64,000 nt of DNA from Myxococcota bacterium (GTDB lineage Bacteria > Myxococcota_A > UBA9160 > PR03): contig JBFIML010000004.1 of NCBI GenBank assembly GCA_041611735.1, forward strand, positions 1-64,000, read 5' to 3'. The position numbers were made by a program, and so were the translations under genes. Numbering within the stretch: position 1 is the stretch's first letter; the number at the start of each line of letters is the position of its first letter. The notes beneath the pieces were generated by a model. It was not told the origin of the DNA, ran no database searches, and saw nothing but the letters and a program-made list of their open reading frames with translations. Below, piece after piece: positions 1 through 64,000 of this stretch.

Positions 1-1
1 C

Positions 2-1162
2 CCGGCGCCGACGCCCGGCGTCGAGCCGCTGGGTGCCGTGCTGGCCGAGCCGGCGCCCACGCCGGATGTGCGCCTCGAGGGCCCGAACGATCCGCTCCAG
101 ATCATCTACACCTCGGGAACCACGGGAGACCCCAAGGGCGTCGTGTTTCCCAACGCCCGCTTCGGGATGTTCGCGCTGCTCGGCGGCCTGCTCGGCTACC
201 GCTCCGACGAGCGTCCCTACACCGGGCTCTCGCTCACCCACGGCAATGCCCAGGCGGTGACGCTCGCCCCTTCGCTGCGGATGGGCCTGCGGGCGGTCCT
301 GAGCCGCCGCTTCACCAAGTCGAAGCTATGGGACGTCTGCCGCACCCACGGCTGCACCACGTTCTCGCTGCTCGGCGGCATGGCCACCGCGATCTACAGC
401 GAGCCCGCGCGTCCCGACGACGCGGACAATCCCGTGCGCATGGTCGTGAGTGCCGGGATGCCGGCCGCGCTCTGGGCCGACTTCGAGCGGCGCTTCCGGG
501 TCGGGATCTTCGAGTGGTATGGGGCCGTGGAGGGAGGGCTCGCCTTCAAGCCCATCGGCGAGGGCCCGCTCGGATCCTTCGGCAAGCCCGCTCCCGGGCT
601 CGAGATGAAGATCCTCGACGAGAGCGACCGCGAGTGCCCGCCGGGCGTGGTCGGCGAAATCTGCTCTCGCCCGGCGGGCGGGGGACGCCCGTCGGTCGAG
701 TACCACGCCGATCCCCAGGCATCGGCGCGCAAGACGCGGCGCGGCTGGCTGCGCAGCGGCGACATGGGCCACACCGACACCGACGGCTGGTTCTTCTTCG
801 ACCACCGCAAGGGCGGCGGGATCCGTCACAATGGCGACTTCGTCAATCCCGGCTTCGTGGAAAAGGTGATCGCCGAGCACCCCGGCGTGTCGGACGTCTT
901 CGTGTACGGCGTCCCCGCAGCCTCCGGGGCGCCCGGCGAGAAGGACGTCGTGGCCGCGGTGGTTCCGGTGGCGGAGGTGGGTTTCTCGCCGGCCTCCGTG
1001 TTCGAGGCCTGCCGCAAGAGCCTCGAGTCGAACTTCGTACCCACCTATCTCCAGGTGGTGGACGAGATCCCGAAGACCGCCTCGGAGAAGCCCCAGGAGC
1101 GCTTCCTGCTCGAGCGGTTCTCAGCCGGCGCTGCGAACGTGCACACCGAGACCCGCGCCTGA
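2..1162 (+). CDS. AMP-binding acyl-CoA synthetase/ligase (CaiC-like), 5'-truncated by the window edge
   Basis: YTSGTTGDPKG AMP-binding motif, YGAVE, SGDMG and C-terminal IPKTASEK; the frame is open back to the window start. Confidence 0.9.
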   Translation, partial: PAPTPGVEPLGAVLAEPAPTPDVRLEGPNDPLQIIYTSGTTGDPKGVVFPNARFGMFALLGGLLGYRSDERPYTGLSLTHGNAQAVTLAPSLRMGLRAVLSRRFTKSKLWDVCRTHGCTTFSLLGGMATAIYSEPARPDDADNPVRMVVSAGMPAALWADFERRFRVGIFEWYGAVEGGLAFKPIGEGPLGSFGKPAPGLEMKILDESDRECPPGVVGEICSRPAGGGRPSVEYHADPQASARKTRRGWLRSGDMGHTDTDGWFFFDHRKGGGIRHNGDFVNPGFVEKVIAEHPGVSDVFVYGVPAASGAPGEKDVVAAVVPVAEVGFSPASVFEACRKSLESNFVPTYLQVVDEIPKTASEKPQERFLLERFSAGAANVHTETRA

Positions 1163-1204
1163 GCCCGCTGACGGGGCACTGGAGCGACTGCGAGAGGAGG
1201 AGTG

Positions 1205-4003
1205 ATGGCAGCGACGACGGGCACCTGGGCGGACGGCTACCGGAAGCGCTGGACCTGGGATCGGGTCACCTGGGGAAGTCACGCGGTGGACTGCTACCCG
1301 GGCGGCTGCCCCTGGCGCATCTACAGCAGGGACGGGCGAATCGTCCGCGAGGAGCAGGCCGGCTCGCTGCTCCCGGTCGAGCCCGGCATACCGGACATGA
1401 ACCCGATGGGCTGCCAGAAGGGCGCCTGCTGGAGCCACTGCCACTACTCGCCCGACCGTGTCACCCGTCCCCTCAAGCGCGTCGGCAAGCGTGGCGAGGG
1501 CAAGTTCGTGGCAGTCTCCTGGGACGAAGCACTCTCCGACATCGCCGACGCGATGCTCGACGCCATCCAAGAGCAGGGACCAGCCTCGATCATCACGCTC
1601 TTCACGCCGGAGCCGGGCGCGGCCCCGGCGCGGGTCTTCGCGGAAGCGCTCGGGCTCCCCATGACCGACGGCAATGCCGAGTTCCAGGACTTCAGTCCCG
1701 GCTGGCACCTGACCTGGGGGCTCTTCAATCCCACCTCCAGCATGGACGACTGGTTCCTGGCGGAGCTGACGCTCATCTGGCATGCGAATCCCGTCTACAC
1801 CAACATCCACTGGTATCACTATCTGGCCGAGTCCCGCTACAACGGCGGCGAGATCGTCACGATCGCGCCCGACTACAGCCCCTCCGCCATCCACGCCGAC
1901 CACCATCAGCCGATCCGCATCGGCACCGACGCGGCGCTCGCCCTCGGCATGTGCAAGGTGATCATCGACGCCGGACTCTACGACCGGAAGTTCGTCCAGG
2001 AGCAGACGGATCTCCCGCTCCTGGTCCGCCGGGACGACGGACGCTTCCTGCGCGGCTGCGACGTCGCCGAGGGGGACCGGGACGACCAGTTCTTCTGGTG
2101 GGACACGCTCACGGGCACGCTGGCCCCGGCTCCGCGCGGAACCCTGGCCACCACGGGCGTGGATCCTGCCCTCGAGGGAGCGCACGCCGTCCTGCTCAAG
2201 GGCGGTCGCACGGTCGACGTCGAGCCGGTGTTCGCCCGGCTGCGCCGGCATCTCCAGGCGTACACGCCGGAAAAGGCGGGAGCGATCTGCGAGATCCATC
2301 CCGACAACATCCGCAAGCTGGCACGCCAGGTCGCGACCCGGAAGACCAAGATCTTCATCGGCTGGAACTCCGGGAAGTACTACCACGGCGACCTGATGGA
2401 GCGCTCCATGGCGCTGCTCCTGGGGCTCACCGGCAACTGGGGCAAGCGGGGCACGGGGACGCGCTCCTGGGCGATCACCGGCTACGACGGGGAGGTCTTC
2501 CTGCCCCAGAAGCAGGGGCCGGGCCAGGAGCAGGCCCAGAAGCACATCGCCGGGATGATCGCGATGCGTCGTCTGGTCGCCCAGTCGGACCCCACCTTCA
2601 CGGCGGAGATGGTCCAGAACCGGATCGCCCGCATGGCGGCCGACCTGCGCAGCATGGGATTTCCGATGCCGCCCGCTTTCCTCTGGTACTTCCAGTACGG
2701 GTACAAGGAGCGCTGGAACGATCCCGCCAACCACGACCCCTCCATGAAGCGCACCTTCGACGAGTACGTGAACGAGGCGATCGAGAAGGGCTGGTGGGAT
2801 CCGCGCTACGCCAGCATCTACCGCGACGTCGCGCCGCGGGTGCTGTTCGAGTCGGGCGGCAACGTGCTCCGGCGTCAGCGTGGCGGTCAGAAGCTGCTGC
2901 TCGAGCACCTCTGGCCGAAGCTTCGCATGGTCGTGTCGTGCGACTACCGGCTCACGACGACGGGCCTCTATTCGGACTACGTGCTGCCGGCGGCCCAGCA
3001 CTACGAGAAGCTCGGCTTCAGCATGCCCTCCGTGCATCACCTGAACTTCGTGCTCTGTGATCGGGCTGCGCCGCCGGCCGGCGAATCCCTCCCGGATCGC
3101 GAGATCGGGATCCGCCTGCTCGAGAAGATCGAAGAGCGCGCCGCCGCGCGCGGAATGACCCGCTTCGAGACCACCAACGGCAGCGAGCAGAGCCTCGAGG
3201 GTCTGGTGGACGCGGTCACCCAGCGCGGCGCCATGCGCGACGAGGAAAAGCGCTTCGACGAGGTGGTGCGCGACAACGCCGTCTACGGCGTGCTGCCCAG
3301 GGGAACCACGCTCGAGACGCTGCGCAAGAAGGGTGCGGTGCGCTTCCTGAACTGGGGCATGGTGGGTCACGGCACCGCTCAGGGATCGACCCTGCGCCCG
3401 GACGAGGTGCACAATCCGCTGCGCTGGCACACGGAGGACAAGATCCCCTACGACACGCTCGTTCGCCGCGCACAGTTCTACATCGACCACGAGTGGTTCC
3501 TGGAGGCGGGCGAGGAGCTTCCGACCCACAAGGAGCCGCCCCCCCACGGCGGCCGCAACCGGCGCTTCCTGATGACCAGCGGCCACAACCGCTGGAGCAT
3601 CCACTCCATGAACATGACCAACGACGTGATCCTGAACACGCACCGGGGCGAGCCGTTCGCGTTCTTGAACGACCAGGATGCGCGGGACCTCGGCATCGAG
3701 AACGGCAACCGAATCCGGGTGAAGAGCGACGCGGGCGAGATGCTGATCACCGCCAAGCTCTCCCCCGCGTGCCGACATGGCCAGCTGATCGTCTACAACG
3801 GCTTCGAGCCCTACATGCACGAGGACTGGTACGGACAGGCGGACCTCGAGCCGGGACACGTGAAACACCTGGGATTCGCCGCGGGCTACGGACATCTGTG
3901 CTACCGGCCCCTGGCCTGGCAGCCGATCCCCGCCGACCGGGCGGTGAGGGTCGACGTGGAGGCGGCGGACGCAAGCACCCGCCTGCGTGCGTCAGAGGCC
4001 TGA
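1205..4003 (+). CDS. Type II DMSO-reductase-family Mo-bisPGD alpha subunit A1 (EbdA/S25dA-like), no Tat signal
   Basis: FS0 motif SHAVDCYPGGC...GCQKG; putative Mo-ligand Asp in NAEFQDFSPG; EQTDLPLLVR; GKYYHG; C-terminal GHNRWSIHS; GGAGG RBS just upstream of the ATG. Confidence 0.93.
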   Translation: MAATTGTWADGYRKRWTWDRVTWGSHAVDCYPGGCPWRIYSRDGRIVREEQAGSLLPVEPGIPDMNPMGCQKGACWSHCHYSPDRVTRPLKRVGKRGEGKFVAVSWDEALSDIADAMLDAIQEQGPASIITLFTPEPGAAPARVFAEALGLPMTDGNAEFQDFSPGWHLTWGLFNPTSSMDDWFLAELTLIWHANPVYTNIHWYHYLAESRYNGGEIVTIAPDYSPSAIHADHHQPIRIGTDAALALGMCKVIIDAGLYDRKFVQEQTDLPLLVRRDDGRFLRGCDVAEGDRDDQFFWWDTLTGTLAPAPRGTLATTGVDPALEGAHAVLLKGGRTVDVEPVFARLRRHLQAYTPEKAGAICEIHPDNIRKLARQVATRKTKIFIGWNSGKYYHGDLMERSMALLLGLTGNWGKRGTGTRSWAITGYDGEVFLPQKQGPGQEQAQKHIAGMIAMRRLVAQSDPTFTAEMVQNRIARMAADLRSMGFPMPPAFLWYFQYGYKERWNDPANHDPSMKRTFDEYVNEAIEKGWWDPRYASIYRDVAPRVLFESGGNVLRRQRGGQKLLLEHLWPKLRMVVSCDYRLTTTGLYSDYVLPAAQHYEKLGFSMPSVHHLNFVLCDRAAPPAGESLPDREIGIRLLEKIEERAAARGMTRFETTNGSEQSLEGLVDAVTQRGAMRDEEKRFDEVVRDNAVYGVLPRGTTLETLRKKGAVRFLNWGMVGHGTAQGSTLRPDEVHNPLRWHTEDKIPYDTLVRRAQFYIDHEWFLEAGEELPTHKEPPPHGGRNRRFLMTSGHNRWSIHSMNMTNDVILNTHRGEPFAFLNDQDARDLGIENGNRIRVKSDAGEMLITAKLSPACRHGQLIVYNGFEPYMHEDWYGQADLEPGHVKHLGFAAGYGHLCYRPLAWQPIPADRAVRVDVEAADASTRLRASEA

Positions 4004-4063
4004 GCGAGGAGTCTGGATTCCTGCGCATCGCTGGGGGACCGCGCCGCAGGGAAGGGACGGGTC

Positions 4064-4882
4064 ATGAAAGCGATTCAGGGCATCAGCCTGGTGGATGTGA
4101 GTACGGTCTACGACGGCCCCGAGGTCGACCTGTGGGAGCTCGTGATGGGTCAGCAGGTCCACATCGGCGGCTTCCGGTCGTCGATGGAGCTGGCCGAGCG
4201 CGCCGGCGTGGGCGCGGGCCAGCGGGGCGTGGACCTCTGCTGTTGCAGCGGTGCGGGAATGCGCTTGCTGGTGCGCTTCCGCGACGTCGCCTCGATGACC
4301 GGCGTCGACGCCACGCGGACCGTGGTCGAGCGCGGCATCGCTCGAACCGACGAAGAAGGCCTTTCCGACCGAATCCGATTCGTCCGCGCGGACGCCTGCG
4401 ACACCGGCCTGCCCGATGCCCAGGCCGACTTCGTCTGGGGCGAGGACGCCTGGTGCTACGTCGTGGACAAGCCGGGGCTGGTGCGGGAGGCCGTGAGGCT
4501 CGTGCGGCCGGGAGGCACGATCGCCTTCACGGATTGGATCGAGGGCCCGACCGGCTTGGACGAAGCCGAGGCGGAGCGCCTGCTCCGCTTCATGAAGTTC
4601 CCGAACGTACAGGACTTGTTTGGCTATTCGCAGCTTCTCGAAGGAAGCGGCTGCGAGGTGGTCGAGGCCTCGGATACCGGACGCTTCGCTCCCCACATCG
4701 ATCTGTATCTCGACATGATCGACAAGCAGCTCACGTACGACGCGCTGCGCATCATCGGTTTCGACAGCAAGGCGCTCGAGGCGCTCGCCGGTGGCATGAG
4801 CTTCCTCCAGGAACTCGCCCGGGCGGGCAAGGTGGCGCAGGGACGCTTCGTCGCGCGCCGCCGCGAGGAGACGCCTCGCTAG
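4064..4882 (+). CDS. Class I SAM-dependent methyltransferase
   Basis: Motif I variant VDLCCCSGAG, GVDAT, VRADAC, LVRPGG. Confidence 0.85.
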   Translation: MKAIQGISLVDVSTVYDGPEVDLWELVMGQQVHIGGFRSSMELAERAGVGAGQRGVDLCCCSGAGMRLLVRFRDVASMTGVDATRTVVERGIARTDEEGLSDRIRFVRADACDTGLPDAQADFVWGEDAWCYVVDKPGLVREAVRLVRPGGTIAFTDWIEGPTGLDEAEAERLLRFMKFPNVQDLFGYSQLLEGSGCEVVEASDTGRFAPHIDLYLDMIDKQLTYDALRIIGFDSKALEALAGGMSFLQELARAGKVAQGRFVARRREETPR

Positions 4883-6183
4883 CGAGGGTTGCCGACGGCC
4901 TCTGAGCCTGCGGAGCCCGCTCGGCGCTCGTCCCGATGGCCGCCCGAGAGGTCGATTGCGAAGCCCCGCTCGCGCAGCAGGTCCTTGGCAATGGTGAGGG
5001 TCTGGATCTCGCTGGTTCCGGCGGCAACGGTCCACAGTTTGATGTCGCGGAAGAGCCGCTCGGGCGCGTGCTCCTGCATGTAGCCCGAGCCGCCCAGCAC
5101 CTGGACCGCCTCGAGGGCGGCCTCGACGGCCGCCTCGGTGGCATACCACTTGGCTGCACTCAATTCGCGCTCGGAGCCCTTCTGCTCGCGTTGCAGCCAG
5201 ATCAGCTTGAAGGTCAGGTTGCGCACGTTCTCGTACAGCACGTACATGCGCGCCAGCTTCTGCTGGATCAGTTGGAACGCTGCGATCGGCTTCCCGAACT
5301 GCTGGCGGTCCATGGCGAAGGCGATCGAGTCCTCGAGGCAGCGCTCGATCACCCCGAGGCACATGGCCACCACCGCGGCACGCTCGATGGCCAGCGTCCG
5401 CTCCGCCAGCGTTCGTGCCGGACGTTCGGGATCGCCGAGCAGGTGGCTGCGCGGCACCCGGCAACGCTCGAGGAAGACCTCGCCCGTGGGCGTGGCGTGC
5501 ATGCCGAGCTTCTTCATCGGCGTTCCGGTGGAGAGGCCCGGGGTGCCTCGCTCCACCACCACGGGGAAGACATGCCGCTTGTCGCGCCGGTCGCCCCCCG
5601 CGGTCTCGAGGCGCGCGTAGATCAGGAAGACGTGGGCGGCCGGCGCATTGGAGATGAAGGTCTTGCTTCCGTCGATGATTGCCTCATCCCCCTCGATGCG
5701 CACCGAGGTCTTGAGGGCGAAGGCATCGGAGCCGGAGCCGGGCTCCGTGAGCGCCCAGCAACCCACCTTCTCGAGGGTGAACACGGGGATGGCACAGCGC
5801 TCGATCAAGTCGGCGTCGCCCTTCGCAGCGATCGTGGAGCCGCAGCCGAAATTGCTCATCAGGCAGAGCGCGAGGCCGGGGCTCACGCGCGCGAGCTCCT
5901 TGGAGACGAGCGCCGAGACGGCGGGATCCCCGCCCCAAGCGTGCGCGTCGCCGTCGCGGGCCTCCACCCCCACGCTGCCTCCCTCGCGCAGGTGCTGCAC
6001 CTTCTTGCGCAGGGAGGAGCCGAGCAGAGCATCGAGGCCGAAGGTATCGGCGAACTTGCGCAGCACCGGGTACGGCGATCGCTCGCCCGACTCGATCCGG
6101 GGGACCAGCGGCTCGATCTCCCGGCGGCAGAATCCACGGATCGCGTCCTGGATGGCGAGATGGGTGTCGTCGAACTCGAACAT
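4879..6183 (-). CDS. Acyl-CoA dehydrogenase (isovaleryl-CoA dehydrogenase-type Glu placement)
   Basis: WALTEPGSGSDA, GSKTFISNA, QQFGKPI, VLGGSGY, AAGTSEIQ; start taken at MFEFDD; stop overlaps the convergent methyltransferase stop. Confidence 0.92.
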   Translation of the reverse strand: MFEFDDTHLAIQDAIRGFCRREIEPLVPRIESGERSPYPVLRKFADTFGLDALLGSSLRKKVQHLREGGSVGVEARDGDAHAWGGDPAVSALVSKELARVSPGLALCLMSNFGCGSTIAAKGDADLIERCAIPVFTLEKVGCWALTEPGSGSDAFALKTSVRIEGDEAIIDGSKTFISNAPAAHVFLIYARLETAGGDRRDKRHVFPVVVERGTPGLSTGTPMKKLGMHATPTGEVFLERCRVPRSHLLGDPERPARTLAERTLAIERAAVVAMCLGVIERCLEDSIAFAMDRQQFGKPIAAFQLIQQKLARMYVLYENVRNLTFKLIWLQREQKGSERELSAAKWYATEAAVEAALEAVQVLGGSGYMQEHAPERLFRDIKLWTVAAGTSEIQTLTIAKDLLRERGFAIDLSGGHRDERRAGSAGSEAVGNPR

Positions 6184-6271
6184 GGGCGTCGTCCCGGTTG
6201 CGGGCCTGCCGCGCCGCCGAACGACCCACCGATCTCCGGGTGGTGGATGGGTGGCCCGGCGGGCAGGCCGT

Positions 6272-6700
6272 TCACGAATCGGGCGCGCCGGCATCGAGAT
6301 CGCGATCGATCGACTCGAGGAGGTGCTCCTCCGCCTGCTCGTGCTCGTGGAAGCCGTTCCAGAGCTCGGCCAGAGCCCCCTGGGCCCGCTCCGAGTCGTT
6401 CGCTGCCAGGCCAGCGCGGACCCCTTCCAGGAGCTCGAGCAGATCGCCGTGGGCTTCCACGAGGGCGCTCAGGGCCGCCTTGCGTTGCGGCTGGAGCGCC
6501 CAGATCGAGGGGTAGTAGAGACACCCCTCCCGGTCGAAGTGCGCCTCCAGGGCTTCGCCGAGCTGCGCCAGGATCTCTCGGCTCGGCTCCCCGTCGGCAC
6601 CCCGAAGAGCCCTCCTCAGCTCCTCGAACAGAGCCTCGAGCTGGCGATGCTCCGCGGCCACCTCCCGGCGCACCCCTTGCTCCGTGTCCCAGGCCGGCAT
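6272..6700 (-). CDS. Hemerythrin (HHE) domain protein
   Basis: Helical 142 aa with EH...HFDRE...EAH...HEQAEE diiron-ligand pattern; purine-rich RBS. Confidence 0.8.
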   Translation of the reverse strand: MPAWDTEQGVRREVAAEHRQLEALFEELRRALRGADGEPSREILAQLGEALEAHFDREGCLYYPSIWALQPQRKAALSALVEAHGDLLELLEGVRAGLAANDSERAQGALAELWNGFHEHEQAEEHLLESIDRDLDAGAPDS

Positions 6701-6739
6701 TCCCTTCCCCTCTACTTACGCACGCCGAGAGGCCTCGGT

Positions 6740-6755
6740 TATGATCCCGATCATA
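6740..6755. promoter_or_regulatory. Crp/Fnr-type palindrome TATGAT-cccg-ATCATA between the divergent hemerythrin and Crp/Fnr genes
   Basis: Perfect 6-bp arms with a 4-bp spacer; the same motif recurs four more times in the island's intergenic DNA. Confidence 0.7.
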
Positions 6756-6798
6756 CAGGGGCGTGGGGCCGCAGTCACTCGCTGCCGGGTGGAGATCG

Positions 6799-7467
6799 TT
6801 GCCCGAGCAACCGGACGTCGAGATCGAACAGGCGGAGTTCTACCGGAGCTTGCGGGCGGAGCAGATGGAGCGGGTGCGCCACCACCTCCGCCCGCGCCAG
6901 TACCCGAAGCAGCGCATGCTGTTCTTCGAGGGAGAGCCGGCGGAGTACCTCTGGGCCCTGCACCGGGGAGGCGTGCGCCTGTACCGCAGCTCCCTGCAGG
7001 GACGCATCGCGACGCTGGAGACGCTGGGGCCCGGGAACGTCTTCGGCGCGCTCTCCGCCATCGAGCAGGACACCTACCCGGTCAGCGCCGAGACGCTGGG
7101 GGAGACCGTCGCCTGGCGGCTGCCGCGACGCGCTTTTCTGGGCCTCCTCGCGGAGGACCCGCGCCTCGGCCTGGAGATCCTGCGCATCGTCTCGCAGCGC
7201 CTGCGCGAGGCGCAGGCCCACCTGTTGTCCCTCGCCCATGACTCCGCCCCCACGCGCCTCGCCCGGGCGCTGCTCAACGCCACCTCGGGCAACGAGGCGC
7301 GGGTGACGCGCCGGGCGCTGGCCGAGGTGGCGGGAACCTCGGTGGAGACGGCGATCCGGGTGCTGCGGCGCTTCGAGCGCGAGGGGCTCATCCACGGCGA
7401 GATCGGACGGCTGGAGGTGCTCGACCGGCCGGCGCTCCAGCGCATCGCGGGCCAGGGCGAGGGCTGA
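6799..7467 (+). CDS. Crp/Fnr-family regulator, Cys-free (Dnr/NnrR-like)
   Basis: cNMP-like domain (LFFEGEPA, GNVFGA, YPVSA) plus HTH GTSVETAIR; TTG start chosen from GGAG at 6791 (the ORF track starts at 6763). Confidence 0.88.
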   Translation: MPEQPDVEIEQAEFYRSLRAEQMERVRHHLRPRQYPKQRMLFFEGEPAEYLWALHRGGVRLYRSSLQGRIATLETLGPGNVFGALSAIEQDTYPVSAETLGETVAWRLPRRAFLGLLAEDPRLGLEILRIVSQRLREAQAHLLSLAHDSAPTRLARALLNATSGNEARVTRRALAEVAGTSVETAIRVLRRFEREGLIHGEIGRLEVLDRPALQRIAGQGEG

Positions 7468-7481
7468 AGCGGGCCGCGGCC

Positions 7482-7497
7482 TATGACCCCTGTCATA
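7482..7497 (+). promoter_or_regulatory. Palindrome TATGAC-ccct-GTCATA upstream of the A2 operon
   Basis: Perfect arms; NANNNT hexamer CACCCT 21 nt downstream. Confidence 0.72.
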
Positions 7498-7553
7498 CCG
7501 GCGAGACGCCAGCTCACCCACCCTCCGAAGGGTTTGACCGACGGTGGCTGGAT

Positions 7554-10400
7554 GTGGCTGGTCTCTCGCGACGCGAGTTCCTCGGGGCCGGTGCGGCGGG
7601 CGCGCTTGCGCTCGGGCTGAACCGCCTCGCCTGGCTGACGCCGCCCGCCGCGCGAGCCGCAGCGGCTCCTGCCTACCTCGGCTGGCAGGACCTGTATCGC
7701 GAGCGCTGGCGCTGGGAACGGGTGGTGCGCGGCACCCACACCAACGCCAACTGCGTCTCGTCCTGCGCCTGGAACCTCTACGTGCGCGGCGGGATCGTCT
7801 GGCGCGAGGAGCAGTCGTCCCCCTATCTGGCGTCGAACCCGGCGCTGCCAGACTGGAACCCGCGCGGCTGCCAGAAGGGCGCAAGCTGCAGCGACCTGGC
7901 CCTCGGGCCCGCGCGGATCCGCCACCCCCTTCGCCGCGTCGGCGCGCGGGGTGAGGGACGCTGGAAGCGGATCTCGTGGGACGAAGCGCTCGAGGAGATC
8001 GCCGGCGCACTGCTGGAGGTCCTCGCGCGGCGCGGAGGGGAAGGGGTCGTCTGCGAGCTGGGACCGAACGTGGACTACGGACCGAACACCGCCGCGGCCC
8101 TGCGCTTCTTCCGCCAGATCGGCGCGCCCCTCACGGACTCGATGGCCCAGATCGGGGATCTGGCGGTGGGGGGCACGATCACCCTGGGCACGCCGCACAC
8201 CGACGGCACCTCCGATGACTGGTTCCGCTCCGACTACCTCGTGCTCTGGGCCTTCAATCCCGCGGCGACGCGGATTCCCGACGCCCACTTCGTCCACGAA
8301 GCGCGCTACCGGGGTGCGCGGGTGGTCTGCGTCGCACCCGACTACAACCAGAGCGCCATGCACACGGACCTCTGGCTGGGAGTCCGGCCCGGGAGCGACG
8401 CCGCGCTGGCGCTGGCCGCCTGCCAGGTGGTGCTGGAGGAAGACCTGCACCACGCCGACTACCTGCGCGAGCAGACGGACCTCCCCTTCCTGGTCCGCAG
8501 CGACGGCCGGCGCCTGCTGCGCGAGTCGGACCTGATCGAGGGGGGCCGCGACGATCGCTTCGCGTTCTGGGACGAGGCGGCCGACGCCCTGGTCTGGGCT
8601 CCGGGCACGGCGGGCAGTACGGAGCGCACCTTGCGGCTGCCCCCGGGCGTGCGTCCGGCGCTGGAGGTACGCCGCACGGTACGCCTGCGCGACGGGAAGC
8701 CGGTGGAGGTGCGCAGCGTCTTCTCCCTGCTGCGCGAGCGGCTCCACGGCGGCTTCCGTCCCGAGCAGGTCGCCGCCCACACCGGCATCGCTCCCGACGT
8801 GATCCGGCGCTTCGCGCGGGAGTTCGCCCGGGCGCGCTCCGCGCTCATCCTCGCCCAGTGGGGAAGCTGCAAGAACTACCACTCGGACCTGATCCAGCGC
8901 GCCCAGATCCTGCTGGCGTCGCTCACCGGGAACCTGGGACGCCCGGGGGGCGGCTGGCGTTCCGGGGCCTTCGTGGTGCTCGACGGGCTCGGAGCGGTGG
9001 CGTTGCAGGACCGGCTCGGCCTGCTCGGCCTGGGCCAGCTCTTCCTCCGCTCGCTCTTCGATCCCGAGGCCGTGCGGAGCGAGTTCGAGTCGATGTACGT
9101 CCCGAGCACGATCTTCCACGCCGTGCACGGGGGCCTGGCCGAGTTCGAGGGCGCCGCGGCCCACGGCGATCCGATGCTGCCCCGGGGCGCCGCGCCCTAC
9201 CTCGAAGCGGCGGTGCGGCGCGGGCACTTTCCGGTGGGGCCCGCGCCCGGGTCGGCCCCGCCCGAGGTGATCTTCTCCTTCTGCGGCAACGTGCTCCGGC
9301 ACACCCGCATGGGAGAGCGGGTGCGCGACACGCTCTTCGCCCGCGCGCGCCTGGTCGTGGACCTGAACTTCCGGATCAGCGAGACCGGCCGCTACGCGGA
9401 CATCCTGCTGCCGGCCGCGGCCTGGTACGAGAAGATCGGCATCAAGTACATCGCCGCCTTCGTCCCCTACGTCACGCTGGCGGACAAGGCCGTCGAGCCG
9501 CTGGGCGAGGCGAAGCCGGAGTGGGAGGTCTTCGCCCGCCTCGCCGCCGCCGTCGCCACCGAAGCCAGGCGGCGCGGGGTCGGCCCGGTGCGCGGCTTCC
9601 GCGGCCAGCCCTGCGAGATCTCCGCGCTCGACGAGCGCTTCAGCGACGGCGGGCGCTTCGGCCCCGATGCCCAGGAGGACGTGATGAGGCTGATCCTGCG
9701 GCTCTCGCAGCCGACCCGCGGCATCAGCCTGGAGGACCTGAGACGCGAGGGCGGAGCGCTGCGGATCCGGAGCCTCGGCAGCCAGGGCGGCACCGCAGGA
9801 ATCTTCTCCGATTACGCGCCGGACGAGCCGGTGGTCCCGCTGCGCGACTTCGTGGAGAAGAAGCAGCCCTATCCGACGCTGAGCGGGCGTCAGCAGTTCT
9901 ACGTGGACCATCCCTGGTTCCTCCAGCTCGGCGAGGAGCTCCCCACCCACAAGGCCCCGCCCGCCGCGGGCGGGGCCCACCCCTTCACGCTGACCGGCGG
10001 ACACACGCGCTGGAGCATCCACTCCATGTGGCGCGATCAGGCGCTGATGCTGCGCCTGCAGCGCGGCGAGCCGGCCGTGTATCTCAACGCGTCGGATGCC
10101 CGGGCGCGTGGGATCAGCGACCACGACCTGGTCCGGGTGCGCAACGATTGCGGGGCGTTCGTGGCCCGGGCCAAGCTCTCGGGGGGAATCCGGCCCGGAC
10201 AGGTGCACATCTTCCACGCCTGGGAGCCCTACCAGTTCCGCACCGGACGGAGCCACCAGTCCCTGGCGCCGAGCCCGTTCAAGGTGACCCAGCTGGTGGG
10301 AGACCACGGGCATCTGCGTTGGGGCTATGCGCACTACGAGCCGAACCAGGTCGATCGCGACACGCGCGTCGACGTGGAGCGGCTCGGGGCCTCCGTCTAG
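7554..10400 (+). CDS. Type II Mo-bisPGD alpha subunit A2, Tat signal
   Basis: SRREFLG plus hydrophobic region; THTNANCVSSC...GCQKG; QIGDLAVG; CKNYHS; GGHTRWSIHS. Confidence 0.93.
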   Translation: MAGLSRREFLGAGAAGALALGLNRLAWLTPPAARAAAAPAYLGWQDLYRERWRWERVVRGTHTNANCVSSCAWNLYVRGGIVWREEQSSPYLASNPALPDWNPRGCQKGASCSDLALGPARIRHPLRRVGARGEGRWKRISWDEALEEIAGALLEVLARRGGEGVVCELGPNVDYGPNTAAALRFFRQIGAPLTDSMAQIGDLAVGGTITLGTPHTDGTSDDWFRSDYLVLWAFNPAATRIPDAHFVHEARYRGARVVCVAPDYNQSAMHTDLWLGVRPGSDAALALAACQVVLEEDLHHADYLREQTDLPFLVRSDGRRLLRESDLIEGGRDDRFAFWDEAADALVWAPGTAGSTERTLRLPPGVRPALEVRRTVRLRDGKPVEVRSVFSLLRERLHGGFRPEQVAAHTGIAPDVIRRFAREFARARSALILAQWGSCKNYHSDLIQRAQILLASLTGNLGRPGGGWRSGAFVVLDGLGAVALQDRLGLLGLGQLFLRSLFDPEAVRSEFESMYVPSTIFHAVHGGLAEFEGAAAHGDPMLPRGAAPYLEAAVRRGHFPVGPAPGSAPPEVIFSFCGNVLRHTRMGERVRDTLFARARLVVDLNFRISETGRYADILLPAAAWYEKIGIKYIAAFVPYVTLADKAVEPLGEAKPEWEVFARLAAAVATEARRRGVGPVRGFRGQPCEISALDERFSDGGRFGPDAQEDVMRLILRLSQPTRGISLEDLRREGGALRIRSLGSQGGTAGIFSDYAPDEPVVPLRDFVEKKQPYPTLSGRQQFYVDHPWFLQLGEELPTHKAPPAAGGAHPFTLTGGHTRWSIHSMWRDQALMLRLQRGEPAVYLNASDARARGISDHDLVRVRNDCGAFVARAKLSGGIRPGQVHIFHAWEPYQFRTGRSHQSLAPSPFKVTQLVGDHGHLRWGYAHYEPNQVDRDTRVDVERLGASV

Positions 10401-10424
10401 GACGGGGCGGCGAAGGGTGGCGGC

Positions 10425-11663
10425 GTGACGGGTCGCGGCAGCGAGCGGGCGGGACTCCGGGAAGGGCTGCCCCTCGTCATCGCGGGGTTCGTGATCTCCT
10501 TCGTGCTGATCGGCGGCGGGGTGAACAGCGTGGGCGTGTTCCTGAACGCCATCGCCCAGGGAACCGAATGGACGCGCTCCGCGCTCTCCCTGGCCGTGGG
10601 CGTGGGCGCCGGGGTGGCGGCGCTCTGCGTGCCCGCGGTGGGTCTCGCCGTGGACCGCGTGGGCGTGCGGGTGCCGATGACCGGCGGACTCGCGCTACTC
10701 GCCGCCGGCTTCTCCATCCTGGTCGGAATGCAGGCCCCCTGGCAGTTCGTGGCGGCGAACGTGCTCCTCGGGGCCGGCTTCGCTGCGTCGGCCTTGTTTC
10801 CGATCACGGTCGCGATCACCCTGCGCATTCGCGAGCGCACGGCCCTGGCCCTGGGCCTCGCCGCGGCCGGCTCGAGCGCGGGCGCCCTGGTGCTGGCGCC
10901 CATGCTGCAGCTCGCCATCGAAGCGCTGGGGTGGCGCACCACCTATCTGGTGCTTGGCGTGGCCGTGGTGGCGACCCCGCTCCCGTTGCTCGCCTTCGCG
11001 CTGCCGCGCGGACGCCTGATGGGCCCGGCCGCCGTGAAAGCCCGCGGTGCCGCCCCTCTAGCCGGGTCCGGCCCGCTCGAGTGGCTCCAGCCGGGCGTCG
11101 CGACGCTCGCGGCCCTGCTGGTGCTCCCGAACCTGGCGACCTTCGCCGTCTCGGTCCACCTCGTGCCGTACCTGACGGGAATCGGCCTGTCGGGACGCAC
11201 CGCGGCGCTGGCGCTGGGGACGACGGTGGGCATCTCGGCCCTGGGCAAGATCCTGGGCGGCGCAGCGGGCGACCGCCTGGGCCTGCGAGCCACGCTCCAG
11301 GGGGCATTGCTGCTGGGCTTCGTCTCCCTGGGGCTGCTGGCCTGGGCCAGCGAGCCGCGCGCACTGGTCGGGTTCGTGGCGCTCTACGGCCTGGCCCTCG
11401 GCACCTACGTCGCCGTGATCCCGCCGCTCGCGCGCGACGTGCTCGGCGCGGAGCGTTTCGGCGCTCGCTACGGAACGCTCCAGCTCGGCGGCATGCTCGC
11501 GGCCGCCGCGGGCCCCGTACTGGCAGGAGCCTGCTTCGATGCCACCGGCCGCTATCGGGAGGCGATCGGGCTCTGGCAGGGGGCCCTGGCGGCCGCCCTC
11601 GCGGTGTCGCTGCGGCTGCGCGCCGTGGCCGCACCCCAGGAGCCGCAGGTCGCAGCGCCATGA
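10425..11663 (+). CDS. MFS transporter
   Basis: About 12 hydrophobic segments; GLAVDRVGVR and GAAGDRLGLR motif-A loops. Confidence 0.88.
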   Translation: MTGRGSERAGLREGLPLVIAGFVISFVLIGGGVNSVGVFLNAIAQGTEWTRSALSLAVGVGAGVAALCVPAVGLAVDRVGVRVPMTGGLALLAAGFSILVGMQAPWQFVAANVLLGAGFAASALFPITVAITLRIRERTALALGLAAAGSSAGALVLAPMLQLAIEALGWRTTYLVLGVAVVATPLPLLAFALPRGRLMGPAAVKARGAAPLAGSGPLEWLQPGVATLAALLVLPNLATFAVSVHLVPYLTGIGLSGRTAALALGTTVGISALGKILGGAAGDRLGLRATLQGALLLGFVSLGLLAWASEPRALVGFVALYGLALGTYVAVIPPLARDVLGAERFGARYGTLQLGGMLAAAAGPVLAGACFDATGRYREAIGLWQGALAAALAVSLRLRAVAAPQEPQVAAP

Positions 11664-14518
11664 GCGGGCTCACCCGGCGCGAGCTCCTGATCGGCGGAGC
11701 GGCGGGCTGCGCCTCGCTCTCGCTGTCCCGCCTGCTGCCGCGGCCGGCTGCCACCTCGACCGGGGGAGGACCGGCTGAGGCCCGCCTCCGCTACCACGGG
11801 GTCGCGGATCTCTACCGCCGGGCCTGGCGCTGGGACCGCGTCGTGCGCGGCACCCACCTGCGGGCCAACTGCTTCAGCGCCTGCGCGTTCGACCTCTACG
11901 TGAAGGACGGCGTGGTGTGGCGCGAGGAGCAGAGCGACGTCTACGCGCGCTCGGTCCCGCAGCTGCCCGACTTCGCCCCGCGCGGCTGCCAGAAGGGAGC
12001 CTGTTACAGCGACGCGATGCTGGGTCCGGATCGGCTCACGCATCCCCTCGAGCGCGTCGGGCCGCGCGGCTCGGGCCGCTGGCGGCGCATCTCCTGGGAG
12101 CGGGCGCTGACCCGTCTCGCCGACGCGATCCTCGACGCCATCGAGCAGGGGGGAGCCGAGACCGTCGTCTTCGACAACGGCACCTCCAACGTGGACGACG
12201 GTCCGAGCAGCCTGGGGGAGATGCGCCTCTTCTCGCTGCTGGGCGCCACCCTGCTCGACGGTTTCGGGGGCACCGGCGACCTGGCCATGGGGGCGGTCCA
12301 GACCTGGGGCACCTCCTTCGTGGACGGGAGCGCGGACGACTGGACCCGGGCCGACACCCTGATCTTCTGGCACTGCAACCCCGTCGCAACCCGGATTCCC
12401 GACGCCCACTTCGCCAGCGAGGCGCGCTACCGGGGTGCCAGCGTGATCACGATCGCGCCGGACTACTCGCCGAGCGCGATCCACGCCTCGCTCTGGATCA
12501 ACCCGCGCCCGGGAACCGACGCTGCGCTGGCCCTCGGACTCGCGCGGGCGCTGCTCGAGCGCGGCGTCCTAGACGAGGCCTACCTGCGCGAGCAGACCGA
12601 TCTCCCCTTCCTCGTGCGCGAGGACGACGGACGCTTCCTGCGCGAATCCGACCGCAAGAAGAAGGGCCGGGACGACACCTTCTACGTCTACGATCTCGCC
12701 TCGTCCCGGATCGTCGAGGCCCCAGGCACGGCGGGGCAGCGCAGCGACTCGATCGCCCTCGGCGCGCTGCGGCCGGCACTCGCGGGCCGCTACGAGGTCC
12801 GCACGCTGCGAGGAAACGTGACCGTCCGCCCGGTCCTGGAGCGGCTGCGCGAGCGCCTGGCGCCGTACACGCCGGAGCACGTAACCAGGATCACCGGGGT
12901 GGGGCCGAGCGTGCAGGCAGCGCTGACCGACCACCTCGCGCAATCCGGACGCACGCTGATCTACGCCTCGTGGGGCTCCAACAAGGGCTACCACGCCGAC
13001 CTGCTGCAACGCTCCCTGATCCTGCTCTCGGCACTGCGAGGCCAGCACGGCCGCGCCGGGAGCGGAGTGCGATTCGCCGCCTGGCTGCCGCTCGAGGGGG
13101 CCAATGCGCTGCTGCCCGGGTCACAGCCCTCCCGGCTGCAACGGCTGCTGCTGCGCTTCTACACGCCGCCACCGCGCCTGGTGGAGAACGCCATCGCCGA
13201 GGCGTCGCGGCGGGCGCTCACCTGGACGCCCTCGCACCTCTTCCTCTACGTCCACGGCGGGCTCGACCGGCTCCAGGACGCGGACGCCCAGGATCCCGCG
13301 CTGCCGCGACCCGCCCGCGACTACATGCGCGAGGCCCTGGAGCGCGGCTGGGCTCCGGTGCGTCCGCGCCCCGACCGCTCGCCGCAAGTGCTGGTGACCT
13401 CGGGCGTGAATCCCCTGCGCCGCTGGCCCGTTCCCCAGCAGGTCGAACGGGTGTTGTGGCCCAAGCTGCGTCTCGTCGCGGCGCTCGACTTCCGGCTCTC
13501 CACCACCGGCGCGAAGGCCGATCTCCTGCTCCCCGCGGCCGGCTACTACGAGAAGTGCGGCATCAAGTACGCGCTCGCCCTGGTCCCCTACGTGGTCGTG
13601 GGAGAGCGGGCGGTCGCACCCGTGGGCGAAGCGAAGGGGGAGTGGGAGGTGATGGCGCTGCTTGCGCGCCGGATCCAGGAGCGTGCCCGGGAGCGGGGTC
13701 TGGACGGCGCCGCGGCGCACCTCTACGAACGCTTCAGCGAGGGAGGGCGCTGGGGGCCGGGAGACGACGAGGCGCTGCTCGACCGCATCCTTCGCTCCTC
13801 GTCCGCGACGGGAGGCGTCGGCTGGGACGAGGCGCGCCGGGCCGGCGCGATTCCGCTGCGCTCGGCGGGGGGCTGGGGCACGACGAGCGGCATCGGAAGC
13901 GAGATCGAGCCGGGAGGAACCCTGAGCCCGTCTCGCATCCACGTGGAGGAGCGCCGCGCCTGGCCGACCCTCACCGGGCGCCAGCAGTTCTACCTCGACC
14001 ACCCCTGGTTTGCCGAAGCGGACGAGGCGTTGCCGCGCTGGAAGCCGCCGCCGCGTCCCGGGGGCGCCCATCCCCTGCTGCTCACGGGAGGCCACACGCG
14101 CTGGAGCATCCATGCGATCTGGCGCGCACACCCGGCGCTGCTGCGGCTTCAGCGCGGCGGGCCGGTCATGTGGGTATCCGTGGAGGACGCCCGTGCGCGG
14201 GGAATCGGAGACGGGGACCGGGTGCGCGTCTTCAACGATCACGGCGCGTTCCGGGTCCAGGTCAAGACCTCGGCCGCCGTGGCCCCCGGCGAGGTGATCC
14301 TCTATCACGCGTGGGAGCCGTACCAGTTTCCCGGCTGGCAGGGAGAGATGGAGCTCGTGTCCTCGCCCTACAAGCCACTCCACCTGGTCGGGGACTACGG
14401 ACACCTGCGCTACCGGGTGTTCCAGGCCGGGCCCGTCCATGTACCCCGGGGCGTCCCCGTCGAGATGGAGCGCGACGCGGGTGCCGCCGAGCTTGCCGGC
14501 GCCGGGAGCCATTCGTGA
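11660..14518 (+). CDS. Type II Mo-bisPGD alpha subunit A3, Tat signal
   Basis: ATGA overlap with the MFS stop; LTRRELL; THLRANCFSAC...GCQKG; GTGDLAMG; GGHTRWSIHA. This is the real part of the 8858..14518 track ORF. Confidence 0.92.
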   Translation: MSGLTRRELLIGGAAGCASLSLSRLLPRPAATSTGGGPAEARLRYHGVADLYRRAWRWDRVVRGTHLRANCFSACAFDLYVKDGVVWREEQSDVYARSVPQLPDFAPRGCQKGACYSDAMLGPDRLTHPLERVGPRGSGRWRRISWERALTRLADAILDAIEQGGAETVVFDNGTSNVDDGPSSLGEMRLFSLLGATLLDGFGGTGDLAMGAVQTWGTSFVDGSADDWTRADTLIFWHCNPVATRIPDAHFASEARYRGASVITIAPDYSPSAIHASLWINPRPGTDAALALGLARALLERGVLDEAYLREQTDLPFLVREDDGRFLRESDRKKKGRDDTFYVYDLASSRIVEAPGTAGQRSDSIALGALRPALAGRYEVRTLRGNVTVRPVLERLRERLAPYTPEHVTRITGVGPSVQAALTDHLAQSGRTLIYASWGSNKGYHADLLQRSLILLSALRGQHGRAGSGVRFAAWLPLEGANALLPGSQPSRLQRLLLRFYTPPPRLVENAIAEASRRALTWTPSHLFLYVHGGLDRLQDADAQDPALPRPARDYMREALERGWAPVRPRPDRSPQVLVTSGVNPLRRWPVPQQVERVLWPKLRLVAALDFRLSTTGAKADLLLPAAGYYEKCGIKYALALVPYVVVGERAVAPVGEAKGEWEVMALLARRIQERARERGLDGAAAHLYERFSEGGRWGPGDDEALLDRILRSSSATGGVGWDEARRAGAIPLRSAGGWGTTSGIGSEIEPGGTLSPSRIHVEERRAWPTLTGRQQFYLDHPWFAEADEALPRWKPPPRPGGAHPLLLTGGHTRWSIHAIWRAHPALLRLQRGGPVMWVSVEDARARGIGDGDRVRVFNDHGAFRVQVKTSAAVAPGEVILYHAWEPYQFPGWQGEMELVSSPYKPLHLVGDYGHLRYRVFQAGPVHVPRGVPVEMERDAGAAELAGAGSHS

Positions 14519-15576
14519 ACGACGAGCTGGCGCGACGCCTGGAACGCTTCTTGGCCCATCGGATCCCCGAGGTCCGCTGCCTGCGGGTGGTGGCTCTCGA
14601 GTCGCCGAGCGAAGGCTTCTCCCAGGAGACCTTCTGCTTCGAGGTGGAGACCGAGCGGGACGGAGAACGCCACCGGCGCGGGTACGTGGCCAAGCGCGAG
14701 CCGGTGGCCGGCCTGCTCGAGCCCTACGACCTGGAGCCCGAGTTCCGCGTGCTGCACGCCCTCTGCGACGTCCCGTGTGTGCCGGCGGCCCACTGGTTCG
14801 AAGCCGACGGCGCCGTGCTGGAGCGGCCCTTCTACGTGATGGACCGCCTCGAGGGGGAGGTCCCGATTCCCGCCGCGGGTCCGGGGGGCGCGGGACCCTT
14901 CAGTGAGGCGGAGCGCAAGGCGCTCGGTCCCCAGGTGATCGAGACGTTGACCCGCCTCCACGCCATCGATTGGCGCTCGCGCGGCTTCGGCTTCCTGGAC
15001 CCGCCAGCCCCCGGCCGCGAGGCGGCCCAGCGCGAACTCGAGCGCTGGACGCGGAGGATCGTGCAGAGCCGCCTGCCGGCCGGGCCCGTGGTGCGCGAGG
15101 CGCTGCTATGGCTGCACCGCAACGTTCCCTGCAGCCCCGAGGTGACCCTCGTACACGGCGACTTCCGGCTCGGGAACTGGCTGGTGGTGCGTGAGGGCGG
15201 AGGGGCGCGCCTCACCGGCGTGCTCGACTGGGAGATGGTGCACCTCGGCGATCCGTTCGAGGACGTGGCCTGGTGCATCTCTCCCATGTGGCGCGCGGGC
15301 ACGCCGTACGCGGCGGCCCTGCTGCCAGACACGGAGTTCCTGGAGTGCTACGGCCGCGTAGCCAGGCGCGCCCTCGACCCGGCCCGGCTGCACTTCTACG
15401 CGGTGCTCTCGGTGGTCAAGATGATCGCGATCGAGCTGACCGGACTGCGCACCTTCCTCGACCAGCGCACCCGCGACCTCCGCATGGCGATCTTCGAGCA
15501 CCAGATCCCGTTCCTGGAGGCGCTGCTGGCCGCCTTGCGCGGCTGGCTCGCGCCCGATCGCCCCGGAGGAGTCTGA
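14515..15576 (+). CDS. APH-family phosphotransferase (LvaA/ACAD10-11 kinase-domain-like)
   Basis: GTGA overlap; EFRVL, PFYVMD, LVHGDFRLGN, LDWEMVHLGDPFEDVAW. Confidence 0.88.
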   Translation: MNDELARRLERFLAHRIPEVRCLRVVALESPSEGFSQETFCFEVETERDGERHRRGYVAKREPVAGLLEPYDLEPEFRVLHALCDVPCVPAAHWFEADGAVLERPFYVMDRLEGEVPIPAAGPGGAGPFSEAERKALGPQVIETLTRLHAIDWRSRGFGFLDPPAPGREAAQRELERWTRRIVQSRLPAGPVVREALLWLHRNVPCSPEVTLVHGDFRLGNWLVVREGGGARLTGVLDWEMVHLGDPFEDVAWCISPMWRAGTPYAAALLPDTEFLECYGRVARRALDPARLHFYAVLSVVKMIAIELTGLRTFLDQRTRDLRMAIFEHQIPFLEALLAALRGWLAPDRPGGV

Positions 15577-16043
15577 TGCGCATCCCGGTCCCGACCTTGA
15601 TCGACGGCGTCGAGCGAGCCCTGCTGGAGGCCGTGCTGCCCGAGCTGCGGTCGCGGAGCGCCCGCGGACAGCTCTACGCCGCCGTGGACGTGCTGCGCAA
15701 CCTGCGCGACCGGATCGCGCCCCGGCCGGAGCTCCTCGAGGCGGAGGCCGTGTCGCTCGCGCGGTCGCTCGAGCTCTGCGCGGAACAGCTCCAGGAGGTG
15801 GGCGCCGCGGAAGCAGCCAGCCAGCTGCGCAGCCGTCTCGGCACGGCCGGGAGCGGACCGGCGCTGGAGCGCCTGACGGCGCTGCGCGAGAGCTTCGAGC
15901 TGGCGCTCACGCTCGTGGACGCTCTACCCGAGGCGGCGGCCTCCCCCGCGCAGGCCGCGCTCGGCGAGCACCTGGCGAGCCAGGCCCTGCGCTCGGTCAG
16001 CGTCCTCAAACCTTCGCTGCTGGGAGAGATCTCGCGGGGCTGA
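15576..16043 (+). CDS. Small helical protein coupled to the phosphotransferase (possible LvaB-like partner)
   Basis: TGATG overlap with GGAGGAG RBS; 155 aa, helical, VLPELRSRSARGQLYAAVDVLRNL. Confidence 0.7.
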   Translation: MRIPVPTLIDGVERALLEAVLPELRSRSARGQLYAAVDVLRNLRDRIAPRPELLEAEAVSLARSLELCAEQLQEVGAAEAASQLRSRLGTAGSGPALERLTALRESFELALTLVDALPEAAASPAQAALGEHLASQALRSVSVLKPSLLGEISRG

Positions 16044-16060
16044 GCCCGGCAGGGGGCCGG

Positions 16061-16076
16061 CAGGATGGGCGTCATG
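16061..16076 (+). promoter_or_regulatory. Possible degenerate sixth site CAGGAT-gggc-GTCATG upstream of mobB
   Basis: Three mismatches to consensus; similar distance to the start codon as other sites and the same downstream ccgg, but no matching -10. Confidence 0.25.
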
Positions 16077-16128
16077 CCGGCTTGCCTGGGATCCGAGCCC
16101 GCTTGCCGGGATCGGGAAGGAGTCCGCG

Positions 16129-16659
16129 GTGCACGAAGCGCAGCCAGTGGTGGTCGGAGTGGTGGGCGAGTCGGGGAGCGGCAAGACCACGCTCCTCGAA
16201 CGGCTCGTTCCGCTGCTGGCCGGCCGCGGGCTCGCGGTCGCCGCGGTGAAGCACGCCTCCCACGGCTTCCAGGCGGACCGCCCCGGCAAGGACTCCCATC
16301 GGCTCTATCGGGCCGGGGCACGTGCCGTCGTGCTGGCCTCGCGCACCGAGCTCGCGGTGTTCGCGCGGCATCCCACCGGGGCGGAGGAGCTGCGCCTCGC
16401 CGACGCCCTGGCCGCCCTGCCGGGACGGGCGGACGTGGTGCTGGTGGAGGGCTTCTCCTGGGAGGCGATCCCGCGCATCGTCGTGCTCCGGGACCGCGAG
16501 CAGCCGGCTCCGCAGCACCTGACGGGCGGGGAGGTGCTCGGGATCGTGCGCGCCCCGGCTCCCGCGGTCGGCCGCAAGCCGGCCTTCGCCCGGGCGCAGC
16601 TCGCCTCGTTGGTGGAGAGGATCTCGGATCTCGCCGGGCGGTCGGCCCGCTCGGCCTGA
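16129..16659 (+). CDS. mobB: Molybdopterin-guanine dinucleotide biosynthesis protein B
   Basis: GESGSGKTT P-loop, VKHASH, DRPGKDS, VLVEGF; AAGGAG RBS. Confidence 0.88.
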   Translation: MHEAQPVVVGVVGESGSGKTTLLERLVPLLAGRGLAVAAVKHASHGFQADRPGKDSHRLYRAGARAVVLASRTELAVFARHPTGAEELRLADALAALPGRADVVLVEGFSWEAIPRIVVLRDREQPAPQHLTGGEVLGIVRAPAPAVGRKPAFARAQLASLVERISDLAGRSARSA

Positions 16660-16677
16660 GCCGTCCGCCGCACCGCG

Positions 16678-16693
16678 CATGACGCCGGTCATA
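16678..16693 (+). promoter_or_regulatory. Palindrome CATGAC-gccg-GTCATA upstream of the gamma-beta-A4-A5-delta-ADH operon
   Basis: One mismatch to consensus; AACGCT 22 nt downstream. Confidence 0.68.
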
Positions 16694-16746
16694 CCGGGCC
16701 GGCTCGCACCTGGGGAACGCTCCCTGCAGCGCAAGGAGGGTTCGCC

Positions 16747-17418
16747 ATGCAGGCTCGCCACGTCGCCGGCGCCGACCTGGAGGCGCTGCTCGATCCGGCC
16801 GGGCGGCCCTGGCGCGGCGTGCGCTCCGAACGGCTCGCCCTGGTCGGGACCCCAGCGGGCATGCAGCCGAGCGCGGCGATCCGCGTGGCCTGGACGGGAA
16901 AGCGGATCGGAGCCGTGGACCGCGTCGCCGTCTCGAGCCTCCACAACGGTGAGGTCCTCGCCTTCCGGCTCGAGTGGCAGGACGCCACCGAGGATCGCGC
17001 CCTCATCGACACCAACTCCTTCCCGGACGCGGCGGCGGTGGCTCTGCCCGCGGCGCCCGAGGCGCCGCTGGTCACCATGGGAGCGCCGGGTGCTGCGGTG
17101 AACGCCTGGTACTGGCGCGCCGACGAGGACGGCCGCGGACGGCACGTCGTGGCCGAGGGCCTGGGAACCTCGCGCACCCTCGATCTCGAGCGGGTGCGCG
17201 GGCGCGGAGTGTGGAAGGAGGGACGCTGGCGCGTCGTCGTCGCCCGGCCGCTGCGCGTGGCCACCTCGGAGCCGGTGGTCCAGCTCGAGCCCGGCAAGAC
17301 CACGCGCTTCGCGGTGGCGGTCTGGGACGGACGGAGCGGCGAGCGCGCCGGGATCAAGGCCTTCTCGGCGGGATGGCGCGAGCTTCGCCTCGAGCCCGTG
17401 GCCAGGGCCGGGAGGTAG
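16747..17418 (+). CDS. Heme b gamma subunit (EbdC-like)
   Basis: FRLEWQD, FPDAAAV, VTMG (Met ligand), AVWDG...ERAGIK (Lys ligand); AAGGAGG RBS; no signal peptide. Confidence 0.88.
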   Translation: MQARHVAGADLEALLDPAGRPWRGVRSERLALVGTPAGMQPSAAIRVAWTGKRIGAVDRVAVSSLHNGEVLAFRLEWQDATEDRALIDTNSFPDAAAVALPAAPEAPLVTMGAPGAAVNAWYWRADEDGRGRHVVAEGLGTSRTLDLERVRGRGVWKEGRWRVVVARPLRVATSEPVVQLEPGKTTRFAVAVWDGRSGERAGIKAFSAGWRELRLEPVARAGR

Positions 17419-17420
17419 CC

Positions 17421-18449
17421 ATGGCGAAGAGCAAGCGGCAGCTCGCGATGGTGATGGACCTGAACAAGTGCATCGGGTGCCAGACCTGCACCATCGCGTG
17501 CAAGCGCCTCTGGACCCGCGACGAGGGCATGGAGTACATGTGGTGGAACACCGTGAACACCATGCCCGGCCGCGGAACGCCACGCGACTGGGAGGAGATG
17601 GGTGGCGGCTTCCACCAGGGCCAGCCGCGGCCGGGACGTCTGCCCACGCGCCGCGAATTCGGCGAGGCCTGGGACTTCAACCACGAGGAGGTCTTCTTCG
17701 GTGGCCAGGGGACCCAGGCTCACCTCAAGGTCGCCGGCGAGGAGCCCGACTGGGGGCCGAACTGGGACGAGGACCAGGGCGCCGGCGAGTACCCGAACGC
17801 CTACTACTTCTACCTGCCGCGCATCTGCAATCACTGCACCCATCCAGCCTGCCTCGAGGCCTGCCCGCGCCAGGCGATCGTGAAGCGCGAGGAGGACGGC
17901 ATCGTCCTGATCGACGAGGACCGCTGCCGCGGCTACCGCTTCTGCGTGGAGGCGTGTCCGTACAAGAAGATCTACTTCAACCACGTCAAGAAGGTGTCCC
18001 AGAAGTGCATCTTCTGCTTTCCGCGCATCGAGCAGGGGGTGGCCAACGCCTGCGCGCGGATGTGCCCGGGCCGGGTGCGCTTCGTCGGCTACCGCGACGA
18101 TCCGAACGGGCCGATCGCGAAGCTCGTGGACCAGTGGAAGGTGGCGCTCCCCCTGCACCCGGAGTACGGAACCGAGCCCAACGTCTTCTACGTCCCGCCG
18201 CTGGCCCCGCCCCGCTTCGACGAAGAGGGCAACCTCGACGAGTCGAAGCCGCGCATTCCGGACGCGTACCTGATCTCCCTCTTCGGTCCCGAGGTGCTCC
18301 GGGTTCTCGCCACCTTGAAGACCGAGATGGCCAAGACGCGGGCGGGCGGGAAGTCCGAGCTGATGGACATCCTGATCGCCTACCGCTGGAAGGACATGTT
18401 CGGCGGTTTCGACCGCGACCCGGCCACCATCGAGTGGACCAAGGCCTGA
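17421..18449 (+). CDS. Fe-S beta subunit B1 (EbdB/NarH-like)
   Basis: DLNKCIGCQTCTIAC, CNHCTHPACLEAC, CRGYRFCVEAC, CIFC...CARMC, LHPEYGTEPNVFYVPP. Confidence 0.95.
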   Translation: MAKSKRQLAMVMDLNKCIGCQTCTIACKRLWTRDEGMEYMWWNTVNTMPGRGTPRDWEEMGGGFHQGQPRPGRLPTRREFGEAWDFNHEEVFFGGQGTQAHLKVAGEEPDWGPNWDEDQGAGEYPNAYYFYLPRICNHCTHPACLEACPRQAIVKREEDGIVLIDEDRCRGYRFCVEACPYKKIYFNHVKKVSQKCIFCFPRIEQGVANACARMCPGRVRFVGYRDDPNGPIAKLVDQWKVALPLHPEYGTEPNVFYVPPLAPPRFDEEGNLDESKPRIPDAYLISLFGPEVLRVLATLKTEMAKTRAGGKSELMDILIAYRWKDMFGGFDRDPATIEWTKA

Positions 18450-18504
18450 GCTCGGCCGGCTGCGCCGGAGTTCCAGGTGCCGGATCCCGTGCGGTGAGGA
18501 AAGC

Positions 18505-21402
18505 GTGAGCGAGAACCAGGGCAGCGAGGACCGCCGGGGCCGGATCAGCCGGCGCGCGTTCCTCGGTACCGCTGCCGTGGGGGCGGCCGGCCTGGCCGGC
18601 GCGAGCCTGGGACTCTGCCGCCTGCGTCCCACGGCGCCGCTCTGGGAGGCCGGGCGGACCCCGACCGCAGCAACCGTCTACGGCGACTGGCGCGATCTCT
18701 ACCGCGAGCGCTGGTCCTGGGATCGGATCGTCCGCAGCACCCACTTCGTCAACTGCTGGTACCAGTCCCACTGCGCCTGGGACGTCTACGTAAAGGACGG
18801 CGTCGTGTGGCGCGAGGAGCAGGCGGCGGACTACCCGCAGATCCGGCCCGACGTGCCCGACTTCAATCCCCGCGGCTGCCAGAAGGGGGCCTGCTTCAGC
18901 GAGCGGATGTACGACCCCGCGCGTGTCCGTTATCCGCTCAAGCGCGTGGGGCCGCGCGGCTCGGGGCGTTGGCGTCGCCTCTCCTGGGAACAGGCCCTGG
19001 AGGAGATCGCCGACTCCCTGCTGGACACCGTCACGGGAGAGGGATCCGAACGCGTGATCTGGGATCTGGGCCCGCTCTACACCTTCGGAACCATGTCCGC
19101 GGCGCACCAGCGGCTGGCCTTCCTGCTCGACTCGACCAGCCTCGACATGAACACCGAAATCGGAGACGGCCATCGCGGCGTGGCCGAGACCTTCGGCAAG
19201 ATCGTCTTCGAACGCTCTGCCGACGACTACTTCTTCTCCGATCTCATCCTGATCTGGGGCGCCAACCCGGTCTATACCCAGATTCCGAACGCTCACTTCC
19301 TGCTGGAAGCCCGCTACAAGGGCGCGCAGCTGGTCTGCATCTCCCCCGACCACAGTGCGTCGGCGATCCACGCCGACCTGTGGGTGCCGGTCGAGCCCGG
19401 GTGCGACGCCGCCCTGGGCCTCGGCATCGCGCACGTCCTGGTGGAGGAGGGACTCTTCGACGAGAGCTTCGTCGCCGAGCAGACCGACCTCCCCCTGCTG
19501 GTGCGCGAGGACACCGGGCGTTTCCTGCGCGGTAGCGACCTCGGGGCCGACGAGGCCGACGCGCTCTACCTGCACGATCCCGAACAAGGCATCGTCGCCG
19601 CGCCGCGCCGCACCCTGTCCCTGGGCGGGCTGCGTCCGTCCCTGCAGGGGCGCTACCAGGTGGATCTCGCCGACGGCCGGCGGGTGGTGCTGCGGACGGT
19701 CTTCTCCCGGCTCCGCGATCGCCTCGGCGGGTACGACCCGGAGCGCGCCGCGGCCCGTTGCGGAACGCCGCCCGCCCTGATCCGCGACCTGGCCCGGAGG
19801 ATCGCCCGGGCGCGCTCCGCCTGCTCCGTCACGACCAGCAACTTCAGCAAGTACTACCACGGCAACCTGATCGAGAGGACGCAGGCCCTCGTGTTCGCCT
19901 TGACGGGACACTACGGCAAGAAGGGCAGCGGCTTCGTGGGTTTCCCGTTCCTGGTCCACGACGGCCTCGACGGGGCCATCCTCTCCGTCATCGAGCCGGC
20001 CGATCGGCTGCGGCTGGTGGGAGGCGCCCTGCTCGACGGCCTGCGCCTGCGTCGTGCGGGGTACACCGAGGAGATGGTCGCCTACGAGCGCAGCCGCAAA
20101 CGCTACGAGCTGGGCGTCATCACCTCGGGCGCGCTGTTCTGGTACGTGCACGGAGGGTTGCTCGCGGCCAGTGACGCGCTCGAGCAATGGGACCCCCATC
20201 TGCGGCGGCCGGTCCGCGACGTCCTGCTCGAGTCGCTCTCGAAGGGTTGGCAGCACGTCTCGCCCAGCCCGGGCGACGACCCGCGCATGCTCTTCGTCTA
20301 CGGAAGCAACCCGCTGCGGCGCGTGCGCTGCTATCCGCTGCTGCTCGAGAATCTCTGGCCCAAGCTGCGCACCATCGTGACGCTCGACTGGCGGATGACC
20401 TCGACGGCCCTGCACTCCGACTACGTGCTTCCGGTGGCTGCCTGGTACGAGCGCACGGAGCACAAGTGGGTGACGCCGCTCATGCCCTTCGTCCACGCCG
20501 GCCAGAAGATCACATCCTTCTACGAGGCCCGCTCCGATTGGGAGATCCTCTCCCGCCTGGCGCGGGCCGTGCAGGAGCGTGCGCGCGCACGCGGCTTGCG
20601 CAGCTTCACCGACCGGCAGGGCAGGACGCGCCCGCTGGCGGACCTGTACCAACGCTTCTCCCGGGGCGGTCTCCAGGCGGAATCCGACGACGATAAGGTG
20701 GCGCGCGCGCTGCTCGAAGGCGCCAGCAATCTGGAAGGAGTGGATTGGGAGGAACTGAAGCGGCGCGGATGGGCGCGCTTCACCGGCGTGGGCAAGAGCG
20801 AGGTCTCGATCGGAAACGCCTCCGAGATCGCACCGAACGACACAATCACGCCTCTCACCCGACACGTGGTGGGAAAGCAGCCCTACCCCACCCTCACGCG
20901 GCGCATCCAGTTCTATCTGGACCACGAGCTCTACCGCGAGATGGGCGAGGAGCTGCCCGTCCACAAGGACCCGCCCAGCGCCGGAGGCTCCCATCCCCTC
21001 CAGCTCACGGGCGGGCATACCCGCTGGAGCATCCACTCGGCCTGGCGGGACGATCGCCTGATGCTGCAGCAGCAGCGGGGGGAGCCGGTGATGTGGATCG
21101 GCGTAAAGGACGCCTCCGCTCGCGGCATCCGGGACGGCGATCGGGTGCGGGTCTTCAACGACCTGGACGCCTTCGAGGTGATGGCCAAGGTCTCGCCCGC
21201 GGTCCGGCCGGGGCAGGTGATCGTGTACCACGCCTGGGAGAACTTCCAGTTCCGCGGCGGCAAGGGCTTCCAGAACCTGATTCCCACGCCGCTCAACCCG
21301 GTCGAGCTGGCCGGGGGCCAGTTCCACCTGCGGCCGATGTCGCTCTGCCTGCAGCCGAGCCACACGGACCGCGACACGCGTGTGGAGGTGGAGCGACTGT
21401 GA
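18505..21402 (+). CDS. Type II Mo-bisPGD alpha subunit A4, Tat signal
   Basis: ISRRAFLG; THFVNCWYQSHC...GCQKG; EIGDGHRG; SKYYHG; GGHTRWSIHS. Confidence 0.93.
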   Translation: MSENQGSEDRRGRISRRAFLGTAAVGAAGLAGASLGLCRLRPTAPLWEAGRTPTAATVYGDWRDLYRERWSWDRIVRSTHFVNCWYQSHCAWDVYVKDGVVWREEQAADYPQIRPDVPDFNPRGCQKGACFSERMYDPARVRYPLKRVGPRGSGRWRRLSWEQALEEIADSLLDTVTGEGSERVIWDLGPLYTFGTMSAAHQRLAFLLDSTSLDMNTEIGDGHRGVAETFGKIVFERSADDYFFSDLILIWGANPVYTQIPNAHFLLEARYKGAQLVCISPDHSASAIHADLWVPVEPGCDAALGLGIAHVLVEEGLFDESFVAEQTDLPLLVREDTGRFLRGSDLGADEADALYLHDPEQGIVAAPRRTLSLGGLRPSLQGRYQVDLADGRRVVLRTVFSRLRDRLGGYDPERAAARCGTPPALIRDLARRIARARSACSVTTSNFSKYYHGNLIERTQALVFALTGHYGKKGSGFVGFPFLVHDGLDGAILSVIEPADRLRLVGGALLDGLRLRRAGYTEEMVAYERSRKRYELGVITSGALFWYVHGGLLAASDALEQWDPHLRRPVRDVLLESLSKGWQHVSPSPGDDPRMLFVYGSNPLRRVRCYPLLLENLWPKLRTIVTLDWRMTSTALHSDYVLPVAAWYERTEHKWVTPLMPFVHAGQKITSFYEARSDWEILSRLARAVQERARARGLRSFTDRQGRTRPLADLYQRFSRGGLQAESDDDKVARALLEGASNLEGVDWEELKRRGWARFTGVGKSEVSIGNASEIAPNDTITPLTRHVVGKQPYPTLTRRIQFYLDHELYREMGEELPVHKDPPSAGGSHPLQLTGGHTRWSIHSAWRDDRLMLQQQRGEPVMWIGVKDASARGIRDGDRVRVFNDLDAFEVMAKVSPAVRPGQVIVYHAWENFQFRGGKGFQNLIPTPLNPVELAGGQFHLRPMSLCLQPSHTDRDTRVEVERL

Positions 21403-24299
21403 CGGGCAGCGGGTTTCCTCTGCTCACCCGCCGCGCGCTCCTGGTGGGCGGCGCAGCGAGCGTGGCCGTGCTCTCCCTCGGCAGGCTGCGTCTCGACCTC
21501 GGGGCGAAGCCCGCCGCCGCGGGCGCCGTGGCCTATCGGGGTCCCGGCGACCTCTGGCGCTCCCAGTGGCGCTGGGACCGTGTCGCGCGCACTTCCCACG
21601 CCCGGGCGAACTGCATCTCCGCCTGCTCCTGGAACGTCTTCGTGCGCGACGGCATTGCCTGGCGCGAGGAGCAGAACGCGATCTACGCCCCCGTCGAGCC
21701 GGGCGTCCCCGACTTCAATCCGCGCGGCTGCCAGAAGGGGGCCTGCTACACGCACCTCATGTACGAGCCTTCGCGGGTCACGCATCCGCTGCGGCGGGTC
21801 GGCGAGCGTGGCTCGGGGCGCTGGAAGCGCGTCTCCTGGGACGAGGCGCTGACCGAGACGGCCGACCACATCATCGACGCCTCGTTGCAGTCGGGCACGG
21901 GCGCGGTCGTCTACGACCACGGCACCACGAACATCGACTTCGGACCGGACACGGCCGGCGAGATGCGGCTCTTCCGCATCCTCAACGCCACCGTCATCGA
22001 CTCCTGGGCCGGGGTGGGAGACATGCCCTACGGGGCCGTGCAGACCTGGGGCATGTACAACGTCGAGGGCACCGCGGACGACTGGTTCAAGTCGGACTTC
22101 ATCGTGGTCTGGGTCGGCAACCCGGCCTACACGCGGATCCCGGAAGTGCACTTCATGCACGAGGCGCGCTACCGGGGTGCCCGGCTGGTGGTGATCGCGC
22201 CGGACTACAACGCGAGCGCAATCCACGCCGATTACTGGCTCAATCCCAGGGTCGGCACCGACGCGGCGCTGGCGCTCGCCATGGCGCAGGTGATCCTCGC
22301 CGAGGGCCTCCACGACGAAGCCTACGTGCGCGAGCAGACCGACCTGCCGATCCTGGTACGCGAGGACACCGGCCGGTACCTGCGCCAGTCGGACCTCCGC
22401 GAGGGCGGGAGCGAGAAGCTCCTCTACTACTGGGACGAGGCGTCGGATGAGCTCGCGGCGGTGCCCGGTTGCCGGGGCGAGGGCGGGCGCTCGCTCGCCC
22501 TGGGCCGACTGCGGCCGGCCCTCGGCGGGCGCAGGAGCGTGCGTCTGGCCGACGGCACCGAGGTGTCGGTCCGTCCGCTCCTGGAGCGTCTGCGCGAGCA
22601 GCTGGACGAGAGCTATCCGCCGCGACGGGTGGCGGAGGTGACGGGGGTCGGGGCGGACACGGTCCGGCGCCTCGCCCGCGAGCTGGCCGCGGCGCCGCGG
22701 GCGATGATCTTCTCCTCGTGGGGCGCCTGCAAGCACTACCACAGCGACCTGGTCCAGCGCGCCAAGATCCTGCTGATGGCGCTGACCGGCAACCAGGGCA
22801 GGAGCGGCGGTGGCCTGCGCGTGGCCTCGTGGTGGCCGATGGAGGGGTTCGATCGGCTGGCGGCGGCTCCCGGCGAGATCTCCCTGGGCACGAAGCTGCG
22901 AGCCATGTTCCGAGGCCTGTTGGGCCGCTTCGGCTGGCGCGAGTTCGAGACGCTCCTCGAGGACATGGTCCCCAAGCGCGGCAACACGCCGCTGATGCCC
23001 TGGCTGTACGTGCACGGGGGCTACTCCGAGATCTGGGACCGGCGCGAGTACCAGGATCCGGCCGTGCCGCGCAGCACGGCGGAGTACGTCCGGGAGGCCA
23101 TCGAGCGCGGCTGGATTCCGATCCGCCCCGCTCCCGGAACGGACCCCAAGGTCTTCGTCTTCACCGGACCGAATCCCCTGCGGCGCTGGCCTTCGCCACA
23201 GGTGGCGCGCAGGCACCTGTGGCCCAAGCTCGATTGGATCGTGGACGTCAACTTCAAGGTCAGCACGTCCGGGATGCAGGCGGATCTGATCCTCCCGACG
23301 GCGGGCTACTACGAGCGGGACTCGCTCAAGTACTCGCAGGCCTATCTGCCCTACCTGGTGCTGTGCGAGAAGGCGGTGGAGCCTCTGGGCGAGGCGAAGC
23401 CGGAGTGGGAGATCTTCGGCCTGCTGGCGCGCACGATCCAGCATCGCGCCCGCGCTCGCGGCGTCGGCCCGGTTGCAGATGCCGTGGGCGGCGAGACGGA
23501 CCTGGCCAGGGTCTACGATCTGTGGAGCGATGGCGGCAGCCTCCACGAGGGCGACGCCAAGGCGGTGCTCGAGAAGATCCTGCGCGGGACCCGCACGACC
23601 GGGAAGGCCGGTCTGGCGGAGGCCCGGGGGACCGGCCTGCTGCCGGTGTTGGAGGCGAAGGGCACCCCGAATCCGCTCTACGCGGTGGCGACCGACTACC
23701 GGCCCGGCCGCACCCTGTATCCCCACGCCCGCTTCGTGGAGGACAAGGAGGTCTGGCCGACGCTCTCGGGACGTCAGCAGTTCCTGATCGACCATCCCTG
23801 GTACGAGGAGGTCGGGGAGACCCTGCCCGTGCACAAGGAGCCGCCCAGGGCGGGCGGGGAGTATCCCCTCCGCCTCACCGGCGGGCACACGCGCTGGTCG
23901 ATCCACGCCACCTGGCGCGACTCCCCGCTGATGCTGCGGCTGCAGCGCGGAGAGCCGGCCGTCTGGGTCTCGACTCGGGACTGCCAGTCACGCGGCGTTC
24001 GCGACGGCGACCGGGTGCGCGTCTACAACGACAACGGCGAGTTCGAAGCCATCGCGAAGGTCTCGGGCGCCGTGCAGCCCGGGCAGGTGATCATCTACCA
24101 CGCCTGGGAGCCCTACCAGTTCAAGCGCTGGAGGGGCCAGCAGGAGCCCGTCGTGGCACCGTGGAAGGCGCTGCACCTGGCCGGAGGCTACGACCAGATC
24201 CACTACCGCATGATCTACGGCGCTCCGGGGCACGCGCCGCGCGGGGGCACCGTCGACATCGAGCGGGTGAGGCCGGGTGCCGGGAGAGACCGCGCGTGA
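21399..24299 (+). CDS. Type II Mo-bisPGD alpha subunit A5, Tat signal
   Basis: GTGA overlap with A4; LTRRALL; SHARANCISAC...GCQKG; GVGDMPYG; CKHYHS; GGHTRWSIHA. Confidence 0.92.
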   Translation: MTGSGFPLLTRRALLVGGAASVAVLSLGRLRLDLGAKPAAAGAVAYRGPGDLWRSQWRWDRVARTSHARANCISACSWNVFVRDGIAWREEQNAIYAPVEPGVPDFNPRGCQKGACYTHLMYEPSRVTHPLRRVGERGSGRWKRVSWDEALTETADHIIDASLQSGTGAVVYDHGTTNIDFGPDTAGEMRLFRILNATVIDSWAGVGDMPYGAVQTWGMYNVEGTADDWFKSDFIVVWVGNPAYTRIPEVHFMHEARYRGARLVVIAPDYNASAIHADYWLNPRVGTDAALALAMAQVILAEGLHDEAYVREQTDLPILVREDTGRYLRQSDLREGGSEKLLYYWDEASDELAAVPGCRGEGGRSLALGRLRPALGGRRSVRLADGTEVSVRPLLERLREQLDESYPPRRVAEVTGVGADTVRRLARELAAAPRAMIFSSWGACKHYHSDLVQRAKILLMALTGNQGRSGGGLRVASWWPMEGFDRLAAAPGEISLGTKLRAMFRGLLGRFGWREFETLLEDMVPKRGNTPLMPWLYVHGGYSEIWDRREYQDPAVPRSTAEYVREAIERGWIPIRPAPGTDPKVFVFTGPNPLRRWPSPQVARRHLWPKLDWIVDVNFKVSTSGMQADLILPTAGYYERDSLKYSQAYLPYLVLCEKAVEPLGEAKPEWEIFGLLARTIQHRARARGVGPVADAVGGETDLARVYDLWSDGGSLHEGDAKAVLEKILRGTRTTGKAGLAEARGTGLLPVLEAKGTPNPLYAVATDYRPGRTLYPHARFVEDKEVWPTLSGRQQFLIDHPWYEEVGETLPVHKEPPRAGGEYPLRLTGGHTRWSIHATWRDSPLMLRLQRGEPAVWVSTRDCQSRGVRDGDRVRVYNDNGEFEAIAKVSGAVQPGQVIIYHAWEPYQFKRWRGQQEPVVAPWKALHLAGGYDQIHYRMIYGAPGHAPRGGTVDIERVRPGAGRDRA

Positions 24300-24976
24300 C
24301 GGAGTCGAGGCTCGAGGGACTCGAAGGGGAGGCGCAGCTCGCCGCCGCGCGGCGCAGCCAGGCGTATGGGCTCTTCGCCCGGGCCTGGGAGTACCCCGAG
24401 GCGGAGCTGCGCGAATCGATCACCTCCGGCGAGCTCGCGGAGCGGCTCTGCGAGACGCTCGCCTCCATCGATCCGGCCCTCGTCGAGGACGCGGACCGCC
24501 AGGCCCTCGCCGAGACCGGCGCGGGCGACGACCTCGAGGTGGAGTACACGCGGCTGTTCGACGTCGGCCCCTCCGGCCCGCCCTGCCCCCTCCACGGCGG
24601 GCTCTACGGCGGCGCCCGCATGAAGGTGATGGAGGAGGCGGTGCGCTTCTACAACCACTTCGGCCTGAGCCTCTCCGAGAGCCCGCGCGAGCTTCCCGAC
24701 CACCTCACCACCGAGCTCGAGTTCCTCCACTACCTGAGCTTCCGCGAGGCGCAGGCGCTCCAGGCGGGAGAGGATGCGGAGCCCTTCCGGCGCGCCCGGC
24801 GGGACTTCGTGGAGCGGCATGCTGGGCGCTGGATCCCCCGCCTGCGCGAGCGCCTGGAGGCGCAGGATGCAGCGCCCTTCTTCCGGGAGCTGGCGCGGCG
24901 GCTCGAGCGGCTGCTGCTTCACGAGAAGGCGCAGCTCGACGCCGAGCTCGGCCCGGCCCGCCCCGGCGGACGCTGA
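24296..24976 (+). CDS. TorD/EbdD-family maturation chaperone (delta)
   Basis: GTGA overlap; EYTRLFDVG, FYNHFGL, ELPDHLTTELEFLHYL. Confidence 0.9.
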   Translation: MTESRLEGLEGEAQLAAARRSQAYGLFARAWEYPEAELRESITSGELAERLCETLASIDPALVEDADRQALAETGAGDDLEVEYTRLFDVGPSGPPCPLHGGLYGGARMKVMEEAVRFYNHFGLSLSESPRELPDHLTTELEFLHYLSFREAQALQAGEDAEPFRRARRDFVERHAGRWIPRLRERLEAQDAAPFFRELARRLERLLLHEKAQLDAELGPARPGGR

Positions 24977-24979
24977 TCC

Positions 24980-26032
24980 GTGTGGGGCGTCGTCTACCAC
25001 GGAGCCGGTGACTTCTGCTGGGAGGAGGTCGGGAAGCCCGTCCTCCAGGGGCCTGCCGACGCCATCGTGCGCGTCCGTCGCGCAGGCATCTGCGGCTCGG
25101 ATCTGCACCTGTGGCACGGCCTGCCGCTCCCGGACCGCGGCTTCGCAGTCGGCCACGAGTTCGTGGGAGTGGTCGAGGAGGTGGGACCGGCGGTCCGCAC
25201 GCTGGCGCCGGGCGACCGGGTGCTGGTCTCGTGCACCGCCGGTTGTGGCACCTGCGAGGCGTGCCGTAGCGGCCTCCACTCAGGCTGCTCCGTCACCACC
25301 GGTGGCGGTGCGCACAGCAACGTGTTCGGCTTCTCCCGGTCCCTGGCGGGTGGTCAGGCCGAGGCGGTGCGGGTTCCCTTCGCCGACGTGAACGCGTTCC
25401 GGATCCCCGACGCCATGGACGACGAGCGGGCGCTCTTCCTCACCGACGCGCTGCCTACCGCGGACATGGCCACGGAGCTGGCCGCCGTGGAGCCCGGCGA
25501 CGCGGTCGTGGTCTTCGGCTGCGGCCCGGTCGGCAGCCTCGTGCAACGCTGCGCTCGGCTTCGGGGCGCCGCACGGGTCATCGCGGTCGACCCCGACCCG
25601 GCGCGCCTCGCGCGGGCCCGGGAGCGCGGCTGCGAGGTCGTGAACCCCGACGCGGAGGACCTGGTGAAACGCGTCCTCGGGCTCACCGGGGGGCGCGGCG
25701 CAGATGCGATCGTGGAGGCGGTGGGGCGCGCCGAGCTCGTCGCCAGCGCCGTCACCCTGGCGCGCCCGGGAGGTCGCATCGCCGTGGTGGGTCTGATCGC
25801 CGCCCCGGTGGAGCTCCCCTGGGGCGCCCTCCTGCTGAAGAGCCTCTCGCTGCGAACGGGTCTCGTGAGCCCGCAGCGGCACGTGACCCGGCTGCTGGCC
25901 CTGCTCGAGTCCGGCCGCCTCGATCCGATGGATCTGATCACCCACCGCCTCCCCCTGTCCCGGGCGGTGGAGGCCTACCGGATGCTGTCCGCCCGCAAGG
26001 GAGACGCTCTCAAGGTCGTCCTGGCCGCCTAG
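24980..26032 (+). CDS. Zn-dependent medium-chain alcohol dehydrogenase
   Basis: CGSDLH, GHE, CGTCEAC...C structural Zn site, GCGPVG NAD motif. Confidence 0.9.
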   Translation: MWGVVYHGAGDFCWEEVGKPVLQGPADAIVRVRRAGICGSDLHLWHGLPLPDRGFAVGHEFVGVVEEVGPAVRTLAPGDRVLVSCTAGCGTCEACRSGLHSGCSVTTGGGAHSNVFGFSRSLAGGQAEAVRVPFADVNAFRIPDAMDDERALFLTDALPTADMATELAAVEPGDAVVVFGCGPVGSLVQRCARLRGAARVIAVDPDPARLARARERGCEVVNPDAEDLVKRVLGLTGGRGADAIVEAVGRAELVASAVTLARPGGRIAVVGLIAAPVELPWGALLLKSLSLRTGLVSPQRHVTRLLALLESGRLDPMDLITHRLPLSRAVEAYRMLSARKGDALKVVLAA

Positions 26033-26045
26033 GATGACTCACGCG

Positions 26046-26061
26046 TATGACTGCGGTCATA
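26046..26061 (+). promoter_or_regulatory. Palindrome TATGAC-tgcg-GTCATA upstream of the cytochrome c gene
   Basis: Perfect arms; GAGACT 21 nt downstream. Confidence 0.72.
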
Positions 26062-26136
26062 TCGCCGGCCCCGCCGATCCCCGAGACTGGGGTGTGGAAA
26101 CCCCTTCCCCCCCGCGCTTGCCACCGGGATCTGGCC

Positions 26137-26544
26137 ATGAGGCTCGGGACACGAGGGGGCACGTTGCTGCTGGCGTTGGCCCTCGGGGCCAGCGCCTCCG
26201 CGGACGCGGCTCCCGATGGGCTGGAGCCCCATGGGCGCGCGCTCTACCGGGCCTACTGCGAGGCCTGCCACGGGTCCCTCGCCGATCCCGGGGCGGTGGG
26301 GCGCGTCGCCACGAAGCGGGGGGCCCCGCCGGACCTCACCCGACTCGCCGAGCGGCACGGGACCAACCTGCCGAAGGCAAAGCTGGTGCACGAGGCCATG
26401 GGGGCGTCGCGCGCCGGCCACACCAGCATCTGCGGCGAGCGAATCTTCGCCAAGCTGCCCGCCGCCTCGGCCGCCGAGCTCATGAAGCGCGGCACCCTGC
26501 TCACGGTCCTCTACTACCTGGAGACCGTCCAGAGGACCGACTGA
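26137..26544 (+). CDS. Secreted monoheme c-type cytochrome
   Basis: Signal peptide (LLLALALGASASA), CEACH heme motif, PPDLT, C-terminal YYLETVQ. Confidence 0.82.
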   Translation: MRLGTRGGTLLLALALGASASADAAPDGLEPHGRALYRAYCEACHGSLADPGAVGRVATKRGAPPDLTRLAERHGTNLPKAKLVHEAMGASRAGHTSICGERIFAKLPAASAAELMKRGTLLTVLYYLETVQRTD

Positions 26545-26554
26545 GCGCCGAGCG

Positions 26555-27607
26555 CTACGGCGTCCCGCCCTCCTCCCAGACGATCTCGGCGGGATCGCGG
26601 TCGAGGTGCCCGAGGGCGTCCTTCCAGCGGTACAGGATCAAGGTGTCCATCAGCTCGGAACCCTGCCCGCGCCGCTTGCGGTCGAGCTCGGCGCGCATCA
26701 CGTCGAGCGCGCCGTGCACCCTGGGGCCGAAGAGGGACTCCAGGTACGAGGGGGGGATGCGTTCCCCACCTTCGTCGAAGCTCCCGTCCTCTCGAAGCGG
26801 CGAGGGCGAGAGGGGCGGCACGTAGTACACGTTGGGCTCCGTTCCGAACTCCGGGTGCAGCGGAAGTGCCACCTTCCACTTCTCCACCAGCTTCCACACC
26901 GAGCTGCCCTCGTCGTCGCGAAAGCCCACGAAGGCGGCCCGGCCCGGGCACTGCCGCACGCAGGCCGGAGCCACGCCCTGCTCGATCCGCGGGAAGCAGC
27001 CGATGCAGTGCTGGCTCACGCCGCGAGCCTCGTTCCAGTAGATCTTCTTGTAGGGGCAGGCCGACGCACACTGCTGCGAGCCCCGACAGACGTCCTCGTC
27101 GCGCAGCACCAGGCCGTCCTCGTCGCGCTTGAAGAGGGCGCCACTGGGACAGGCCTCGAGACAGGCGGGATTCGTGCAGTGGTTGCACAGACGCGGCAGG
27201 TAGAAGAAGTACGCGTTCGGGAACTCGCCTCCGCCCTCGTCCTCGTCCCAGTTCATGCCCCAGGTCCTGCTGCCCGAGGTCTTGCGCAGGTGCTTGCTGC
27301 GGCCGTGACCGCCGCGCAGGACCTCGTCGTAGTTGAAGGTCCAGCCGCTGCCGAACTCCTCCGGTGTCGGCTTCCGGCCCAGCCGGAGGCCGCCTGCGGC
27401 GTCGTAGCCGCCGCCCATCGCCTCCCAGTCGCGCGGCGTCCCCCGGCCCGGCTGGGTGTTCACCGTCATCCACCACATCGGCTCGCAGCCGGGCTCGTCC
27501 TCCGTCCACAGCACGCGGCACGCCACCGAGCAGGTCTGGCAGCCGATGCACTTGTTCAGATCGAAGACCCAGGCGAGCTGCCGGGTCGAGCGGGTGCTTG
27601 CTTCCAT
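26555..27607 (-). CDS. Fe-S beta subunit B2
   Basis: DLNKCIGCQTCSVAC, CNHCTNPACLEAC, CRGSQQCASAC, CIGC...CVRQC; GGAG RBS. Confidence 0.93.
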   Translation of the reverse strand: MEASTRSTRQLAWVFDLNKCIGCQTCSVACRVLWTEDEPGCEPMWWMTVNTQPGRGTPRDWEAMGGGYDAAGGLRLGRKPTPEEFGSGWTFNYDEVLRGGHGRSKHLRKTSGSRTWGMNWDEDEGGGEFPNAYFFYLPRLCNHCTNPACLEACPSGALFKRDEDGLVLRDEDVCRGSQQCASACPYKKIYWNEARGVSQHCIGCFPRIEQGVAPACVRQCPGRAAFVGFRDDEGSSVWKLVEKWKVALPLHPEFGTEPNVYYVPPLSPSPLREDGSFDEGGERIPPSYLESLFGPRVHGALDVMRAELDRKRRGQGSELMDTLILYRWKDALGHLDRDPAEIVWEEGGTP

Positions 27608-27648
27608 GGCGAGTCGCTCCTCTCTCGGCCGTCGCCCGGCAGCTTGGC

Positions 27649-30432
27649 TCAGGCGAGCTTCGACACGTCCACGCGGACGGCGCGGTCCGCCGGAATCGGC
27701 TGCCACGAGAACAGCCGGTACTTCAGGTGCCCATAGTTGCCTGCGAAGCCCAGGTGCTTCACGTGGCCCGATTCGAGATCGGCCTGGCCGTACCAGGTCT
27801 GGTGCATGTACGGCTCGAAGCCGTTGTAGACGATCAGCTGACCGGGCCGGCAGGCCGGCGTCACCTTGGCCGCGATGCGCATCTCTCCCGCATCGCTCGC
27901 CACCCGGATCAGCTCGCCGTTCTCGATGCCCAGGCTGCTGGCGTCCCGGTCGTTCAGGAACGCGAAGGGCTCCCCGCGGTGGGTGTTCAGGATCACGTCG
28001 TTGGTCATGTTCATCGAGTGGATGCTCCAGCGGTTGTGGCCGCTGGTCATCAGGAAGCGCCGCCCGCGGCCGCCCTGGGCAGGCGGCTCCTTGTGGGTGG
28101 GAAGCTCTTCGCCCGCCTCCAGGAACCACTCGTGATCGATGTAGAACTGGGCGCGCCGGACCAGGGTGTCGTAGGGGATCTTGTCCTCGGTGTGCCAACG
28201 CAACGGGGTGTGGATCTCGTCCGGCCGGATGGTGGAGGCCTGGGAGACGCCGTGGCCGACCATGCCCCAGCCCGCGAAGCGCACGTGCCCCTTCTCGCGC
28301 AGGCTCTTCAGCGTGGTCCCCTTGGGCAGGACGCCGTACACGGCGTTGTCGCGCACGATCTCCTCGAAGCGAGCCTCCTCGTCCCGGACCGCGCCGCCGA
28401 GCGTGGCGCGCCCGACGAGGTTCTCCAGGCTGCGCACGTTTCCCTTGCGGTCCTTGTACTCCTTGAGTCCCCGCGCTGCGGCACGCTGCTCGATCTTCTC
28501 GAGCAGCCGCACTCCGATCTCCCAGTCCGGCAGGGCCTCGCCTTCGGGCACCGTGGCCCGATCGCAGAGCACGAAGTTCAGGTGGTGCACCGAGGGCATG
28601 CTGTTGCCGAGCTTCTCGTAGTGCTGCGCGGCGGGCAGCACGTAATCCGAGTACAGGCCCGTGGTCGTCAGGCGGTAATCGATCGAGACGATCATGCGCA
28701 GCTTCGGCCACAGCTGCTCGAGGAGCAGCTTCTGTCCGCCCCGCTGGCGCCGCAGCATGTTGCCGCCGGCCTCGATCAGGACCCGGGGCTCGACCTCTCG
28801 GTACACCCGCGCATAGCTCGGATCCCACCAGCCCTTCTCGATCGCCTCCTCGACGTACTCGTCGAAGCGGCGCTTCATGGAGGGATCGTGGTTCTCGGGA
28901 TCGTTCCAGCGCTCCTTGTAGCCGTACTGGTAGTACCAGAGGAAGGCCGGAGGCATGATGACCCCGAGGCCGCCGAGCTCCCCCGCCGCCTCCGCCGCCC
29001 GGTTCTGGATCATCTCCTCCGTGAGGGTGGGATCGCTCTGGCTCATCAGGCGTCGCATGGCGATCATGCCGGCCACGAGACGCTGGGCCTCTTCCTGGCC
29101 CGGTCCCTGCTTGCGCGGCATGAAGGCGGCGCCGTCCATGCCCGTGATGGCCCAGGAACGCGTGCCGGTCCCGCGGCGGCCCCAGTTGCCGGTGAGCCCG
29201 AGCAGCAGGGCCATGGCCCGCTCCATCAGGTCCCCGTGGTAGTACTTGCCCGAGTTCCAGCCGATGAAGATCTTGGTGCGGCGGGTGGCCACCTTGCGCG
29301 CCAGCTTGCGGATGTTGTCGGGGTGGATCTCGCAGATCGCGCTCGCCTTCTCCGGCGTGTAGTCCTCCAGATGCCGCGCGAGGCGCGCAAAGACGGGCTC
29401 CACCTCGACCCGGCTCCCGTCCCGCAAGGTCACCTCGTGGATCCCGTGCAGCGCGGGGTCCACGCCGGCCGTGGCCAGCGTACCGCGTGGGGCGGGGGTG
29501 AGCGTCCCGTTCAGGCCGTTCCACCAGTAGAACTGGTCGTCCCGGTCGCCCTCGTTCACGTCGCTGCCGCGCAGGAAGCGCCCGGTGTCCCGCCGCACCA
29601 GCAGCGGCAGGTCGGTCTGCTCCTGGACGAAGCGCTTCTGGTAGAGGCCGGCGTCGATGATCACCTTGCACATCGAGAGGGCCAGGGCCGCGTCGGTCCC
29701 GATACGCACGGGCAGGTGGTAGTCGGCGTGGATCGCCGAGGGGCTGTAGTCGGGGGCGATGGTGACGATCTCGCCGCCGTTGTAACGGGATTCGGCCAGA
29801 TAGTGATACCAGTGGATGTTGGTGTAGACGGGATTGGCATGCCAGATCAGCGTGAGCTCGGCGAGGAACCAGTCCTCCATGCTGGAGGTCGGATTGAAGA
29901 GCCCCCAGGTCAGGTGCCAGCCCGGGCTGAAGTCCTGGAACTCCGCGTTGCCGTCGGTCTGGGGCGTGCCGAGGAAGTTGGTGAACAGCCGTGCAGGCAT
30001 CGCGCCGGGCTCCGGCGTGAGCAGGCTGATCACCGACTCCGGGCCCTGGTCCTGGATCGCATCGAGCATCGCGTCGGCGATGTCGCCGAGGGCGGCGTCC
30101 CAGGAGACGGGCTCGAAGCGTCCCTCGCCGCGCTCGCCCACCCGCTTGAGCGGCCGCGTGACCCGATCCGGCGAGTAGTGGCAATGGCTCCAGCAGGCGC
30201 CCTTCTGGCAGCCCATGGGATTCATGTCCGGGATGCCCGGCTCGATCGGAACGTGGTTGCCCGCCTGCTCCTCCCGCAGGATCCGGCCGTCCCGCACGAA
30301 GACGCGCCAGGGACAGCCGCCGGGGTAGCAGTCCACGGCGTGGCTCCCGAAGCTCACGCTCTCCCAGGTCCACTTCTGGCGGTAGGCGTCGGCCCAATCG
30401 CCCGTCCGGCGGAAGCTCGCCGTCGTCGCCAT
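27649..30432 (-). CDS. Type II Mo-bisPGD alpha subunit A6, no Tat signal; close paralog of A1
   Basis: SHAVDCYPGGC, NAEFQDFSPG, GKYYHG; GGAGG RBS; an in-frame stop upstream leaves no signal peptide. Confidence 0.93.
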   Translation of the reverse strand: MATTASFRRTGDWADAYRQKWTWESVSFGSHAVDCYPGGCPWRVFVRDGRILREEQAGNHVPIEPGIPDMNPMGCQKGACWSHCHYSPDRVTRPLKRVGERGEGRFEPVSWDAALGDIADAMLDAIQDQGPESVISLLTPEPGAMPARLFTNFLGTPQTDGNAEFQDFSPGWHLTWGLFNPTSSMEDWFLAELTLIWHANPVYTNIHWYHYLAESRYNGGEIVTIAPDYSPSAIHADYHLPVRIGTDAALALSMCKVIIDAGLYQKRFVQEQTDLPLLVRRDTGRFLRGSDVNEGDRDDQFYWWNGLNGTLTPAPRGTLATAGVDPALHGIHEVTLRDGSRVEVEPVFARLARHLEDYTPEKASAICEIHPDNIRKLARKVATRRTKIFIGWNSGKYYHGDLMERAMALLLGLTGNWGRRGTGTRSWAITGMDGAAFMPRKQGPGQEEAQRLVAGMIAMRRLMSQSDPTLTEEMIQNRAAEAAGELGGLGVIMPPAFLWYYQYGYKERWNDPENHDPSMKRRFDEYVEEAIEKGWWDPSYARVYREVEPRVLIEAGGNMLRRQRGGQKLLLEQLWPKLRMIVSIDYRLTTTGLYSDYVLPAAQHYEKLGNSMPSVHHLNFVLCDRATVPEGEALPDWEIGVRLLEKIEQRAAARGLKEYKDRKGNVRSLENLVGRATLGGAVRDEEARFEEIVRDNAVYGVLPKGTTLKSLREKGHVRFAGWGMVGHGVSQASTIRPDEIHTPLRWHTEDKIPYDTLVRRAQFYIDHEWFLEAGEELPTHKEPPAQGGRGRRFLMTSGHNRWSIHSMNMTNDVILNTHRGEPFAFLNDRDASSLGIENGELIRVASDAGEMRIAAKVTPACRPGQLIVYNGFEPYMHQTWYGQADLESGHVKHLGFAGNYGHLKYRLFSWQPIPADRAVRVDVSKLA

Positions 30433-30508
30433 GTCCCCTCCGCACGCCGAAACCGGCTCGCCCGTGAGCCCGCCCGCCGCAAGATGGGATCCGCGGAGGA
30501 CACCGCGT

Positions 30509-30524
30509 TATGACCCGTGTCATA
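30509..30524 (-). promoter_or_regulatory. Palindrome TATGAC-ccgt-GTCATA upstream of A6-B2
   Basis: Perfect arms; CATCTT on the minus strand 22 nt downstream. Confidence 0.72.
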
Positions 30525-30782
30525 TCCGGAGCGGACTGCTCCCCTGGGGTGCCGGGGCGTGGCCGGCAGACCCGACCGCCCGGAGCGGATTGCCTGCCGT
30601 ATCATCGCCAGGTGTACGTCGACGCCCGTCGCGAGCGCATTGCAGCCGCCGCATCGGGCGGGACGCGGAGCAGCCCGGCGGGATGACCGTCACCCGGGGC
30701 ACCGGGGAGATCCAGCGCTCCATATCAAGTGGGAGCTCGCCATCCTGAAGCGGGTGCTCCGGGCGGCGTGGGGAGGCGATTG

Positions 30783-31256
30783 ATGGGCAGCGACGCGGGC
30801 GGCGGCTGGCGCGTCTTCCTGCGCTACCTCGTCTTCCAGCTGCCGGGCTGGTTGATCGCGTCCGCCGTGGCCGTCGGCCTGGTGCGCTGGTTCGAGGTCC
30901 GGCCCGGGATCGCGGGCCTGCTCTTCGCAGCCTGGGTGGCCAAGGACTTCGCCCTGTACCCGTTCGTGCGCATCGCCTATGGGCCGGGTGGCGGCGGACC
31001 GGCGGAGGCCCTGGTGGGCGCCGCGGCGCGGGCCGAGGAGCCGCTCGCCCCCGAAGGCTGGGTGCGGGTGGGCGCCGAGCTGTGGCGGGGGCGCCTGGCG
31101 GACGGCGCCTCGGCGCCCCGCGGCGCCATCCTGCGCGTGCGGGAGGTGCGCGGCTTCACCCTGTTGGTGGAGGCGGAGCCCCTGGGGCCCGGCGACGCGG
31201 CGGGCCTCAGCCGGCGGCCGGCGCCTCCTGCTGGCGCCTGGCCGCCTCGGCCATGA
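30783..31256 (+). CDS. NfeD-like membrane protein (C-terminal OB fold)
   Basis: N-terminal TM helices then ALVG...PEGWVRVGAELWRG...RVREVRGFTLLVE; 3' end overlaps the convergent gene. Confidence 0.75.
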   Translation: MGSDAGGGWRVFLRYLVFQLPGWLIASAVAVGLVRWFEVRPGIAGLLFAAWVAKDFALYPFVRIAYGPGGGGPAEALVGAAARAEEPLAPEGWVRVGAELWRGRLADGASAPRGAILRVREVRGFTLLVEAEPLGPGDAAGLSRRPAPPAGAWPPRP

Positions 31257-32319
31257 AGCGCATCAGGAGCTGCACCATCTCCTGGGGCGGCGTCACCTCG
31301 GGCTCCTCGATGGAGTCCTTCAGGTTCTCGAAGCGCAGCAGGTCGAGCTTGGCATACTCCTCGCGGACGCGCGGCGTCAGCAGGCCGAGCCGCTTCAGGT
31401 TCGGCACGATCTTCGAGAACAGCATCTGCCGGAACCCGCGCTGGAACGGCGTGTTGATGGCCCACGCCATCCAGCTCTTCAGGTCCCAGCCGAGGCGTTC
31501 GAAGACCGGCTGCATGAGGAGCCGGTCCCGCATCACGTGGGTGGCCTCGATCACGAAGTCCTCACGCTCGCGCAGCTCCCGCTCGCTCATCTCCCGCGTG
31601 TAGAGATCCTCCAGGGAGAGCACGCCGAAGGCCACGTGGCGCGACTCGTCGCCCATGATGCGGGTCGTGATGTCCTGAATCAGCGGCTCATCGGGCATCA
31701 TGGCCCGCATCACACCGAACGCCGCCAGCGCGAGTCCCTCCACCATGATCTGCATGCCCAGGTACGTCACGTCCCAGCGCGGGTCGGACATGATGTCGCC
31801 GAGCAGGCTCTTCAGGCTGGGATGGATCGGATAGGAGACCCCGAGCTTCTCGGTCAGGTAGCGGTGGTAGACCTCCACGTGGCGGGCCTCGTCCGCCACC
31901 TGGTTGGCGGCGTACCACTTGGCCTCCTCCCACGGCACCGTCTCCACGATCTTCGCCGTGGCCAGCAGCGCACCCTGCTCGCCGTGCAGGAACTGGGAGA
32001 GCTGGAAGGCGTTCATGTGCAGCTGCATCTGGACGGCCTCCTCGTTGCTGAGGGGCCGCGGCGGGCTCATGATCTGGTTGACGAGGGGGCCGTGTCCGCT
32101 TCCCTGCCGTTGCCGGGCCAGGCGCTCCATGTCCACGTCCACGGACCAATCCAGGTCCGTCGCGTTCCAGGTGGCGGCCTTTCCCTTCTCGTAGAGCTCG
32201 AGCAGCTTCTGGCGCTTGAGCTCGTACTGCCAGTCGAACACCGCGTCGATGGTGGCGCGGACGCTCTGGAAGGGCCCGGTTTCGGGGATCGGGAGCGGGT
32301 TGCGCTGCGCGTACTTCAT
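31207..32319 (-). CDS. Ferritin-like diiron protein (AurF/ferritin-like superfamily)
   Basis: HGEQGA, DEARH, VEGLA, DESRH diiron ligands; start overlaps the tetR stop. Confidence 0.85.
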   Translation of the reverse strand: MKYAQRNPLPIPETGPFQSVRATIDAVFDWQYELKRQKLLELYEKGKAATWNATDLDWSVDVDMERLARQRQGSGHGPLVNQIMSPPRPLSNEEAVQMQLHMNAFQLSQFLHGEQGALLATAKIVETVPWEEAKWYAANQVADEARHVEVYHRYLTEKLGVSYPIHPSLKSLLGDIMSDPRWDVTYLGMQIMVEGLALAAFGVMRAMMPDEPLIQDITTRIMGDESRHVAFGVLSLEDLYTREMSERELREREDFVIEATHVMRDRLLMQPVFERLGWDLKSWMAWAINTPFQRGFRQMLFSKIVPNLKRLGLLTPRVREEYAKLDLLRFENLKDSIEEPEVTPPQEMVQLLMRFMAEAARRQQEAPAAG

Positions 32320-32990
32320 GAGTTCCTCTCCGTCGGGGTCGGGTCGTCGATCCCCAGATAGCCCAGGAAGCTGCGGGCCAGCTCTTCGGCGACTTCCGCG
32401 TCGGAGAGCAGTTCTCCGCCGGCCCGGATCTCGCCGAACACGACCCGCGACAGCAGGGTCGCGAAGGCGATCGATACGCCCAGCTCGCCCGCACGCTTGG
32501 GATGCGGGTGGCGGGTGCGATCGGGGCGGGTGAGCAGGAAGCTGGTGAGGCGCTGCGCGGCTTCCTGGCGGAAGCGCAGCGCCTCGCCCCGGAACTCCAC
32601 GTCGTGGAGCGCCCGGGCCACGAAGGCTCGGATCAGGGCCTCGTGGGCGCGGAACACGCGCACCAGCTCCCCGGTGCAGGCACGAACGATGGCGGGAAGC
32701 GGAGCGTCGCCCCAGCGTGTGGGCTCGGTGAGACGCCGGACGCGCAGCCACTGCTGCGCGAAGAAGCGCTCCTCGAGGGCACGCAGCAGCTCGTTCTTGT
32801 CGCGGAAGCGGGCGTAGAAGCCGCCCACGGAGGAGCCGGCCCGGTCCACGATGTCCGGCACGGAGACCTCCGCAAGGCCGCGCTCCTCGATCAGCGCCTC
32901 GGCCGCGTCGAGCAGGCGCTGGAGCGTGCGCTGGCTGCGCGCCTGCTTCGGGCGCGCGACGCTGGCCAGGACAGGGCGGGCTCGCGCCAC
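32316..32990 (-). CDS. TetR/AcrR-family regulator
   Basis: QARSQRT..RLLDAA, AGSSVGGFYARFRDKNELL HTH; GGAG RBS. Confidence 0.9.
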   Translation of the reverse strand: MARARPVLASVARPKQARSQRTLQRLLDAAEALIEERGLAEVSVPDIVDRAGSSVGGFYARFRDKNELLRALEERFFAQQWLRVRRLTEPTRWGDAPLPAIVRACTGELVRVFRAHEALIRAFVARALHDVEFRGEALRFRQEAAQRLTSFLLTRPDRTRHPHPKRAGELGVSIAFATLLSRVVFGEIRAGGELLSDAEVAEELARSFLGYLGIDDPTPTERNS

Positions 32991-33017
32991 CCGGGTCTCC
33001 TCGAACCGAAGGGGAAG

Positions 33018-33065
33018 AGAATCCGATTCGGTTTCTTGTCTATCGCCGCGGACCCGCCGCGTCAA
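33018..33065 (-). promoter_or_regulatory. Sigma70-type promoter TTGACG-N17-TAGACA with a 19-bp palindrome (AGAATCCGA-T-TCGGTTTCT) over the start region; probable TetR operator
   Basis: -35 at 33065-33060, -10 at 33042-33037, palindrome at 33018-33036 with one mismatch. Confidence 0.6.
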
Positions 33066-33140
33066 GCCCGCAACGGGGTTGCGCCTGGCTCCCGTGGGCT
33101 CGAACCTCCCGCCGCCGCCTGGCGCTACGAGGGAGGACCC

Positions 33141-33983
33141 GTGACGCCCACTGCCCCGCGCCGACCCCGGCGCCGCGCCGGTCGGCGTGGAACCCGGGCC
33201 CGACGCGCCGACAAGTACGACCTGTATCAGCGCGCCGTGCAGGACCCGCAGGGCGACGTGGCGCGCATCCGCCGCGCCTTCCTGCGGCGCTTCGGACGAC
33301 CGCCCCGGCTGCTGCGGGAGGACTTCTGCGGCAGCGCGGCCCTGGCCTGCGCCTGGGTGGCCGCGCACCGGGAGCACCGCGCCTTCGGCATCGACCTCGA
33401 CCCGGAGCCGCTCGCCTGGGCCCGGCGCCACAACGTGGGCGCGCTGCGTCCCGAACAGGCCGAGCGGGTCTGCCTGCTGCGAGGCGACGTGCTGCGCGTG
33501 CGCACGCCGCCGGCGGACGTGGTGGCCGCCTTCAACTTCTCCTTCTTCGGCTGGAAGACCCGCCCGGAGCTCGTGCGCTACTTCCGCTGCGTCCGCCGCC
33601 ATCTGCACCGGCGAGGCCTGTTCGTGCTCGACGCCTACGGCGGCCCCGAGGCCCAGGAGCGCCGCGAGGAGCGCCGGAGCGTGGACGGCTTCACCTACGT
33701 CTGGGACCAGGACCGCTTCGATCCGATCACCCACGAGACCACCTGCTTCATCCACTTCGAGTTCCGGGACGGGAGCCGCATGCGGCGCGCCTTCCGCTAC
33801 GACTGGCGCCTGTGGACGCTTCCCGAGCTGCGCGAGCTGCTGGAGGAGGCCGGCTTCGGCCGGGTCGAGGTCTACTGGGAGGGCACGGAGCGCCGCACCG
33901 GGGAGCCGAACGGCGTGTACCGGGTGTGCGAGCACGCGAACGACGATCCCGCCTGGGTCGCCTACCTGGCCGCCTCGCCCTAG
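33141..33983 (+). CDS. Class I SAM-dependent methyltransferase
   Basis: LREDFCGSA, GIDLDPEPL, AFNFS, YVWDQ, YDWRLW; GGAGG RBS. Confidence 0.82.
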   Translation: MTPTAPRRPRRRAGRRGTRARRADKYDLYQRAVQDPQGDVARIRRAFLRRFGRPPRLLREDFCGSAALACAWVAAHREHRAFGIDLDPEPLAWARRHNVGALRPEQAERVCLLRGDVLRVRTPPADVVAAFNFSFFGWKTRPELVRYFRCVRRHLHRRGLFVLDAYGGPEAQERREERRSVDGFTYVWDQDRFDPITHETTCFIHFEFRDGSRMRRAFRYDWRLWTLPELRELLEEAGFGRVEVYWEGTERRTGEPNGVYRVCEHANDDPAWVAYLAASP

Positions 33984-34211
33984 GAGCCTGACCCCAGACC
34001 GGCGCGGGAAGGGCCGGGCGCCGAGACGCGCCGCGGCCGAGGCGCGCGACCGAGCCATAGCGACGCTAGGGCGCAGGGAGCGCAACGCGGGCAGCGGCCA
34101 TGGATCGGCGTCCGGACGTCGCGCCCAGTCTTGGTCAGGCTCCCAGATCCGGCAGGCGCCCTGCCATCAATTGCTAGCCTCGGGGTGGATGACCTCAGCC
34201 TCGAGGAGCGC

Positions 34212-34910
34212 ATGGCGACGAACGGGCAGCGGGGCGGCGCGTGGCGCGCGGGGAAGGCCTGCCGGCGGCTGGCGGCCGCCTGCACCGCCGTGGTGCTGGG
34301 AGCGGGCGCGGGAGCCTTCGAGCCTCCCGGCGGGACTCCGCTCGCCCCCCAGCTCTCGGTCCTCGTGCTGGATCGGGCGCTCCTGGCCGTGGCCGCCGAG
34401 GGAGGCGGCCAGCGCGAGGCGCGCCTGGAGCTGGGCGAGCAGGTGCTCTGGACCGGGAGCCGGGGACGCGTGGGGGTTGCGCTCACCGACCGCCGCGTGC
34501 TGGCCGTGACGAGCCGCTCGGCGGCCTGGCAGGACACGCGCTACCGCCGCTCGGAGCGGCCGCCCGCCGGGGCGGTGCTGGGCGACCGGGTGGCCCTGGT
34601 GCTCACCGGCAAGCGCGTGCTCGGCTTCGACGGCGGAAGCGGCAACCTGATCGAGGGCCGGCTCGGTCCCCGGGAGCGGGTGCTCGCCTACGACGTGGGC
34701 GAGAACGTGCTGGTGGTCGTCACCGACCGGCGCGCGCTCGGGCTGTCCCCGTTCCGCGGCGGGTTCTTCGAGACGCAGCTTCGCCTGGGCGAGTCCATCG
34801 AGAATCTGGCGGCGGAGTCGAGCCACGCCGTCCTGACCACCTCGCAGCGGCTGCTGGTGTTCCGGGGCCCCTTTGGCTCCTGGGAGGAGCGCCGCCTGGG
34901 CCTTCACTGA
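34212..34910 (+). CDS. Putative secreted protein with four internal beta-rich repeats
   Basis: GAGGAG RBS; signal-like N-terminus; repeated E...V.V.T.RR.L units. Confidence 0.65.
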   Translation: MATNGQRGGAWRAGKACRRLAAACTAVVLGAGAGAFEPPGGTPLAPQLSVLVLDRALLAVAAEGGGQREARLELGEQVLWTGSRGRVGVALTDRRVLAVTSRSAAWQDTRYRRSERPPAGAVLGDRVALVLTGKRVLGFDGGSGNLIEGRLGPRERVLAYDVGENVLVVVTDRRALGLSPFRGGFFETQLRLGESIENLAAESSHAVLTTSQRLLVFRGPFGSWEERRLGLH

Positions 34911-34916
34911 GTCCGG

Positions 34917-35177
34917 TCACGGCACCCGCGTGCGCAGACGGTCGATGGCGTGCACGGGGGCCGCATCGCCCCGCATGAGGGGCGCGATCGCACCATACAC
35001 CGACTGATGTTGCTCGAGGCGCGAGCGCCCGCGGAACGCCTCGGCCTCCACCTCCAGCTCGAAGTGGCCCGGCGCGGTGGGCGTCACGCGGACGCGGGCG
35101 CCGGGCAGGGCCGCCTCGATGGCGTCCCGCAGGCGCTCCGCCAGCTGCGGATCGGGGTCGAGGATGCGCAGCGACAC
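34917..35177 (-). CDS. BolA/IbaG-family protein
   Basis: GHFELEV..EAFRG.SRLEQHQ.VY..., VHAI. Confidence 0.85.
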   Translation of the reverse strand: MSLRILDPDPQLAERLRDAIEAALPGARVRVTPTAPGHFELEVEAEAFRGRSRLEQHQSVYGAIAPLMRGDAAPVHAIDRLRTRVP

Positions 35178-35182
35178 GGGTC

Positions 35183-35476
35183 TCAGCCCTCGCGATACGT
35201 GGTGTGCCGGGGACGCGCCTCGAGCACGTGCTCCAGGCCCCAGCTCGTCACCTTGCGGAACGCCTCCGACCGCACGAAGCGTTCGAAGGTTGCCTCCTCG
35301 CTCCAGCGCGAGACGATCAGATACTCGTGGTCCGCCGCGCCGTCCACCCGACGATAGAGTCGGGATTCCGCGTGGCCGTCGGTCTCGTCCATCAGCTCGA
35401 GGACGCGCTGGCAGGCGGCCTCGAAGACGCTCTCCTGTCCGGGCCGGACCACGTAGTTCATCCCGATCGTGACCAC
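35183..35476 (-). CDS. Antibiotic biosynthesis monooxygenase (ABM) family protein
   Basis: 97 aa; VRPGQE..FE, YLIVSRWS, FVRSEAF. Confidence 0.8.
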   Translation of the reverse strand: MVTIGMNYVVRPGQESVFEAACQRVLELMDETDGHAESRLYRRVDGAADHEYLIVSRWSEEATFERFVRSEAFRKVTSWGLEHVLEARPRHTTYREG

Positions 35477-35516
35477 GGGCGGGCAGCATAGCCGCCGCCC
35501 CGGGAGCCCGGCAGCG

Positions 35517-35828
35517 TCAGGTCCCCCGCCGCTGACCGATCAGATACGTGGCGCCATCGGGCCCGGCCTGGGCGGCGTGCAGCGTGCCTCGGGGCAGCAT
35601 CAGGCGGTCGCCGGGACCGAGCGGGTAGTCGTCCCCGGCGATGCGCAGCACGATGTGACCCCGCAGCACCCAGAGGCTCTCGTCGTGGGGATGGGTGTGG
35701 AGCTCGTAGCAGCGATCCGACGGATCGCGCCAGGTGGAGACCTCGAAACCCTCGGACTCGAGCTGACGCCGCAACGTCGGCTCGCCGGGATCGTGGTCGC
35801 CGTGCCAGCGGATGTGCTGGAGATCCAT
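35517..35828 (-). CDS. Cupin domain protein
   Basis: HTHPHDESLWVLRG ... LGPGD...PRGTLH. Confidence 0.82.
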   Translation of the reverse strand: MDLQHIRWHGDHDPGEPTLRRQLESEGFEVSTWRDPSDRCYELHTHPHDESLWVLRGHIVLRIAGDDYPLGPGDRLMLPRGTLHAAQAGPDGATYLIGQRRGT

Positions 35829-35953
35829 GGGGGGCCCTCCGACGGCCCGCTTGCGCGGGTCAGGGTAGACTCCAAGCATACCCGAGCTGGAGCGATGCCG
35901 GGTACCGGCTCTCGAGACGGAGGAATCCCGCCACGCCTGCCCCGCGATCTCCC

Positions 35954-36742
35954 GTGACGGCCCCGTTGGCGAGAGCCCTCACCGTCGCGGGCTCCGACTC
36001 CGGGGGCGGCGCCGGCATCCAGGCCGACCTGAAGACCTTCCACCGCTTCGGGGTCTACGGCACCTGCGCCGTCACGCTGGTGACGGTGCAGAACACGCGC
36101 GGCGTGCAGGAGGTCATGCTGCTCGGGCCGGATCTCGTCGCCGCCCAGATCGCCGCCGTGGCCGAGGACATCGGCCTCGACGCCGCCAAGACCGGCGCCC
36201 TCGGCTCCGCCGCCATCGTGGAGGCGGTGGCCGGGGCGGTGGAGCGCCACGCGGTGCGCCCCCTGGTCGTGGATCCGGTCATGATCTCGAAGCACGGCGC
36301 CCGGCTGCTGGACGCAGACGCCGTCCGGGCCCTGCGGGAGCGCCTGCTGCCCCGGGCCACCCTGCTCACACCGAACCTGGCGGAGGCGGCGGCCCTGCTC
36401 GACGCCCGCGTGGAGAACGAGCGCGAAATGGCGGAGGCCGCGCGCGCCCTGCGCTCGCTGGGACCCCAGGCGGTGCTGATCAAGGGCGGCCACCTGCCGG
36501 GGCCGGAGGCCGTGGACCTGCTCTGGGACGGTCGGGAGCAGCTGCGTCTGGCGGCGCCGAAGATCGATACCCCGCACACCCACGGTACCGGTTGCACCTA
36601 CTCGGCGGCCATCACGGCCCGCCTCGCCCTGGGCGACGACCTGCCGCGTGCGGTGCGCGCCGCGCGCGAGTTCGTGACCCGCGCCATCCAGCGCGCCCCG
36701 AAGCTGGGCGGCGGCCGGGGTCCGGTGGACCACTGGGCCTGA
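35954..36742 (+). CDS. thiD: Hydroxymethylpyrimidine/phosphomethylpyrimidine kinase
   Basis: [37 protein letters not shown]. Confidence 0.95.
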
Positions 36743-36846
36743 GGGCCGGGCCTGCGGGAAGCGGCCGTCAACGCGGCGATCCGGCCCACCCGTTCTCGCG
36801 CAGCCCAGGGGTTCAGATCGGGCCCGGGCGGGACGATGAGGCCCCC

Positions 36847-37428
36847 ATGGACGGCCTACGCCACCGCCAGGGGTTCACCCTGATCGAGCTCATGATCGTG
36901 GTCGCCATCATCGGCATGCTGGCGGCGATCGCGATCCCGAGCTTCCTGCGCTTCCAGCTGCGCTCCAAGGCGGCGGAGGGCAAGACGAACCTCGCCACCA
37001 TCGCGCGCAGCCAGGAGAGCTACTACGCCGCCAGCGGGACCTACCTCAACGTGACCACCCCCGTGCCGGGAATCGTGCCGCCGCCCGGCAGGACCCCCTG
37101 GCCCGCGGGCACGGCGTTCGACGTCCTCGGCTGGGAGCCCGAGGGCGAGGTCTACTTCATCTATCTGGCGAGCGCGGACAATGGGGGCGGCCCCGGCATG
37201 GCGCTGGTGCGCTTCACGGCGGAGGCCGCCTCGGACATCGACGGCGACGCGATCGTGAACTTCTGGGGCTTCGTGAAGCCCTTCCCGGGCGCGGCGGCGG
37301 GCATCGCCGGCATGATCGCCGGCTCCACCTGCCAGGCCACCGGCGTCTGGGAACCGAAGCGCGCCGCGGCCGACCTCCTGGAGACGGTCGGCCCCTGCGA
37401 TGCGAACTCTGCCGGGCGGGTGTTCTAG
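36847..37428 (+). CDS. pilA: Type IVa pilin, Myxococcus PilA-like N-terminus
   Basis: QG|FTLIELMIVVAIIGMLAAIAIPSF..FQLRSK..EGKTNL; C-terminal Cys pair. Confidence 0.85.
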   Translation: MDGLRHRQGFTLIELMIVVAIIGMLAAIAIPSFLRFQLRSKAAEGKTNLATIARSQESYYAASGTYLNVTTPVPGIVPPPGRTPWPAGTAFDVLGWEPEGEVYFIYLASADNGGGPGMALVRFTAEAASDIDGDAIVNFWGFVKPFPGAAAGIAGMIAGSTCQATGVWEPKRAAADLLETVGPCDANSAGRVF

Positions 37429-38612
37429 GCGGCGATCCCCGGACCCGGCGCGGCGTCCGCGCCCGCGCGCAGCACGAGCTCCGTCAGCTCGGCGGGCGCC
37501 AGCAGGCGCATGGGCGGCCCCCAGAAGCCGGTGCCCCGACTCACGTAGAGGGCGCTCCCGCCGAGCCGGTGGAGCCCCGCCACCCAGCGCACCGCGAGCC
37601 GCACCACGCCGTGGAAGGGCCAGATCTGCCCGCCGTGGGTGTGACCCGAGATCTGGAGGTCCACGCCGGCGGCGGCCGCCTTTCGGAAGCCCGTCGGATC
37701 GTGGGCCAGCAGCACGAGCGGCCGGCGCGGGTCGCGCCCCGCCAGGGCCCGGGTCAGATCCTCGCCCTGGCCCTCCGCCACCAGGCTGCCGTGGCGGTCG
37801 TCCACCCCCGCCAGCTCGAAGGCGGCCTCCCCGTGGCGGATCGTCACGCGCTCGTTGCGAAGCACGCGCCAGCCGAAGGCCCGGAGGTGCTCCACCCACT
37901 CGTCGACGCCCGAGTAGAAGTCGTGGTTCCCGGTCACGAAGAAGACCCCGTGGCGCGCCCGAAGGCCGGTCAGGGGCTCGACCTCGGCACCCACGCGCTG
38001 CACGCTGCCGTCCACCAGGTCCCCGGTCACCACCACGAGGTCCGGCGCGAGGGCGTTCACGCGCTCGACCAGGTCGGCGGCAAAACGACGCTCGAGGATC
38101 GGGCCGAGATGCAGGTCGCTGAGCTGGACCAGACGCAGCCCGTCCAGGGCCTGCGGCCAGCGCGGCAGCTCGATCTCCACGCGCCGTCGCGCCGGCGGCG
38201 CGAGCCCGGACCGCAGGGCCACCGCGCTCGCCCCCGCCACGACGCCGGCCACGGCCAGGGCGCGCATCCGCAGCAGCGGCTCCGGCTCGCCGCCGGGCGA
38301 CGCCGCGCCGAGCAGCCAGAGCAGGGCGTCGGAGGCCGCCGTGGCCGAGACCAGGAGGAAGGCCACGCCGAGCCAGATGCCGGCGGTCCAGCCCCAGGGA
38401 CGCCGCCAGCGCTGCGGAACCCGACCCCGGGCGAAGGGGTACAGGAAGAGCATCCCGAAGGCCGCCACCAGGACCACCAGCAGGCCCCGGCGCAGGGGCT
38501 CCGGCCAGCCGGGCTGCAGGGCGAGGCGGTCGATCAGGTAGACGTGACCACCGATCGCCGCGGTCAGGATGGCGGTCAGGAAGACGAGGCCGGCCAGGGT
38601 GCGCCTCCGCAT
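37425..38612 (-). CDS. Membrane-anchored metallophosphoesterase (YkuE-like)
   Basis: SDLH, GDLVD, GNHD, LAH, GHTHGGQ; N-terminal TM helices. Confidence 0.9.
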   Translation of the reverse strand: MRRRTLAGLVFLTAILTAAIGGHVYLIDRLALQPGWPEPLRRGLLVVLVAAFGMLFLYPFARGRVPQRWRRPWGWTAGIWLGVAFLLVSATAASDALLWLLGAASPGGEPEPLLRMRALAVAGVVAGASAVALRSGLAPPARRRVEIELPRWPQALDGLRLVQLSDLHLGPILERRFAADLVERVNALAPDLVVVTGDLVDGSVQRVGAEVEPLTGLRARHGVFFVTGNHDFYSGVDEWVEHLRAFGWRVLRNERVTIRHGEAAFELAGVDDRHGSLVAEGQGEDLTRALAGRDPRRPLVLLAHDPTGFRKAAAAGVDLQISGHTHGGQIWPFHGVVRLAVRWVAGLHRLGGSALYVSRGTGFWGPPMRLLAPAELTELVLRAGADAAPGPGIAA

Positions 38613-38673
38613 GCCTGCAATCTAGCGAATCGGGGTCCGACCCCCGAACCACTGGCGCGCGCCGCGACCCGCG

Positions 38674-39654
38674 CTACCAGCCCCGAAGGTCCACGGGCCA
38701 CGTCTCCAGCACCCGCTCGCCCTCCACCACGTGGATCCGCTCGTGGTAGGCCACGGTCGGATCCACGTGCGCGGGCCAGACGCGGATCCGCTCCCCGACC
38801 CGCAGCGGGCGCTCGGGCACCAGGGTCAGGTGCTCGTCGGAGCAGAACAGCACGCGGGCGCCTTCGACGCCCGGGTTGCCGTGGTCCATGCCGAGCGCCT
38901 TGAGCCCGCAGTCGGCTACCGCCCAGCGGGCCGAGACCGAGATCACCGTGGCGAGGACGCTGAGCGCCGGCCGGAACGGCAGCCCGAGTCGGGCATAGGC
39001 GCAGTCCATCAGCGCGTAGGAGCCGGCCTGGATCTCGGTGGCCGCGTGGTTCACGTCGTAGCTGCCGGTGCCTCCCGCCGAGACCACCTCGCCGCCCACG
39101 TGGGCGTGGGCGGCCGCCAGGCGCTCCATGGCCTCCGCCACCAGGCGGCGCCGCTCGACCCGCTCCGGCACCAGCATGACGTGGCCCTCGTAGCCCATCA
39201 CGCCGCGCACGCGGAGGCCGCGCCGGCGCGCGGCGTCGGCCAGGGCACCGGCCTGCTCGGGGGCGCAGCCGCAGCGCGGCAGGCCCACGTTCACGTCGAT
39301 CAGCACCTCGCGCACGCCGCCGGCCGCGGCCGCTTCCACGGTTTCGTTGGAGTCCACGGCCACGGTGACGCGGGCGGCGAGGCGGCCGAGCCGTCGGGCA
39401 TCGAGCACCTCGTTGGCGAGCAGCAGGTCGTCCCCCAGGCCCGCCTGGGCCAGGCCCTCCATCTCGCGGATCGTGGCGCAGGTGAAGCCGGCGTGGCCCC
39501 GCCGGGCCTGGTGCCGGGCCAGGGAGGTGCACTTGTGGGCCTTCACGTGGGGTCGCAGGCGCGGACCGGGCAGGGCCTCGGCCATGCGGGCCAGGTTGTG
39601 CTCCAGGGCCGCCGCATCGACCAGGAGCGCCGGGGTGACGAGGTCGTGGAGCAA
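38674..39654 (-). CDS. PLP-dependent alanine-racemase-fold enzyme (D-threonine aldolase/DSD1 family)
   Basis: LRPHVKAHK, RCG, MGYEGH, GGTGS, EIQAGSY, SDEH, HVDPT; TTG at 39654 preferred over ATG at 39684 (see findings). Confidence 0.85.
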   Translation of the reverse strand: MLHDLVTPALLVDAAALEHNLARMAEALPGPRLRPHVKAHKCTSLARHQARRGHAGFTCATIREMEGLAQAGLGDDLLLANEVLDARRLGRLAARVTVAVDSNETVEAAAAGGVREVLIDVNVGLPRCGCAPEQAGALADAARRRGLRVRGVMGYEGHVMLVPERVERRRLVAEAMERLAAAHAHVGGEVVSAGGTGSYDVNHAATEIQAGSYALMDCAYARLGLPFRPALSVLATVISVSARWAVADCGLKALGMDHGNPGVEGARVLFCSDEHLTLVPERPLRVGERIRVWPAHVDPTVAYHERIHVVEGERVLETWPVDLRGW

Positions 39655-39682
39655 CGGCGGGCGATGGTAGGCTGCCCGCGTC

Positions 39683-40396
39683 ATGGTCGCCCTCGAGCTG
39701 GCCGGCGCGACGAAGCGCTACGGGCGGCACACCGCCCTGGAGGATCTGCACCTGGTGGTGCCGGCCGGTGCCGCCGTGGGCCTGCTCGGTCCGAACGGCG
39801 CCGGCAAGACCACGGCGCTGCGTCTGCTGCTGGGCTTCGCGCGTCCCACGCGCGGCGCCGCGCGCCTGGGCGGCCACGACCCCTACGACCCGCGGGCACG
39901 CCAGGGCGTCGGGTACCTGCCGGAGCGGCTGAACCTGCCGGCCTCCATGTCGCTGCGCGGCTTCCTTCGCCTGCACGCGGCCCTGGCCGGCCTGGCGGGC
40001 GACGCCCGGACCCGCGCCGTGGAGGCCGCCCTCGAGACCACGGGAATCCGGGAGCGGGCCGGGGAGGCGCTCGGCGGCCTCTCCCGCGGCCTCGGGCAGC
40101 GGGTGGGCTTCGCCCAGGCCCTGCTGGGCGAGCCGCAGCTCCTGCTGCTCGACGAGCCCACCACCGGCCTCGATCCGCTGGGCGTGCGGGACGCCCGCGA
40201 CTGGATCGCCCGCGCCCGCGCCCGGGGCGCCACGCTGCTGATCAGCTCCCACGTGCTCTCGGAGGTCGAACGGACCTGCGATCACGTGGCGATCCTGCAC
40301 CAGGGTCGCCTGGTGGCGAGCGGCCCCCTCGACGCGGTGGTGCGCCCCGGCGAGAGCCTGGAGGACGCCTTCGTGCGCCTGGTCTCCCCTCCGTGA
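39683..40396 (+). CDS. ABC transporter ATP-binding protein
   Basis: GPNGAGKTT, LSRG, LLLDEP, SSH. Confidence 0.92.
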   Translation: MVALELAGATKRYGRHTALEDLHLVVPAGAAVGLLGPNGAGKTTALRLLLGFARPTRGAARLGGHDPYDPRARQGVGYLPERLNLPASMSLRGFLRLHAALAGLAGDARTRAVEAALETTGIRERAGEALGGLSRGLGQRVGFAQALLGEPQLLLLDEPTTGLDPLGVRDARDWIARARARGATLLISSHVLSEVERTCDHVAILHQGRLVASGPLDAVVRPGESLEDAFVRLVSPP

Positions 40397-41205
40397 GCGT
40401 GCGATGGAGACACATGCTGGCTCCGCTGGCCGCCGAGGCGCTGCGCGACGCCCTGCGCCGGCGCCTCGCCCTGGTGGTGGCGGGCGTGGCCCTGCTCGGC
40501 GTCGCGAGCGCGGAGAGCTGCACCGCCTTCGGGCCCGGCACCTGGGTGGTGGACGGGCAGTCGGTGGACCCCGAGCTCGTGGCAGCGTGGCTGGCGCCCC
40601 TCCTGTTCGGCTTCGAGATCCTGCTCTTCGTGGTGCTGGCGGGGCTGCTGGCTGCGGACCACCTGGCGCGGCCCCTGGCCGAGGGGAGCGCGCTGCTGTG
40701 GTTGGCGCGGCCGGTGGGCCGCGGCGCCTATGCCCTGGCCCGCCTGGCCGGTGCGCTGGGCGTGGCCTACGCGGCGGGAGCGGTGCTGCTCGGGGGCACG
40801 GCGGTGCTCCTGGTGGGACGCCATGACCTGGCCGCCGGCCCGGCCGTGGTGGGCGCCCTGGCCGGGGCGCTCGGCGCCGCCGGCGTGGCCGGCCTGGCCA
40901 TGAGCGCCTCGCTGTGGCTCGGACGCGTGGCTGTGGTGACGCTGGTGGGCACGCTGGTGCCGTTGGTGGCGCTGATCAACACCCTGCGGGCGGCGGGGGC
41001 GCGCCTCGACGGCTTCCTCGGCCTGCTGGATCGGGGGGCCCCTCCCCTGGGCCGGGCGATCCTGGCGGCGGTGGCGCCCTGGAATCCCCACGTGTCCGAC
41101 CTGGGCGCCGAAGCTCCCCGCCTGCTGGCCGTGCTCGCCGCCTGGGCCCTGGCGGGCGGTGCGCTGCTGGTGCTGAGCTTCCGGCGCGTGGAGCTGCCGC
41201 GTTAG
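40393..41205 (+). CDS. ABC-2-type permease
   Basis: GTGA overlap (alternative ATG at 40414); multiple TM helices; EG....LARPVGR loop. Confidence 0.75.
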   Translation: MSVRWRHMLAPLAAEALRDALRRRLALVVAGVALLGVASAESCTAFGPGTWVVDGQSVDPELVAAWLAPLLFGFEILLFVVLAGLLAADHLARPLAEGSALLWLARPVGRGAYALARLAGALGVAYAAGAVLLGGTAVLLVGRHDLAAGPAVVGALAGALGAAGVAGLAMSASLWLGRVAVVTLVGTLVPLVALINTLRAAGARLDGFLGLLDRGAPPLGRAILAAVAPWNPHVSDLGAEAPRLLAVLAAWALAGGALLVLSFRRVELPR

Positions 41206-41220
41206 GAGCCGCGGCCCGGG

Positions 41221-42156
41221 CTAGAGGTAGGTCAGCCAGCGCTCGTGCTTGCGGTCGCGACCCGTCACGATGTCGAAGAAGGCGCCCTGCAGCGTCTTGG
41301 TGATGGGACCGCGCTGGCCGGAGCCGATCGCGCGGTGATCCACCTCGCGGATCGGCGTCACCTCCGCCGCCGTTCCCGTCACGAAGATCTCGTCGGCGAT
41401 GTAGAGCTCGTCGCGGGTGATGGGCGACTCCTCGACCGGGATCCCCTTGTCGCGGGCGACCTCGATCACCGAAGCGCGGGTGATGCCGGCCAGGATCGTG
41501 GGCAGCGGCGGCGTGCGCACCTGGCCGTCGCGCACCACGAAGACGTTCTCGCCGCTCGCCTCGGACACGAGCCCCTGGGTGTCGAGCAGGATCGCCTCGT
41601 CGTAGCCGTCGAGCAGGGCCTCCCGCTTGGCCAGGATCGAGTTCACGTAGTCCCCGCAGGTCTTGCCCTTGGTCATCTTCGCGTTGACGAAGTTGCGCAC
41701 GAAGGTGGAGACCTTGGCGCGGATGCCGTTCTCCATGCCGTCCTCGCCCAGGTACTTGCCCCAGGGATAGACGATGATCGCGACCCGGATCGGGTTGTTC
41801 GCGGGGTTGAGCCCCATGGCGCCGTCGCCCACGAAGACGATGGGCCGGATGTAGCCCTCCTCCAGGCGGTTCGCGCGCAGGGTCTCGAGGATCGCCTCGG
41901 AGACCTGCTCGGGCGGGAAGGGGATCTTCATCAGGTTGATGTGGGCCGAGTCGTACAGCCGCCGCACGTGCTCCGGCAAGCGGAAGACGGCCGAGCGCCC
42001 GTCGGCGCTGCGGTAGGAGCGGATGCCCTCGAAGACCCCGAGCCCGTAGTGCAGGGTGTGGGTCAGCACGTGGACGCGGGCCTCGTCCCAGGGCACGAGC
42101 CGCCCGTCCATCCAGATCTTCTCGCCGGTTACCCGGGGGTGCTCCTTCTGGGCCAT
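41221..42156 (-). CDS. ilvE: Branched-chain amino acid aminotransferase
   Basis: HTLHYGLGVFEG, YIRP, EASGENVF, LAGITR, TGTAAEVTP. Confidence 0.95.
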   Translation of the reverse strand: MAQKEHPRVTGEKIWMDGRLVPWDEARVHVLTHTLHYGLGVFEGIRSYRSADGRSAVFRLPEHVRRLYDSAHINLMKIPFPPEQVSEAILETLRANRLEEGYIRPIVFVGDGAMGLNPANNPIRVAIIVYPWGKYLGEDGMENGIRAKVSTFVRNFVNAKMTKGKTCGDYVNSILAKREALLDGYDEAILLDTQGLVSEASGENVFVVRDGQVRTPPLPTILAGITRASVIEVARDKGIPVEESPITRDELYIADEIFVTGTAAEVTPIREVDHRAIGSGQRGPITKTLQGAFFDIVTGRDRKHERWLTYL

Positions 42157-44105
42157 CCCCTCGCCTCCGCCAGGCCCGAACGGCGCAGCAGCCGCCCGAT
42201 CAGCCCCGCGTCCTGGGGGCGACGCATGTGCAGCAGCCGCAGCTCCCGCAGCGCCTCCACGCAATCCGGTCGCAGCCGGACGGCCCGGGTCAGGGCGCGC
42301 TGGGCGAGTCGCTGGCGGCCCGCCGCCCGGTACAGGCGGCCCAGGAAGAGGTAGGTCTTCTGGCGATCCGGCGCCAGCTTGGCGCCGCGACGCACGTGCT
42401 GGAGCGCCTCGCTCAAGGCGGTCGCGGACTGCTCCCGGGCCAGGTAGAGCGCCCAGCCCCGGTGGGCGTGGTACTCCCCCTCCTCCGGGAAGATCTCGAC
42501 CGCCCGCTCGAAGCAGGCGAGGGCGCCCGCCGCGTCCCGGGCACGCAGGCGCTGCTCCCCCTCCTGGAACTCGAGCTCCGCCCGCAGGGCGCGCTGGCCC
42601 TCGTCGATCTCCGCCGCCTCGCGCTCCCTGCGACGCCGCTCGAGCTGGTACTCGGCCCGGCGGCGCGCATCGGCGAGCCGGCCGTAGGCGCGGGCCACCC
42701 GGGCGAAGGCCTCCTCCGCCAGGGTGATCACGGCGTCGCTCGCAAGGCCGAAGCGGTCCGGGTGGGTGCGCTTGGCCAGATCCGCGTAGGCGGCGCGCAC
42801 CGCCTCGTCGTCGGAGTCCGGGGTGACACCGAGCACCCCGAAGTCGTCCTCCGCCTCGCGGAAGCGCTGTAGGAGCCCCGCCAGCTCGGCACGCAGGGTG
42901 CGCTCCGCCGGCGAGGTCTGCTCGCGGGTCGGGACCGGGGTGGCTGCCGGCGCCTGGCCGAGGGGGGCAGCCACCGCCTCGCCGTCCCCGTCGCGCAGCT
43001 CGAGCCGCTCCGTCACCAGCAAGCCGAAGGCCGCCCGCTGCGCCGCCTCCCCGTCCACGAGCAGATCGCGGATCCGCAGCGGCCGCTCGCAGCGCGTGAG
43101 GAGCCTCTGCTCGGCGGGCTCGAGGGCGAGCTCCTGGAAGCGATAGAAGGGACTCTCGCCCGGCACGAGGCGGCGGTCCGCGTGGGCCTGCAGGAAGGAC
43201 TCGATGCGCTCGAGGGGAAAGCGCCCGCGGATCCCCGCCAGGATGAAGTCCGCGGGCTGGCGGTCGAGGCTCAGGCTGCTGGCGCGCTGCAGGCGGGCCT
43301 CCCGCTCGAGGGCGAAGCGGCCGTCCCGCCACTCGAACACCTCCAGCAGCTTCTCCTCGGCCTGCATGCGCAGGATTTCGCTCAGCTCGTCCTCGGCGAT
43401 CAGCTGCATGGCCACCAGGATCTCGCCCTGCGGTCCCTCGCCCCGCTTCAGGCGCCGCACCGACTCGGCGAGCTGCCCCTGGCTGATGCGTCCCGTGCGC
43501 ACCAGCAGGTTCCCGAAGCACTCGTTGATCAGGTTCGAACGCACCGCTGCGGGGCGTCCTTCGCGCAGCTCGATGCGCTTGTGCTTGCGGCCCGCCCGCA
43601 GGTGGAGCACCCCGGAGGCCCGCATCCCGTGCAGATGGTGGAGCAGCGCCGGGAAGGAGAGCGTCTCCAGGCTCCCGGAGACCGGCTCGGGCCGGGCGCC
43701 GGGATCGCTCGAGGTGCGGGCGACCGGCGGCCCGCCGCGCAGCTGCTTGGACACCATTCCGAGCAGTGCGTCCAGGGGCACCGGCTTGGTGAGCAGCGCC
43801 GCTGCCCGCAGCGCCTCGGCGCGGCGCTCGTAGGCCGGGCTGCGGGAGCAGCCCGAGACGAGCAGCGCCGGAACCTCACCCAGCGGCGGGCCGAGCCCGC
43901 GCACCGTCTCGAGCACCTCGAAGCCGTCGCGGCGCGGGAGCAGGAGATCGATCAGCAGCAGATCGGGCTGGTGCAGATGGACCGCGGCGAGCGCCTCTTC
44001 CCCGTCGTGGGCGAGGCGCACCTCGTAGCCTTCTCCGCGCAGCGCCTTGGCCAGGATCTGGCAGAGGTTGCGGTCGTCGTCGATGCACAGGACCGTCGGG
44101 CGCAT
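42129..44105 (-). CDS. Multidomain response regulator: receiver + DUF4388-like + DnaJ + TPR
   Basis: IDDD/LIDLLLP/TKP receiver motifs; J-domain THPDRF; C-terminal TPR-like helices. Confidence 0.82.
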   Translation of the reverse strand: MRPTVLCIDDDRNLCQILAKALRGEGYEVRLAHDGEEALAAVHLHQPDLLLIDLLLPRRDGFEVLETVRGLGPPLGEVPALLVSGCSRSPAYERRAEALRAAALLTKPVPLDALLGMVSKQLRGGPPVARTSSDPGARPEPVSGSLETLSFPALLHHLHGMRASGVLHLRAGRKHKRIELREGRPAAVRSNLINECFGNLLVRTGRISQGQLAESVRRLKRGEGPQGEILVAMQLIAEDELSEILRMQAEEKLLEVFEWRDGRFALEREARLQRASSLSLDRQPADFILAGIRGRFPLERIESFLQAHADRRLVPGESPFYRFQELALEPAEQRLLTRCERPLRIRDLLVDGEAAQRAAFGLLVTERLELRDGDGEAVAAPLGQAPAATPVPTREQTSPAERTLRAELAGLLQRFREAEDDFGVLGVTPDSDDEAVRAAYADLAKRTHPDRFGLASDAVITLAEEAFARVARAYGRLADARRRAEYQLERRRREREAAEIDEGQRALRAELEFQEGEQRLRARDAAGALACFERAVEIFPEEGEYHAHRGWALYLAREQSATALSEALQHVRRGAKLAPDRQKTYLFLGRLYRAAGRQRLAQRALTRAVRLRPDCVEALRELRLLHMRRPQDAGLIGRLLRRSGLAEARGWPRRSTPG

Positions 44106-44162
44106 GCACCACCTCCGGTCCGGGCCATCGGCGGAACGGAGGGGGGGCGCCGGTGACGAACG

Positions 44163-45274
<1,112 letters not shown>

Positions 45275-45278
<4 letters not shown>

Positions 45279-47440
45279 TGCTGCGGCGACTCGCGCTTGC
45301 GCCCGCCGCCGAGGATGCCTTCCAGGGTGTCCAGGATCTCGCGCCCGGCGCCCTCGCCCAGACGCTCGTCGATCTTGCGCTCGACCTTCTCGCGGCGGCG
45401 ACTCACGGCGAAGCTCGAGGCGAAGGCGACCACGGCCTCGGGCGAGAGGTCGATGCGCGGTGCGCTCGCCGTGCCGCGCACGCGCGCCAGGGGGATCACC
45501 TTCTGGCGCGCGGGGGGCGGCGCCTCCGCCGCGGCCGCGTCGGGCGTGGCGCCCGCCAGGGCCGTGTCCACCTCTTCGCCGATGGTGAGCTTGCCGGTCA
45601 TGTCGAGGGCGCCGTCGGCGAGCCCGAAGGTCCCGCGCAGATCCGCGGTGTAGTTGCGATAGACCAGGCGCAGGTCCTCGGTGCGCGCGCGCCCGCCGCC
45701 CACGTCGAAGCTGCCGGTGATGGACTGGAACTCGTCGCCGTAGAAGCGCTGCAGGGTGCTCCCGCCCCGGATGGCACCGACCAGGATGGCCGCCTCGGCG
45801 AAGCTCGCCAGGCGCTCGAGGGTGCCGCGCAGCAGCGAGACGCCGCGCAGGCGGCCCTGCCCGATCTCGAGCCGGGTCTGGCCGCCCATGCTCTCGACGG
45901 CCGGGCGCGGACCGCCCGTGGGCCCCGTCAGATTGGCGCGAAAGGTGAGCGGCCCCTGGAGGAGGTCCTTCTTGCCGGCCAGGGCCGTGACCAGCGCGTT
46001 GGCGTCGGCCTGCTCGGCGGCGACCTGCACCCGGTAGCGAGGCGTCCCGGCCAGGTCGGCGAGGTCGAGGTCGAGCTTCACGGGCTGGCCGGCCACGGTG
46101 AGGGCCAGGCCGGGGCCGCGCAGCGCCGAGCCGGCTCCCTCCAGGCTCCCGTTCACCACGATCGGCTGGCCCTCCTGGAAAGCCAGGCGCAGGTCCGCGA
46201 GTCCGATGCGACCGCGCACGTCGAGGGGCGGGGTCGCGACGGCGAGCTTCTCCAGGGAGACGCGACCCTGGGGCCGGACCGAGGCGAGAGCGGGCAGCAG
46301 CTCCCCCCAGCCGGCCAGGTCGAAGGGTGGGGCGTCGAGCTCCACGCGCGTGCGGTCACCGAAGCCGAGGCGCCCGGTGGCGTCCAGGTTGCGCACCTTG
46401 AGCCGCACCTGGTCGACGCCGATTCCGCCACCCGCCTGGGGCACCAGGCGCCCGCTCAAGGTGGCGGGCGTCCCGCTCGGCTTGGTGAAGGCCTGACCGT
46501 AGGCGAGGCTCGCCTGGGTGGCGTCCACCTCGAAGCTCCCGGTGGGAGTCTCGAGGCCGCCCTGGAGCTCGGCCTTGAGGGACACCCGCCCGCGCAGGCC
46601 CACGTCCTCCAGGCGCACGTCGCCGTCGGCGAGCGTCAGGTCCGCGGTCAGCGCCTGGGGCGAGGCGGCGGCACCGCGCGCCTTCAGGGTGCCGGTGAGC
46701 GCTCCGAGGACGCTGCGTCCCTTGCCCAGATAGGGTGCCACGGGAGCGAGGACCAGACCGTCGAGCTTCGCGGCCAGATCGATCTCGCCGTCGAGCTTGA
46801 CGGTGCCGTTCACCTGCACGCGGCCGCCGCTCGCGAGCCCGGCGGAGAGGTTCACGTCCAGCGGGCGATCCAGGGAGCTGCCGCGGGCGCGGGCCTCGAG
46901 ATCGGTCAGATCCCAGGTGACCGGCGGCGCGACGGTCCGGTCTTCCAGGATGAGGCGCGAGCGGCGCACGTCGAGCTCCCGCACCGCCAGGGCAACGCCC
47001 GCCCCCTCGGCGGACGGCGCGCTGGGCGCCTGGGCCCCGCCCGGCGCCGGCTGCTTCTGGCCCGGCAGCCGGATGCCGTCCTGGGTGCGCACCAGCCGCA
47101 CGGTGACGCCCTCCACCTGGAGGGAATCGATCACCACGGTGCGGGCCAGCAGCGGCAGCACCGCGAGGCGCAGGTCCACCTGCTCCGCCTCGACCAGCGC
47201 CTTCCCGCTCGGTCCGGGCTCCTTCACCTCCGGCGCCATCACCACGAGCCGCGGCGGCAGCAGCCCGAAGGAGAGCTCCTTCCAGCTCACTTCCTGACCC
47301 GTGGCGTCGCGGGCGGCCTCCTGGAGCCGGGCCCTCACCGCCTCGCTGCCCGCGATGCGGGGCAGCGCAACGACCAGGGCGCCGAGTCCCACGGTCAGGA
47401 GCACGACGCCGACGATGGCGATTCTCACCAGGATGCGCAT
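45275..47440 (-). CDS. AsmA-family (bridge-like lipid transport) protein
   Basis: N-terminal anchor, beta-rich body, C-terminal IPL..VRGT...PRI. Confidence 0.8.
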
Positions 47441-47445
47441 GGTCG

Positions 47446-48909
47446 TCAGTCCTTCAGGCGTCGGTTCAGGATGTCCCGCACGGCGGCCGGGTTCGCCTTG
47501 CCCCGGGTGCGCCGCATGACCTGTCCCATCAGGAAGTTCAGGATCTTCTCCTCGCCGGCCCGCAAGCGCTCGAGCATCTCCGGATGCGCGGCCAGCACCT
47601 CGTCCACCGCGCCCTCCAGGAGCCCCGTGTCGGCCACCGCCTCGAGGCCCCGCTCCCGCACCAGCGCCTGCGGGTCGCCGCCCCGCTGCATGAGCTCCGC
47701 CACCAGGGGCCGGGCGTTGGAGGCCGTCACCTTGCCCTTCTCCACGAGACGCACCAGGCCCACCAGGGCTTCCGGGGCGAGGGCCGTGGCGTCGATCTCG
47801 CCGCTGCGCTCCTTCAGGGCCTGGAGGACGTCGCGCAGCACCCAGTTGGCGACGGTCTTGGGGTTCCCGTGGGCGCGGGCCGCCGCCTCGAAGAAATCCG
47901 CCAGGGCGCGGCTCTCGGTCAGCTGGCGGGCATCGTAGGCCGAGAGCTCGTAGGCCTCGGCCAGCCGGCGGCGGCGGGCCTCCGGCAGCTCCGGCAGGGC
48001 GGCGCGCGCGCGCTCCAGGGCCTCGGACTCGATCTCGAGGGGGATCAGGTCGGGATCCGGGAAGTAGCGGTAGTCGTCGGCGTTCTCCTTGACGCGCATC
48101 ACGCGCGTGCGCTCGGTGGCCGGATCGTAGAGGAGCGTGGCCTGGACCACCCGCTCGCCGGCGTCGAGTCGCTCCGCCTGGCGCTCGATCTCCGCCCGCA
48201 GCGCGCCCTCCACGAAGCGGAAGCTGTTCAGGTTCTTGAGCTCCGTGCGGATGCCGAGCTCGCTGGCGCCCCGGGGCCGCAGCGACAGGTTGGCGTCGCA
48301 GCGGAAGTGCCCCTTCTCCAGGTCCGCATCGGAGACGTCCACGTAGCGCAGCAGCTGGCGCAGCGCGCGCAGGTAGGCGCCGGCCTGCTCGGGCGAGCGC
48401 AGGTCGGGCTCCGACACGATCTCAAGCAGCGGGACGCCGGCGCGGTTCAGGTCCACGTGGGAGCCGTCCTGACCCGCCACGGCCCGGTCGTGGATGGACT
48501 TGCCGGCGTCCTCCTCCATGTGGATGCGGGTGAGCCTCACGCGCTGGGTCCCGCCCTCCCCGTCCAGCTCCACGTCGAGGAAGCCGCCCGTGGCCAAGGG
48601 CTCCTCGTACTGGGAGATCTGGTAGCCCTTGGGGAGATCCGGGTAGAAGTAGTTCTTGCGCGCGAAGACGGAGCGCCCCTGCACGGTGCAGTGGGCGGCG
48701 AGCGCCGCCCGCAACGCCAGCTCCACGGCCTGCCGGTTCAGGACCGGCAGGGCCCCGGGCAGGGCCAGGCAGACCGGGCAGGCGTGGTGGTTCGGGTCTT
48801 CGCCGTAGCGCACGGCGCAGCCGCAGAAGAGCTTCGACTCCGTGCGCAGCTGCACGTGCACCTCGAGGCCGATCACCACCTCGTAGCGGGGATGGGGGGC
48901 GGCGCTCAC
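47446..48909 (-). CDS. gatB: Asp/Glu-tRNA amidotransferase subunit B
   Basis: [47 protein letters not shown]. Confidence 0.97.
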
Positions 48910-50372
48910 GCGAGCTCCGGGGGCCGGCGCGCGTGCCACTCCGTACGGCGCTGGTAGGCGTCCGCCACCCGCAGCAGCGTCGCCTCGTCGAGGGCGCGCC
49001 CGAGCAGCTGCAGCCCCACGGGCATGCCGTGGGCGAACCCGCACGGAATCGAGAGCCCGGGCACCCCGGCCAGGTTGGCGGACACCGTGTATACGTCCGA
49101 GAGGTACATGCGCAGCGGGTCGGCGGACTTCTCGCCCAGCCGAAACGCCACTTCCGGCGCCGTGGGGGTGACGAGCACGTCGCAGGCGGCGAGCGCCCGC
49201 TCGAAGTCGCGGCGCAGCAGCGTCCGCACCTGCAAGGCCTTGCGGTAGTAGGCGTCGTAGTAGCCGGCGGACAGTACGTAGGTCCCGAGCAGGATGCGCC
49301 GCTTCACCTCGGACCCGAAGCCCTCGGAGCGCGTGCGCCGGTACATGTCGCCGAGGGTCGCGGCGTCCGCCGCCCGATGTCCGTAGCGGACACCGTCGTA
49401 GCGGGCCAGGTTGCTCGACGCCTCGGCCGGCGCGATCAGGTAGTAGGTGGCGATCGCGTGGCGGGTGTGGGGCAGCGAGACCTCGCGCATCTTGGCGCCG
49501 GCGCGCTCGAGCTCCGCCACCGCCTCGCGGACCCGCGCCAGCACCTCGGGGTCCACGCCCTCGGCCACGAAGTACTCGCGAGGCAGGCCGAGTACGAGGC
49601 CCGAGACGTCCCCGCTCAGGGCCTCGAGGCAGGCGGGCGCCGGCTCCGGGATCGAGGTGGAGTCGCGGGCGTCGTGGCCGGCGATGGTCTGCAGGACGCG
49701 GGCGCAGTCGGCCGCGGAGCGGGCGAAGGGGCCCACCTGGTCCAGGGACGAGGCGAAGGCCACCAGCCCGTAGCGGGACACGCGTCCATAGGTGGGCTTC
49801 AGTCCCACGACACCGCAGAAGGCCGCGGGCTGGCGGATCGACCCGCCGGTGTCGCTGCCCAGGGCCACCGGCACCACGCCGGCGGCCACCGCCGCCGCCG
49901 AGCCCCCCGACGAGCCGCCCGGCGCGCGCTCCAGATCCCAGGGGTTGCGGGTCGCGCCGAAGGCCGAGTTCTCGGTGGAGGAGCCCATGGCGAACTCGTC
50001 CAGGTTGGTGCGCCCGATCACGACGGCACCCGCCGCCCGCAGGCGGGCGACGGCGGTGGCCTCGTAGGGCGAGACGAATCCCGCCAGGATGCGGGACGCG
50101 CAGGTGGTGGGTTCGCCCGCCAGCACCTGGTTGTCCTTGACGGCCACGGGGATGCCGTCCAGGGGCGAGCGCACCTCGCCGCGCCCCCGGCGCGCGTCGG
50201 CCTGGGCCGCCTCCGCGGAGGCGGCCGCACCGCGCAAGCCGACGAAGGCGTGGAGGCGCGGCTCCAGGCGCTCGGCCCGCGCCAGGGCCGCCTCCACCAG
50301 CTCCAGGGAGGAGACCCGCCCGGCGTCCAGCTCCCGGCGCAGCACGTCGAGGGTCGGGAGAGGTTCGGCCAC
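48906..50372 (-). CDS. gatA: Asp/Glu-tRNA amidotransferase subunit A
   Basis: [38 protein letters not shown]. Confidence 0.97.
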
Positions 50373-50378
50373 GACGTC

Positions 50379-50681
50379 CTAGGTCTCGTCCTCCGCGATC
50401 ACCTTCGGAACGACGAAGGCGTGACCGTCCCGCTCCGGAGCGTTCGCCACCGCCTGCTCCGGATCGAGACCGGGCTGCACCCGGTCGTCGCGCAGGGGGG
50501 TTCGCAGGGGGATGGCATGGGAGGTGGGCTCGACCCCTTCCGTGTCCAGGGCCTCGAGGCTCGCCACGTACTCGAGGATGGTCTCGAGCTCGCCGGTCAT
50601 GCGCTCGGCTTCTTCGGGACGGAGCGTGAGGCGCGCCAGATCGGCGATGCGCTCCACCTCCTCGCGCGTGATCCGGGCCAC
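50379..50681 (-). CDS. gatC: Asp/Glu-tRNA amidotransferase subunit C
   Basis: ITREEVERIADLARL...LRDD...NAP....FVVPKVI. Confidence 0.93.
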   Translation of the reverse strand: MARITREEVERIADLARLTLRPEEAERMTGELETILEYVASLEALDTEGVEPTSHAIPLRTPLRDDRVQPGLDPEQAVANAPERDGHAFVVPKVIAEDET

Positions 50682-50699
50682 GCCCGCAAGGTAGCCCGC

Positions 50700-50940
50700 A
50701 GACGCAGCGGGCGCAGCTCGCAAGCGCAGCGCGCAGCGAGGCGCAGGCGAGCGAAGTCGGCCCGGCCCGCAGCGCGCAGCCCGCAAGCGAAGCGCGCAGC
50801 CCGCAAGCGAAGCGCGCAGCGAGGCGCAGCCGAGCGAAGTCAGCAGCCCGCAGCCGAGCGAAGTCGGCAGCCGGCAGCCGAGCGAAGTCGGCAGCCCGAA
50901 GCCGGGCGAGGTTCCCCGGCCCGCAGCCGAGCGAAGCCCC
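50700..50940. repeat. Intergenic compound tandem repeat (20-bp and 24-bp units)
   Basis: agcgcgcagcccgcaagcga at 50771-50790 and 50791-50810 plus a partial copy; gcagccgagcgaagtc(a/g)gcagcc(c/g) at 50826-50849, 50850-50873 and 50874-50897 plus degenerate copies. Confidence 0.85.
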
Positions 50941-50984
50941 CACCGATGGCGCCCGCGCCCGCCGACGGCTAGCTTGCGCCGCGA

Positions 50985-52430
50985 ATGACCGATCTGTCCG
51001 ACCTGTTCGCCGACTTCCCCGACGACATCCAAGCCGGCCTCCGCGACCTGGGCTGGCACTCCCCCCTGCCGGTGCAGCTGCGCGTCATCCCGCTCATGCG
51101 GGAGCGCCGGGACCTGATCGTCCAGGCCCGCACGGGCAGCGGCAAGACCGGCGCCTTCGGACTGCCGATCGTGGCCGAGGTGGACCTGGAGCGGGCCGAG
51201 CCCCAGGCGCTCGTGCTGGCCCCGACCCGCGAGCTGGCCAACCAGGTGGCGACCGAGATCTCCGCCATGGGCAAGCACCGGGGCGTGCGCTGCCTGGCCA
51301 TCTACGGCGGCGTCGGCTACGGGCCCCAGCTCGAGGGCATCAAGGCCGGCCCCCACGTGGTGGTGGGCACGCCCGGGCGCATGCTCGACCACCTGTCCGC
51401 CGGCCGCCTGCGCTTCGACGGCGTGCGCTTCTTCGTCCTGGACGAGGCCGACGAGCTGCTCTCCCTCGGCTTCTGGCCCGACATGCGGGAGATGGACCGC
51501 TACCTCCCGCCCAAGGGCGAGCGCCAGTCGTACCTCTTCTCGGCCACCATGCCGGAGCGGGTGCGCTCGCTGGCCCGCGTCCTGCTGCACGAGCCCGAGT
51601 TCATCGCTCTCTCGGAAGGGCAGATCGCACCCCAGGAGATCGAGCACTTCTTCTACCTGGTGTCGGCCCAGGAGAAGGAGGCCGGCCTGCTGCGGGTGCT
51701 CGAGTACGAGGATCCCGAGAGCGCCATCGTCTTCTGCAACACGAAGGACGACGTGCGCTACGTGACGACCTACCTGAAGCGTCGCGGCTTCGATGCGGAC
51801 CAGATCTCGGGAGACCTCGCCCAGGCGGCGCGCGAAGAGGCCATGAAGCGCATCAAGGCCGGCGAGCTGCGCATCCTGGTGGCCACCGACGTGGCCGCGC
51901 GCGGGATCGACATCTCGGACCTGACCCACGTCATCAGCTACGCGGCCCCCGACTCGCCCGAGGTGTACGTGCACCGCACGGGGCGGACCGGGCGGGCGGG
52001 CAAGGCCGGCATGGCGCTCTCCCTGGTCTCGGGGCTCGACATCGGGAACTTCCGGTGGCTCCAGAAGGTGAACCGGCTCGAGATCGCCGAGCGCAAGCTC
52101 CCCAGCGACGAGGACCTGCTGCGGCGCATCCGCGAGCGGCTCTCGGTCAAGGTCGAGCAGGAGCTCAGACTCATCCCGGAACGCGACCGCTCCTGGAAGG
52201 TGGATCGCCTCGTGCCGGTGGTGGAGGCGATGGTCGCCAGCGAGGAGGGCCGCCGCGAGCTCGCAGCCGTCTGCGCGTCCTACCTGCGCGAGCACCGTCC
52301 CGAGACGACGGTGACCGAGGCGCCGCGCCCGGTCCAGCCGGAGGGTGGCGCCGGCGACCGGACGCCCGCAGCGGGCCGCGGGGAGCGGCGCCGGCGACGC
52401 GGCCGGCGCAGCGGGCGTCCCCGGAACTAG
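50985..52430 (+). CDS. DEAD-box RNA helicase
   Basis: TGSGKT, PTRELA, TPGR, DEAD, SAT, ARGID, HRTGRTGR; Arg-rich tail. Confidence 0.95.
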   Translation: MTDLSDLFADFPDDIQAGLRDLGWHSPLPVQLRVIPLMRERRDLIVQARTGSGKTGAFGLPIVAEVDLERAEPQALVLAPTRELANQVATEISAMGKHRGVRCLAIYGGVGYGPQLEGIKAGPHVVVGTPGRMLDHLSAGRLRFDGVRFFVLDEADELLSLGFWPDMREMDRYLPPKGERQSYLFSATMPERVRSLARVLLHEPEFIALSEGQIAPQEIEHFFYLVSAQEKEAGLLRVLEYEDPESAIVFCNTKDDVRYVTTYLKRRGFDADQISGDLAQAAREEAMKRIKAGELRILVATDVAARGIDISDLTHVISYAAPDSPEVYVHRTGRTGRAGKAGMALSLVSGLDIGNFRWLQKVNRLEIAERKLPSDEDLLRRIRERLSVKVEQELRLIPERDRSWKVDRLVPVVEAMVASEEGRRELAAVCASYLREHRPETTVTEAPRPVQPEGGAGDRTPAAGRGERRRRRGRRSGRPRN

Positions 52431-52431
52431 G

Positions 52432-52968
52432 GTGCGCATCACCGTGTTCGCGGGCTCCGCCCGGGCCGCGGGGGAGCCTTATCTCTCCGACGCCCGGGCG
52501 CTCGGCCGGGCCATCGCCCGGCGCGGCCACCTGCTGGTCTACGGCGGCGGGCGCACCGGGCTGATGGGCGCCGTGGCGGACGCGGCCCTGGCGGCGGGCG
52601 GGCGGGTGCACGGCGTGATCCTGCGCCGCTTCATCGAGCAGGACGTCCACCACCTGGGCGTGGAGATGTACCAGGTGGACGACATGCGCTCGCGCAAGGC
52701 GGGGCTGGACGAGCGGGCGGACGCCTTCGTGGCGCTGCCCGGGGGCTTCGGGACCCTGGAGGAGCTGACCGAGATCCTCTCGTTCCGGAAGCTCGAGCTG
52801 CACCACCGGCTCCTGGTGCTCCTGAACACGGCCGGCTTCTTCGACCCGCTGCTCGCCCAGTTCGAGCGGGCCGCGGCGGCGGGCTTCGAGAAGCCTGCCC
52901 ACCTGGCCTTCCACGCGGTCACGAAGGATCCCGAGGAGGCGGTGCGCCTGTGCGAGGCCGGGACCTGA
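52432..52968 (+). CDS. LOG-family nucleotide phosphoribohydrolase
   Basis: YGGG..GLMG, M..RK, PGGFGTLEE. Confidence 0.9.
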   Translation: MRITVFAGSARAAGEPYLSDARALGRAIARRGHLLVYGGGRTGLMGAVADAALAAGGRVHGVILRRFIEQDVHHLGVEMYQVDDMRSRKAGLDERADAFVALPGGFGTLEELTEILSFRKLELHHRLLVLLNTAGFFDPLLAQFERAAAAGFEKPAHLAFHAVTKDPEEAVRLCEAGT

Positions 52969-53020
52969 CCCTTCCGGGGTCCCCCCGAGGATGTTCCCCG
53001 GGGGCCAGATCCGGATCCCG

Positions 53021-53050
53021 TTGAGCTTTCGGGGCCTCTTGGCGTAGATT
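53021..53050 (+). promoter_or_regulatory. Possible sigma70 promoter TTGAGC-N18-TAGATT
   Basis: Hexamers upstream of the 53149 gene. Confidence 0.35.
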
Positions 53051-53148
53051 GGTGGGGCTCTGGCCCCGCGCGCGCCGGGCCGGGAGCTCGAATGGTCGGA
53101 ACGGTGGAGTCCTGCGCCCCGGGTGGGCGCCCTACTCGGGGTCAATCC

Positions 53149-56100
53149 GTGCACATCCGCATCCTCTTCGTTGCGCTGGTCGCTCTGGTCCTGGCGGCAC
53201 CCGTGTGTGGCCCGACCGTGTTCGTCGCCATCTCGCCGCAGACCGGACAGGTGATCGCCGTGCTCTCGTTCCCGGTGCAGGTCGAGATCAACACGAGCGT
53301 GGCGAATCCGAGCACCCTCGAGGTGACGCTGAACGACGTACCCCTCGCCATGGCCGGGGGGCCCGCGGTCTGGACGGCCACCGTGAACGCCGGCGGGCCC
53401 GTCCTCGACGACAACGTGCTCAAGGCGCGCGTCAAGCTGAACGACGGCACGCCGGTGGCGCGCCAGGTGCAGTTCCAGTACCAGCCGCCCAAGGCGCGCG
53501 CACGCAAGATCACGAACCCCGCCGACCTGATCGAGGGGCCGCTGGCCCACGGCCGGGTCGGGGACTACGTGATCGAGAATGCCGTGGCCCGCTTCGTGAT
53601 CCAGGACGGCCCGAAGCGCGACATCTACAGCGTCGGGCAGTTCGGCGGCAACGTGATCGACGCCGAGCGGGTGGTGAGCGGCGTGCGCCAGGGCAACGAC
53701 AATTTCTTCGAGATGCAGCCCGGCGTGAACATCGAGACGGTGATCAACGCGGATGTGGTCGAGGTGGTGAACGACGGGCAGAACGCCCTTCCGGCGGTGG
53801 TCCGTGCCTGCGGCCCGGACGACCTGATCGACTTCATCAACGCCTCCTCCGCGGTCGCCGACTTCGGCCTGCCCCCGCCGGCGGGCACCGACGACAACGA
53901 CATGGACCTGGAGGGCTGCACCACCTACACGCTCACCGCCAGCGACTCCCACCTCTCGGTCCAGACCACGCTCACCTACAACTCGGGCCCGAACGTGAAC
54001 CTCTTCTCGGGCGACTACCTGAACGGGGCCGGCGAGCTGGAGCAGTGGACCAGCAATTCGGCCATCCTCGGCGCCTCGAGGCAGGGCATCGGCGAGATGC
54101 TCGCCAACGCCTCCTTCGACGTGTTCAGCTACTTCGGCTTCGGCCAGGGCCTGGGCACCAGCTACGGGGTCTTGCCGCGTCCGGTGGCGGGCGCCTTCGT
54201 CCCCGTGTCGAGCTCCTTCAGCACCTCCGGGGTCTCCTACGTGCTGGCGGGAAGCTCGATCCCGCTGGTGCTGGCCGGCTTCACCGTGCCGACCTTTGGG
54301 AACGTCCCGGCCGGCGCCAGCCGCTCCTTCACGCGGCTGTTCCAGGTGGCGGACGGGAGCCCGTCGCGTCTCGTGGACCTGCAGCTGGCCCTGGACGGCT
54401 TCCCGAACGAGGGGACCCTGCAGGGGGTCGTGCGTGTGGGCGGCGTGCCGGTGCCGGGCGCCCGCGTGGTGGCGGGCCCGCTGAACCCGGCCCAGACCGA
54501 GATCCTCGAACCCTCCTCGATCTGGGTCACCGACGCCAACGGCTTCTACTCGGGCAAGCTCGTCCAGGGCACCTATGGCGTGGCGGCGTCACTGCAGGGC
54601 GCGCTCTACGAGCCGGGCGGGCCCACGGCCACCAAGCCCAAGGCAAACGTGGTATCGATCACCGCGAGCAACACGACGACGAAGGACGTGGCGCTCCCGG
54701 CCACCGGCCGGGTGCGCGTCAACGTGGTGGACCACCTGAACGCGCCGCTCCCGGCGCGGGTCAGCGTGGTCGGCTTCGACCCGAGTCCCGAGATCCCGAT
54801 CCCGTTCGCGGAGGGCCCGGTCTCGGGCACGACCGGGCTGTTCCGGGACGTGACCAAGGATTCCATGCAGTACGGCATCACCTGGGTGGCCTACGCGGGC
54901 GCCAATGGGGTGGCGGAGTTCAACCTGGAGCCCGGGACCTACGAGATCTTCGTCTCCCGGGGCACCGAGTACTCGCTCTTCCAGCAGTCGACGGTGGTGG
55001 GATCGGGCCCCTTCGGGACGGTGACCAACACCGTGAATGCCCAGCTCGTGAAGGTGCTCGACACGACGGGCTTCATCTCCTCCGACTACCACGTGCACAT
55101 GTTGGACAGCCCGGACTCGCGCATCAATCGATCGAACCGGGTTCATTCCATGGCGGGCGAGGGCGTCGACAACCTGATCATCACGGACCACGACGCGCTC
55201 CCGGACCCCGCGCCCCTGATCGCGTCGCTCGGCCTCGCCCCGTTCCTGCACTCGACCATCGGCGAGGAGATCACGAGCTTCGACTACGGGCACTTCAACG
55301 CCTATCCCCAGGCCCGGGATCCGGTGCCGCCCTCCGGCGGCTCCACCGACTTCGGCGGCGCGGCGCCGGTGGGCGACGACTTCCCCAGCAAGGGCCACTT
55401 CAACCTGACCCCGGCCCAGCTCCAGAACGAGGCCAAGAACAAGCTGAAGACCGGCGGCGGCCTGCAGAACGCGGGGCTCACCACCGTGGTGCACGTGAAC
55501 CACATCGACAGCCACTTCCAGCCCCTGCAGATCAACACCGCCGCCCAGCCCCCCACCTCGCTGAGCGGCGCGAGCGCCTCCTTCTTCCGGCTCGACCCCA
55601 TGGTCCCGAACTTCTTCAATGCGAACTTCGAGGGGCTCGAGCTCTGGAACGGCAGCGGCCGCGGCGACCAGGACCAGTTCCTGTTCGAGCGCATGGGGAT
55701 CTGGATGAACCTGCTCAACCAGGGCATCCCCATGACCTTCATCGCCGACACCGACACCCACACGTTCTTCGACCTGGAGACGGCGGGAGCGCGCACCTGG
55801 ACGCCCACCTCCACCGGCTCCGACGCCCCGAACCAGATCCTGGACAACGACATCGGGACGGCCATCGACGCCGGGAAGGCGCTGGGCGGCCAGGGCATCT
55901 ACGTGAAGACCCGGCTGGTGGACACCGAGACCACCAACGAGGCCAACTTCGAGTGGAGTGGCTCCACCCTGGTCACCGCCACGGACGGCACTGTGAACCT
56001 CGAGATCGACGTGCAGGCACCCACCTGGGCCTCCTACGATCGGATCGAGATCTACACCAACGCCCAGACCTGCAAGTGCACGACGGCCCGCTGCAACGGA

Positions 56101-56508
56101 ATCCCGGTGGGCACCCGCATGCTCTACGGCGCGCTCCCGAGCCAGGTGCTCACGCTGGGCGGCGGCGGCTTCACGGTCACCACCGAGCCGGGCCTGGACG
56201 GCGGCCAGCGCCGGCGCACCCAGAAGACCGTGAGCCTGGGGAGCCCGACGCCGCTCACCCAGGACACCTGGGTGGTGGTGGTGGTGAAGGGCACCGTGAA
56301 CGCGAGCCCGCCGATGTTCCCGGTCTACCCGCGCAACCTGACCTCTGGAGACAACCCGAACCTGGCGGCACTGCTCAGCAACACGGTGAGCGAGGCGGGC
56401 ACCCGGGCGCTCGGGGCCACCAACGCGCTCTACCTGGACGTGGACGGCAACGCCGCCTTCGACGCGCCCGGCTGTGCGGGCCGCTGCAACGTCTCGCTCT
56501 GCCCCTGA
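53149..56508 (+). CDS. Large secreted PHP-fold (CehA/McbA-like) metallohydrolase with N-terminal beta-sandwich domains
   Basis: Signal peptide; DYHVH, ITDHD, GEEIT..GHFN, VNH, LELWNG, DTDTH. Confidence 0.78.
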   Translation: MHIRILFVALVALVLAAPVCGPTVFVAISPQTGQVIAVLSFPVQVEINTSVANPSTLEVTLNDVPLAMAGGPAVWTATVNAGGPVLDDNVLKARVKLNDGTPVARQVQFQYQPPKARARKITNPADLIEGPLAHGRVGDYVIENAVARFVIQDGPKRDIYSVGQFGGNVIDAERVVSGVRQGNDNFFEMQPGVNIETVINADVVEVVNDGQNALPAVVRACGPDDLIDFINASSAVADFGLPPPAGTDDNDMDLEGCTTYTLTASDSHLSVQTTLTYNSGPNVNLFSGDYLNGAGELEQWTSNSAILGASRQGIGEMLANASFDVFSYFGFGQGLGTSYGVLPRPVAGAFVPVSSSFSTSGVSYVLAGSSIPLVLAGFTVPTFGNVPAGASRSFTRLFQVADGSPSRLVDLQLALDGFPNEGTLQGVVRVGGVPVPGARVVAGPLNPAQTEILEPSSIWVTDANGFYSGKLVQGTYGVAASLQGALYEPGGPTATKPKANVVSITASNTTTKDVALPATGRVRVNVVDHLNAPLPARVSVVGFDPSPEIPIPFAEGPVSGTTGLFRDVTKDSMQYGITWVAYAGANGVAEFNLEPGTYEIFVSRGTEYSLFQQSTVVGSGPFGTVTNTVNAQLVKVLDTTGFISSDYHVHMLDSPDSRINRSNRVHSMAGEGVDNLIITDHDALPDPAPLIASLGLAPFLHSTIGEEITSFDYGHFNAYPQARDPVPPSGGSTDFGGAAPVGDDFPSKGHFNLTPAQLQNEAKNKLKTGGGLQNAGLTTVVHVNHIDSHFQPLQINTAAQPPTSLSGASASFFRLDPMVPNFFNANFEGLELWNGSGRGDQDQFLFERMGIWMNLLNQGIPMTFIADTDTHTFFDLETAGARTWTPTSTGSDAPNQILDNDIGTAIDAGKALGGQGIYVKTRLVDTETTNEANFEWSGSTLVTATDGTVNLEIDVQAPTWASYDRIEIYTNAQTCKCTTARCNGIPVGTRMLYGALPSQVLTLGGGGFTVTTEPGLDGGQRRRTQKTVSLGSPTPLTQDTWVVVVVKGTVNASPPMFPVYPRNLTSGDNPNLAALLSNTVSEAGTRALGATNALYLDVDGNAAFDAPGCAGRCNVSLCP

Positions 56509-57734
56509 GACCGTTCGCCCTGACCCTCGTCCTGCTCCTCGCGCCGCTTGCGGCGCGGGGAGCCGGCGTGCCCGCGCACGGCGGCGAGCCCTTGCTGGCC
56601 GCCGCCGAGCAGGCGAGCGCCACGCTCGTGGGGAGCGTGACGGAGTCCGCCCAGGTGGATCGCCACGGCTGGGCGGCGTCCCTGCGGGTGGAGCGCGTGC
56701 TCACCGGGACGCTCGCCCCCGGCGCCAGCGTACGCATGGCCTGGGAGGAGCTCTCCCGGGGACGGCCCGCCCGCTTCGAGGATGGCGACCGCATCCTGGT
56801 CGCTCTCGTGCCGCTTCCCACCGCCACGCTGTGGCGGCAGCGCTTCCCGGACGGCCAGGGGTACGCGGTGGCCGCCGAGGGCGACGGCTTCCTGCGCGCC
56901 CCCGACACGGCCAGCGTGGAGGGCCTCGCCGCCTTCCTGGCCGTCCCCGCCGGCGAGCGCGGCCGCGAGGCGGGCGTGACGGCCCTGGCCGACCTGACCG
57001 CCCGGGCCCAGCCGCCCTTGGCCCGGGCCGCCCTGGAGCGGCTCGCCCGGCTGCCGGGCCTCGACGGACGCCTCGCGCCCGCCGCGCGCCAGCATCTGAC
57101 GGCGGCCGCCTCCGATGCCGCCCGGCCCCTGGAGCTGCGGCGGGCCACCTTGCGGCTGGTGGCCGACCGCCGCCTGAGCAACCTCCGGGACGCGGCGGAG
57201 GGGCTCGCCAGCGAGGGCTCGCCCGTGCGCGCCGAGGCGCTGGCCGCCCTGGCGGCGGTGGACGGGCAGCTGCCGGCCGAGCTGGTGGAACGCCTGCTCG
57301 AGAGCGACGAGGCCGCCTTGCGGGCGGTGGCGGCGCGTCACGCGCCGGGCACGCCGGCGGAGAGCCGGCTCTCCCGTCTGCTGCGCGCGGACCGGGCGCC
57401 GGAGGTGCGCCTGGCCGCCGTGGAGACGCTGCTGGCAAGTCAGGGCGAGGGCGCCATCGGAGTCGTCAGCCGGGCCCTGTTCGATTCCGACGAGGCGGTG
57501 CGACTGGCGGCGGCGCGCGGCCTGGGAGGTCTCGGAGAGGCGGCGGTCCCGACCCTCGAGCACCTGGTGGAGCGCAGCCCCCCCGACGAGGTGCGGGTGC
57601 CCATGGCCGCCCTGTCCCTGGCGGGAATTCCGGGGCGACACGCGCTGGAGCGGATCGCCGCGACCCACGAGGACGAGATGGTGCGCGGACTGGCCCGGGC
57701 CATGCTGGGCCGCGAGGCCTTCCCGCGCCACTGA
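56505..57734 (+). CDS. Secreted HEAT-repeat protein; start uncertain (CTG overlapping the upstream TGA)
   Basis: Signal-like LRPFALTLVLLLAPLAARG; repeats VRAEAL.AL, VRLAAVETL, VRLAAARGLG. Confidence 0.68.
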   Translation: MRPFALTLVLLLAPLAARGAGVPAHGGEPLLAAAEQASATLVGSVTESAQVDRHGWAASLRVERVLTGTLAPGASVRMAWEELSRGRPARFEDGDRILVALVPLPTATLWRQRFPDGQGYAVAAEGDGFLRAPDTASVEGLAAFLAVPAGERGREAGVTALADLTARAQPPLARAALERLARLPGLDGRLAPAARQHLTAAASDAARPLELRRATLRLVADRRLSNLRDAAEGLASEGSPVRAEALAALAAVDGQLPAELVERLLESDEAALRAVAARHAPGTPAESRLSRLLRADRAPEVRLAAVETLLASQGEGAIGVVSRALFDSDEAVRLAAARGLGGLGEAAVPTLEHLVERSPPDEVRVPMAALSLAGIPGRHALERIAATHEDEMVRGLARAMLGREAFPRH

Positions 57735-57779
57735 GCCGGGCCTGGCGGGCCAGCGGCCGCCCGGCCCGACCGCTACGGC

Positions 57780-58032
57780 GCCCTCGAGCTGCTCCCCGCT
57801 CTTCGGGGCGAGATCGAGAACCAGACCGACGCCAGACACGTGGACTCGCACTCCCGCGCATCGGGCCCGAGGGGCGTGAAGCGCGGGTCTGGAGGATCGG
57901 GCGACCGTTGGCTTGGGGCACGTCCACGTCCGCAGCGGGGCTCAGCACCTCCGTCACGTCCTCGGCCTCCCGGGGAAGCCACTCCTGCCGGTAGAACTCG
58001 CCCACCGCGGGGGCAGCCTTCCCCCAGAACGG
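57780..58032 (-). pseudogene. Frameshifted 3' remnant of an uncharacterised protein gene
   Basis: Three consecutive frames give VGEFYRQEWLPREAEDVTEVLS...LQTR / FTPLGPDAREC / HVSGVGLVLDLAPKSGEQLE; no intact 5' part. Confidence 0.55.
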
Positions 58033-58132
58033 CTCGCGTCGCGAAGGCACACGTCCGGGCGGCCGCGTATCACAAGCGTGCGATGCCGGAAAGGAACCGT
58101 CGCGGCACACTGACGCCGAGGAGGTATCGACC

Positions 58133-58681
58133 GTGAGCGAGAGGTCCATCCGAATCCGCTGGGCCGCCCTGGGGCTCGGCGCCTTCGTCCTCCTGATGGG
58201 ACTCGAGGTCCTGACGGAAGACGACCCCATCGAGCTGGCCGACTTCCTCGGGGACGCCCTGCAGACCGCCCTGATCGTGGCGTCGGCGACGGGGGTGACG
58301 CTCCTGGCGGGCCGCTTTCAGGAAGAGCGGGAGGAGAAGCAGGCCCTGACCCGGGACCTCCAGATGGCGCGGGCCGAGGGGGCCGCCTGGCGCGAACGCG
58401 CCCAGAGCTACCTGTCCGGGCTCGGCGAGGAGATCGAGAAGCAGTTCGAGAGCTGGCAGCTCACCCAGGCCGAGCGGGAGGTGGGACTGCTCATGTTGAA
58501 GGGCTTCTCCCATGGCGAGATCGCTGGCCTGCGCGGAACGACGGAGGCCACGGTTCGTCACCAGGCCCGAGCCACCTACCAGAAGTCGAGCCTGCCGGGT
58601 CGGACCGCCTTCTGCGCCTACTTCCTCGAGGATCTGCTCCCGGCGGGAGGCGCCAGCGCCCGCACGCGCCCGCTGGCCTGA
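58133..58681 (+). CDS. Membrane-anchored LuxR-type HTH regulator
   Basis: Two N-terminal TM segments; LTQAEREVGLLMLKGFSHGEIA..R...EATVRHQA; GGAGG RBS. Confidence 0.85.
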   Translation: MSERSIRIRWAALGLGAFVLLMGLEVLTEDDPIELADFLGDALQTALIVASATGVTLLAGRFQEEREEKQALTRDLQMARAEGAAWRERAQSYLSGLGEEIEKQFESWQLTQAEREVGLLMLKGFSHGEIAGLRGTTEATVRHQARATYQKSSLPGRTAFCAYFLEDLLPAGGASARTRPLA

Positions 58682-58735
58682 GTCCTTCCCGCGGAGGTTG
58701 CGCGCTCCAGCGGACGGAGGAACCGTAGAGCGCGC

Positions 58736-60274
58736 ATGTCCCGGCGCAGCCTGACGCTGGTCGCGCTCCGGTGGACGCTGGCCGCTCTCCTGGCCGTCTC
58801 CCATGCGGGCGAGCCCGCCCGGGCCGCTGGGGTGGAAGCCCCCGCCGGCGGGCGGGAGCAGCCGGATCCGGACCAGGCGGACCCGGACGACGCGGACTCG
58901 GACGAAGGTCTCCGGCAGCGGCTCACGGAGCGCGAGGACAAGCGCCGGCCCGTGGAGCCCTGGAGCACCGACGTCCTGGGGCGACCCCTCACGGTGACGG
59001 GCGAGTACGAGATCGAGCTCGACTACCGGCGGCGCCGGCTCCTGGGCGACGTCGCGGACTCGCCGCATCGCTTCCTGCTGCAGCAGGGATTCGAGCTGGA
59101 GGCCTTCTACAGCTTCGGCCTGCCGCTCTCGCTGTTCGCACAGGGGACGCTGCGAATGGAGGAGGACCTCCTGTCGAACACCTTCGAGGCGGTCTCCGAC
59201 TACTTCGTGGAACGGGGCGAGATGTGGCTCTACAGCGAGGACATCGCCGGGTCCCCCGTGAACCTGGACCTCGGACGCCTGCATTTCGAGGACGAACGCC
59301 GCTGGTGGTGGGACGACGAGCTCGACGCGGTGCGCGTGGCCTACGAGACGGAGAGCTACGAGATCGTCCTCGCCCTGGCCCGGGAGCTGGCTCCCGAGCG
59401 CTCGGACCTCGGCGACGTGGACCCGGAGCAGGAGCGCGTGCTCCGGCTGATCGGAGAAGCCTCCTGGGACTGGGGCGCGAACCACGCCGTGGAGCTCTTC
59501 CTGCTGCACCAGGACGATCATTCCCCCACGGAGCGCCCGGGACGCATCGTGCGCGTGGAGCGCGAGGACGACTCGGACGCCCGGCTCACCTGGCTCGGCG
59601 CGCGCGCCCTGGGCGTCTTCGACCTGCGCTCGCGGGGGATCCTCGGCTACTGGCTCGACGCGGCCTGGGTCCGCGGCCGGGAGCGGCACCTGGAGTTCGA
59701 GGAGCTCTCGCCCCGACGCAGCCAGGTGGAGGCGCTCGCGAGCCGGGACGTGCGCGGCTGGGGCTTCGACGCCGGGATCAGCTGGCTCCCGCCCCTCCGG
59801 TGGGAGCCACGCGTCTTCACCGGGTACGCCTGGGGCTCCGGCGACGCGACCCCCGAGCGGGGCACCGATCGCTCGTTCCGCCAGACCGGGATCCACGCCA
59901 ACGAGGCCGGCTTCGGGGGCGTGGAGCGCTTCCCGCACTACGGGGTGCTGCTGGATCCGGAGCTCTCCAACCTCGGAATCCTGACGCTCGGAGCCGGGCT
60001 CTCGCTGCTCCGGTCGAGCTCCCTGGATCTGGTGTTCCACCACTACCGCCTGGTGGAGCCCGCCGCCTCCCTGCGCGATGCCGCGCTGGAAGCCGAGCTC
60101 ACCGGCGAGCACCGGGACCTCGGACAGGCGTTCGATCTGGTGCTGGCGCTCGAGGAGTGGGAGCGCCTGGAGTTCGAGGTGATCGGATCCGCCTTCCGGG
60201 CAGGCCGGGCCTTCGGGGCGGAACGGGGAACCTGGAGCTACGGGGGCTTCCTGGCCGTGCGCTACGCCTTCTGA
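58736..60274 (+). CDS. Outer-membrane beta-barrel, alginate export (AlgE-like) family
   Basis: Signal peptide; LGR..FEDER.WWWDDELDAVR, YAWGSGD, FRQTG, PELSNL; terminal Phe. Confidence 0.78.
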   Translation: MSRRSLTLVALRWTLAALLAVSHAGEPARAAGVEAPAGGREQPDPDQADPDDADSDEGLRQRLTEREDKRRPVEPWSTDVLGRPLTVTGEYEIELDYRRRRLLGDVADSPHRFLLQQGFELEAFYSFGLPLSLFAQGTLRMEEDLLSNTFEAVSDYFVERGEMWLYSEDIAGSPVNLDLGRLHFEDERRWWWDDELDAVRVAYETESYEIVLALARELAPERSDLGDVDPEQERVLRLIGEASWDWGANHAVELFLLHQDDHSPTERPGRIVRVEREDDSDARLTWLGARALGVFDLRSRGILGYWLDAAWVRGRERHLEFEELSPRRSQVEALASRDVRGWGFDAGISWLPPLRWEPRVFTGYAWGSGDATPERGTDRSFRQTGIHANEAGFGGVERFPHYGVLLDPELSNLGILTLGAGLSLLRSSSLDLVFHHYRLVEPAASLRDAALEAELTGEHRDLGQAFDLVLALEEWERLEFEVIGSAFRAGRAFGAERGTWSYGGFLAVRYAF

Positions 60275-60355
60275 CGCTTCCGGCCCGGTGCAGCCCGGGC
60301 AGCGCCTCGCATGCGAGGCCCCGTCGGTGCACTCCCGCCGTGGGCGAAGAGTCGA

Positions 60356-61135
60356 TCAGTCAAGCACGTCCCCGAGCGCGAAGACCGCGTCCCCCACCCG
60401 GAGGTGGCGCTGCGCGGGCGCGATCCGGATGCGGAGCGCGCTCCCGTCCCACGCCGGCTCGCCCGCGGGCGCCGGGAGCCGGCGGCGCTCGTCACCCCGC
60501 ACCTGGATCGCTCCCGAGGCACCTGCCGCGTCGGCAAAGACGAGGCACGCCGCGCCCACCCCGGGTCGGCGCTCGCACCAATCGAGGGCATTGGCCACCC
60601 GCTCGAAGCGCTCGAGGGCGTGCTCGAGGAGCAGCGCCGCAGGCGCCCGCGCCGCTCCCGGCACCGAGGGCTCCAGGGCGCAGGCGGCGGCGAGGCCCGC
60701 CTCGTTCACGCCCGCGAGCGCCGCCGGGAGCCAGGGAAGCACCAGCGCCAGGGAGGGGAAGCCGGTCTCCGGGCGCGCCTCGCGCACCCGGAGCGGCGCG
60801 TCGTGCGCGGCGAGGACGAGCAGGCTCCCCGCTGCGTCCGCGCCGGAAGGCTCGCAGCGGGCTTCGAAGCGGAGCGGCGACGGGCCGAGCAGGGCGCGGG
60901 CGAGGGGGGGCACGAGGTCTGCCCGGGAGACCCCGGCGCCCCGGGCCAGGCCTTCCAGACGCTCGGCCAGGTGGGGGAAGTGACGGGCCAGGTCGCGTGC
61001 GAGCTCGCCCTGCACCGCGCCCGTCCGGGCGCCCGGATTCCGGAGGAGCTCGCTGCGGATCGCAGCCCGGCAGGCGCGGCCCTGGTCGAGGCCGAGATCC
61101 CGCGGCGCACCCTGGCACGCGATGCGCCGCAACAC
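60356..61135 (-). CDS. Divergent C45/acyl-CoA:6-APA-acyltransferase-like (Ntn) protein
   Basis: G.PRDLGLDQG, ERLEGLARGAGV, LAGVNEAGLA; starts 4 nt after the larE stop. Confidence 0.55.
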   Translation of the reverse strand: MLRRIACQGAPRDLGLDQGRACRAAIRSELLRNPGARTGAVQGELARDLARHFPHLAERLEGLARGAGVSRADLVPPLARALLGPSPLRFEARCEPSGADAAGSLLVLAAHDAPLRVREARPETGFPSLALVLPWLPAALAGVNEAGLAAACALEPSVPGAARAPAALLLEHALERFERVANALDWCERRPGVGAACLVFADAAGASGAIQVRGDERRRLPAPAGEPAWDGSALRIRIAPAQRHLRVGDAVFALGDVLD

Positions 61136-61139
61136 CCGC

Positions 61140-61991
61140 TCAGGACGCGAACGGCGGATCCGGCAGCAGGACCTCGTTCAGCGAGCCGGTGCGATAGCCC
61201 TCGAGATCCAGGGCCACGTAGCGGAAGCCCAGGGGCTTGAGCGCCGCCACCAGGGCGCGCGCCGCCTCCGGATCCAGGGCCTGCGGCAGCTCGCTCGGGT
61301 CCACCTCCACGCGCGCGAGCTCCCCGTGGTGGCGCAGACGCACCTGCCGGAAGCCGAGGGCGCGCAGGCGCGCCTCGCCCTCCTCCACCTGGCGCAGACG
61401 CTCCGGAGTCACCGGGGTGCCGTAGGGCAGCCGCGAGGCCAGGCAGGCCGAGGCCGGGAGATCCGCGCTGGGCAGCCCCGCCGCCCGGGAGAGGGCGCGC
61501 ACCTCCGCCTTGGTGAGTCCCACGTCGAGCAGGGGCGAGAGCACGCCGTGCTGGTTCGCGGCCCGGTGACCCGGCCGGAAATCGCCCTGGTCGTCCTGGT
61601 TCACGCCGTAGGCCACGGCGTCGAAGCCGAGCTCGTCGCGCAGGCGGTCCAGCACCGTGAACAGCTCCGCCTTGCAGTGGAAGCAGCGGTCCGGTCGGTT
61701 GGCGCGGTAGGTATCGCTCTCCATCTCCCGGGTTTCGACGAAGCGGTGCGGGATGCCGAACTCCCGCGCGATCTGCTCCGCCATGGCCCGGTGGTGGGCG
61801 GGGTACGAGGGCGAGACCGCGGTCACCGCCAGGACCCCGTCCGCCAGGGTGCGGTGGGCCGCCCACGCCAGGTAGCTCGAATCGACGCCCCCGGAGTAGG
61901 CCACGAGCAGGCGTCCGGCCTGGCGCAGGCGCGCCTGGAGCGCGCGCTCCTTGGCCTCGAGGCCCGGGTCAAGCGGAGCGGCCGACGACAC
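61140..61991 (-). CDS. larE: ATP-dependent sulfur insertase LarE (PP-loop)
   Basis: AYSGGVDS, DRCFHCK, DFRPG, ACLASR.PYG, GYRTGSLN. Confidence 0.9.
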   Translation of the reverse strand: MSSAAPLDPGLEAKERALQARLRQAGRLLVAYSGGVDSSYLAWAAHRTLADGVLAVTAVSPSYPAHHRAMAEQIAREFGIPHRFVETREMESDTYRANRPDRCFHCKAELFTVLDRLRDELGFDAVAYGVNQDDQGDFRPGHRAANQHGVLSPLLDVGLTKAEVRALSRAAGLPSADLPASACLASRLPYGTPVTPERLRQVEEGEARLRALGFRQVRLRHHGELARVEVDPSELPQALDPEAARALVAALKPLGFRYVALDLEGYRTGSLNEVLLPDPPFAS

Positions 61992-61998
61992 GAAAACC

Positions 61999-62027
61999 AG
62001 GGTACGAGCCGCCGGGAGGGCGGTCAA
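61999..62027 (-). promoter_or_regulatory. Sigma70 promoter TTGACC-N17-TACCCT directly before the larE GTG (leaderless)
   Basis: -35 at 62027-62022, -10 at 62004-61999, 7 nt to the start codon. Confidence 0.65.
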
Positions 62028-62094
62028 ACCCCCGGGGCGGTTCGGTTTCGCCGCACGGGGCCGCGCAGTATGCTGCGCGGCGGGGGGAGACGGC

Positions 62095-63180
62095 ATGGCC
62101 AAGCTCCGCATCGCGCTGGTCTACGGAGGACGCTCGGTGGAGCACGAGGTGTCGATCGCCTCGGCGCGCTCGATCCTGCGTGCCCTGGACCCCTCGCGCT
62201 ACGAGGTCTGGCTGGTGGGCATCGATCGCGACGGGAGCTGGCGCCTGGGCGCGCCGGGCCACGAGCCCGAGGCGGTGGTGGAGCGCGGACAGACGGTGCT
62301 TCCGCCGGTGGCAGGCGCGCGCGCGCTGCGGACGCCCGGCGAGGCGGGCTCCGTCGTCCCGGTGGATCTCGTCTTCCCCATCGTGCACGGCAGCGGCGGC
62401 GAGGACGGAAGCCTGCAGGGACTGCTGGAGTCGGCGGGCCTGCCCTACGTGGGCTCACGGGTGCTCGGCTCCGCGCTCCAGATGGACAAGGAGGTCTCGA
62501 AGCGGCTGCTGCAGGCGGCGGGCCTGCCCGTGGTGCCCTGGCGGAGCGTGCGCCGCCACGAGCTCCAGACCGCGCCGCGGGAGCTGGCCCTGGGCCTGGC
62601 CGAGGCGCTCGGCCTGCCGCTCTTCGTCAAGCCGGCCAACAGCGGCTCTTCGGTGGGGATCCAGAAGGTCTCGAGCGCGAAGGCCCTGGGGCGCGCCCTG
62701 GCCGAGGCCTCGCGCTACGACACCAAGATCGTGGTGGAGCGCGCCGTGGACGCGCGCGAGATCGAGGTGGCGGTGCTCGGCAACGAGAAGCCCGAGGCCT
62801 CCGTGCCCGGCGAGATCCGCCCGCGCCGCGAGTTCTACGACTACGAGGCCAAGTACGTGGACGAGTCCACGGAGCTGCTGGTGCCGGCGCCGCTGCCGGA
62901 GGCCACCGCGGAGCGGGCCCGGGAGCTGGCCCTCCAGGCCTACCCGGTCCTGGAGGCGGAGGGTCTGGCCCGGGTGGACTTCCTGCTGGACCGCGAACGG
63001 GGCGAGCTCTTCGTGAGCGAGTTGAACAGCCTGCCGGGCTTCACCGAGGTGTCCATGTTCCCGCGTCTCTGGGAGGCGTCGGGGCTCCCCTACCCCCAGC
63101 TCCTGGACCGGCTGATCGAGCTGGCGCTCGAGCGCCACCGCACCCGCACCGCCCTGGAGACCACGTACCGCAGCGACTGA
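62095..63180 (+). CDS. ddl: D-alanine--D-alanine ligase
   Basis: GGRSVEHEVS, HG..GEDG, MDK, KP...GSSVG, YDYEAKY, ELNSLPGFT..S.FP. Confidence 0.96.
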   Translation: MAKLRIALVYGGRSVEHEVSIASARSILRALDPSRYEVWLVGIDRDGSWRLGAPGHEPEAVVERGQTVLPPVAGARALRTPGEAGSVVPVDLVFPIVHGSGGEDGSLQGLLESAGLPYVGSRVLGSALQMDKEVSKRLLQAAGLPVVPWRSVRRHELQTAPRELALGLAEALGLPLFVKPANSGSSVGIQKVSSAKALGRALAEASRYDTKIVVERAVDAREIEVAVLGNEKPEASVPGEIRPRREFYDYEAKYVDESTELLVPAPLPEATAERARELALQAYPVLEAEGLARVDFLLDRERGELFVSELNSLPGFTEVSMFPRLWEASGLPYPQLLDRLIELALERHRTRTALETTYRSD

Positions 63181-63276
63181 CGGCTCGGGCGTTGGCGGCA
63201 GTCGATGGGAGCTGGCAAGCTCCCGCGCGTGCTCCCCCGGAAGTCGGAGCGGCCGCCTGCTTCTTCTCCGACGACG

Positions 63277-64000
63277 ATGCAGGATCTGCACGCTCCCGAC
63301 GAATCGGTTGCGACCCGGCTGCCGCGTCTCGCGCTCACCCTCTACGGGTTGGCATTCTTCTCCGGGGCCGCCGCGCTGGCCTATCAAGTCACGTGGGCCC
63401 GGATCCTCTCCCTCACGTTCGGCAGCAGCACCCTCGCGACGAGCGCAGTGGTGGGCGGATTCCTGGGGGGCATGGGCGTGGGGGCGTGGAGCTATCACCT
63501 GGTCCAGGAGCGCGTCGGTGCTCCGCTGCGCGTCTACGCGCTCATCGAGTTCGGCATCGCGGCCACGACCGCCGCCTTGACCGCATGCTTCTGGCTGCTC
63601 CCCAGTGTCTTCGCTTCGGTGGCTTCCGCGATCCCCGCTGGGCTGCTCATGGATTTCTTCCGGGTGACCTCCGTCGTGGCGCTGCTACTCGTTCCCGCCG
63701 CCTTGATGGGAGCCACGTACCCGGCACTCTGCGCATCGCTCATCGCCACTCGCGAAGGCGTCGATCGGCACCTCGGCATGATCTACGGGGTCAATACACT
63801 CGGCGCCGCCATCGGCGCGCTCGTGGCGGGCCTGCTCCTCATCCCCGCGGTCGGGTCGGCGGCAACGGTGGCGACCGGAAACTCCCTGAACGTGTGCGTC
63901 GGCGCCGTGGCATTCCTGCTGTCCCGTCGCCTCGCGGGGGGTCGCCCCGCAAGGTCCTCCCTGCCGGCGGAAACCGCGATCCCGACCGAACTCTCCTACC
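63277..64000 (+). CDS. Membrane domain of a fused MFS/spermidine-synthase-like protein, 3'-truncated
   Basis: FFSGAAALAYQVTWARILSLTFGSS, FLGGMGVG, LMGATYP, IYGVNTLGA; absent from the ORF track because it has no stop in the window; alternative ATG at 63205. Confidence 0.8.
   Translation, partial: MQDLHAPDESVATRLPRLALTLYGLAFFSGAAALAYQVTWARILSLTFGSSTLATSAVVGGFLGGMGVGAWSYHLVQERVGAPLRVYALIEFGIAATTAALTACFWLLPSVFASVASAIPAGLLMDFFRVTSVVALLLVPAALMGATYPALCASLIATREGVDRHLGMIYGVNTLGAAIGALVAGLLLIPAVGSAATVATGNSLNVCVGAVAFLLSRRLAGGRPARSSLPAETAIPTELSY

Follow-up and report, generated by a model that had tools for sequence, protein, structure and literature searches.

To our knowledge, no enzymes other than the water-dependent molybdenum hydroxylases attack unactivated C-H bonds in alkyl-aromatics or in the side chains of sterols when oxygen is absent; the examples studied belong to a few denitrifying Betaproteobacteria, and those resembling ethylbenzene dehydrogenase (EBDH) are all periplasmic. 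The ebd genes are ordered alpha-beta-gamma-delta. The cholesterol degrader Sterolibacterium denitrificans, with S25DH1-4 and S26DH1-3, has eight alpha paralogues and fewer beta and gamma subunits, as far as the available parts of the published accounts describe it (PMC6016249, PMC7411048, PMC8449060, PMC11061730). In the available text of one of these, alpha1, alpha2 and alpha3 were each active when produced with beta3gamma3 and one chaperone, beta3gamma3 and a single delta being common to several alphas (PMC6016249). Since alpha paralogues of that organism have already been reported to share beta and gamma, the locus described here, which also has an excess of alphas and a single delta and in which comparable sharing may occur, is a new form of that arrangement, in a phylum new to it. 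Further likenesses, taken from the available descriptions, are a Tat leader on alpha (here on A2-A5 only), a gamma-beta-alpha gene order, a cytochrome c acceptor (here a candidate) and a pathway in which a kinase, a CoA ligase and a dehydrogenase of alcohols or aldehydes act in later steps. Unlike S. denitrificans, the source is an uncultured member of the Myxococcota, a Tat leader is missing from two of its six alphas, which are paired with a beta but no gamma, and the four putatively exported alphas stand in one run around one gamma, beta and delta. A kinase gene adjoins an alpha here, whereas for S. denitrificans the available parts of PMC6016249, PMC7411048, PMC8449060 and PMC11061730 do not connect the 25-HSK gene with any alpha gene.

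The locus belongs to an uncultured marine myxobacterium with a genome of 4.09 Mb (118 contigs, 95% complete). The window, by which we mean the whole 64,000-nucleotide stretch analyzed, has a G+C content of about 72% and therefore contains many spurious long open reading frames; genes were placed by their third-position G+C. Six intact alpha genes (A1-A6, 927-966 aa), two betas, one gamma, one delta and mobB were found between positions 1202 and 30432 (Table 1), in agreement with a preliminary description of the DNA. That description had also stated that alphas outnumber beta and gamma genes, which held in a search of the whole genome: the 6 type II alphas all lie inside the window, against 2 betas, 1 gamma and 1 delta of the EBDH type. 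When a separate beta and gamma for each alpha was looked for elsewhere in the genome, nothing turned up beyond one beta, gamma and delta next to a NarG-like frame of 1274 codons (contig C17). The absence of a NarI- or DmsC-type membrane anchor, also claimed, was confirmed in that neither PF02665 nor PF04976 gave a match. Contigs from another study (run X5 and one X6 piece) span all gene junctions from 9422 to 27399 except B1/A4. The reverse complement of contig C74 overlaps the start of the window over an exact 141 nt, and the joined acyl-CoA synthetase frame is open (555 aa).

Table 1. Genes of the array and its flanks, with their positions in the window and the basis of each assignment.
Gene product	Position	Strand	Basis
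Acyl-CoA synthetase, 3' part (AMP-binding)	2..1162	+	PF00501, PF13193; 5' part on contig C74
A1, leaderless EBDH-like alpha, 933 aa, no adjacent beta	1202..4003	+	family matches, alignment, tree
SAM-dependent methyltransferase	4064..4882	+	PF08241
Acyl-CoA dehydrogenase	4879..6294	-	PF00441, PF02770; NCBIfam acyl-CoA dehydrogenase models
Crp/FixK-family regulator, directly 5' of A2	6763..7467	+	PF00027, PF13545
A2, Tat-leader alpha, 948 aa, clade X	7554..10400	+	leader SRREFL; family matches, alignment, tree
MFS transporter, between A2 and A3	10425..11663	+	PF07690
A3, Tat-leader alpha, 952 aa, clade X	11660..14518	+	family matches, alignment, tree; start overlaps MFS stop by 4 nt
APH-family kinase	14515..15576	+	PF01636; start overlaps A3 stop
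155-aa protein, conserved kinase partner	15576..16043	+	adjoins kinase in 14/15 orthologous loci
MobB, Mo-bisPGD cofactor synthesis helper	16129..16659	+	PF03205, TIGR00176
Gamma, haem b subunit, EbdC type, no signal peptide	16747..17418	+	PF09459; TIGR03477 (153.6 bits); EbdC model
B1, Fe-S beta, 342 aa	17421..18449	+	TIGR03478 (534.5 bits, cut-off 480.7); PF13247
A4, Tat-leader alpha, 965 aa, clade Y2	18505..21402	+	family matches, alignment, PDB comparison, tree
A5, Tat-leader alpha, 966 aa, clade X	21399..24299	+	family matches, alignment, tree; start overlaps A4 stop
Delta, NarJ/TorD-type assembly chaperone	24296..24976	+	TIGR03482 (163.7 bits, cut-off 152.3); PF02613
Zn-dependent alcohol dehydrogenase	24980..26032	+	PF08240, PF00107
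Small exported c-type cytochrome (predicted)	26047..26544	+	hydrophobic N-terminal stretch, one CEACH motif; weak PF13442 match
B2, Fe-S beta, 350 aa, directly downstream of A6	26555..27607	-	TIGR03478 (466.1 bits, cut-off 480.7)
A6, leaderless EBDH-like alpha, 927 aa	27649..30432	-	family matches, alignment, tree; no start codon upstream of the ATG at 30432 in this frame

All six alphas matched PF00384 and PF01568. Their best NCBIfam match was TIGR03479 (822-914 bits, below the cut-off of 984.75, the sequences above that cut-off in the compared set being mainly Clr- or pNar-like), and the second best was the EbdA model NF042978 (544-726 bits, below its cut-off of 2000); the NarG model scored only 200-333 bits. 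Alignment of the six bore out that each keeps the motifs ascribed to it earlier: the FS0 residues H27, C31 and C36, the stretch G70-C71-Q72-K73-G74, D163, presumed to be the Mo ligand, and K392/Y394/H395 (A1 numbering) are invariant. By hand count in the A1 and A4 alignments, D163 aligns with Asp223 and K392 with Lys450 of EbdA (PDB 2ivf), while His192 of EbdA is replaced by Pro in A4 and Glu in A1, the two alphas compared; we take His192 and Lys450 to be active-site residues of EbdA. The domains and motifs thus point to type II DMSO-reductase catalytic subunits, predicted to carry an Asp-ligated Mo-bisPGD. Among solved structures, EbdABC(D) of Aromatoleum aromaticum (2ivf) was the best match of A1 (691 bits), A4 (679), gamma (110) and B2 (398). 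The Asp ligand and Lys450 are kept as in that enzyme, and gamma likewise has no signal peptide, aligns to 2ivf_C from residue 1 and has Met and Lys at positions 108 and 201 (hand count), which are presumably the haem ligands. The locus differs from EbdABC(D) in its gene order, its several alphas and the leaderless A1 and A6, and the scores of its alphas on the EbdA model, together with the loss of His192 in A1 and A4, set it apart from ethylbenzene dehydrogenase proper.

In a maximum-likelihood tree of 47 alpha sequences, the six fell in one 33-row clade (support 98/99) that excludes a 7-row clade with Ideonella ClrA, Haloferax pNarG, Paracoccus NarG and the genome's own NarG-like protein. ClrA, pNarG and NarG were the only named anchors, there being no named row for S25dA, S26dA, CmdA, SerA, DdhA or PcrA, and the rows called EbdA-like carry that label from HMM scores of 1234-1680 bits, below the model cut-off of 2000. 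With its EbdA side marked by these HMM-labeled relatives, the tree places all six alphas in what appears to be an ethylbenzene-dehydrogenase-like clade. A1 and A6 form part of a 5-row clade (support 97/94) beside the EbdA-like sequences. Among the matches listed, the closest relatives of the alphas are all from uncultured metagenome-assembled genomes (MAGs), and close relatives also occur in MAGs labeled Binatia, Dehalococcoidia and Acidimicrobiia.

Thirteen co-directional genes (7554-26544), separated by at most 87 nt or with overlapping ends, run in the order A2, MFS transporter, A3, kinase, 155-aa partner, MobB, gamma, B1, A4, A5, delta, alcohol dehydrogenase and cytochrome c. The four alphas of this run, A2-A5, have Tat leaders, and the run holds the genome's only EBDH-type gamma together with B1, delta and MobB. 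We compared 17 regions from 10 related genomes, chosen for holding alpha matches. In eight of the ten (G014, G015, G021, G024, G032, G033, G035 and G039), an A5-type alpha comes immediately after an A4-type alpha, and the pair is accompanied by gamma/beta upstream, a delta close by, or both; the order is gamma-beta-A4-delta in G011, and A2-A3-cytochrome-MobB-gamma-beta-A4 in G014 and G015. The four Tat-leader alphas would alternate on the single B1/gamma pair and be matured by the single delta. Electrons would pass from Mo through FS0, the four B1 clusters and the gamma haem b to a periplasmic cytochrome c, for which the product of the last gene in the run is a candidate.

A1 and A6 are 81% identical and both leaderless. 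Only 10 codons separate the stop upstream of A1 (1172) from its GTG start, and the frame limits and the alignment leave no space for a leader on either protein. The 5-row clade to which they belong is wholly leaderless, in contrast to the RR leaders found in all six EbdA-like rows. Thus, A1 and A6 are a leaderless variant and not typical members of the EBDH clade. Among 45 close A1/A6 orthologues, a beta is directly downstream in 19 and a gamma within 3 kb in only two; about half have no adjacent beta, and three loci (L001, L003 and L013) show an alpha-beta-alpha order. There is no gamma beside A6-B2. B2 aligns with EbdB over 335 residues and, by eye, keeps the four Cys groups. A6 and A1 would work with B2 and no haem subunit, stay in the cell and pass their electrons to some acceptor there. 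These genes stand among beta-oxidation genes. Preceding A1 and co-directional with it is a module encoding an acyl-CoA dehydrogenase, a nitroreductase-like protein, a lipid-transfer-type thiolase and an acyl-CoA synthetase, suggesting that the substrate or product of A1 is probably a CoA-linked acid. All or some of the genes of this module also adjoin alphas in G011, G014, G015, L003, L013 and L076 and at the Dehalococcoidia loci L023, L024 and L026.

The Tat leaders on A2-A5, their absence from A1 and A6 and the lack of a gamma with B2 together suggest two enzyme sets, probably in two compartments, a localization predicted from the sequences alone. We consider it likely, with a probability of about 0.7, that the array encodes two linked EBDH-type Mo-bisPGD enzyme sets that most likely use water, and no oxygen, to hydroxylate hydrophobic alkyl or isoprenoid chains at their C-H bonds. 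The range of steroid, isoprenoid or alkyl-aromatic substrates first proposed for the alphas is a guess. The preliminary description had envisaged interchangeable catalytic heads on one common module; this does not hold for all six, A1 and A6 being leaderless and placed with B2 and no gamma, and is retained for A2-A5 with gamma, B1 and delta. Gene counts and synteny, in a genome that is 95% complete and in 118 contigs, suggest this sharing. Of 41 genomes of the order searched, 16 have such alphas (up to 12 alpha matches per genome) and 25 have none; alpha matches outnumber those of beta and of gamma in all 11 genomes with at least four alpha matches, this genome included.

Sharing could be much narrower than the gene counts imply, with only A4, or A4 and A5, functional with gamma, B1 and delta, and with A2, A3 and A1 spare, silent, decaying or in need of unrecognized partners. 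The minimal locus of G011 has a single alpha, the A4 orthologue of G015 is in about ten frame pieces, so copies do decay, and roughly half of the A1/A6-type orthologues lack a neighboring beta. However, the six frames are all open with every cofactor motif kept, third-position G+C is 0.89-0.93 in A1, A2, A4 and A6 (the alpha frames that passed the filter), successive genes of the run overlap at their start and stop codons, and A2 and A3 are adjacent upstream of the same core in G014 and G015; we hold such narrow sharing to be improbable. Far less probable still is that the alphas are reductases of the selenate, chlorate, perchlorate or nitrate type, or dimethylsulfide dehydrogenases, and not C-H hydroxylases. 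The general type II model is their best NCBIfam match, and clade X (A2, A3 and A5) scores at the low end on the EbdA model (544-609 bits) and has no characterized member. Yet the tree parts all six from the ClrA clade and the Nar-type rows, and in the two alphas compared with solved structures PcrA and NarG score well below EbdA (506 and 269 bits for A4, 449 and 173 for A1), which upholds the original assignment to an EBDH-like hydroxylase type over a Clr or Nar type. The neighboring genes are also those of CoA-ester and alcohol oxidation, and no chlorite dismutase was found among the scanned window proteins. ClrABDC of Ideonella dechloratans (NZ_CP088082.1) is of the same family, has the same kinds of subunit and, as here, a c-type cytochrome and mobB adjacent to its operon, but ClrA (33% identical to A4) lies in a separate well-supported clade, and the Clr locus, unlike the array, has one alpha per beta/gamma and an adjacent chlorite dismutase.

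The array could also serve specifically to degrade sterol side chains independently of oxygen, as Sterolibacterium does. A C25-type hydroxylase would form a tertiary alcohol, which the kinase would dehydrate with ATP together with the 155-aa protein, and a C26-type hydroxylase, alcohol dehydrogenase, CoA ligase and thiolase would follow. Genes for the last three of these are present, the thiolase being of the lipid-transfer type, and the gamma-B1-A4 order matches the gamma-beta-alpha order given for S26DH1 in the available text of PMC7411048. The APH-family kinase (39 kDa) is translationally coupled to A3, A3, kinase and partner being adjacent also in G017, and the available part of the report on 25-HSK describes it as a 40-kDa member of the phosphotransferase family (PMC8449060). 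Among the 120 A4 homologues listed, one is named 'steroid C-25 hydroxylase alpha subunit' (a JGI automatic name), while the alpha homologues listed included no named Sterolibacterium sequence and the PDB matches of A1 and A4 no S25DH or S26DH structure. Against a sterol pathway, which we think rather unlikely, orthologues of the kinase (58-66% identical) occur with the same partner in at least nine related genomes without a type II alpha, and its best solved relatives are 3dxp (1.1e-22) and the ACAD11 chain 8v3v_A (1.5e-20), which we take to belong with the hydroxyacyl-CoA kinases. The kinase domain of ACAD10/ACAD11 and LvaA-LvaB are such kinases. The small conserved partner gene is a likeness to these systems, but no acyl-CoA dehydrogenase domain is fused to the kinase as in ACAD10/ACAD11, and the 155-aa protein had no Pfam or NCBIfam match. 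The 120 listed kinase homologues include no Sterolibacterium or Denitratisoma protein, but because all are at least 58% identical, kinases of those genera would be beyond the reach of that list. We conclude that the kinase beside A3 is not tied specifically to these enzymes.

Within the preferred reading of two linked hydroxylase sets, it is conceivable, but improbable, that the Tat-leader and leaderless enzymes act as a relay on the same hydrophobic chain. A periplasmic enzyme would install the first hydroxyl group, the product would be oxidized and then activated with CoA, and a cytoplasmic, haem-less alpha-beta Mo enzyme would use water to hydroxylate the chain in its CoA-bound form; hydroxyl groups would be removed through phospho-elimination by the kinase and its partner. 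Such a relay, if real, would include the first EBDH-type hydroxylase to work in the cytoplasm, and its electrons would leave by a new route, perhaps through the conserved nitroreductase-like flavoprotein. The leaderless alpha-beta branch near the EbdA-like sequences in any case poses the question of a cytoplasmic version of this chemistry and of where its electrons go. Should the genes prove to be what their sequences indicate, recalcitrant lipids may be oxidized without oxygen far more widely than culture work suggests, and the conserved gamma-beta-A4-A5-delta core would make a compact construct for the existing S25DH expression platform.

Several neighboring genes recur elsewhere. The best NCBIfam match of the regulator upstream of A2 was FixK (69 bits, below cut-off), and a Crp gene adjoins an A2-type alpha of G017 too. 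An orthologue of the methyltransferase (434 bits) adjoins the A3-type alpha of that same genome, weak orthologues of the cytochrome lie between A3 and MobB in G014 and G015, and the MFS-A3 pair is present also at a Binatia locus (L062).

Because the G+C content of the window is about 72%, long spurious frames are abundant in it; genes were placed by third-position G+C together with candidate starts. Frames and family models confirmed the gene content given in the preliminary description, that is, six intact alpha genes (927-966 aa) accompanied at the array by two beta genes, one gamma, one delta and mobB. The motifs singled out there (the His/Cys of FS0, GCQKG, the Asp at the Mo-ligand position and K-x-Y-H) are invariant across a six-way alignment of the alphas, and in the alignments of A1 and A4 to EbdA the Asp falls at the Mo ligand of that enzyme. 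From 30.4 kb onward, the genes of the window are unrelated housekeeping ones. At 53149-56508 (+), a 1119-codon frame has a strong coding signal (third-position G+C of 0.94) and matched no Pfam family at E ≤0.01.

Genes of the array, with positions in the window
Gene	Positions	Strand	Features
A1 alpha	1202-4003	+	intact; molybdopterin oxidoreductase and dinucleotide-binding domains
A2 alpha	7554-10400	+	intact; both Mo domains; Tat leader SRREFL
A3 alpha	11660-14518	+	intact; both Mo domains; Tat leader TRRELL
A4 alpha	18505-21402	+	intact; both Mo domains; Tat leader SRRAFL
A5 alpha	21399-24299	+	intact; both Mo domains; Tat leader TRRALL
A6 alpha	27649-30432	-	intact; both Mo domains
B1 beta	17421-18449	+	family models
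B2 beta	26555-27607	-	family models
gamma	16747-17418	+	family models
delta	24296-24976	+	family models
MobB	16129-16659	+	family models

A genome-wide search (4.09 Mb, 118 contigs, 95% complete) placed all six type II alphas of the genome inside the window. Beyond the genes of the array, the genome has one further beta, which is NarH-like, one further gamma and one further delta. All three lie on contig C17 (~61334-67800), where the NarH-like beta, an EB_dh-type gamma and a chaperone adjoin a NarG-like frame of 1274 codons that has a Tat leader and is open to the contig end (locus L120); its product groups with the Nar-type rows in the maximum-likelihood tree described below. The claim that no NarI or DmsC anchor is present was borne out, with zero family matches genome-wide; two NrfD-type genes lie elsewhere in the genome. 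Contigs from another study (set X5) carry the same DNA as the window, with 0-7 differing letters per piece, and span the junctions A2/MFS/A3, A3/kinase, partner/MobB/gamma/B1, A5/delta and delta/ADH/cytochrome/B2. The A4/A5 junction is spanned by a piece of a second set, X6, and the B1/A4 junction by X1 alone, which may be the window's own source. Short joints with sides of 20-45 letters in this comparison were set aside as paralogues or other organisms. No RNA data set was among those listed as carrying this DNA.

The best model for all six alphas was the one for type II DMSO-reductase alpha (822-914 bits, under the cut-off of 984.75), followed by ethylbenzene dehydrogenase alpha (544-726 bits, under the cut-off of 2000); the NarG model scored far lower (200-333 bits). 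Against solved structures, A4 scored 679 bits with EbdA, 506 with PcrA and 269 with NarG, and A1 scored 691, 449 and 173 bits, respectively. A profile of the six alphas, run against 1.84 billion representatives, returned 47 proteins of at least 850 aa. For the tree, 32 of these were combined with the six alphas, five EbdA-like proteins, the genome's own NarG-like protein and, as named anchors, ClrA of Ideonella, pNarG of Haloferax mediterranei and NarG of Paracoccus. A careful maximum-likelihood tree (47 rows, 934 columns), with which a quick tree of 57 rows agrees, places all six alphas in a 33-row clade (98/99), apart from a 7-row ClrA clade (93/96) and from the Nar-type rows. Within it, A2, A3 and A5 fall in clade X (10 rows, 96/90), A4 in clade Y2 (9 rows, 100/100), and A1 and A6 in clade Y1 (13 rows, 100/99), which includes the six top scorers on the EbdA model (1234-1680 bits, again short of the 2000 cut-off). 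The proposed EBDH-like enzyme type is thus supported, the EbdA side of the tree being marked by HMM-labelled relatives, with no sequence named EbdA, CmdA, S25dA, S26dA, SerA, DdhA or PcrA in it. A plasmid search for named reference alphas returned ClrA, pNarG and NarG only; the cluster members of 30 proteins carried MAG labels and no named reference alpha, and no Aromatoleum or Sterolibacterium name appeared among the homologues of the EbdA-like representative P0138. A search of genome contigs for alpha relatives gave MAGs only among the matches listed, all at 49% identity or more. In clade Y2, representatives P0129 and P0140 are alphas of 1130-1152 aa that lack a Tat leader and are extended at the N-terminus by about 220 aa. 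This extension is a NarJ/delta-type chaperone domain in P0129 (PF02613, 51 bits) and matches the same family weakly in P0140 (16 bits); the architecture is that of a chaperone-alpha fusion.

No twin-arginine leader was found in A1 or A6, either in the six-way alignment or in a row-by-row leader check. For A1, 10 codons lie between the upstream stop and the start, and A6 has no start codon before the ATG at 30432. The two are 81% identical, as against 37-40% between A1 and A2-A5. They belong to a 5-row clade (97/94) in which all rows are leaderless, and the sister of this clade (90/88) is an EbdA-like group with a leader in 6/6 rows. The best 80 relatives of A1 in public genomes (78 loci) are all from MAGs, labeled Myxococcota or 'delta proteobacterium', Dehalococcoidia or Chloroflexota, Binatia, Acidimicrobiia and others. 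In a set of 45 close A1/A6 orthologues from 40 loci, the conserved N-terminal motif was located in 40. A crude RR pattern occurs in eight of these 40, none of which, by reading, has a hydrophobic stretch after it or a start codon at leader distance before it. A beta gene lies directly downstream in 19/45 (at least 900 nt of downstream locus DNA being available for 35/45), and a gamma lies within 3 kb in 2/45. Three loci (L001, L003 and L013) have one beta flanked by two leaderless alphas, and in L007 two leaderless alphas have an alcohol dehydrogenase between them. De novo clustering of neighbours revealed no conserved third subunit near A6-B2 loci; of the recurrent neighbour 'families', most turned out to be shadow frames within alpha or beta genes. 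B2 and EbdB align over 335 residues, with the cysteine groups kept. From the absent leaders, a beta without gamma nearby and the B2-EbdB alignment together, we infer that A6-B2 would be a cytoplasmic alpha-beta enzyme devoid of haem; A1 probably uses the same B2 in such an enzyme. The earlier idea of one common module for six catalytic heads was not borne out: A2-A5 have Tat leaders, and A1 and A6 are leaderless and go with B2. In the literature we found no report of a leaderless or cytoplasmic EBDH-like enzyme, nor of such enzymes in Myxococcota or MAGs, within a search that covered subscription journals thinly and main texts rather than supplements.

Between 7554 and 26544, 13 genes lie on the same strand with ends overlapping or no more than 87 nt apart, in the order A2, MFS, A3, kinase, 155-aa protein, MobB, gamma, B1, A4, A5, delta, Zn alcohol dehydrogenase and a small cytochrome c, whose N-terminus is hydrophobic and which carries a single CEACH motif. 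We compared 17 regions from 10 related genomes, picked for having alpha matches. In eight of the 10 (G014, G015, G021, G024, G032, G033, G035 and G039), an A5-type alpha comes immediately after an A4-type one, and in G014, G015, G021, G024 and G035 delta in turn comes directly after the A5-type alpha. Gamma and beta lie upstream of the A4-type alpha wherever the contig extends that far. The order is A2-A3-cytochrome-MobB-gamma-beta-A4 in G014 and G015, MobB-gamma-beta-A4-delta with a single alpha in G011, and gamma-beta-A4 in G017, where a Crp-family regulator precedes the A2-type alpha. Gene order thus marks the exported set as a conserved run resembling an operon. In one region of G015 (L106, contig C2), where both neighbours, a beta and an A5-type gene, are intact, the A4-type gene is matched in about ten short frame pieces (~7295-10158), which probably reflects decay of the copy or an assembly rich in errors. 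The gamma subunit has no signal peptide, as is also the case for EbdC. Its alignment to EbdC starts at residue 1, and Met and Lys occupy the haem-ligand positions. The FNR/FixK box TTGAT-N4-ATCAA has nine matches in the window at two mismatches (1.8 expected), none of them in the gap upstream of A2. The start of the Crp/FixK-family regulator gene is preceded, at a distance of 9 nt, by an inverted repeat, ATGATCCCGATCAT (6741-6754), through which the regulator may control its own gene.

Type II alpha matches (E ≤1e-100) were found in 16 of 41 genomes of the order, that of the window (G000) included. Alpha matches outnumber beta matches in all 11 genomes with at least four alpha matches. In most of these, neither gamma nor delta has more matches than beta. 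Fragments are counted as well, so that match numbers are not exact copy numbers.

Alpha and beta matches in the 11 genomes with at least four alpha matches
Genome	Alpha matches	Beta matches
G000	6	2
G014	8	3
G015	12	4
G017	10	5
G019	9	1
G021	4	1
G024	11	2
G029	7	2
G032	7	4
G035	5	3
G039	5	3

Counts and synteny thus favour the sharing of beta and gamma among alphas, though not by one module serving all six. PMC6016249 states the same excess of alphas over partners for S. denitrificans, whose alpha1, alpha2 and alpha3 were each active when produced with beta3gamma3 and one chaperone; on that precedent, the principle of partner sharing is already known. The array differs from the known system in its lineage, its operon form and its probable split into two compartments.

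The start of the window is an assembly break at the end of a contig, and the reverse complement of contig C74 (locus L119) overlaps the window by an exact 141 nt, adding 12 kb and completing an acyl-CoA synthetase gene. Upstream, read in window orientation, RmuC is followed by three Mo-cofactor genes (for a MOT1-type molybdate transporter and a MoaD/ThiS-like protein, these two on the opposite strand, and for MoaA), and these by a beta-oxidation-type module and A1. The module consists of an acyl-CoA dehydrogenase, a nitroreductase-family protein, a lipid-transfer-protein-type thiolase and the synthetase. It recurs, whole or in part, beside alphas in G011, G014, G015, L003, L013 and L076, and likewise in the Dehalococcoidia loci L023, L024 and L026. 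This context points to CoA-dependent chain shortening as the fate of the products. Lipid-transfer-protein-type thiolases are typical for branched chains. At least 120 A4 homologues were found, those listed being at 65% identity or more; one of them bears the automatic JGI name 'steroid C-25 hydroxylase alpha subunit', which is only a hint of kinship to the steroid enzymes.

The array could also be read as a steroid-type cascade like that of Sterolibacterium, with a kinase step. An APH-family kinase gene overlaps the A3 stop, A3, kinase and partner are likewise contiguous in G017, and the kinase calls to mind the 25-hydroxysteroid kinase step described for Sterolibacterium (PMC8449060 and PMC7411048). 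However, kinase orthologues (58-66% identical) are found in 15 related genomes, at least nine of which have no type II alpha, and the best solved relatives of the kinase are 3dxp and an ACAD11 chain. The steroid-type cascade is therefore the minority reading. With the 155-aa partner gene beside the kinase in 14 of the 15 genomes (loci L080-L094), the pair (14515-16043) forms a two-gene module that is conserved in the order and does not depend on the Mo enzymes. Its 155-aa partner protein (15576-16043) belongs to no known family and is strongly conserved at its N- and C-terminus. One in-frame TGA is reported inside each of two kinase orthologue matches (L081 and L084; G036:C6 and G005:C1).

Follow-up and report, generated by a model that had tools for sequence, protein, structure and literature searches.

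A predicted helical partner subunit of an APH-fold kinase behind a molybdenum-hydroxylase alpha gene, and its possible place in a hydroxylate-phosphorylate-eliminate route

To characterise a kinase gene and its small neighbour in a Myxococcota genome (GCA_041611735.1), we analysed the first 64,000 nucleotides of contig JBFIML010000004.1, which we will henceforth refer to as the window. Frame analysis by GC3 resolved three consecutive genes on the forward strand (see Table 1): an alpha subunit (A3), an APH-fold kinase (KIN) and an open reading frame of 155 aa (the partner). A preliminary description had claimed that all three are joined by overlapping stop and start codons, and the sequence confirms this. 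At the first junction a GTG start at 14515 overlaps the TGA stop at 14516-14518 (i.e., GTGA, a 4-base overlap), and at the second an ATG start at 15576 shares one base with the TGA at 15574-15576 (i.e., TGATG), with GGAGGA located just 5' of it.

These genes lie within an island of about 31 kb that holds six alpha, two beta, one gamma and one delta subunit, and in which Pfam searches also found an AMP-binding CoA ligase, an acyl-CoA dehydrogenase (ACAD) and a Zn-dependent alcohol dehydrogenase (ADH), as had been proposed earlier. A3 carries the twin-arginine motif TRRELL, matches EBDH (entry 2ivf) with an E-value of 6.4e-158, and scores 822.5 bits against TIGR03479, which is below that model's cut-off of 984.75. 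The top PDB matches of the island ACAD are butyryl/short-chain ACADs; ACAD11 is absent among its best 60 PDB matches, which are ordinary ACADs.

Table 1. Genes of the molybdenum-hydroxylase island in the window, with the basis of each assignment.
Feature	Position	Strand	Basis
AMP-binding acyl-CoA ligase, truncated by contig start	2..1162	+	Pfam
A1 alpha subunit, without Tat motif	1202..4003	+	Pfam, motif scan
Acyl-CoA dehydrogenase, SCAD-like	4879..6183	-	Pfam; PDB matches
A2 alpha subunit, Tat signal SRREFL	7554..10400	+	Pfam, motif
MFS transporter, between A2 and A3	10425..11663	+	Pfam MFS_1
A3, Tat-exported EBDH/S25DH-type Mo-bisPGD alpha subunit	11660..14518	+	Pfam Molybdopterin, Molydop_binding
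KIN, APH-fold kinase, 353 aa, catalytic subunit	14515..15576	+	Pfam PF01636, motifs, orthologues
Helical partner, 155 aa, predicted kinase-binding subunit	15576..16043	+	Homologues, structure and complex predictions
MobB, molybdopterin guanine dinucleotide synthesis	16129..16659	+	Pfam PF03205
Gamma subunit, EB_dh haem b	16747..17418	+	Pfam PF09459
Beta subunit, 4 FeS	17421..18449	+	Pfam Fer4_11
A4 alpha subunit, Tat signal SRRAFL	18505..21402	+	Pfam, NCBIfam, motif
A5 alpha subunit, Tat signal TRRALL	21399..24299	+	Pfam, NCBIfam, motif
NarJ/SdhD-like delta chaperone	24296..24976	+	Pfam PF02613
Zn-dependent alcohol dehydrogenase	24980..26032	+	Pfam ADH_N, ADH_zinc_N
Second beta subunit	26555..27607	-	Pfam
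A6 alpha subunit, without Tat motif	27649..30432	-	Pfam, motif scan

KIN matches the Pfam APH family at 123.3 bits (cut-off 23.2) and contains the motifs HGDFRLGN and LDWEM; residues K60, E76, D216, N221 and D238 are invariant across 27 orthologues, and judged by its sequence the gene is intact. Its closest relatives in the PDB are 3dxp, 9o56, the ACAD11 kinase domain and 3ats/3att (E = 2e-18). In sequence, kinase domains of the ACAD10/11 type (3dxp, E = 1e-22; 8v3v, E = 1.5e-20) come closer to KIN than entry 9fsg does, whose similarity is only distant (E = 4e-12). Entry 3ats is listed as 'Putative uncharacterized protein'; we take 3ats/3att to be Rv3168. The APH fold, together with matches to the NCBIfam models for APH(3'), Cph and Vph, could point to a phosphotransferase conferring resistance to aminoglycosides, macrolides or tuberactinomycins. 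Yet every one of these matches is weak and far below its cut-off (e.g., 35.9 vs. 205 bits), and what is conserved alongside KIN in the operon is a lyase homologue together with a helical subunit, which makes a resistance function highly improbable.

The partner had no match in Pfam, even at an E-value of 10, and none in NCBIfam. We nevertheless found 168 homologues at E <= 1e-3, in a family of 328 representative clusters with a specific, invariant motif (ARGQLYAxxDxLxNLRDR), and its predicted fold is all-helical (7 helices; mean pLDDT of 88). It is therefore a genuine protein family that lacks a Pfam or NCBIfam model. A kinase orthologue lies directly upstream of the partner in all 33 related loci with upstream DNA, and the same order was seen in all 28 further loci of the order in which the kinase could be scored; given the 168 homologues and the 33 upstream kinases, the arrangement is beyond chance.

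Complex predictions for KIN and the partner gave ipSAE values of 0.83, 0.79 and 0.83 (best of three controls: 0.00), with a partner pLDDT of at least 87 and at least 95% of contacts shared between runs. Of 157 solved complexes 116 passed the mark used, as did 2 of 215 mismatched pairs; these counts are only a rough guide here because the analysis used its own alignments. The partner is thus predicted to bind the kinase, as an accessory subunit docking on the C-terminal helices of KIN, and the analogy drawn earlier with LvaB, which binds LvaA, is supported at the level of these models (ipSAE 0.83).

By hhalign, the partner family aligned weakly with DUF6285 (PF19802), colinearly and from end to end (E = 5.5e-5, probability 66%), while the Pfam DUF6285 model did not match the partner even at E = 10, nor any of 66 distant members of its family at E = 0.01. 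Like the partner, DUF6285 proteins are small and helical, and in all 31 loci examined (each of about 3.3 kb, some of which also hold an ACAD match) their gene is the immediate neighbour of one for an APH kinase; the window's partner differs in being about 30 residues longer and in having an invariant motif of its own. A separate module of DUF6285, APH kinase and ACAD is present on another contig (C11) of the same genome.

Of the 33 loci in relatives for which downstream DNA is available, 32 carry a third gene behind kinase and partner. Its product belongs to NCBIfam family NF053593 (the Rv3169 family; 411 bits, cut-off 150) and is homologous to PDB entry 9fzn, titled '25-phosphosteroid lyase' (phmmer E = 1.3e-57; Foldseek E = 4.8e-33, TM 0.82, 35% identity). 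The motif RDRSWG of these lyase homologues is invariant in 26 sequences, and the Asp that is replaced by Asn in the product-complex entry 9g4c falls within it. Given that a lyase homologue follows the partner in nearly every locus, a phosphorylate-then-eliminate role of the KIN family is well grounded, which lends support, for the kinase family, to the phosphorylation and elimination proposed in the preliminary description.

An alternative is that the pair acts as a 4-hydroxyacyl-CoA kinase of the LvaA/LvaB type, passing its product to the island ACAD as in the catabolism of levulinate or, by ACAD10/11, of 4-hydroxy acids. The best PDB sequence matches of KIN would agree with this, as would the partner's weak DUF6285 profile match, the kinase and ACAD genes near DUF6285, the presence of both CoA ligase and ACAD in the island, and the excerpted account in PMC6692424 (citing Rand 2017), in which LvaB, 12 kDa in size, is pulled down together with LvaA. 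By contrast, orthologues of KIN are followed in those 32 loci by a lyase homologue rather than an ACAD, the island ACAD is on the opposite strand 8 kb away and has ordinary ACADs but not ACAD11 among its best 60 PDB matches, and the genome already has the separate module on C11. We consider this alternative rather improbable.

In the window's genome the only lyase homologue is on C11 (C11:31202-32329). It is of a distinct 'C11 type', 50-53% identical to the cassette lyases, and adjoins a different APH kinase (35% identical to KIN), so that its use by KIN is an assumption; it is most likely the eliminating enzyme here.

We found the link between the pair and molybdenum enzymes to be rare. The preliminary description had made its reading depend on the pair being conserved next to Mo-enzyme genes, and such conservation largely fails: alpha, beta, gamma, delta and MobB gave no match in 35 species-representative loci, each taken with flanks of at most 10 kb, and among 30 partner-bearing genomes (drawn from 193 genomes of the order) an A3 orthologue lies upstream of the pair in only two, i.e., the window's own (G000) and G017. 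The latter is from another family and has the A3-KIN-partner coupling with an identical TGATG junction. Four other genomes have an A3 orthologue, and in three of them (G014, G015 and G021; 72-76% identity) no kinase follows it. Among 41 genomes, the partner was present in 16, S25DH-like alphas in 15 and both in 6, which equals the expectation under independence; hence the two are not associated. The lyase adjacent to the pair has been lost in exactly the two A3-coupled genomes.

This distribution could also mean that the pair acts solely together with the lyase homologue, which is widespread, and that their substrate (e.g., an isoprenoid, carotenoid or sterol-like alcohol of endogenous origin) is unrelated to Mo-hydroxylases, the pair's place behind A3 being a by-product of rearrangement. 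Besides the lack of association, this would fit the far wider spread of the lyase family (38 of 41 relatives vs. 15 of 41 for alphas) and the unrelated cassette neighbourhoods across the 35 loci, which include Trp synthesis, luciferase-like monooxygenases and PP-binding proteins. What argues against it is that the stop/start overlaps with A3 (4 bases and 1 base) persist in two genomes that belong to different families, that precisely these two lost their adjacent lyase, and that ADH, ligase and ACAD in the island together make a coherent downstream set. On balance we regard it as unlikely, albeit the strongest of the alternatives.

We thus favour, with a probability of roughly 0.55, a two-subunit, ATP-dependent alcohol kinase that belongs to a kinase-partner-lyase set, the lyase being homologous to the 25-phosphosteroid lyase with which cholesterol is degraded anaerobically, and that here, behind A3, feeds a hydroxylate-phosphorylate-eliminate route; the earlier interpretation is partly supported overall. 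KIN and the partner would be the two subunits, translationally coupled in this and one other genome to a periplasmic Mo-hydroxylase alpha, and the set would phosphorylate a lipid or isoprenoid alcohol that is hard to oxidise (probably a tertiary one) and then eliminate the phosphate to leave an alkene. We infer the following order: a Mo-hydroxylase would add a hydroxyl group from water; the alcohol would be taken up, possibly via the MFS transporter, and phosphorylated by the kinase-partner complex; the lyase homologue on C11 would eliminate the phosphate; and a second alpha subunit would hydroxylate the allylic carbon, followed by ADH, CoA ligase and ACAD. The helper protein of this kinase-helper-lyase set represents a family undescribed so far.

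Several known systems resemble this arrangement in part. In Mycobacterium tuberculosis, Rv3168 and Rv3169 are presumably adjacent, without a helical partner gene between them, and the third gene of the cassette falls into the family named after Rv3169; the pair resembles the kinase-lyase pair on C11 (APH2 and lyase) more than the window's kinase and partner. LvaA/LvaB of Pseudomonas putida likewise combine an APH-type kinase with a small binding partner (binding here being predicted), and share with ACAD10/ACAD11 the phosphorylate-then-eliminate logic, ACAD11 and 3dxp being the nearest solved sequences to KIN. They differ in the size of LvaB (12 kDa vs. 155 aa) and in that elimination there is by an ACAD of the LvaC/ACAD10/11 type on CoA thioesters, whereas here a 25-PSL homologue is conserved. 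Sterolibacterium denitrificans also has an APH-type kinase (25-HSK, SDENChol_21286) and an Rv3169/AttH-like lyase (25-PSL; 9fzn, 9g2i and 9g4c, an identity taken from PDB titles), with which the window's system may share the ATP-driven dehydration of an alcohol, and the Asp that differs in 9g4c is kept by the lyase homologue. The published route runs from S25DH via 25-HSK, 25-PSL and S26DH to a CoA ligase (PMC8449060; also the excerpted text of PMC11061730 and PMC6016249), and the island's gene set mirrors it. Recombinant 25-HSK is active alone, with no lyase candidate near its gene (PMC8449060), and therefore the partner is not part of that system. Of the earlier analogy with Sterolibacterium, the island layout stands, i.e., several S25DH-type alphas sharing few beta/gamma subunits in the organism (PMC6016249, in excerpt), while elimination of the LvaC/ACAD10/11 type is not indicated because the ACAD is SCAD-like and ACAD11 is outside its best 60 PDB matches. 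What sets the present system apart from 25-HSK/25-PSL is its host, an uncultured Myxococcota/Binatia-like lineage, the helical third subunit, whose gene in most genomes separates those of kinase and lyase, and, in the window, the coupling of kinase and partner to a hydroxylase alpha gene.

With a G+C content of 72%, the window yields raw ORF lists crowded with spurious frames; a third-position G+C frame analysis, combined with a simple gene caller based on coding scores, gave the gene map. A single island takes up the first ~31 kb, with gene assignments by Pfam (see the table), and the remainder of the window beyond it consists of housekeeping genes. All six S25DH/EBDH-like molybdenum alpha subunits of this 4.09-Mb genome (G000; A1 to A6) are located in the window. 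Four of them (A2, A3, A4 and A5) carry an N-terminal twin-arginine motif, which is absent from A1 and A6. A3, which lies directly upstream of an APH-fold kinase (KIN), scored 822.5 bits against TIGR03479 (under the cut-off of 984.75) and matched EBDH (2ivf) at E 6.4e-158; it carries a TRRELL motif, and genes for beta, gamma and delta subunits are present in the same island. The first Fe-S motif of A1 and A6 is spaced differently (HAVDCYPGGC, as opposed to H-x4-C-x3-C in A2, A3 and A5), and A6 has its own beta subunit and no gamma; the A1/A6 type may represent a cytoplasmic two-subunit enzyme class. The island also includes genes for a hemerythrin-domain protein and for a regulator of the CRP/FNR type, which may serve oxygen or redox control of the cluster.

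Genes of the hydroxylase island (positions in the window)
Feature	Coordinates	Strand	Basis
AMP-binding ligase, truncated by contig start	2-1162	+	Pfam
alpha A1	1202-4003	+	Pfam
methyltransferase	4064-4882	+	Pfam
ACAD	4879-6183	-	Pfam
hemerythrin	6272-6700	-	Pfam
CRP regulator	6799-7467	+	Pfam
alpha A2	7554-10400	+	Pfam
MFS transporter	10425-11663	+	Pfam
alpha A3	11660-14518	+	Pfam
APH kinase (KIN)	14515-15576	+	Pfam
155-aa ORF (partner)	15576-16043	+	frame analysis; without Pfam match
MobB	16129-16659	+	Pfam
EB_dh gamma	16747-17418	+	Pfam
FeS beta	17421-18449	+	Pfam
alpha A4	18505-21402	+	Pfam
alpha A5	21399-24299	+	Pfam
NarJ-like delta	24296-24976	+	Pfam
Zn-ADH	24980-26032	+	Pfam
small cytochrome c	26164-26544	+	Pfam
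second beta	26555-27607	-	Pfam
alpha A6	27649-30432	-	Pfam

The preliminary description had linked A3, an APH-family phosphotransferase and a 155-aa ORF (the partner) by overlapping stop and start codons, and both the junctions and the family assignment were confirmed. The A3 stop and KIN start share GTGA, while the KIN stop and partner start overlap as TGATG, with GGAGGA upstream. KIN matches the Pfam APH model (PF01636) at 123.3 bits (cut-off 23.2), with HGDFRLGN at residues 214-221 and D238 within LDWEM. Residues K60, E76, D216, N221 and D238 are invariant among 27 orthologues; judging by motif position, we take these to represent the catalytic HxDxxxxN loop, the metal-binding Asp and the beta3 Lys and alphaC Glu. 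In a quick tree (SH-aLRT support, midpoint root) the kinase family formed one group against the APH paralogues of the type found on C11, another contig of G000. KIN itself fell in an unresolved polytomy, closest to the kinase of the related genome G017 and outside the clade of its own taxonomic family; we draw no transfer scenario from this tree.

When PDB sequences were ranked against KIN, the nearest were kinase domains of the ACAD10/11 type, and PDB 9fsg ('aminoglycoside phosphotransferase-like protein'; E 4.1e-12) was weaker than ACAD11 and 3ats. This ranking speaks for the pair being an LvaAB-type 4-hydroxyacyl-CoA kinase, an explanation that we nevertheless regard as improbable: the conserved operon partner of the kinase family is a lyase homologue (described below) and not an ACAD, and the island ACAD is of the ordinary short-chain type, with short-chain ACADs as its best PDB matches and ACAD11 absent from the best 60. 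On the latter ranking we also rejected ACAD10/11-type elimination by the island ACAD.

The partner had 168 homologues at E<=1e-3 in a 90%-clustered database. None had a precomputed Pfam domain, and all named ones were 'hypothetical' except one labelled 'predicted component of type VI protein secretion system'. With a 24-member profile, representative clusters numbered 328 at E<=1e-3 and 82 at <=1e-10. The partner itself matched nothing in Pfam, even at E 10, and nothing in NCBIfam. Its invariant residues form two motifs, namely ARGQLYAAVDVLRNLRDR (motif 1, residues 29-46) and HL..Q..R.....LKPSLL.EIS (motif 2, residues 132-153), and its predicted structure consists of 7 helices (mean pLDDT 88) with no Foldseek match in the PDB at E<=1e-3. 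Wider VIA-align matches were generic helical bundles, the best of which (EzrA, Z 8.5; apolipophorin-III, Z 8.2) fall inside the noise stated for helical models. A search for longer partner proteins returned a 416-aa kinase-partner 'fusion'; it appears to be a frameshifted read-through of the kinase into the partner and was thus not counted as a fusion.

Structure prediction of KIN together with the partner gave ipSAE values of 0.83, 0.79 and 0.83, compared with 0.00 for the best of three controls; the partner had a pLDDT of at least 87 in the complex, and contacts agreed by at least 95% between runs. In the benchmark of the score, 116 of 157 solved complexes attained the mark, as did 2 of 215 mismatched pairs; because our own alignments of both chains were used, these figures apply here only roughly. 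The predicted interface comprises kinase residues 118-120, 187-202 and 308-345 and partner residues 1-19, 104-115 and 129-154. Motif 1 lies outside it, which leaves a second conserved surface without an explanation. We conclude that the partner is a real family without prior description, predicted to be bound to the kinase. A small protein binding its kinase is also what characterises LvaA and LvaB, although here the binding is a prediction; LvaB of P. putida is described in PMC6692424 (citing Rand 2017) as a 12-kDa protein pulling down with LvaA.

A lead to the kinship of the partner came from the ESM Atlas, which flagged DUF6285 (PF19802) with a score of 0.86. G000 has a single DUF6285 gene, on C11, immediately next to a third APH kinase and an ACAD, and DUF6285 adjoins an APH kinase in 31 of 31 loci (G000 and 30 relatives). 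When the profiles of the partner family and DUF6285 were compared, a narrow alignment gave a weak match (E 0.0033, probability 9.7%); with a 68-sequence alignment the match was moderate (E 5.5e-5, probability 66%) and ran colinearly from end to end over 123 columns. The Pfam DUF6285 model matched neither the partner at E<=10 nor any of 66 distant partner-family members at E<=0.01. Taken together, these comparisons make a 'DUF6285-like kinase accessory subunit' a likely but unproven identity for the partner. A literature search for DUF6285 found no relevant paper. The C11 locus (L056, 5156-10333) constitutes a second hub of this type of chemistry, in which DUF6285, its APH kinase and the ACAD lie on the minus strand in an LvaB/A/C-like layout, divergent from another APH kinase and a lyase homologue on the plus strand.

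When a single genome of each species was scanned with a pattern, 35 partner loci emerged, all of them in MAGs of Myxococcota, Binatia or 'Deltaproteobacteria' or in MAGs carrying the label Thermodesulfobacteriota, Proteobacteria or uncultured bacterium. A KIN orthologue (58-66% identity) directly preceded the partner in all 33 loci with upstream DNA, and a third gene of ~365 aa followed within a few bases in 32 of the 33 loci with downstream DNA (L011 being the exception). The third gene has no Pfam domain and scored 411 bits (cut-off 150) against NCBIfam NF053593 ('Rv3169 family'). Its all-beta model (pLDDT 86.8) matched the '25-phosphosteroid lyase (25-PSL)' structures 9fzn, 9g2i and 9g4c (Foldseek E 4.8e-33, TM 0.82, 35% identity), followed by AttH and kievitone hydratase; from sequence alone, the match to 9fzn had E 1.3e-57. 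Compared with 9fzn, the phosphate- and product-bound structure 9g4c has Asn in place of Asp within RDRSWG, a motif invariant in an alignment of 26 sequences that includes the C11 copy. The three PDB entries were released in January 2026, and we found no paper citing them in the open literature searched; 25-PSL was 'unknown' as of 2021 (PMC8449060) and 'putative' in 2024 (PMC11061730).

With a 25-PSL homologue as the usual third gene, there is a genetic tie between the kinase family and a lyase that eliminates phosphate, which bears out the phosphorylate-then-eliminate chemistry proposed in the preliminary description. The pairing resembles that of the 25-hydroxysteroid kinase (25-HSK) with 25-PSL. 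In G000 the lyase is not adjacent to the pair. Two kinds of lyase were found, i.e., a cassette type and a C11 type; G000 has the C11 type only, its sole 25-PSL homologue (C11:31202-32329) adjoining a different APH kinase that is 35% identical to KIN. Pairs without a lyase behind them were seen in two more genomes, G104 (L011/L065) and G006 (L041/L083). In one clade (L012, L017 and L021) the cassette is flanked by luciferase-like monooxygenases, an SDR, a PP-binding protein and a MerR/B12-binding regulator; a 'luciferase' band co-purified with 25-HSK activity in Sterolibacterium work (PMC8449060).

Conserved adjacency of the pair to molybdoenzyme genes, in turn, did not hold up: alpha, beta, gamma, delta and MobB genes were found in 0 of the 35 loci (up to 10 kb). 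The direct A3-kinase adjacency stood in G000 and in G017, a member of another family with an A3 orthologue directly upstream and the same TGATG junction, and failed in all other inspected loci of the order, where the partner occurs in 30 of 193 genomes. Among 41 relatives including G000, the partner was present in 16 and S25DH-like alphas (counted at E<=1e-100) in 15, with both in 6 compared with 5.9 expected by chance. The link of the pair to molybdenum hydroxylases is not tight. The main alternative, which we consider rather unlikely, has the pair working with the widespread lyase, found in 38 of the 41 relatives, on a substrate unrelated to the hydroxylases; set beside it is the translational coupling of the pair to a Tat-exported EBDH/S25DH-type alpha subunit in two genomes.

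What stands behind A3 seems to vary. In two related genomes, G014 and G015, the orthologous island (A2-A3-...-MobB-gamma-beta-A4) lacks the kinase, and all three cassette genes (kinase, partner and lyase) are present together on other contigs. In the position of KIN, G021 has a hydantoinase-A/oxoprolinase-family gene (L050, G021:C328, 192-1718), another ATP-dependent enzyme type, which follows its A3 orthologue with an overlap of 4 bases. The partner ORF of G017 enters a run of N after residue ~54 (L049 10421-10579); the remainder, its C-terminal part, comes after a second run of N at a distance of 370 kb (L053 8797-9045), next to homologues of the MFS and ADH genes of the window's island. We do not take this as evidence of a 'split' or broken gene, the interruption being more probably due to a gap in scaffolding or to bases that were withheld.

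From these data we infer a route running from island hydroxylase to kinase-partner pair to lyase on a lipid or isoprenoid alcohol, and we place this whole reading slightly above even odds (roughly 55%). A periplasmic island hydroxylase would convert a lipid or isoprenoid C-H bond to an alcohol, which might be imported (A3 is immediately preceded by an MFS gene) and phosphorylated by the kinase-partner complex. The C11 lyase homologue would then eliminate the phosphate, a second alpha subunit could hydroxylate the resulting alkene at the allylic carbon, and the product would be oxidised by the ADH, activated by the ligase and dehydrogenated by the ACAD.

A more tentative proposal, possible though we would not favour it as a whole, is that the 155-aa protein is the first of an undescribed class of obligatory accessory subunits of lipid-alcohol kinases. 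It would be distant kin of DUF6285 and perhaps of LvaB, would cap the mouth of the kinase active site and, through a second conserved face, the invariant ARGQLYAxxDxLxNLRDR motif outside the predicted interface, would pass a labile, energy-rich phosphoester straight to the lyase. If this were true, LvaAB and 25-HSK/25-PSL would be variants of one ancient 'kinase + helper + eliminase' design, and the window would be the first case of such a design hard-wired to a molybdenum hydroxylase gene.

Tertiary-alcohol dehydration driven by ATP makes it possible for anaerobes to oxidise the unactivated end of an isoprenoid in the absence of oxygen. To our knowledge, this chemistry has so far come from one cultured betaproteobacterium, in which the genes are scattered. 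Uncultured Myxococcota/Binatia-like bacteria would offer a compact cassette for chemistry of the 25-HSK/25-PSL type together with an undescribed subunit, which suggests that oxygen-independent degradation of sterol or isoprenoid side chains is commoner than thought. The coupling to a hydroxylase operon makes the question of which hydroxylase supplies the kinase directly accessible to genetics. The 25-HSK reaction is freely reversible with a Keq below 1 (PMC8449060), and the kinase-partner-lyase cassette is a testable candidate for pulling such a reaction forward.

The kind of system is already known; what is new is the third subunit, the compact cassette and the coupling of the kinase-partner pair to a hydroxylase alpha gene. 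The proposed route would parallel the sequence S25DH, 25-HSK, 25-PSL and S26DH, as outlined in PMC7411048, PMC8449060 and PMC11061730. Whereas 25-HSK is active as a single polypeptide (PMC8449060), KIN differs from it by a predicted second subunit.
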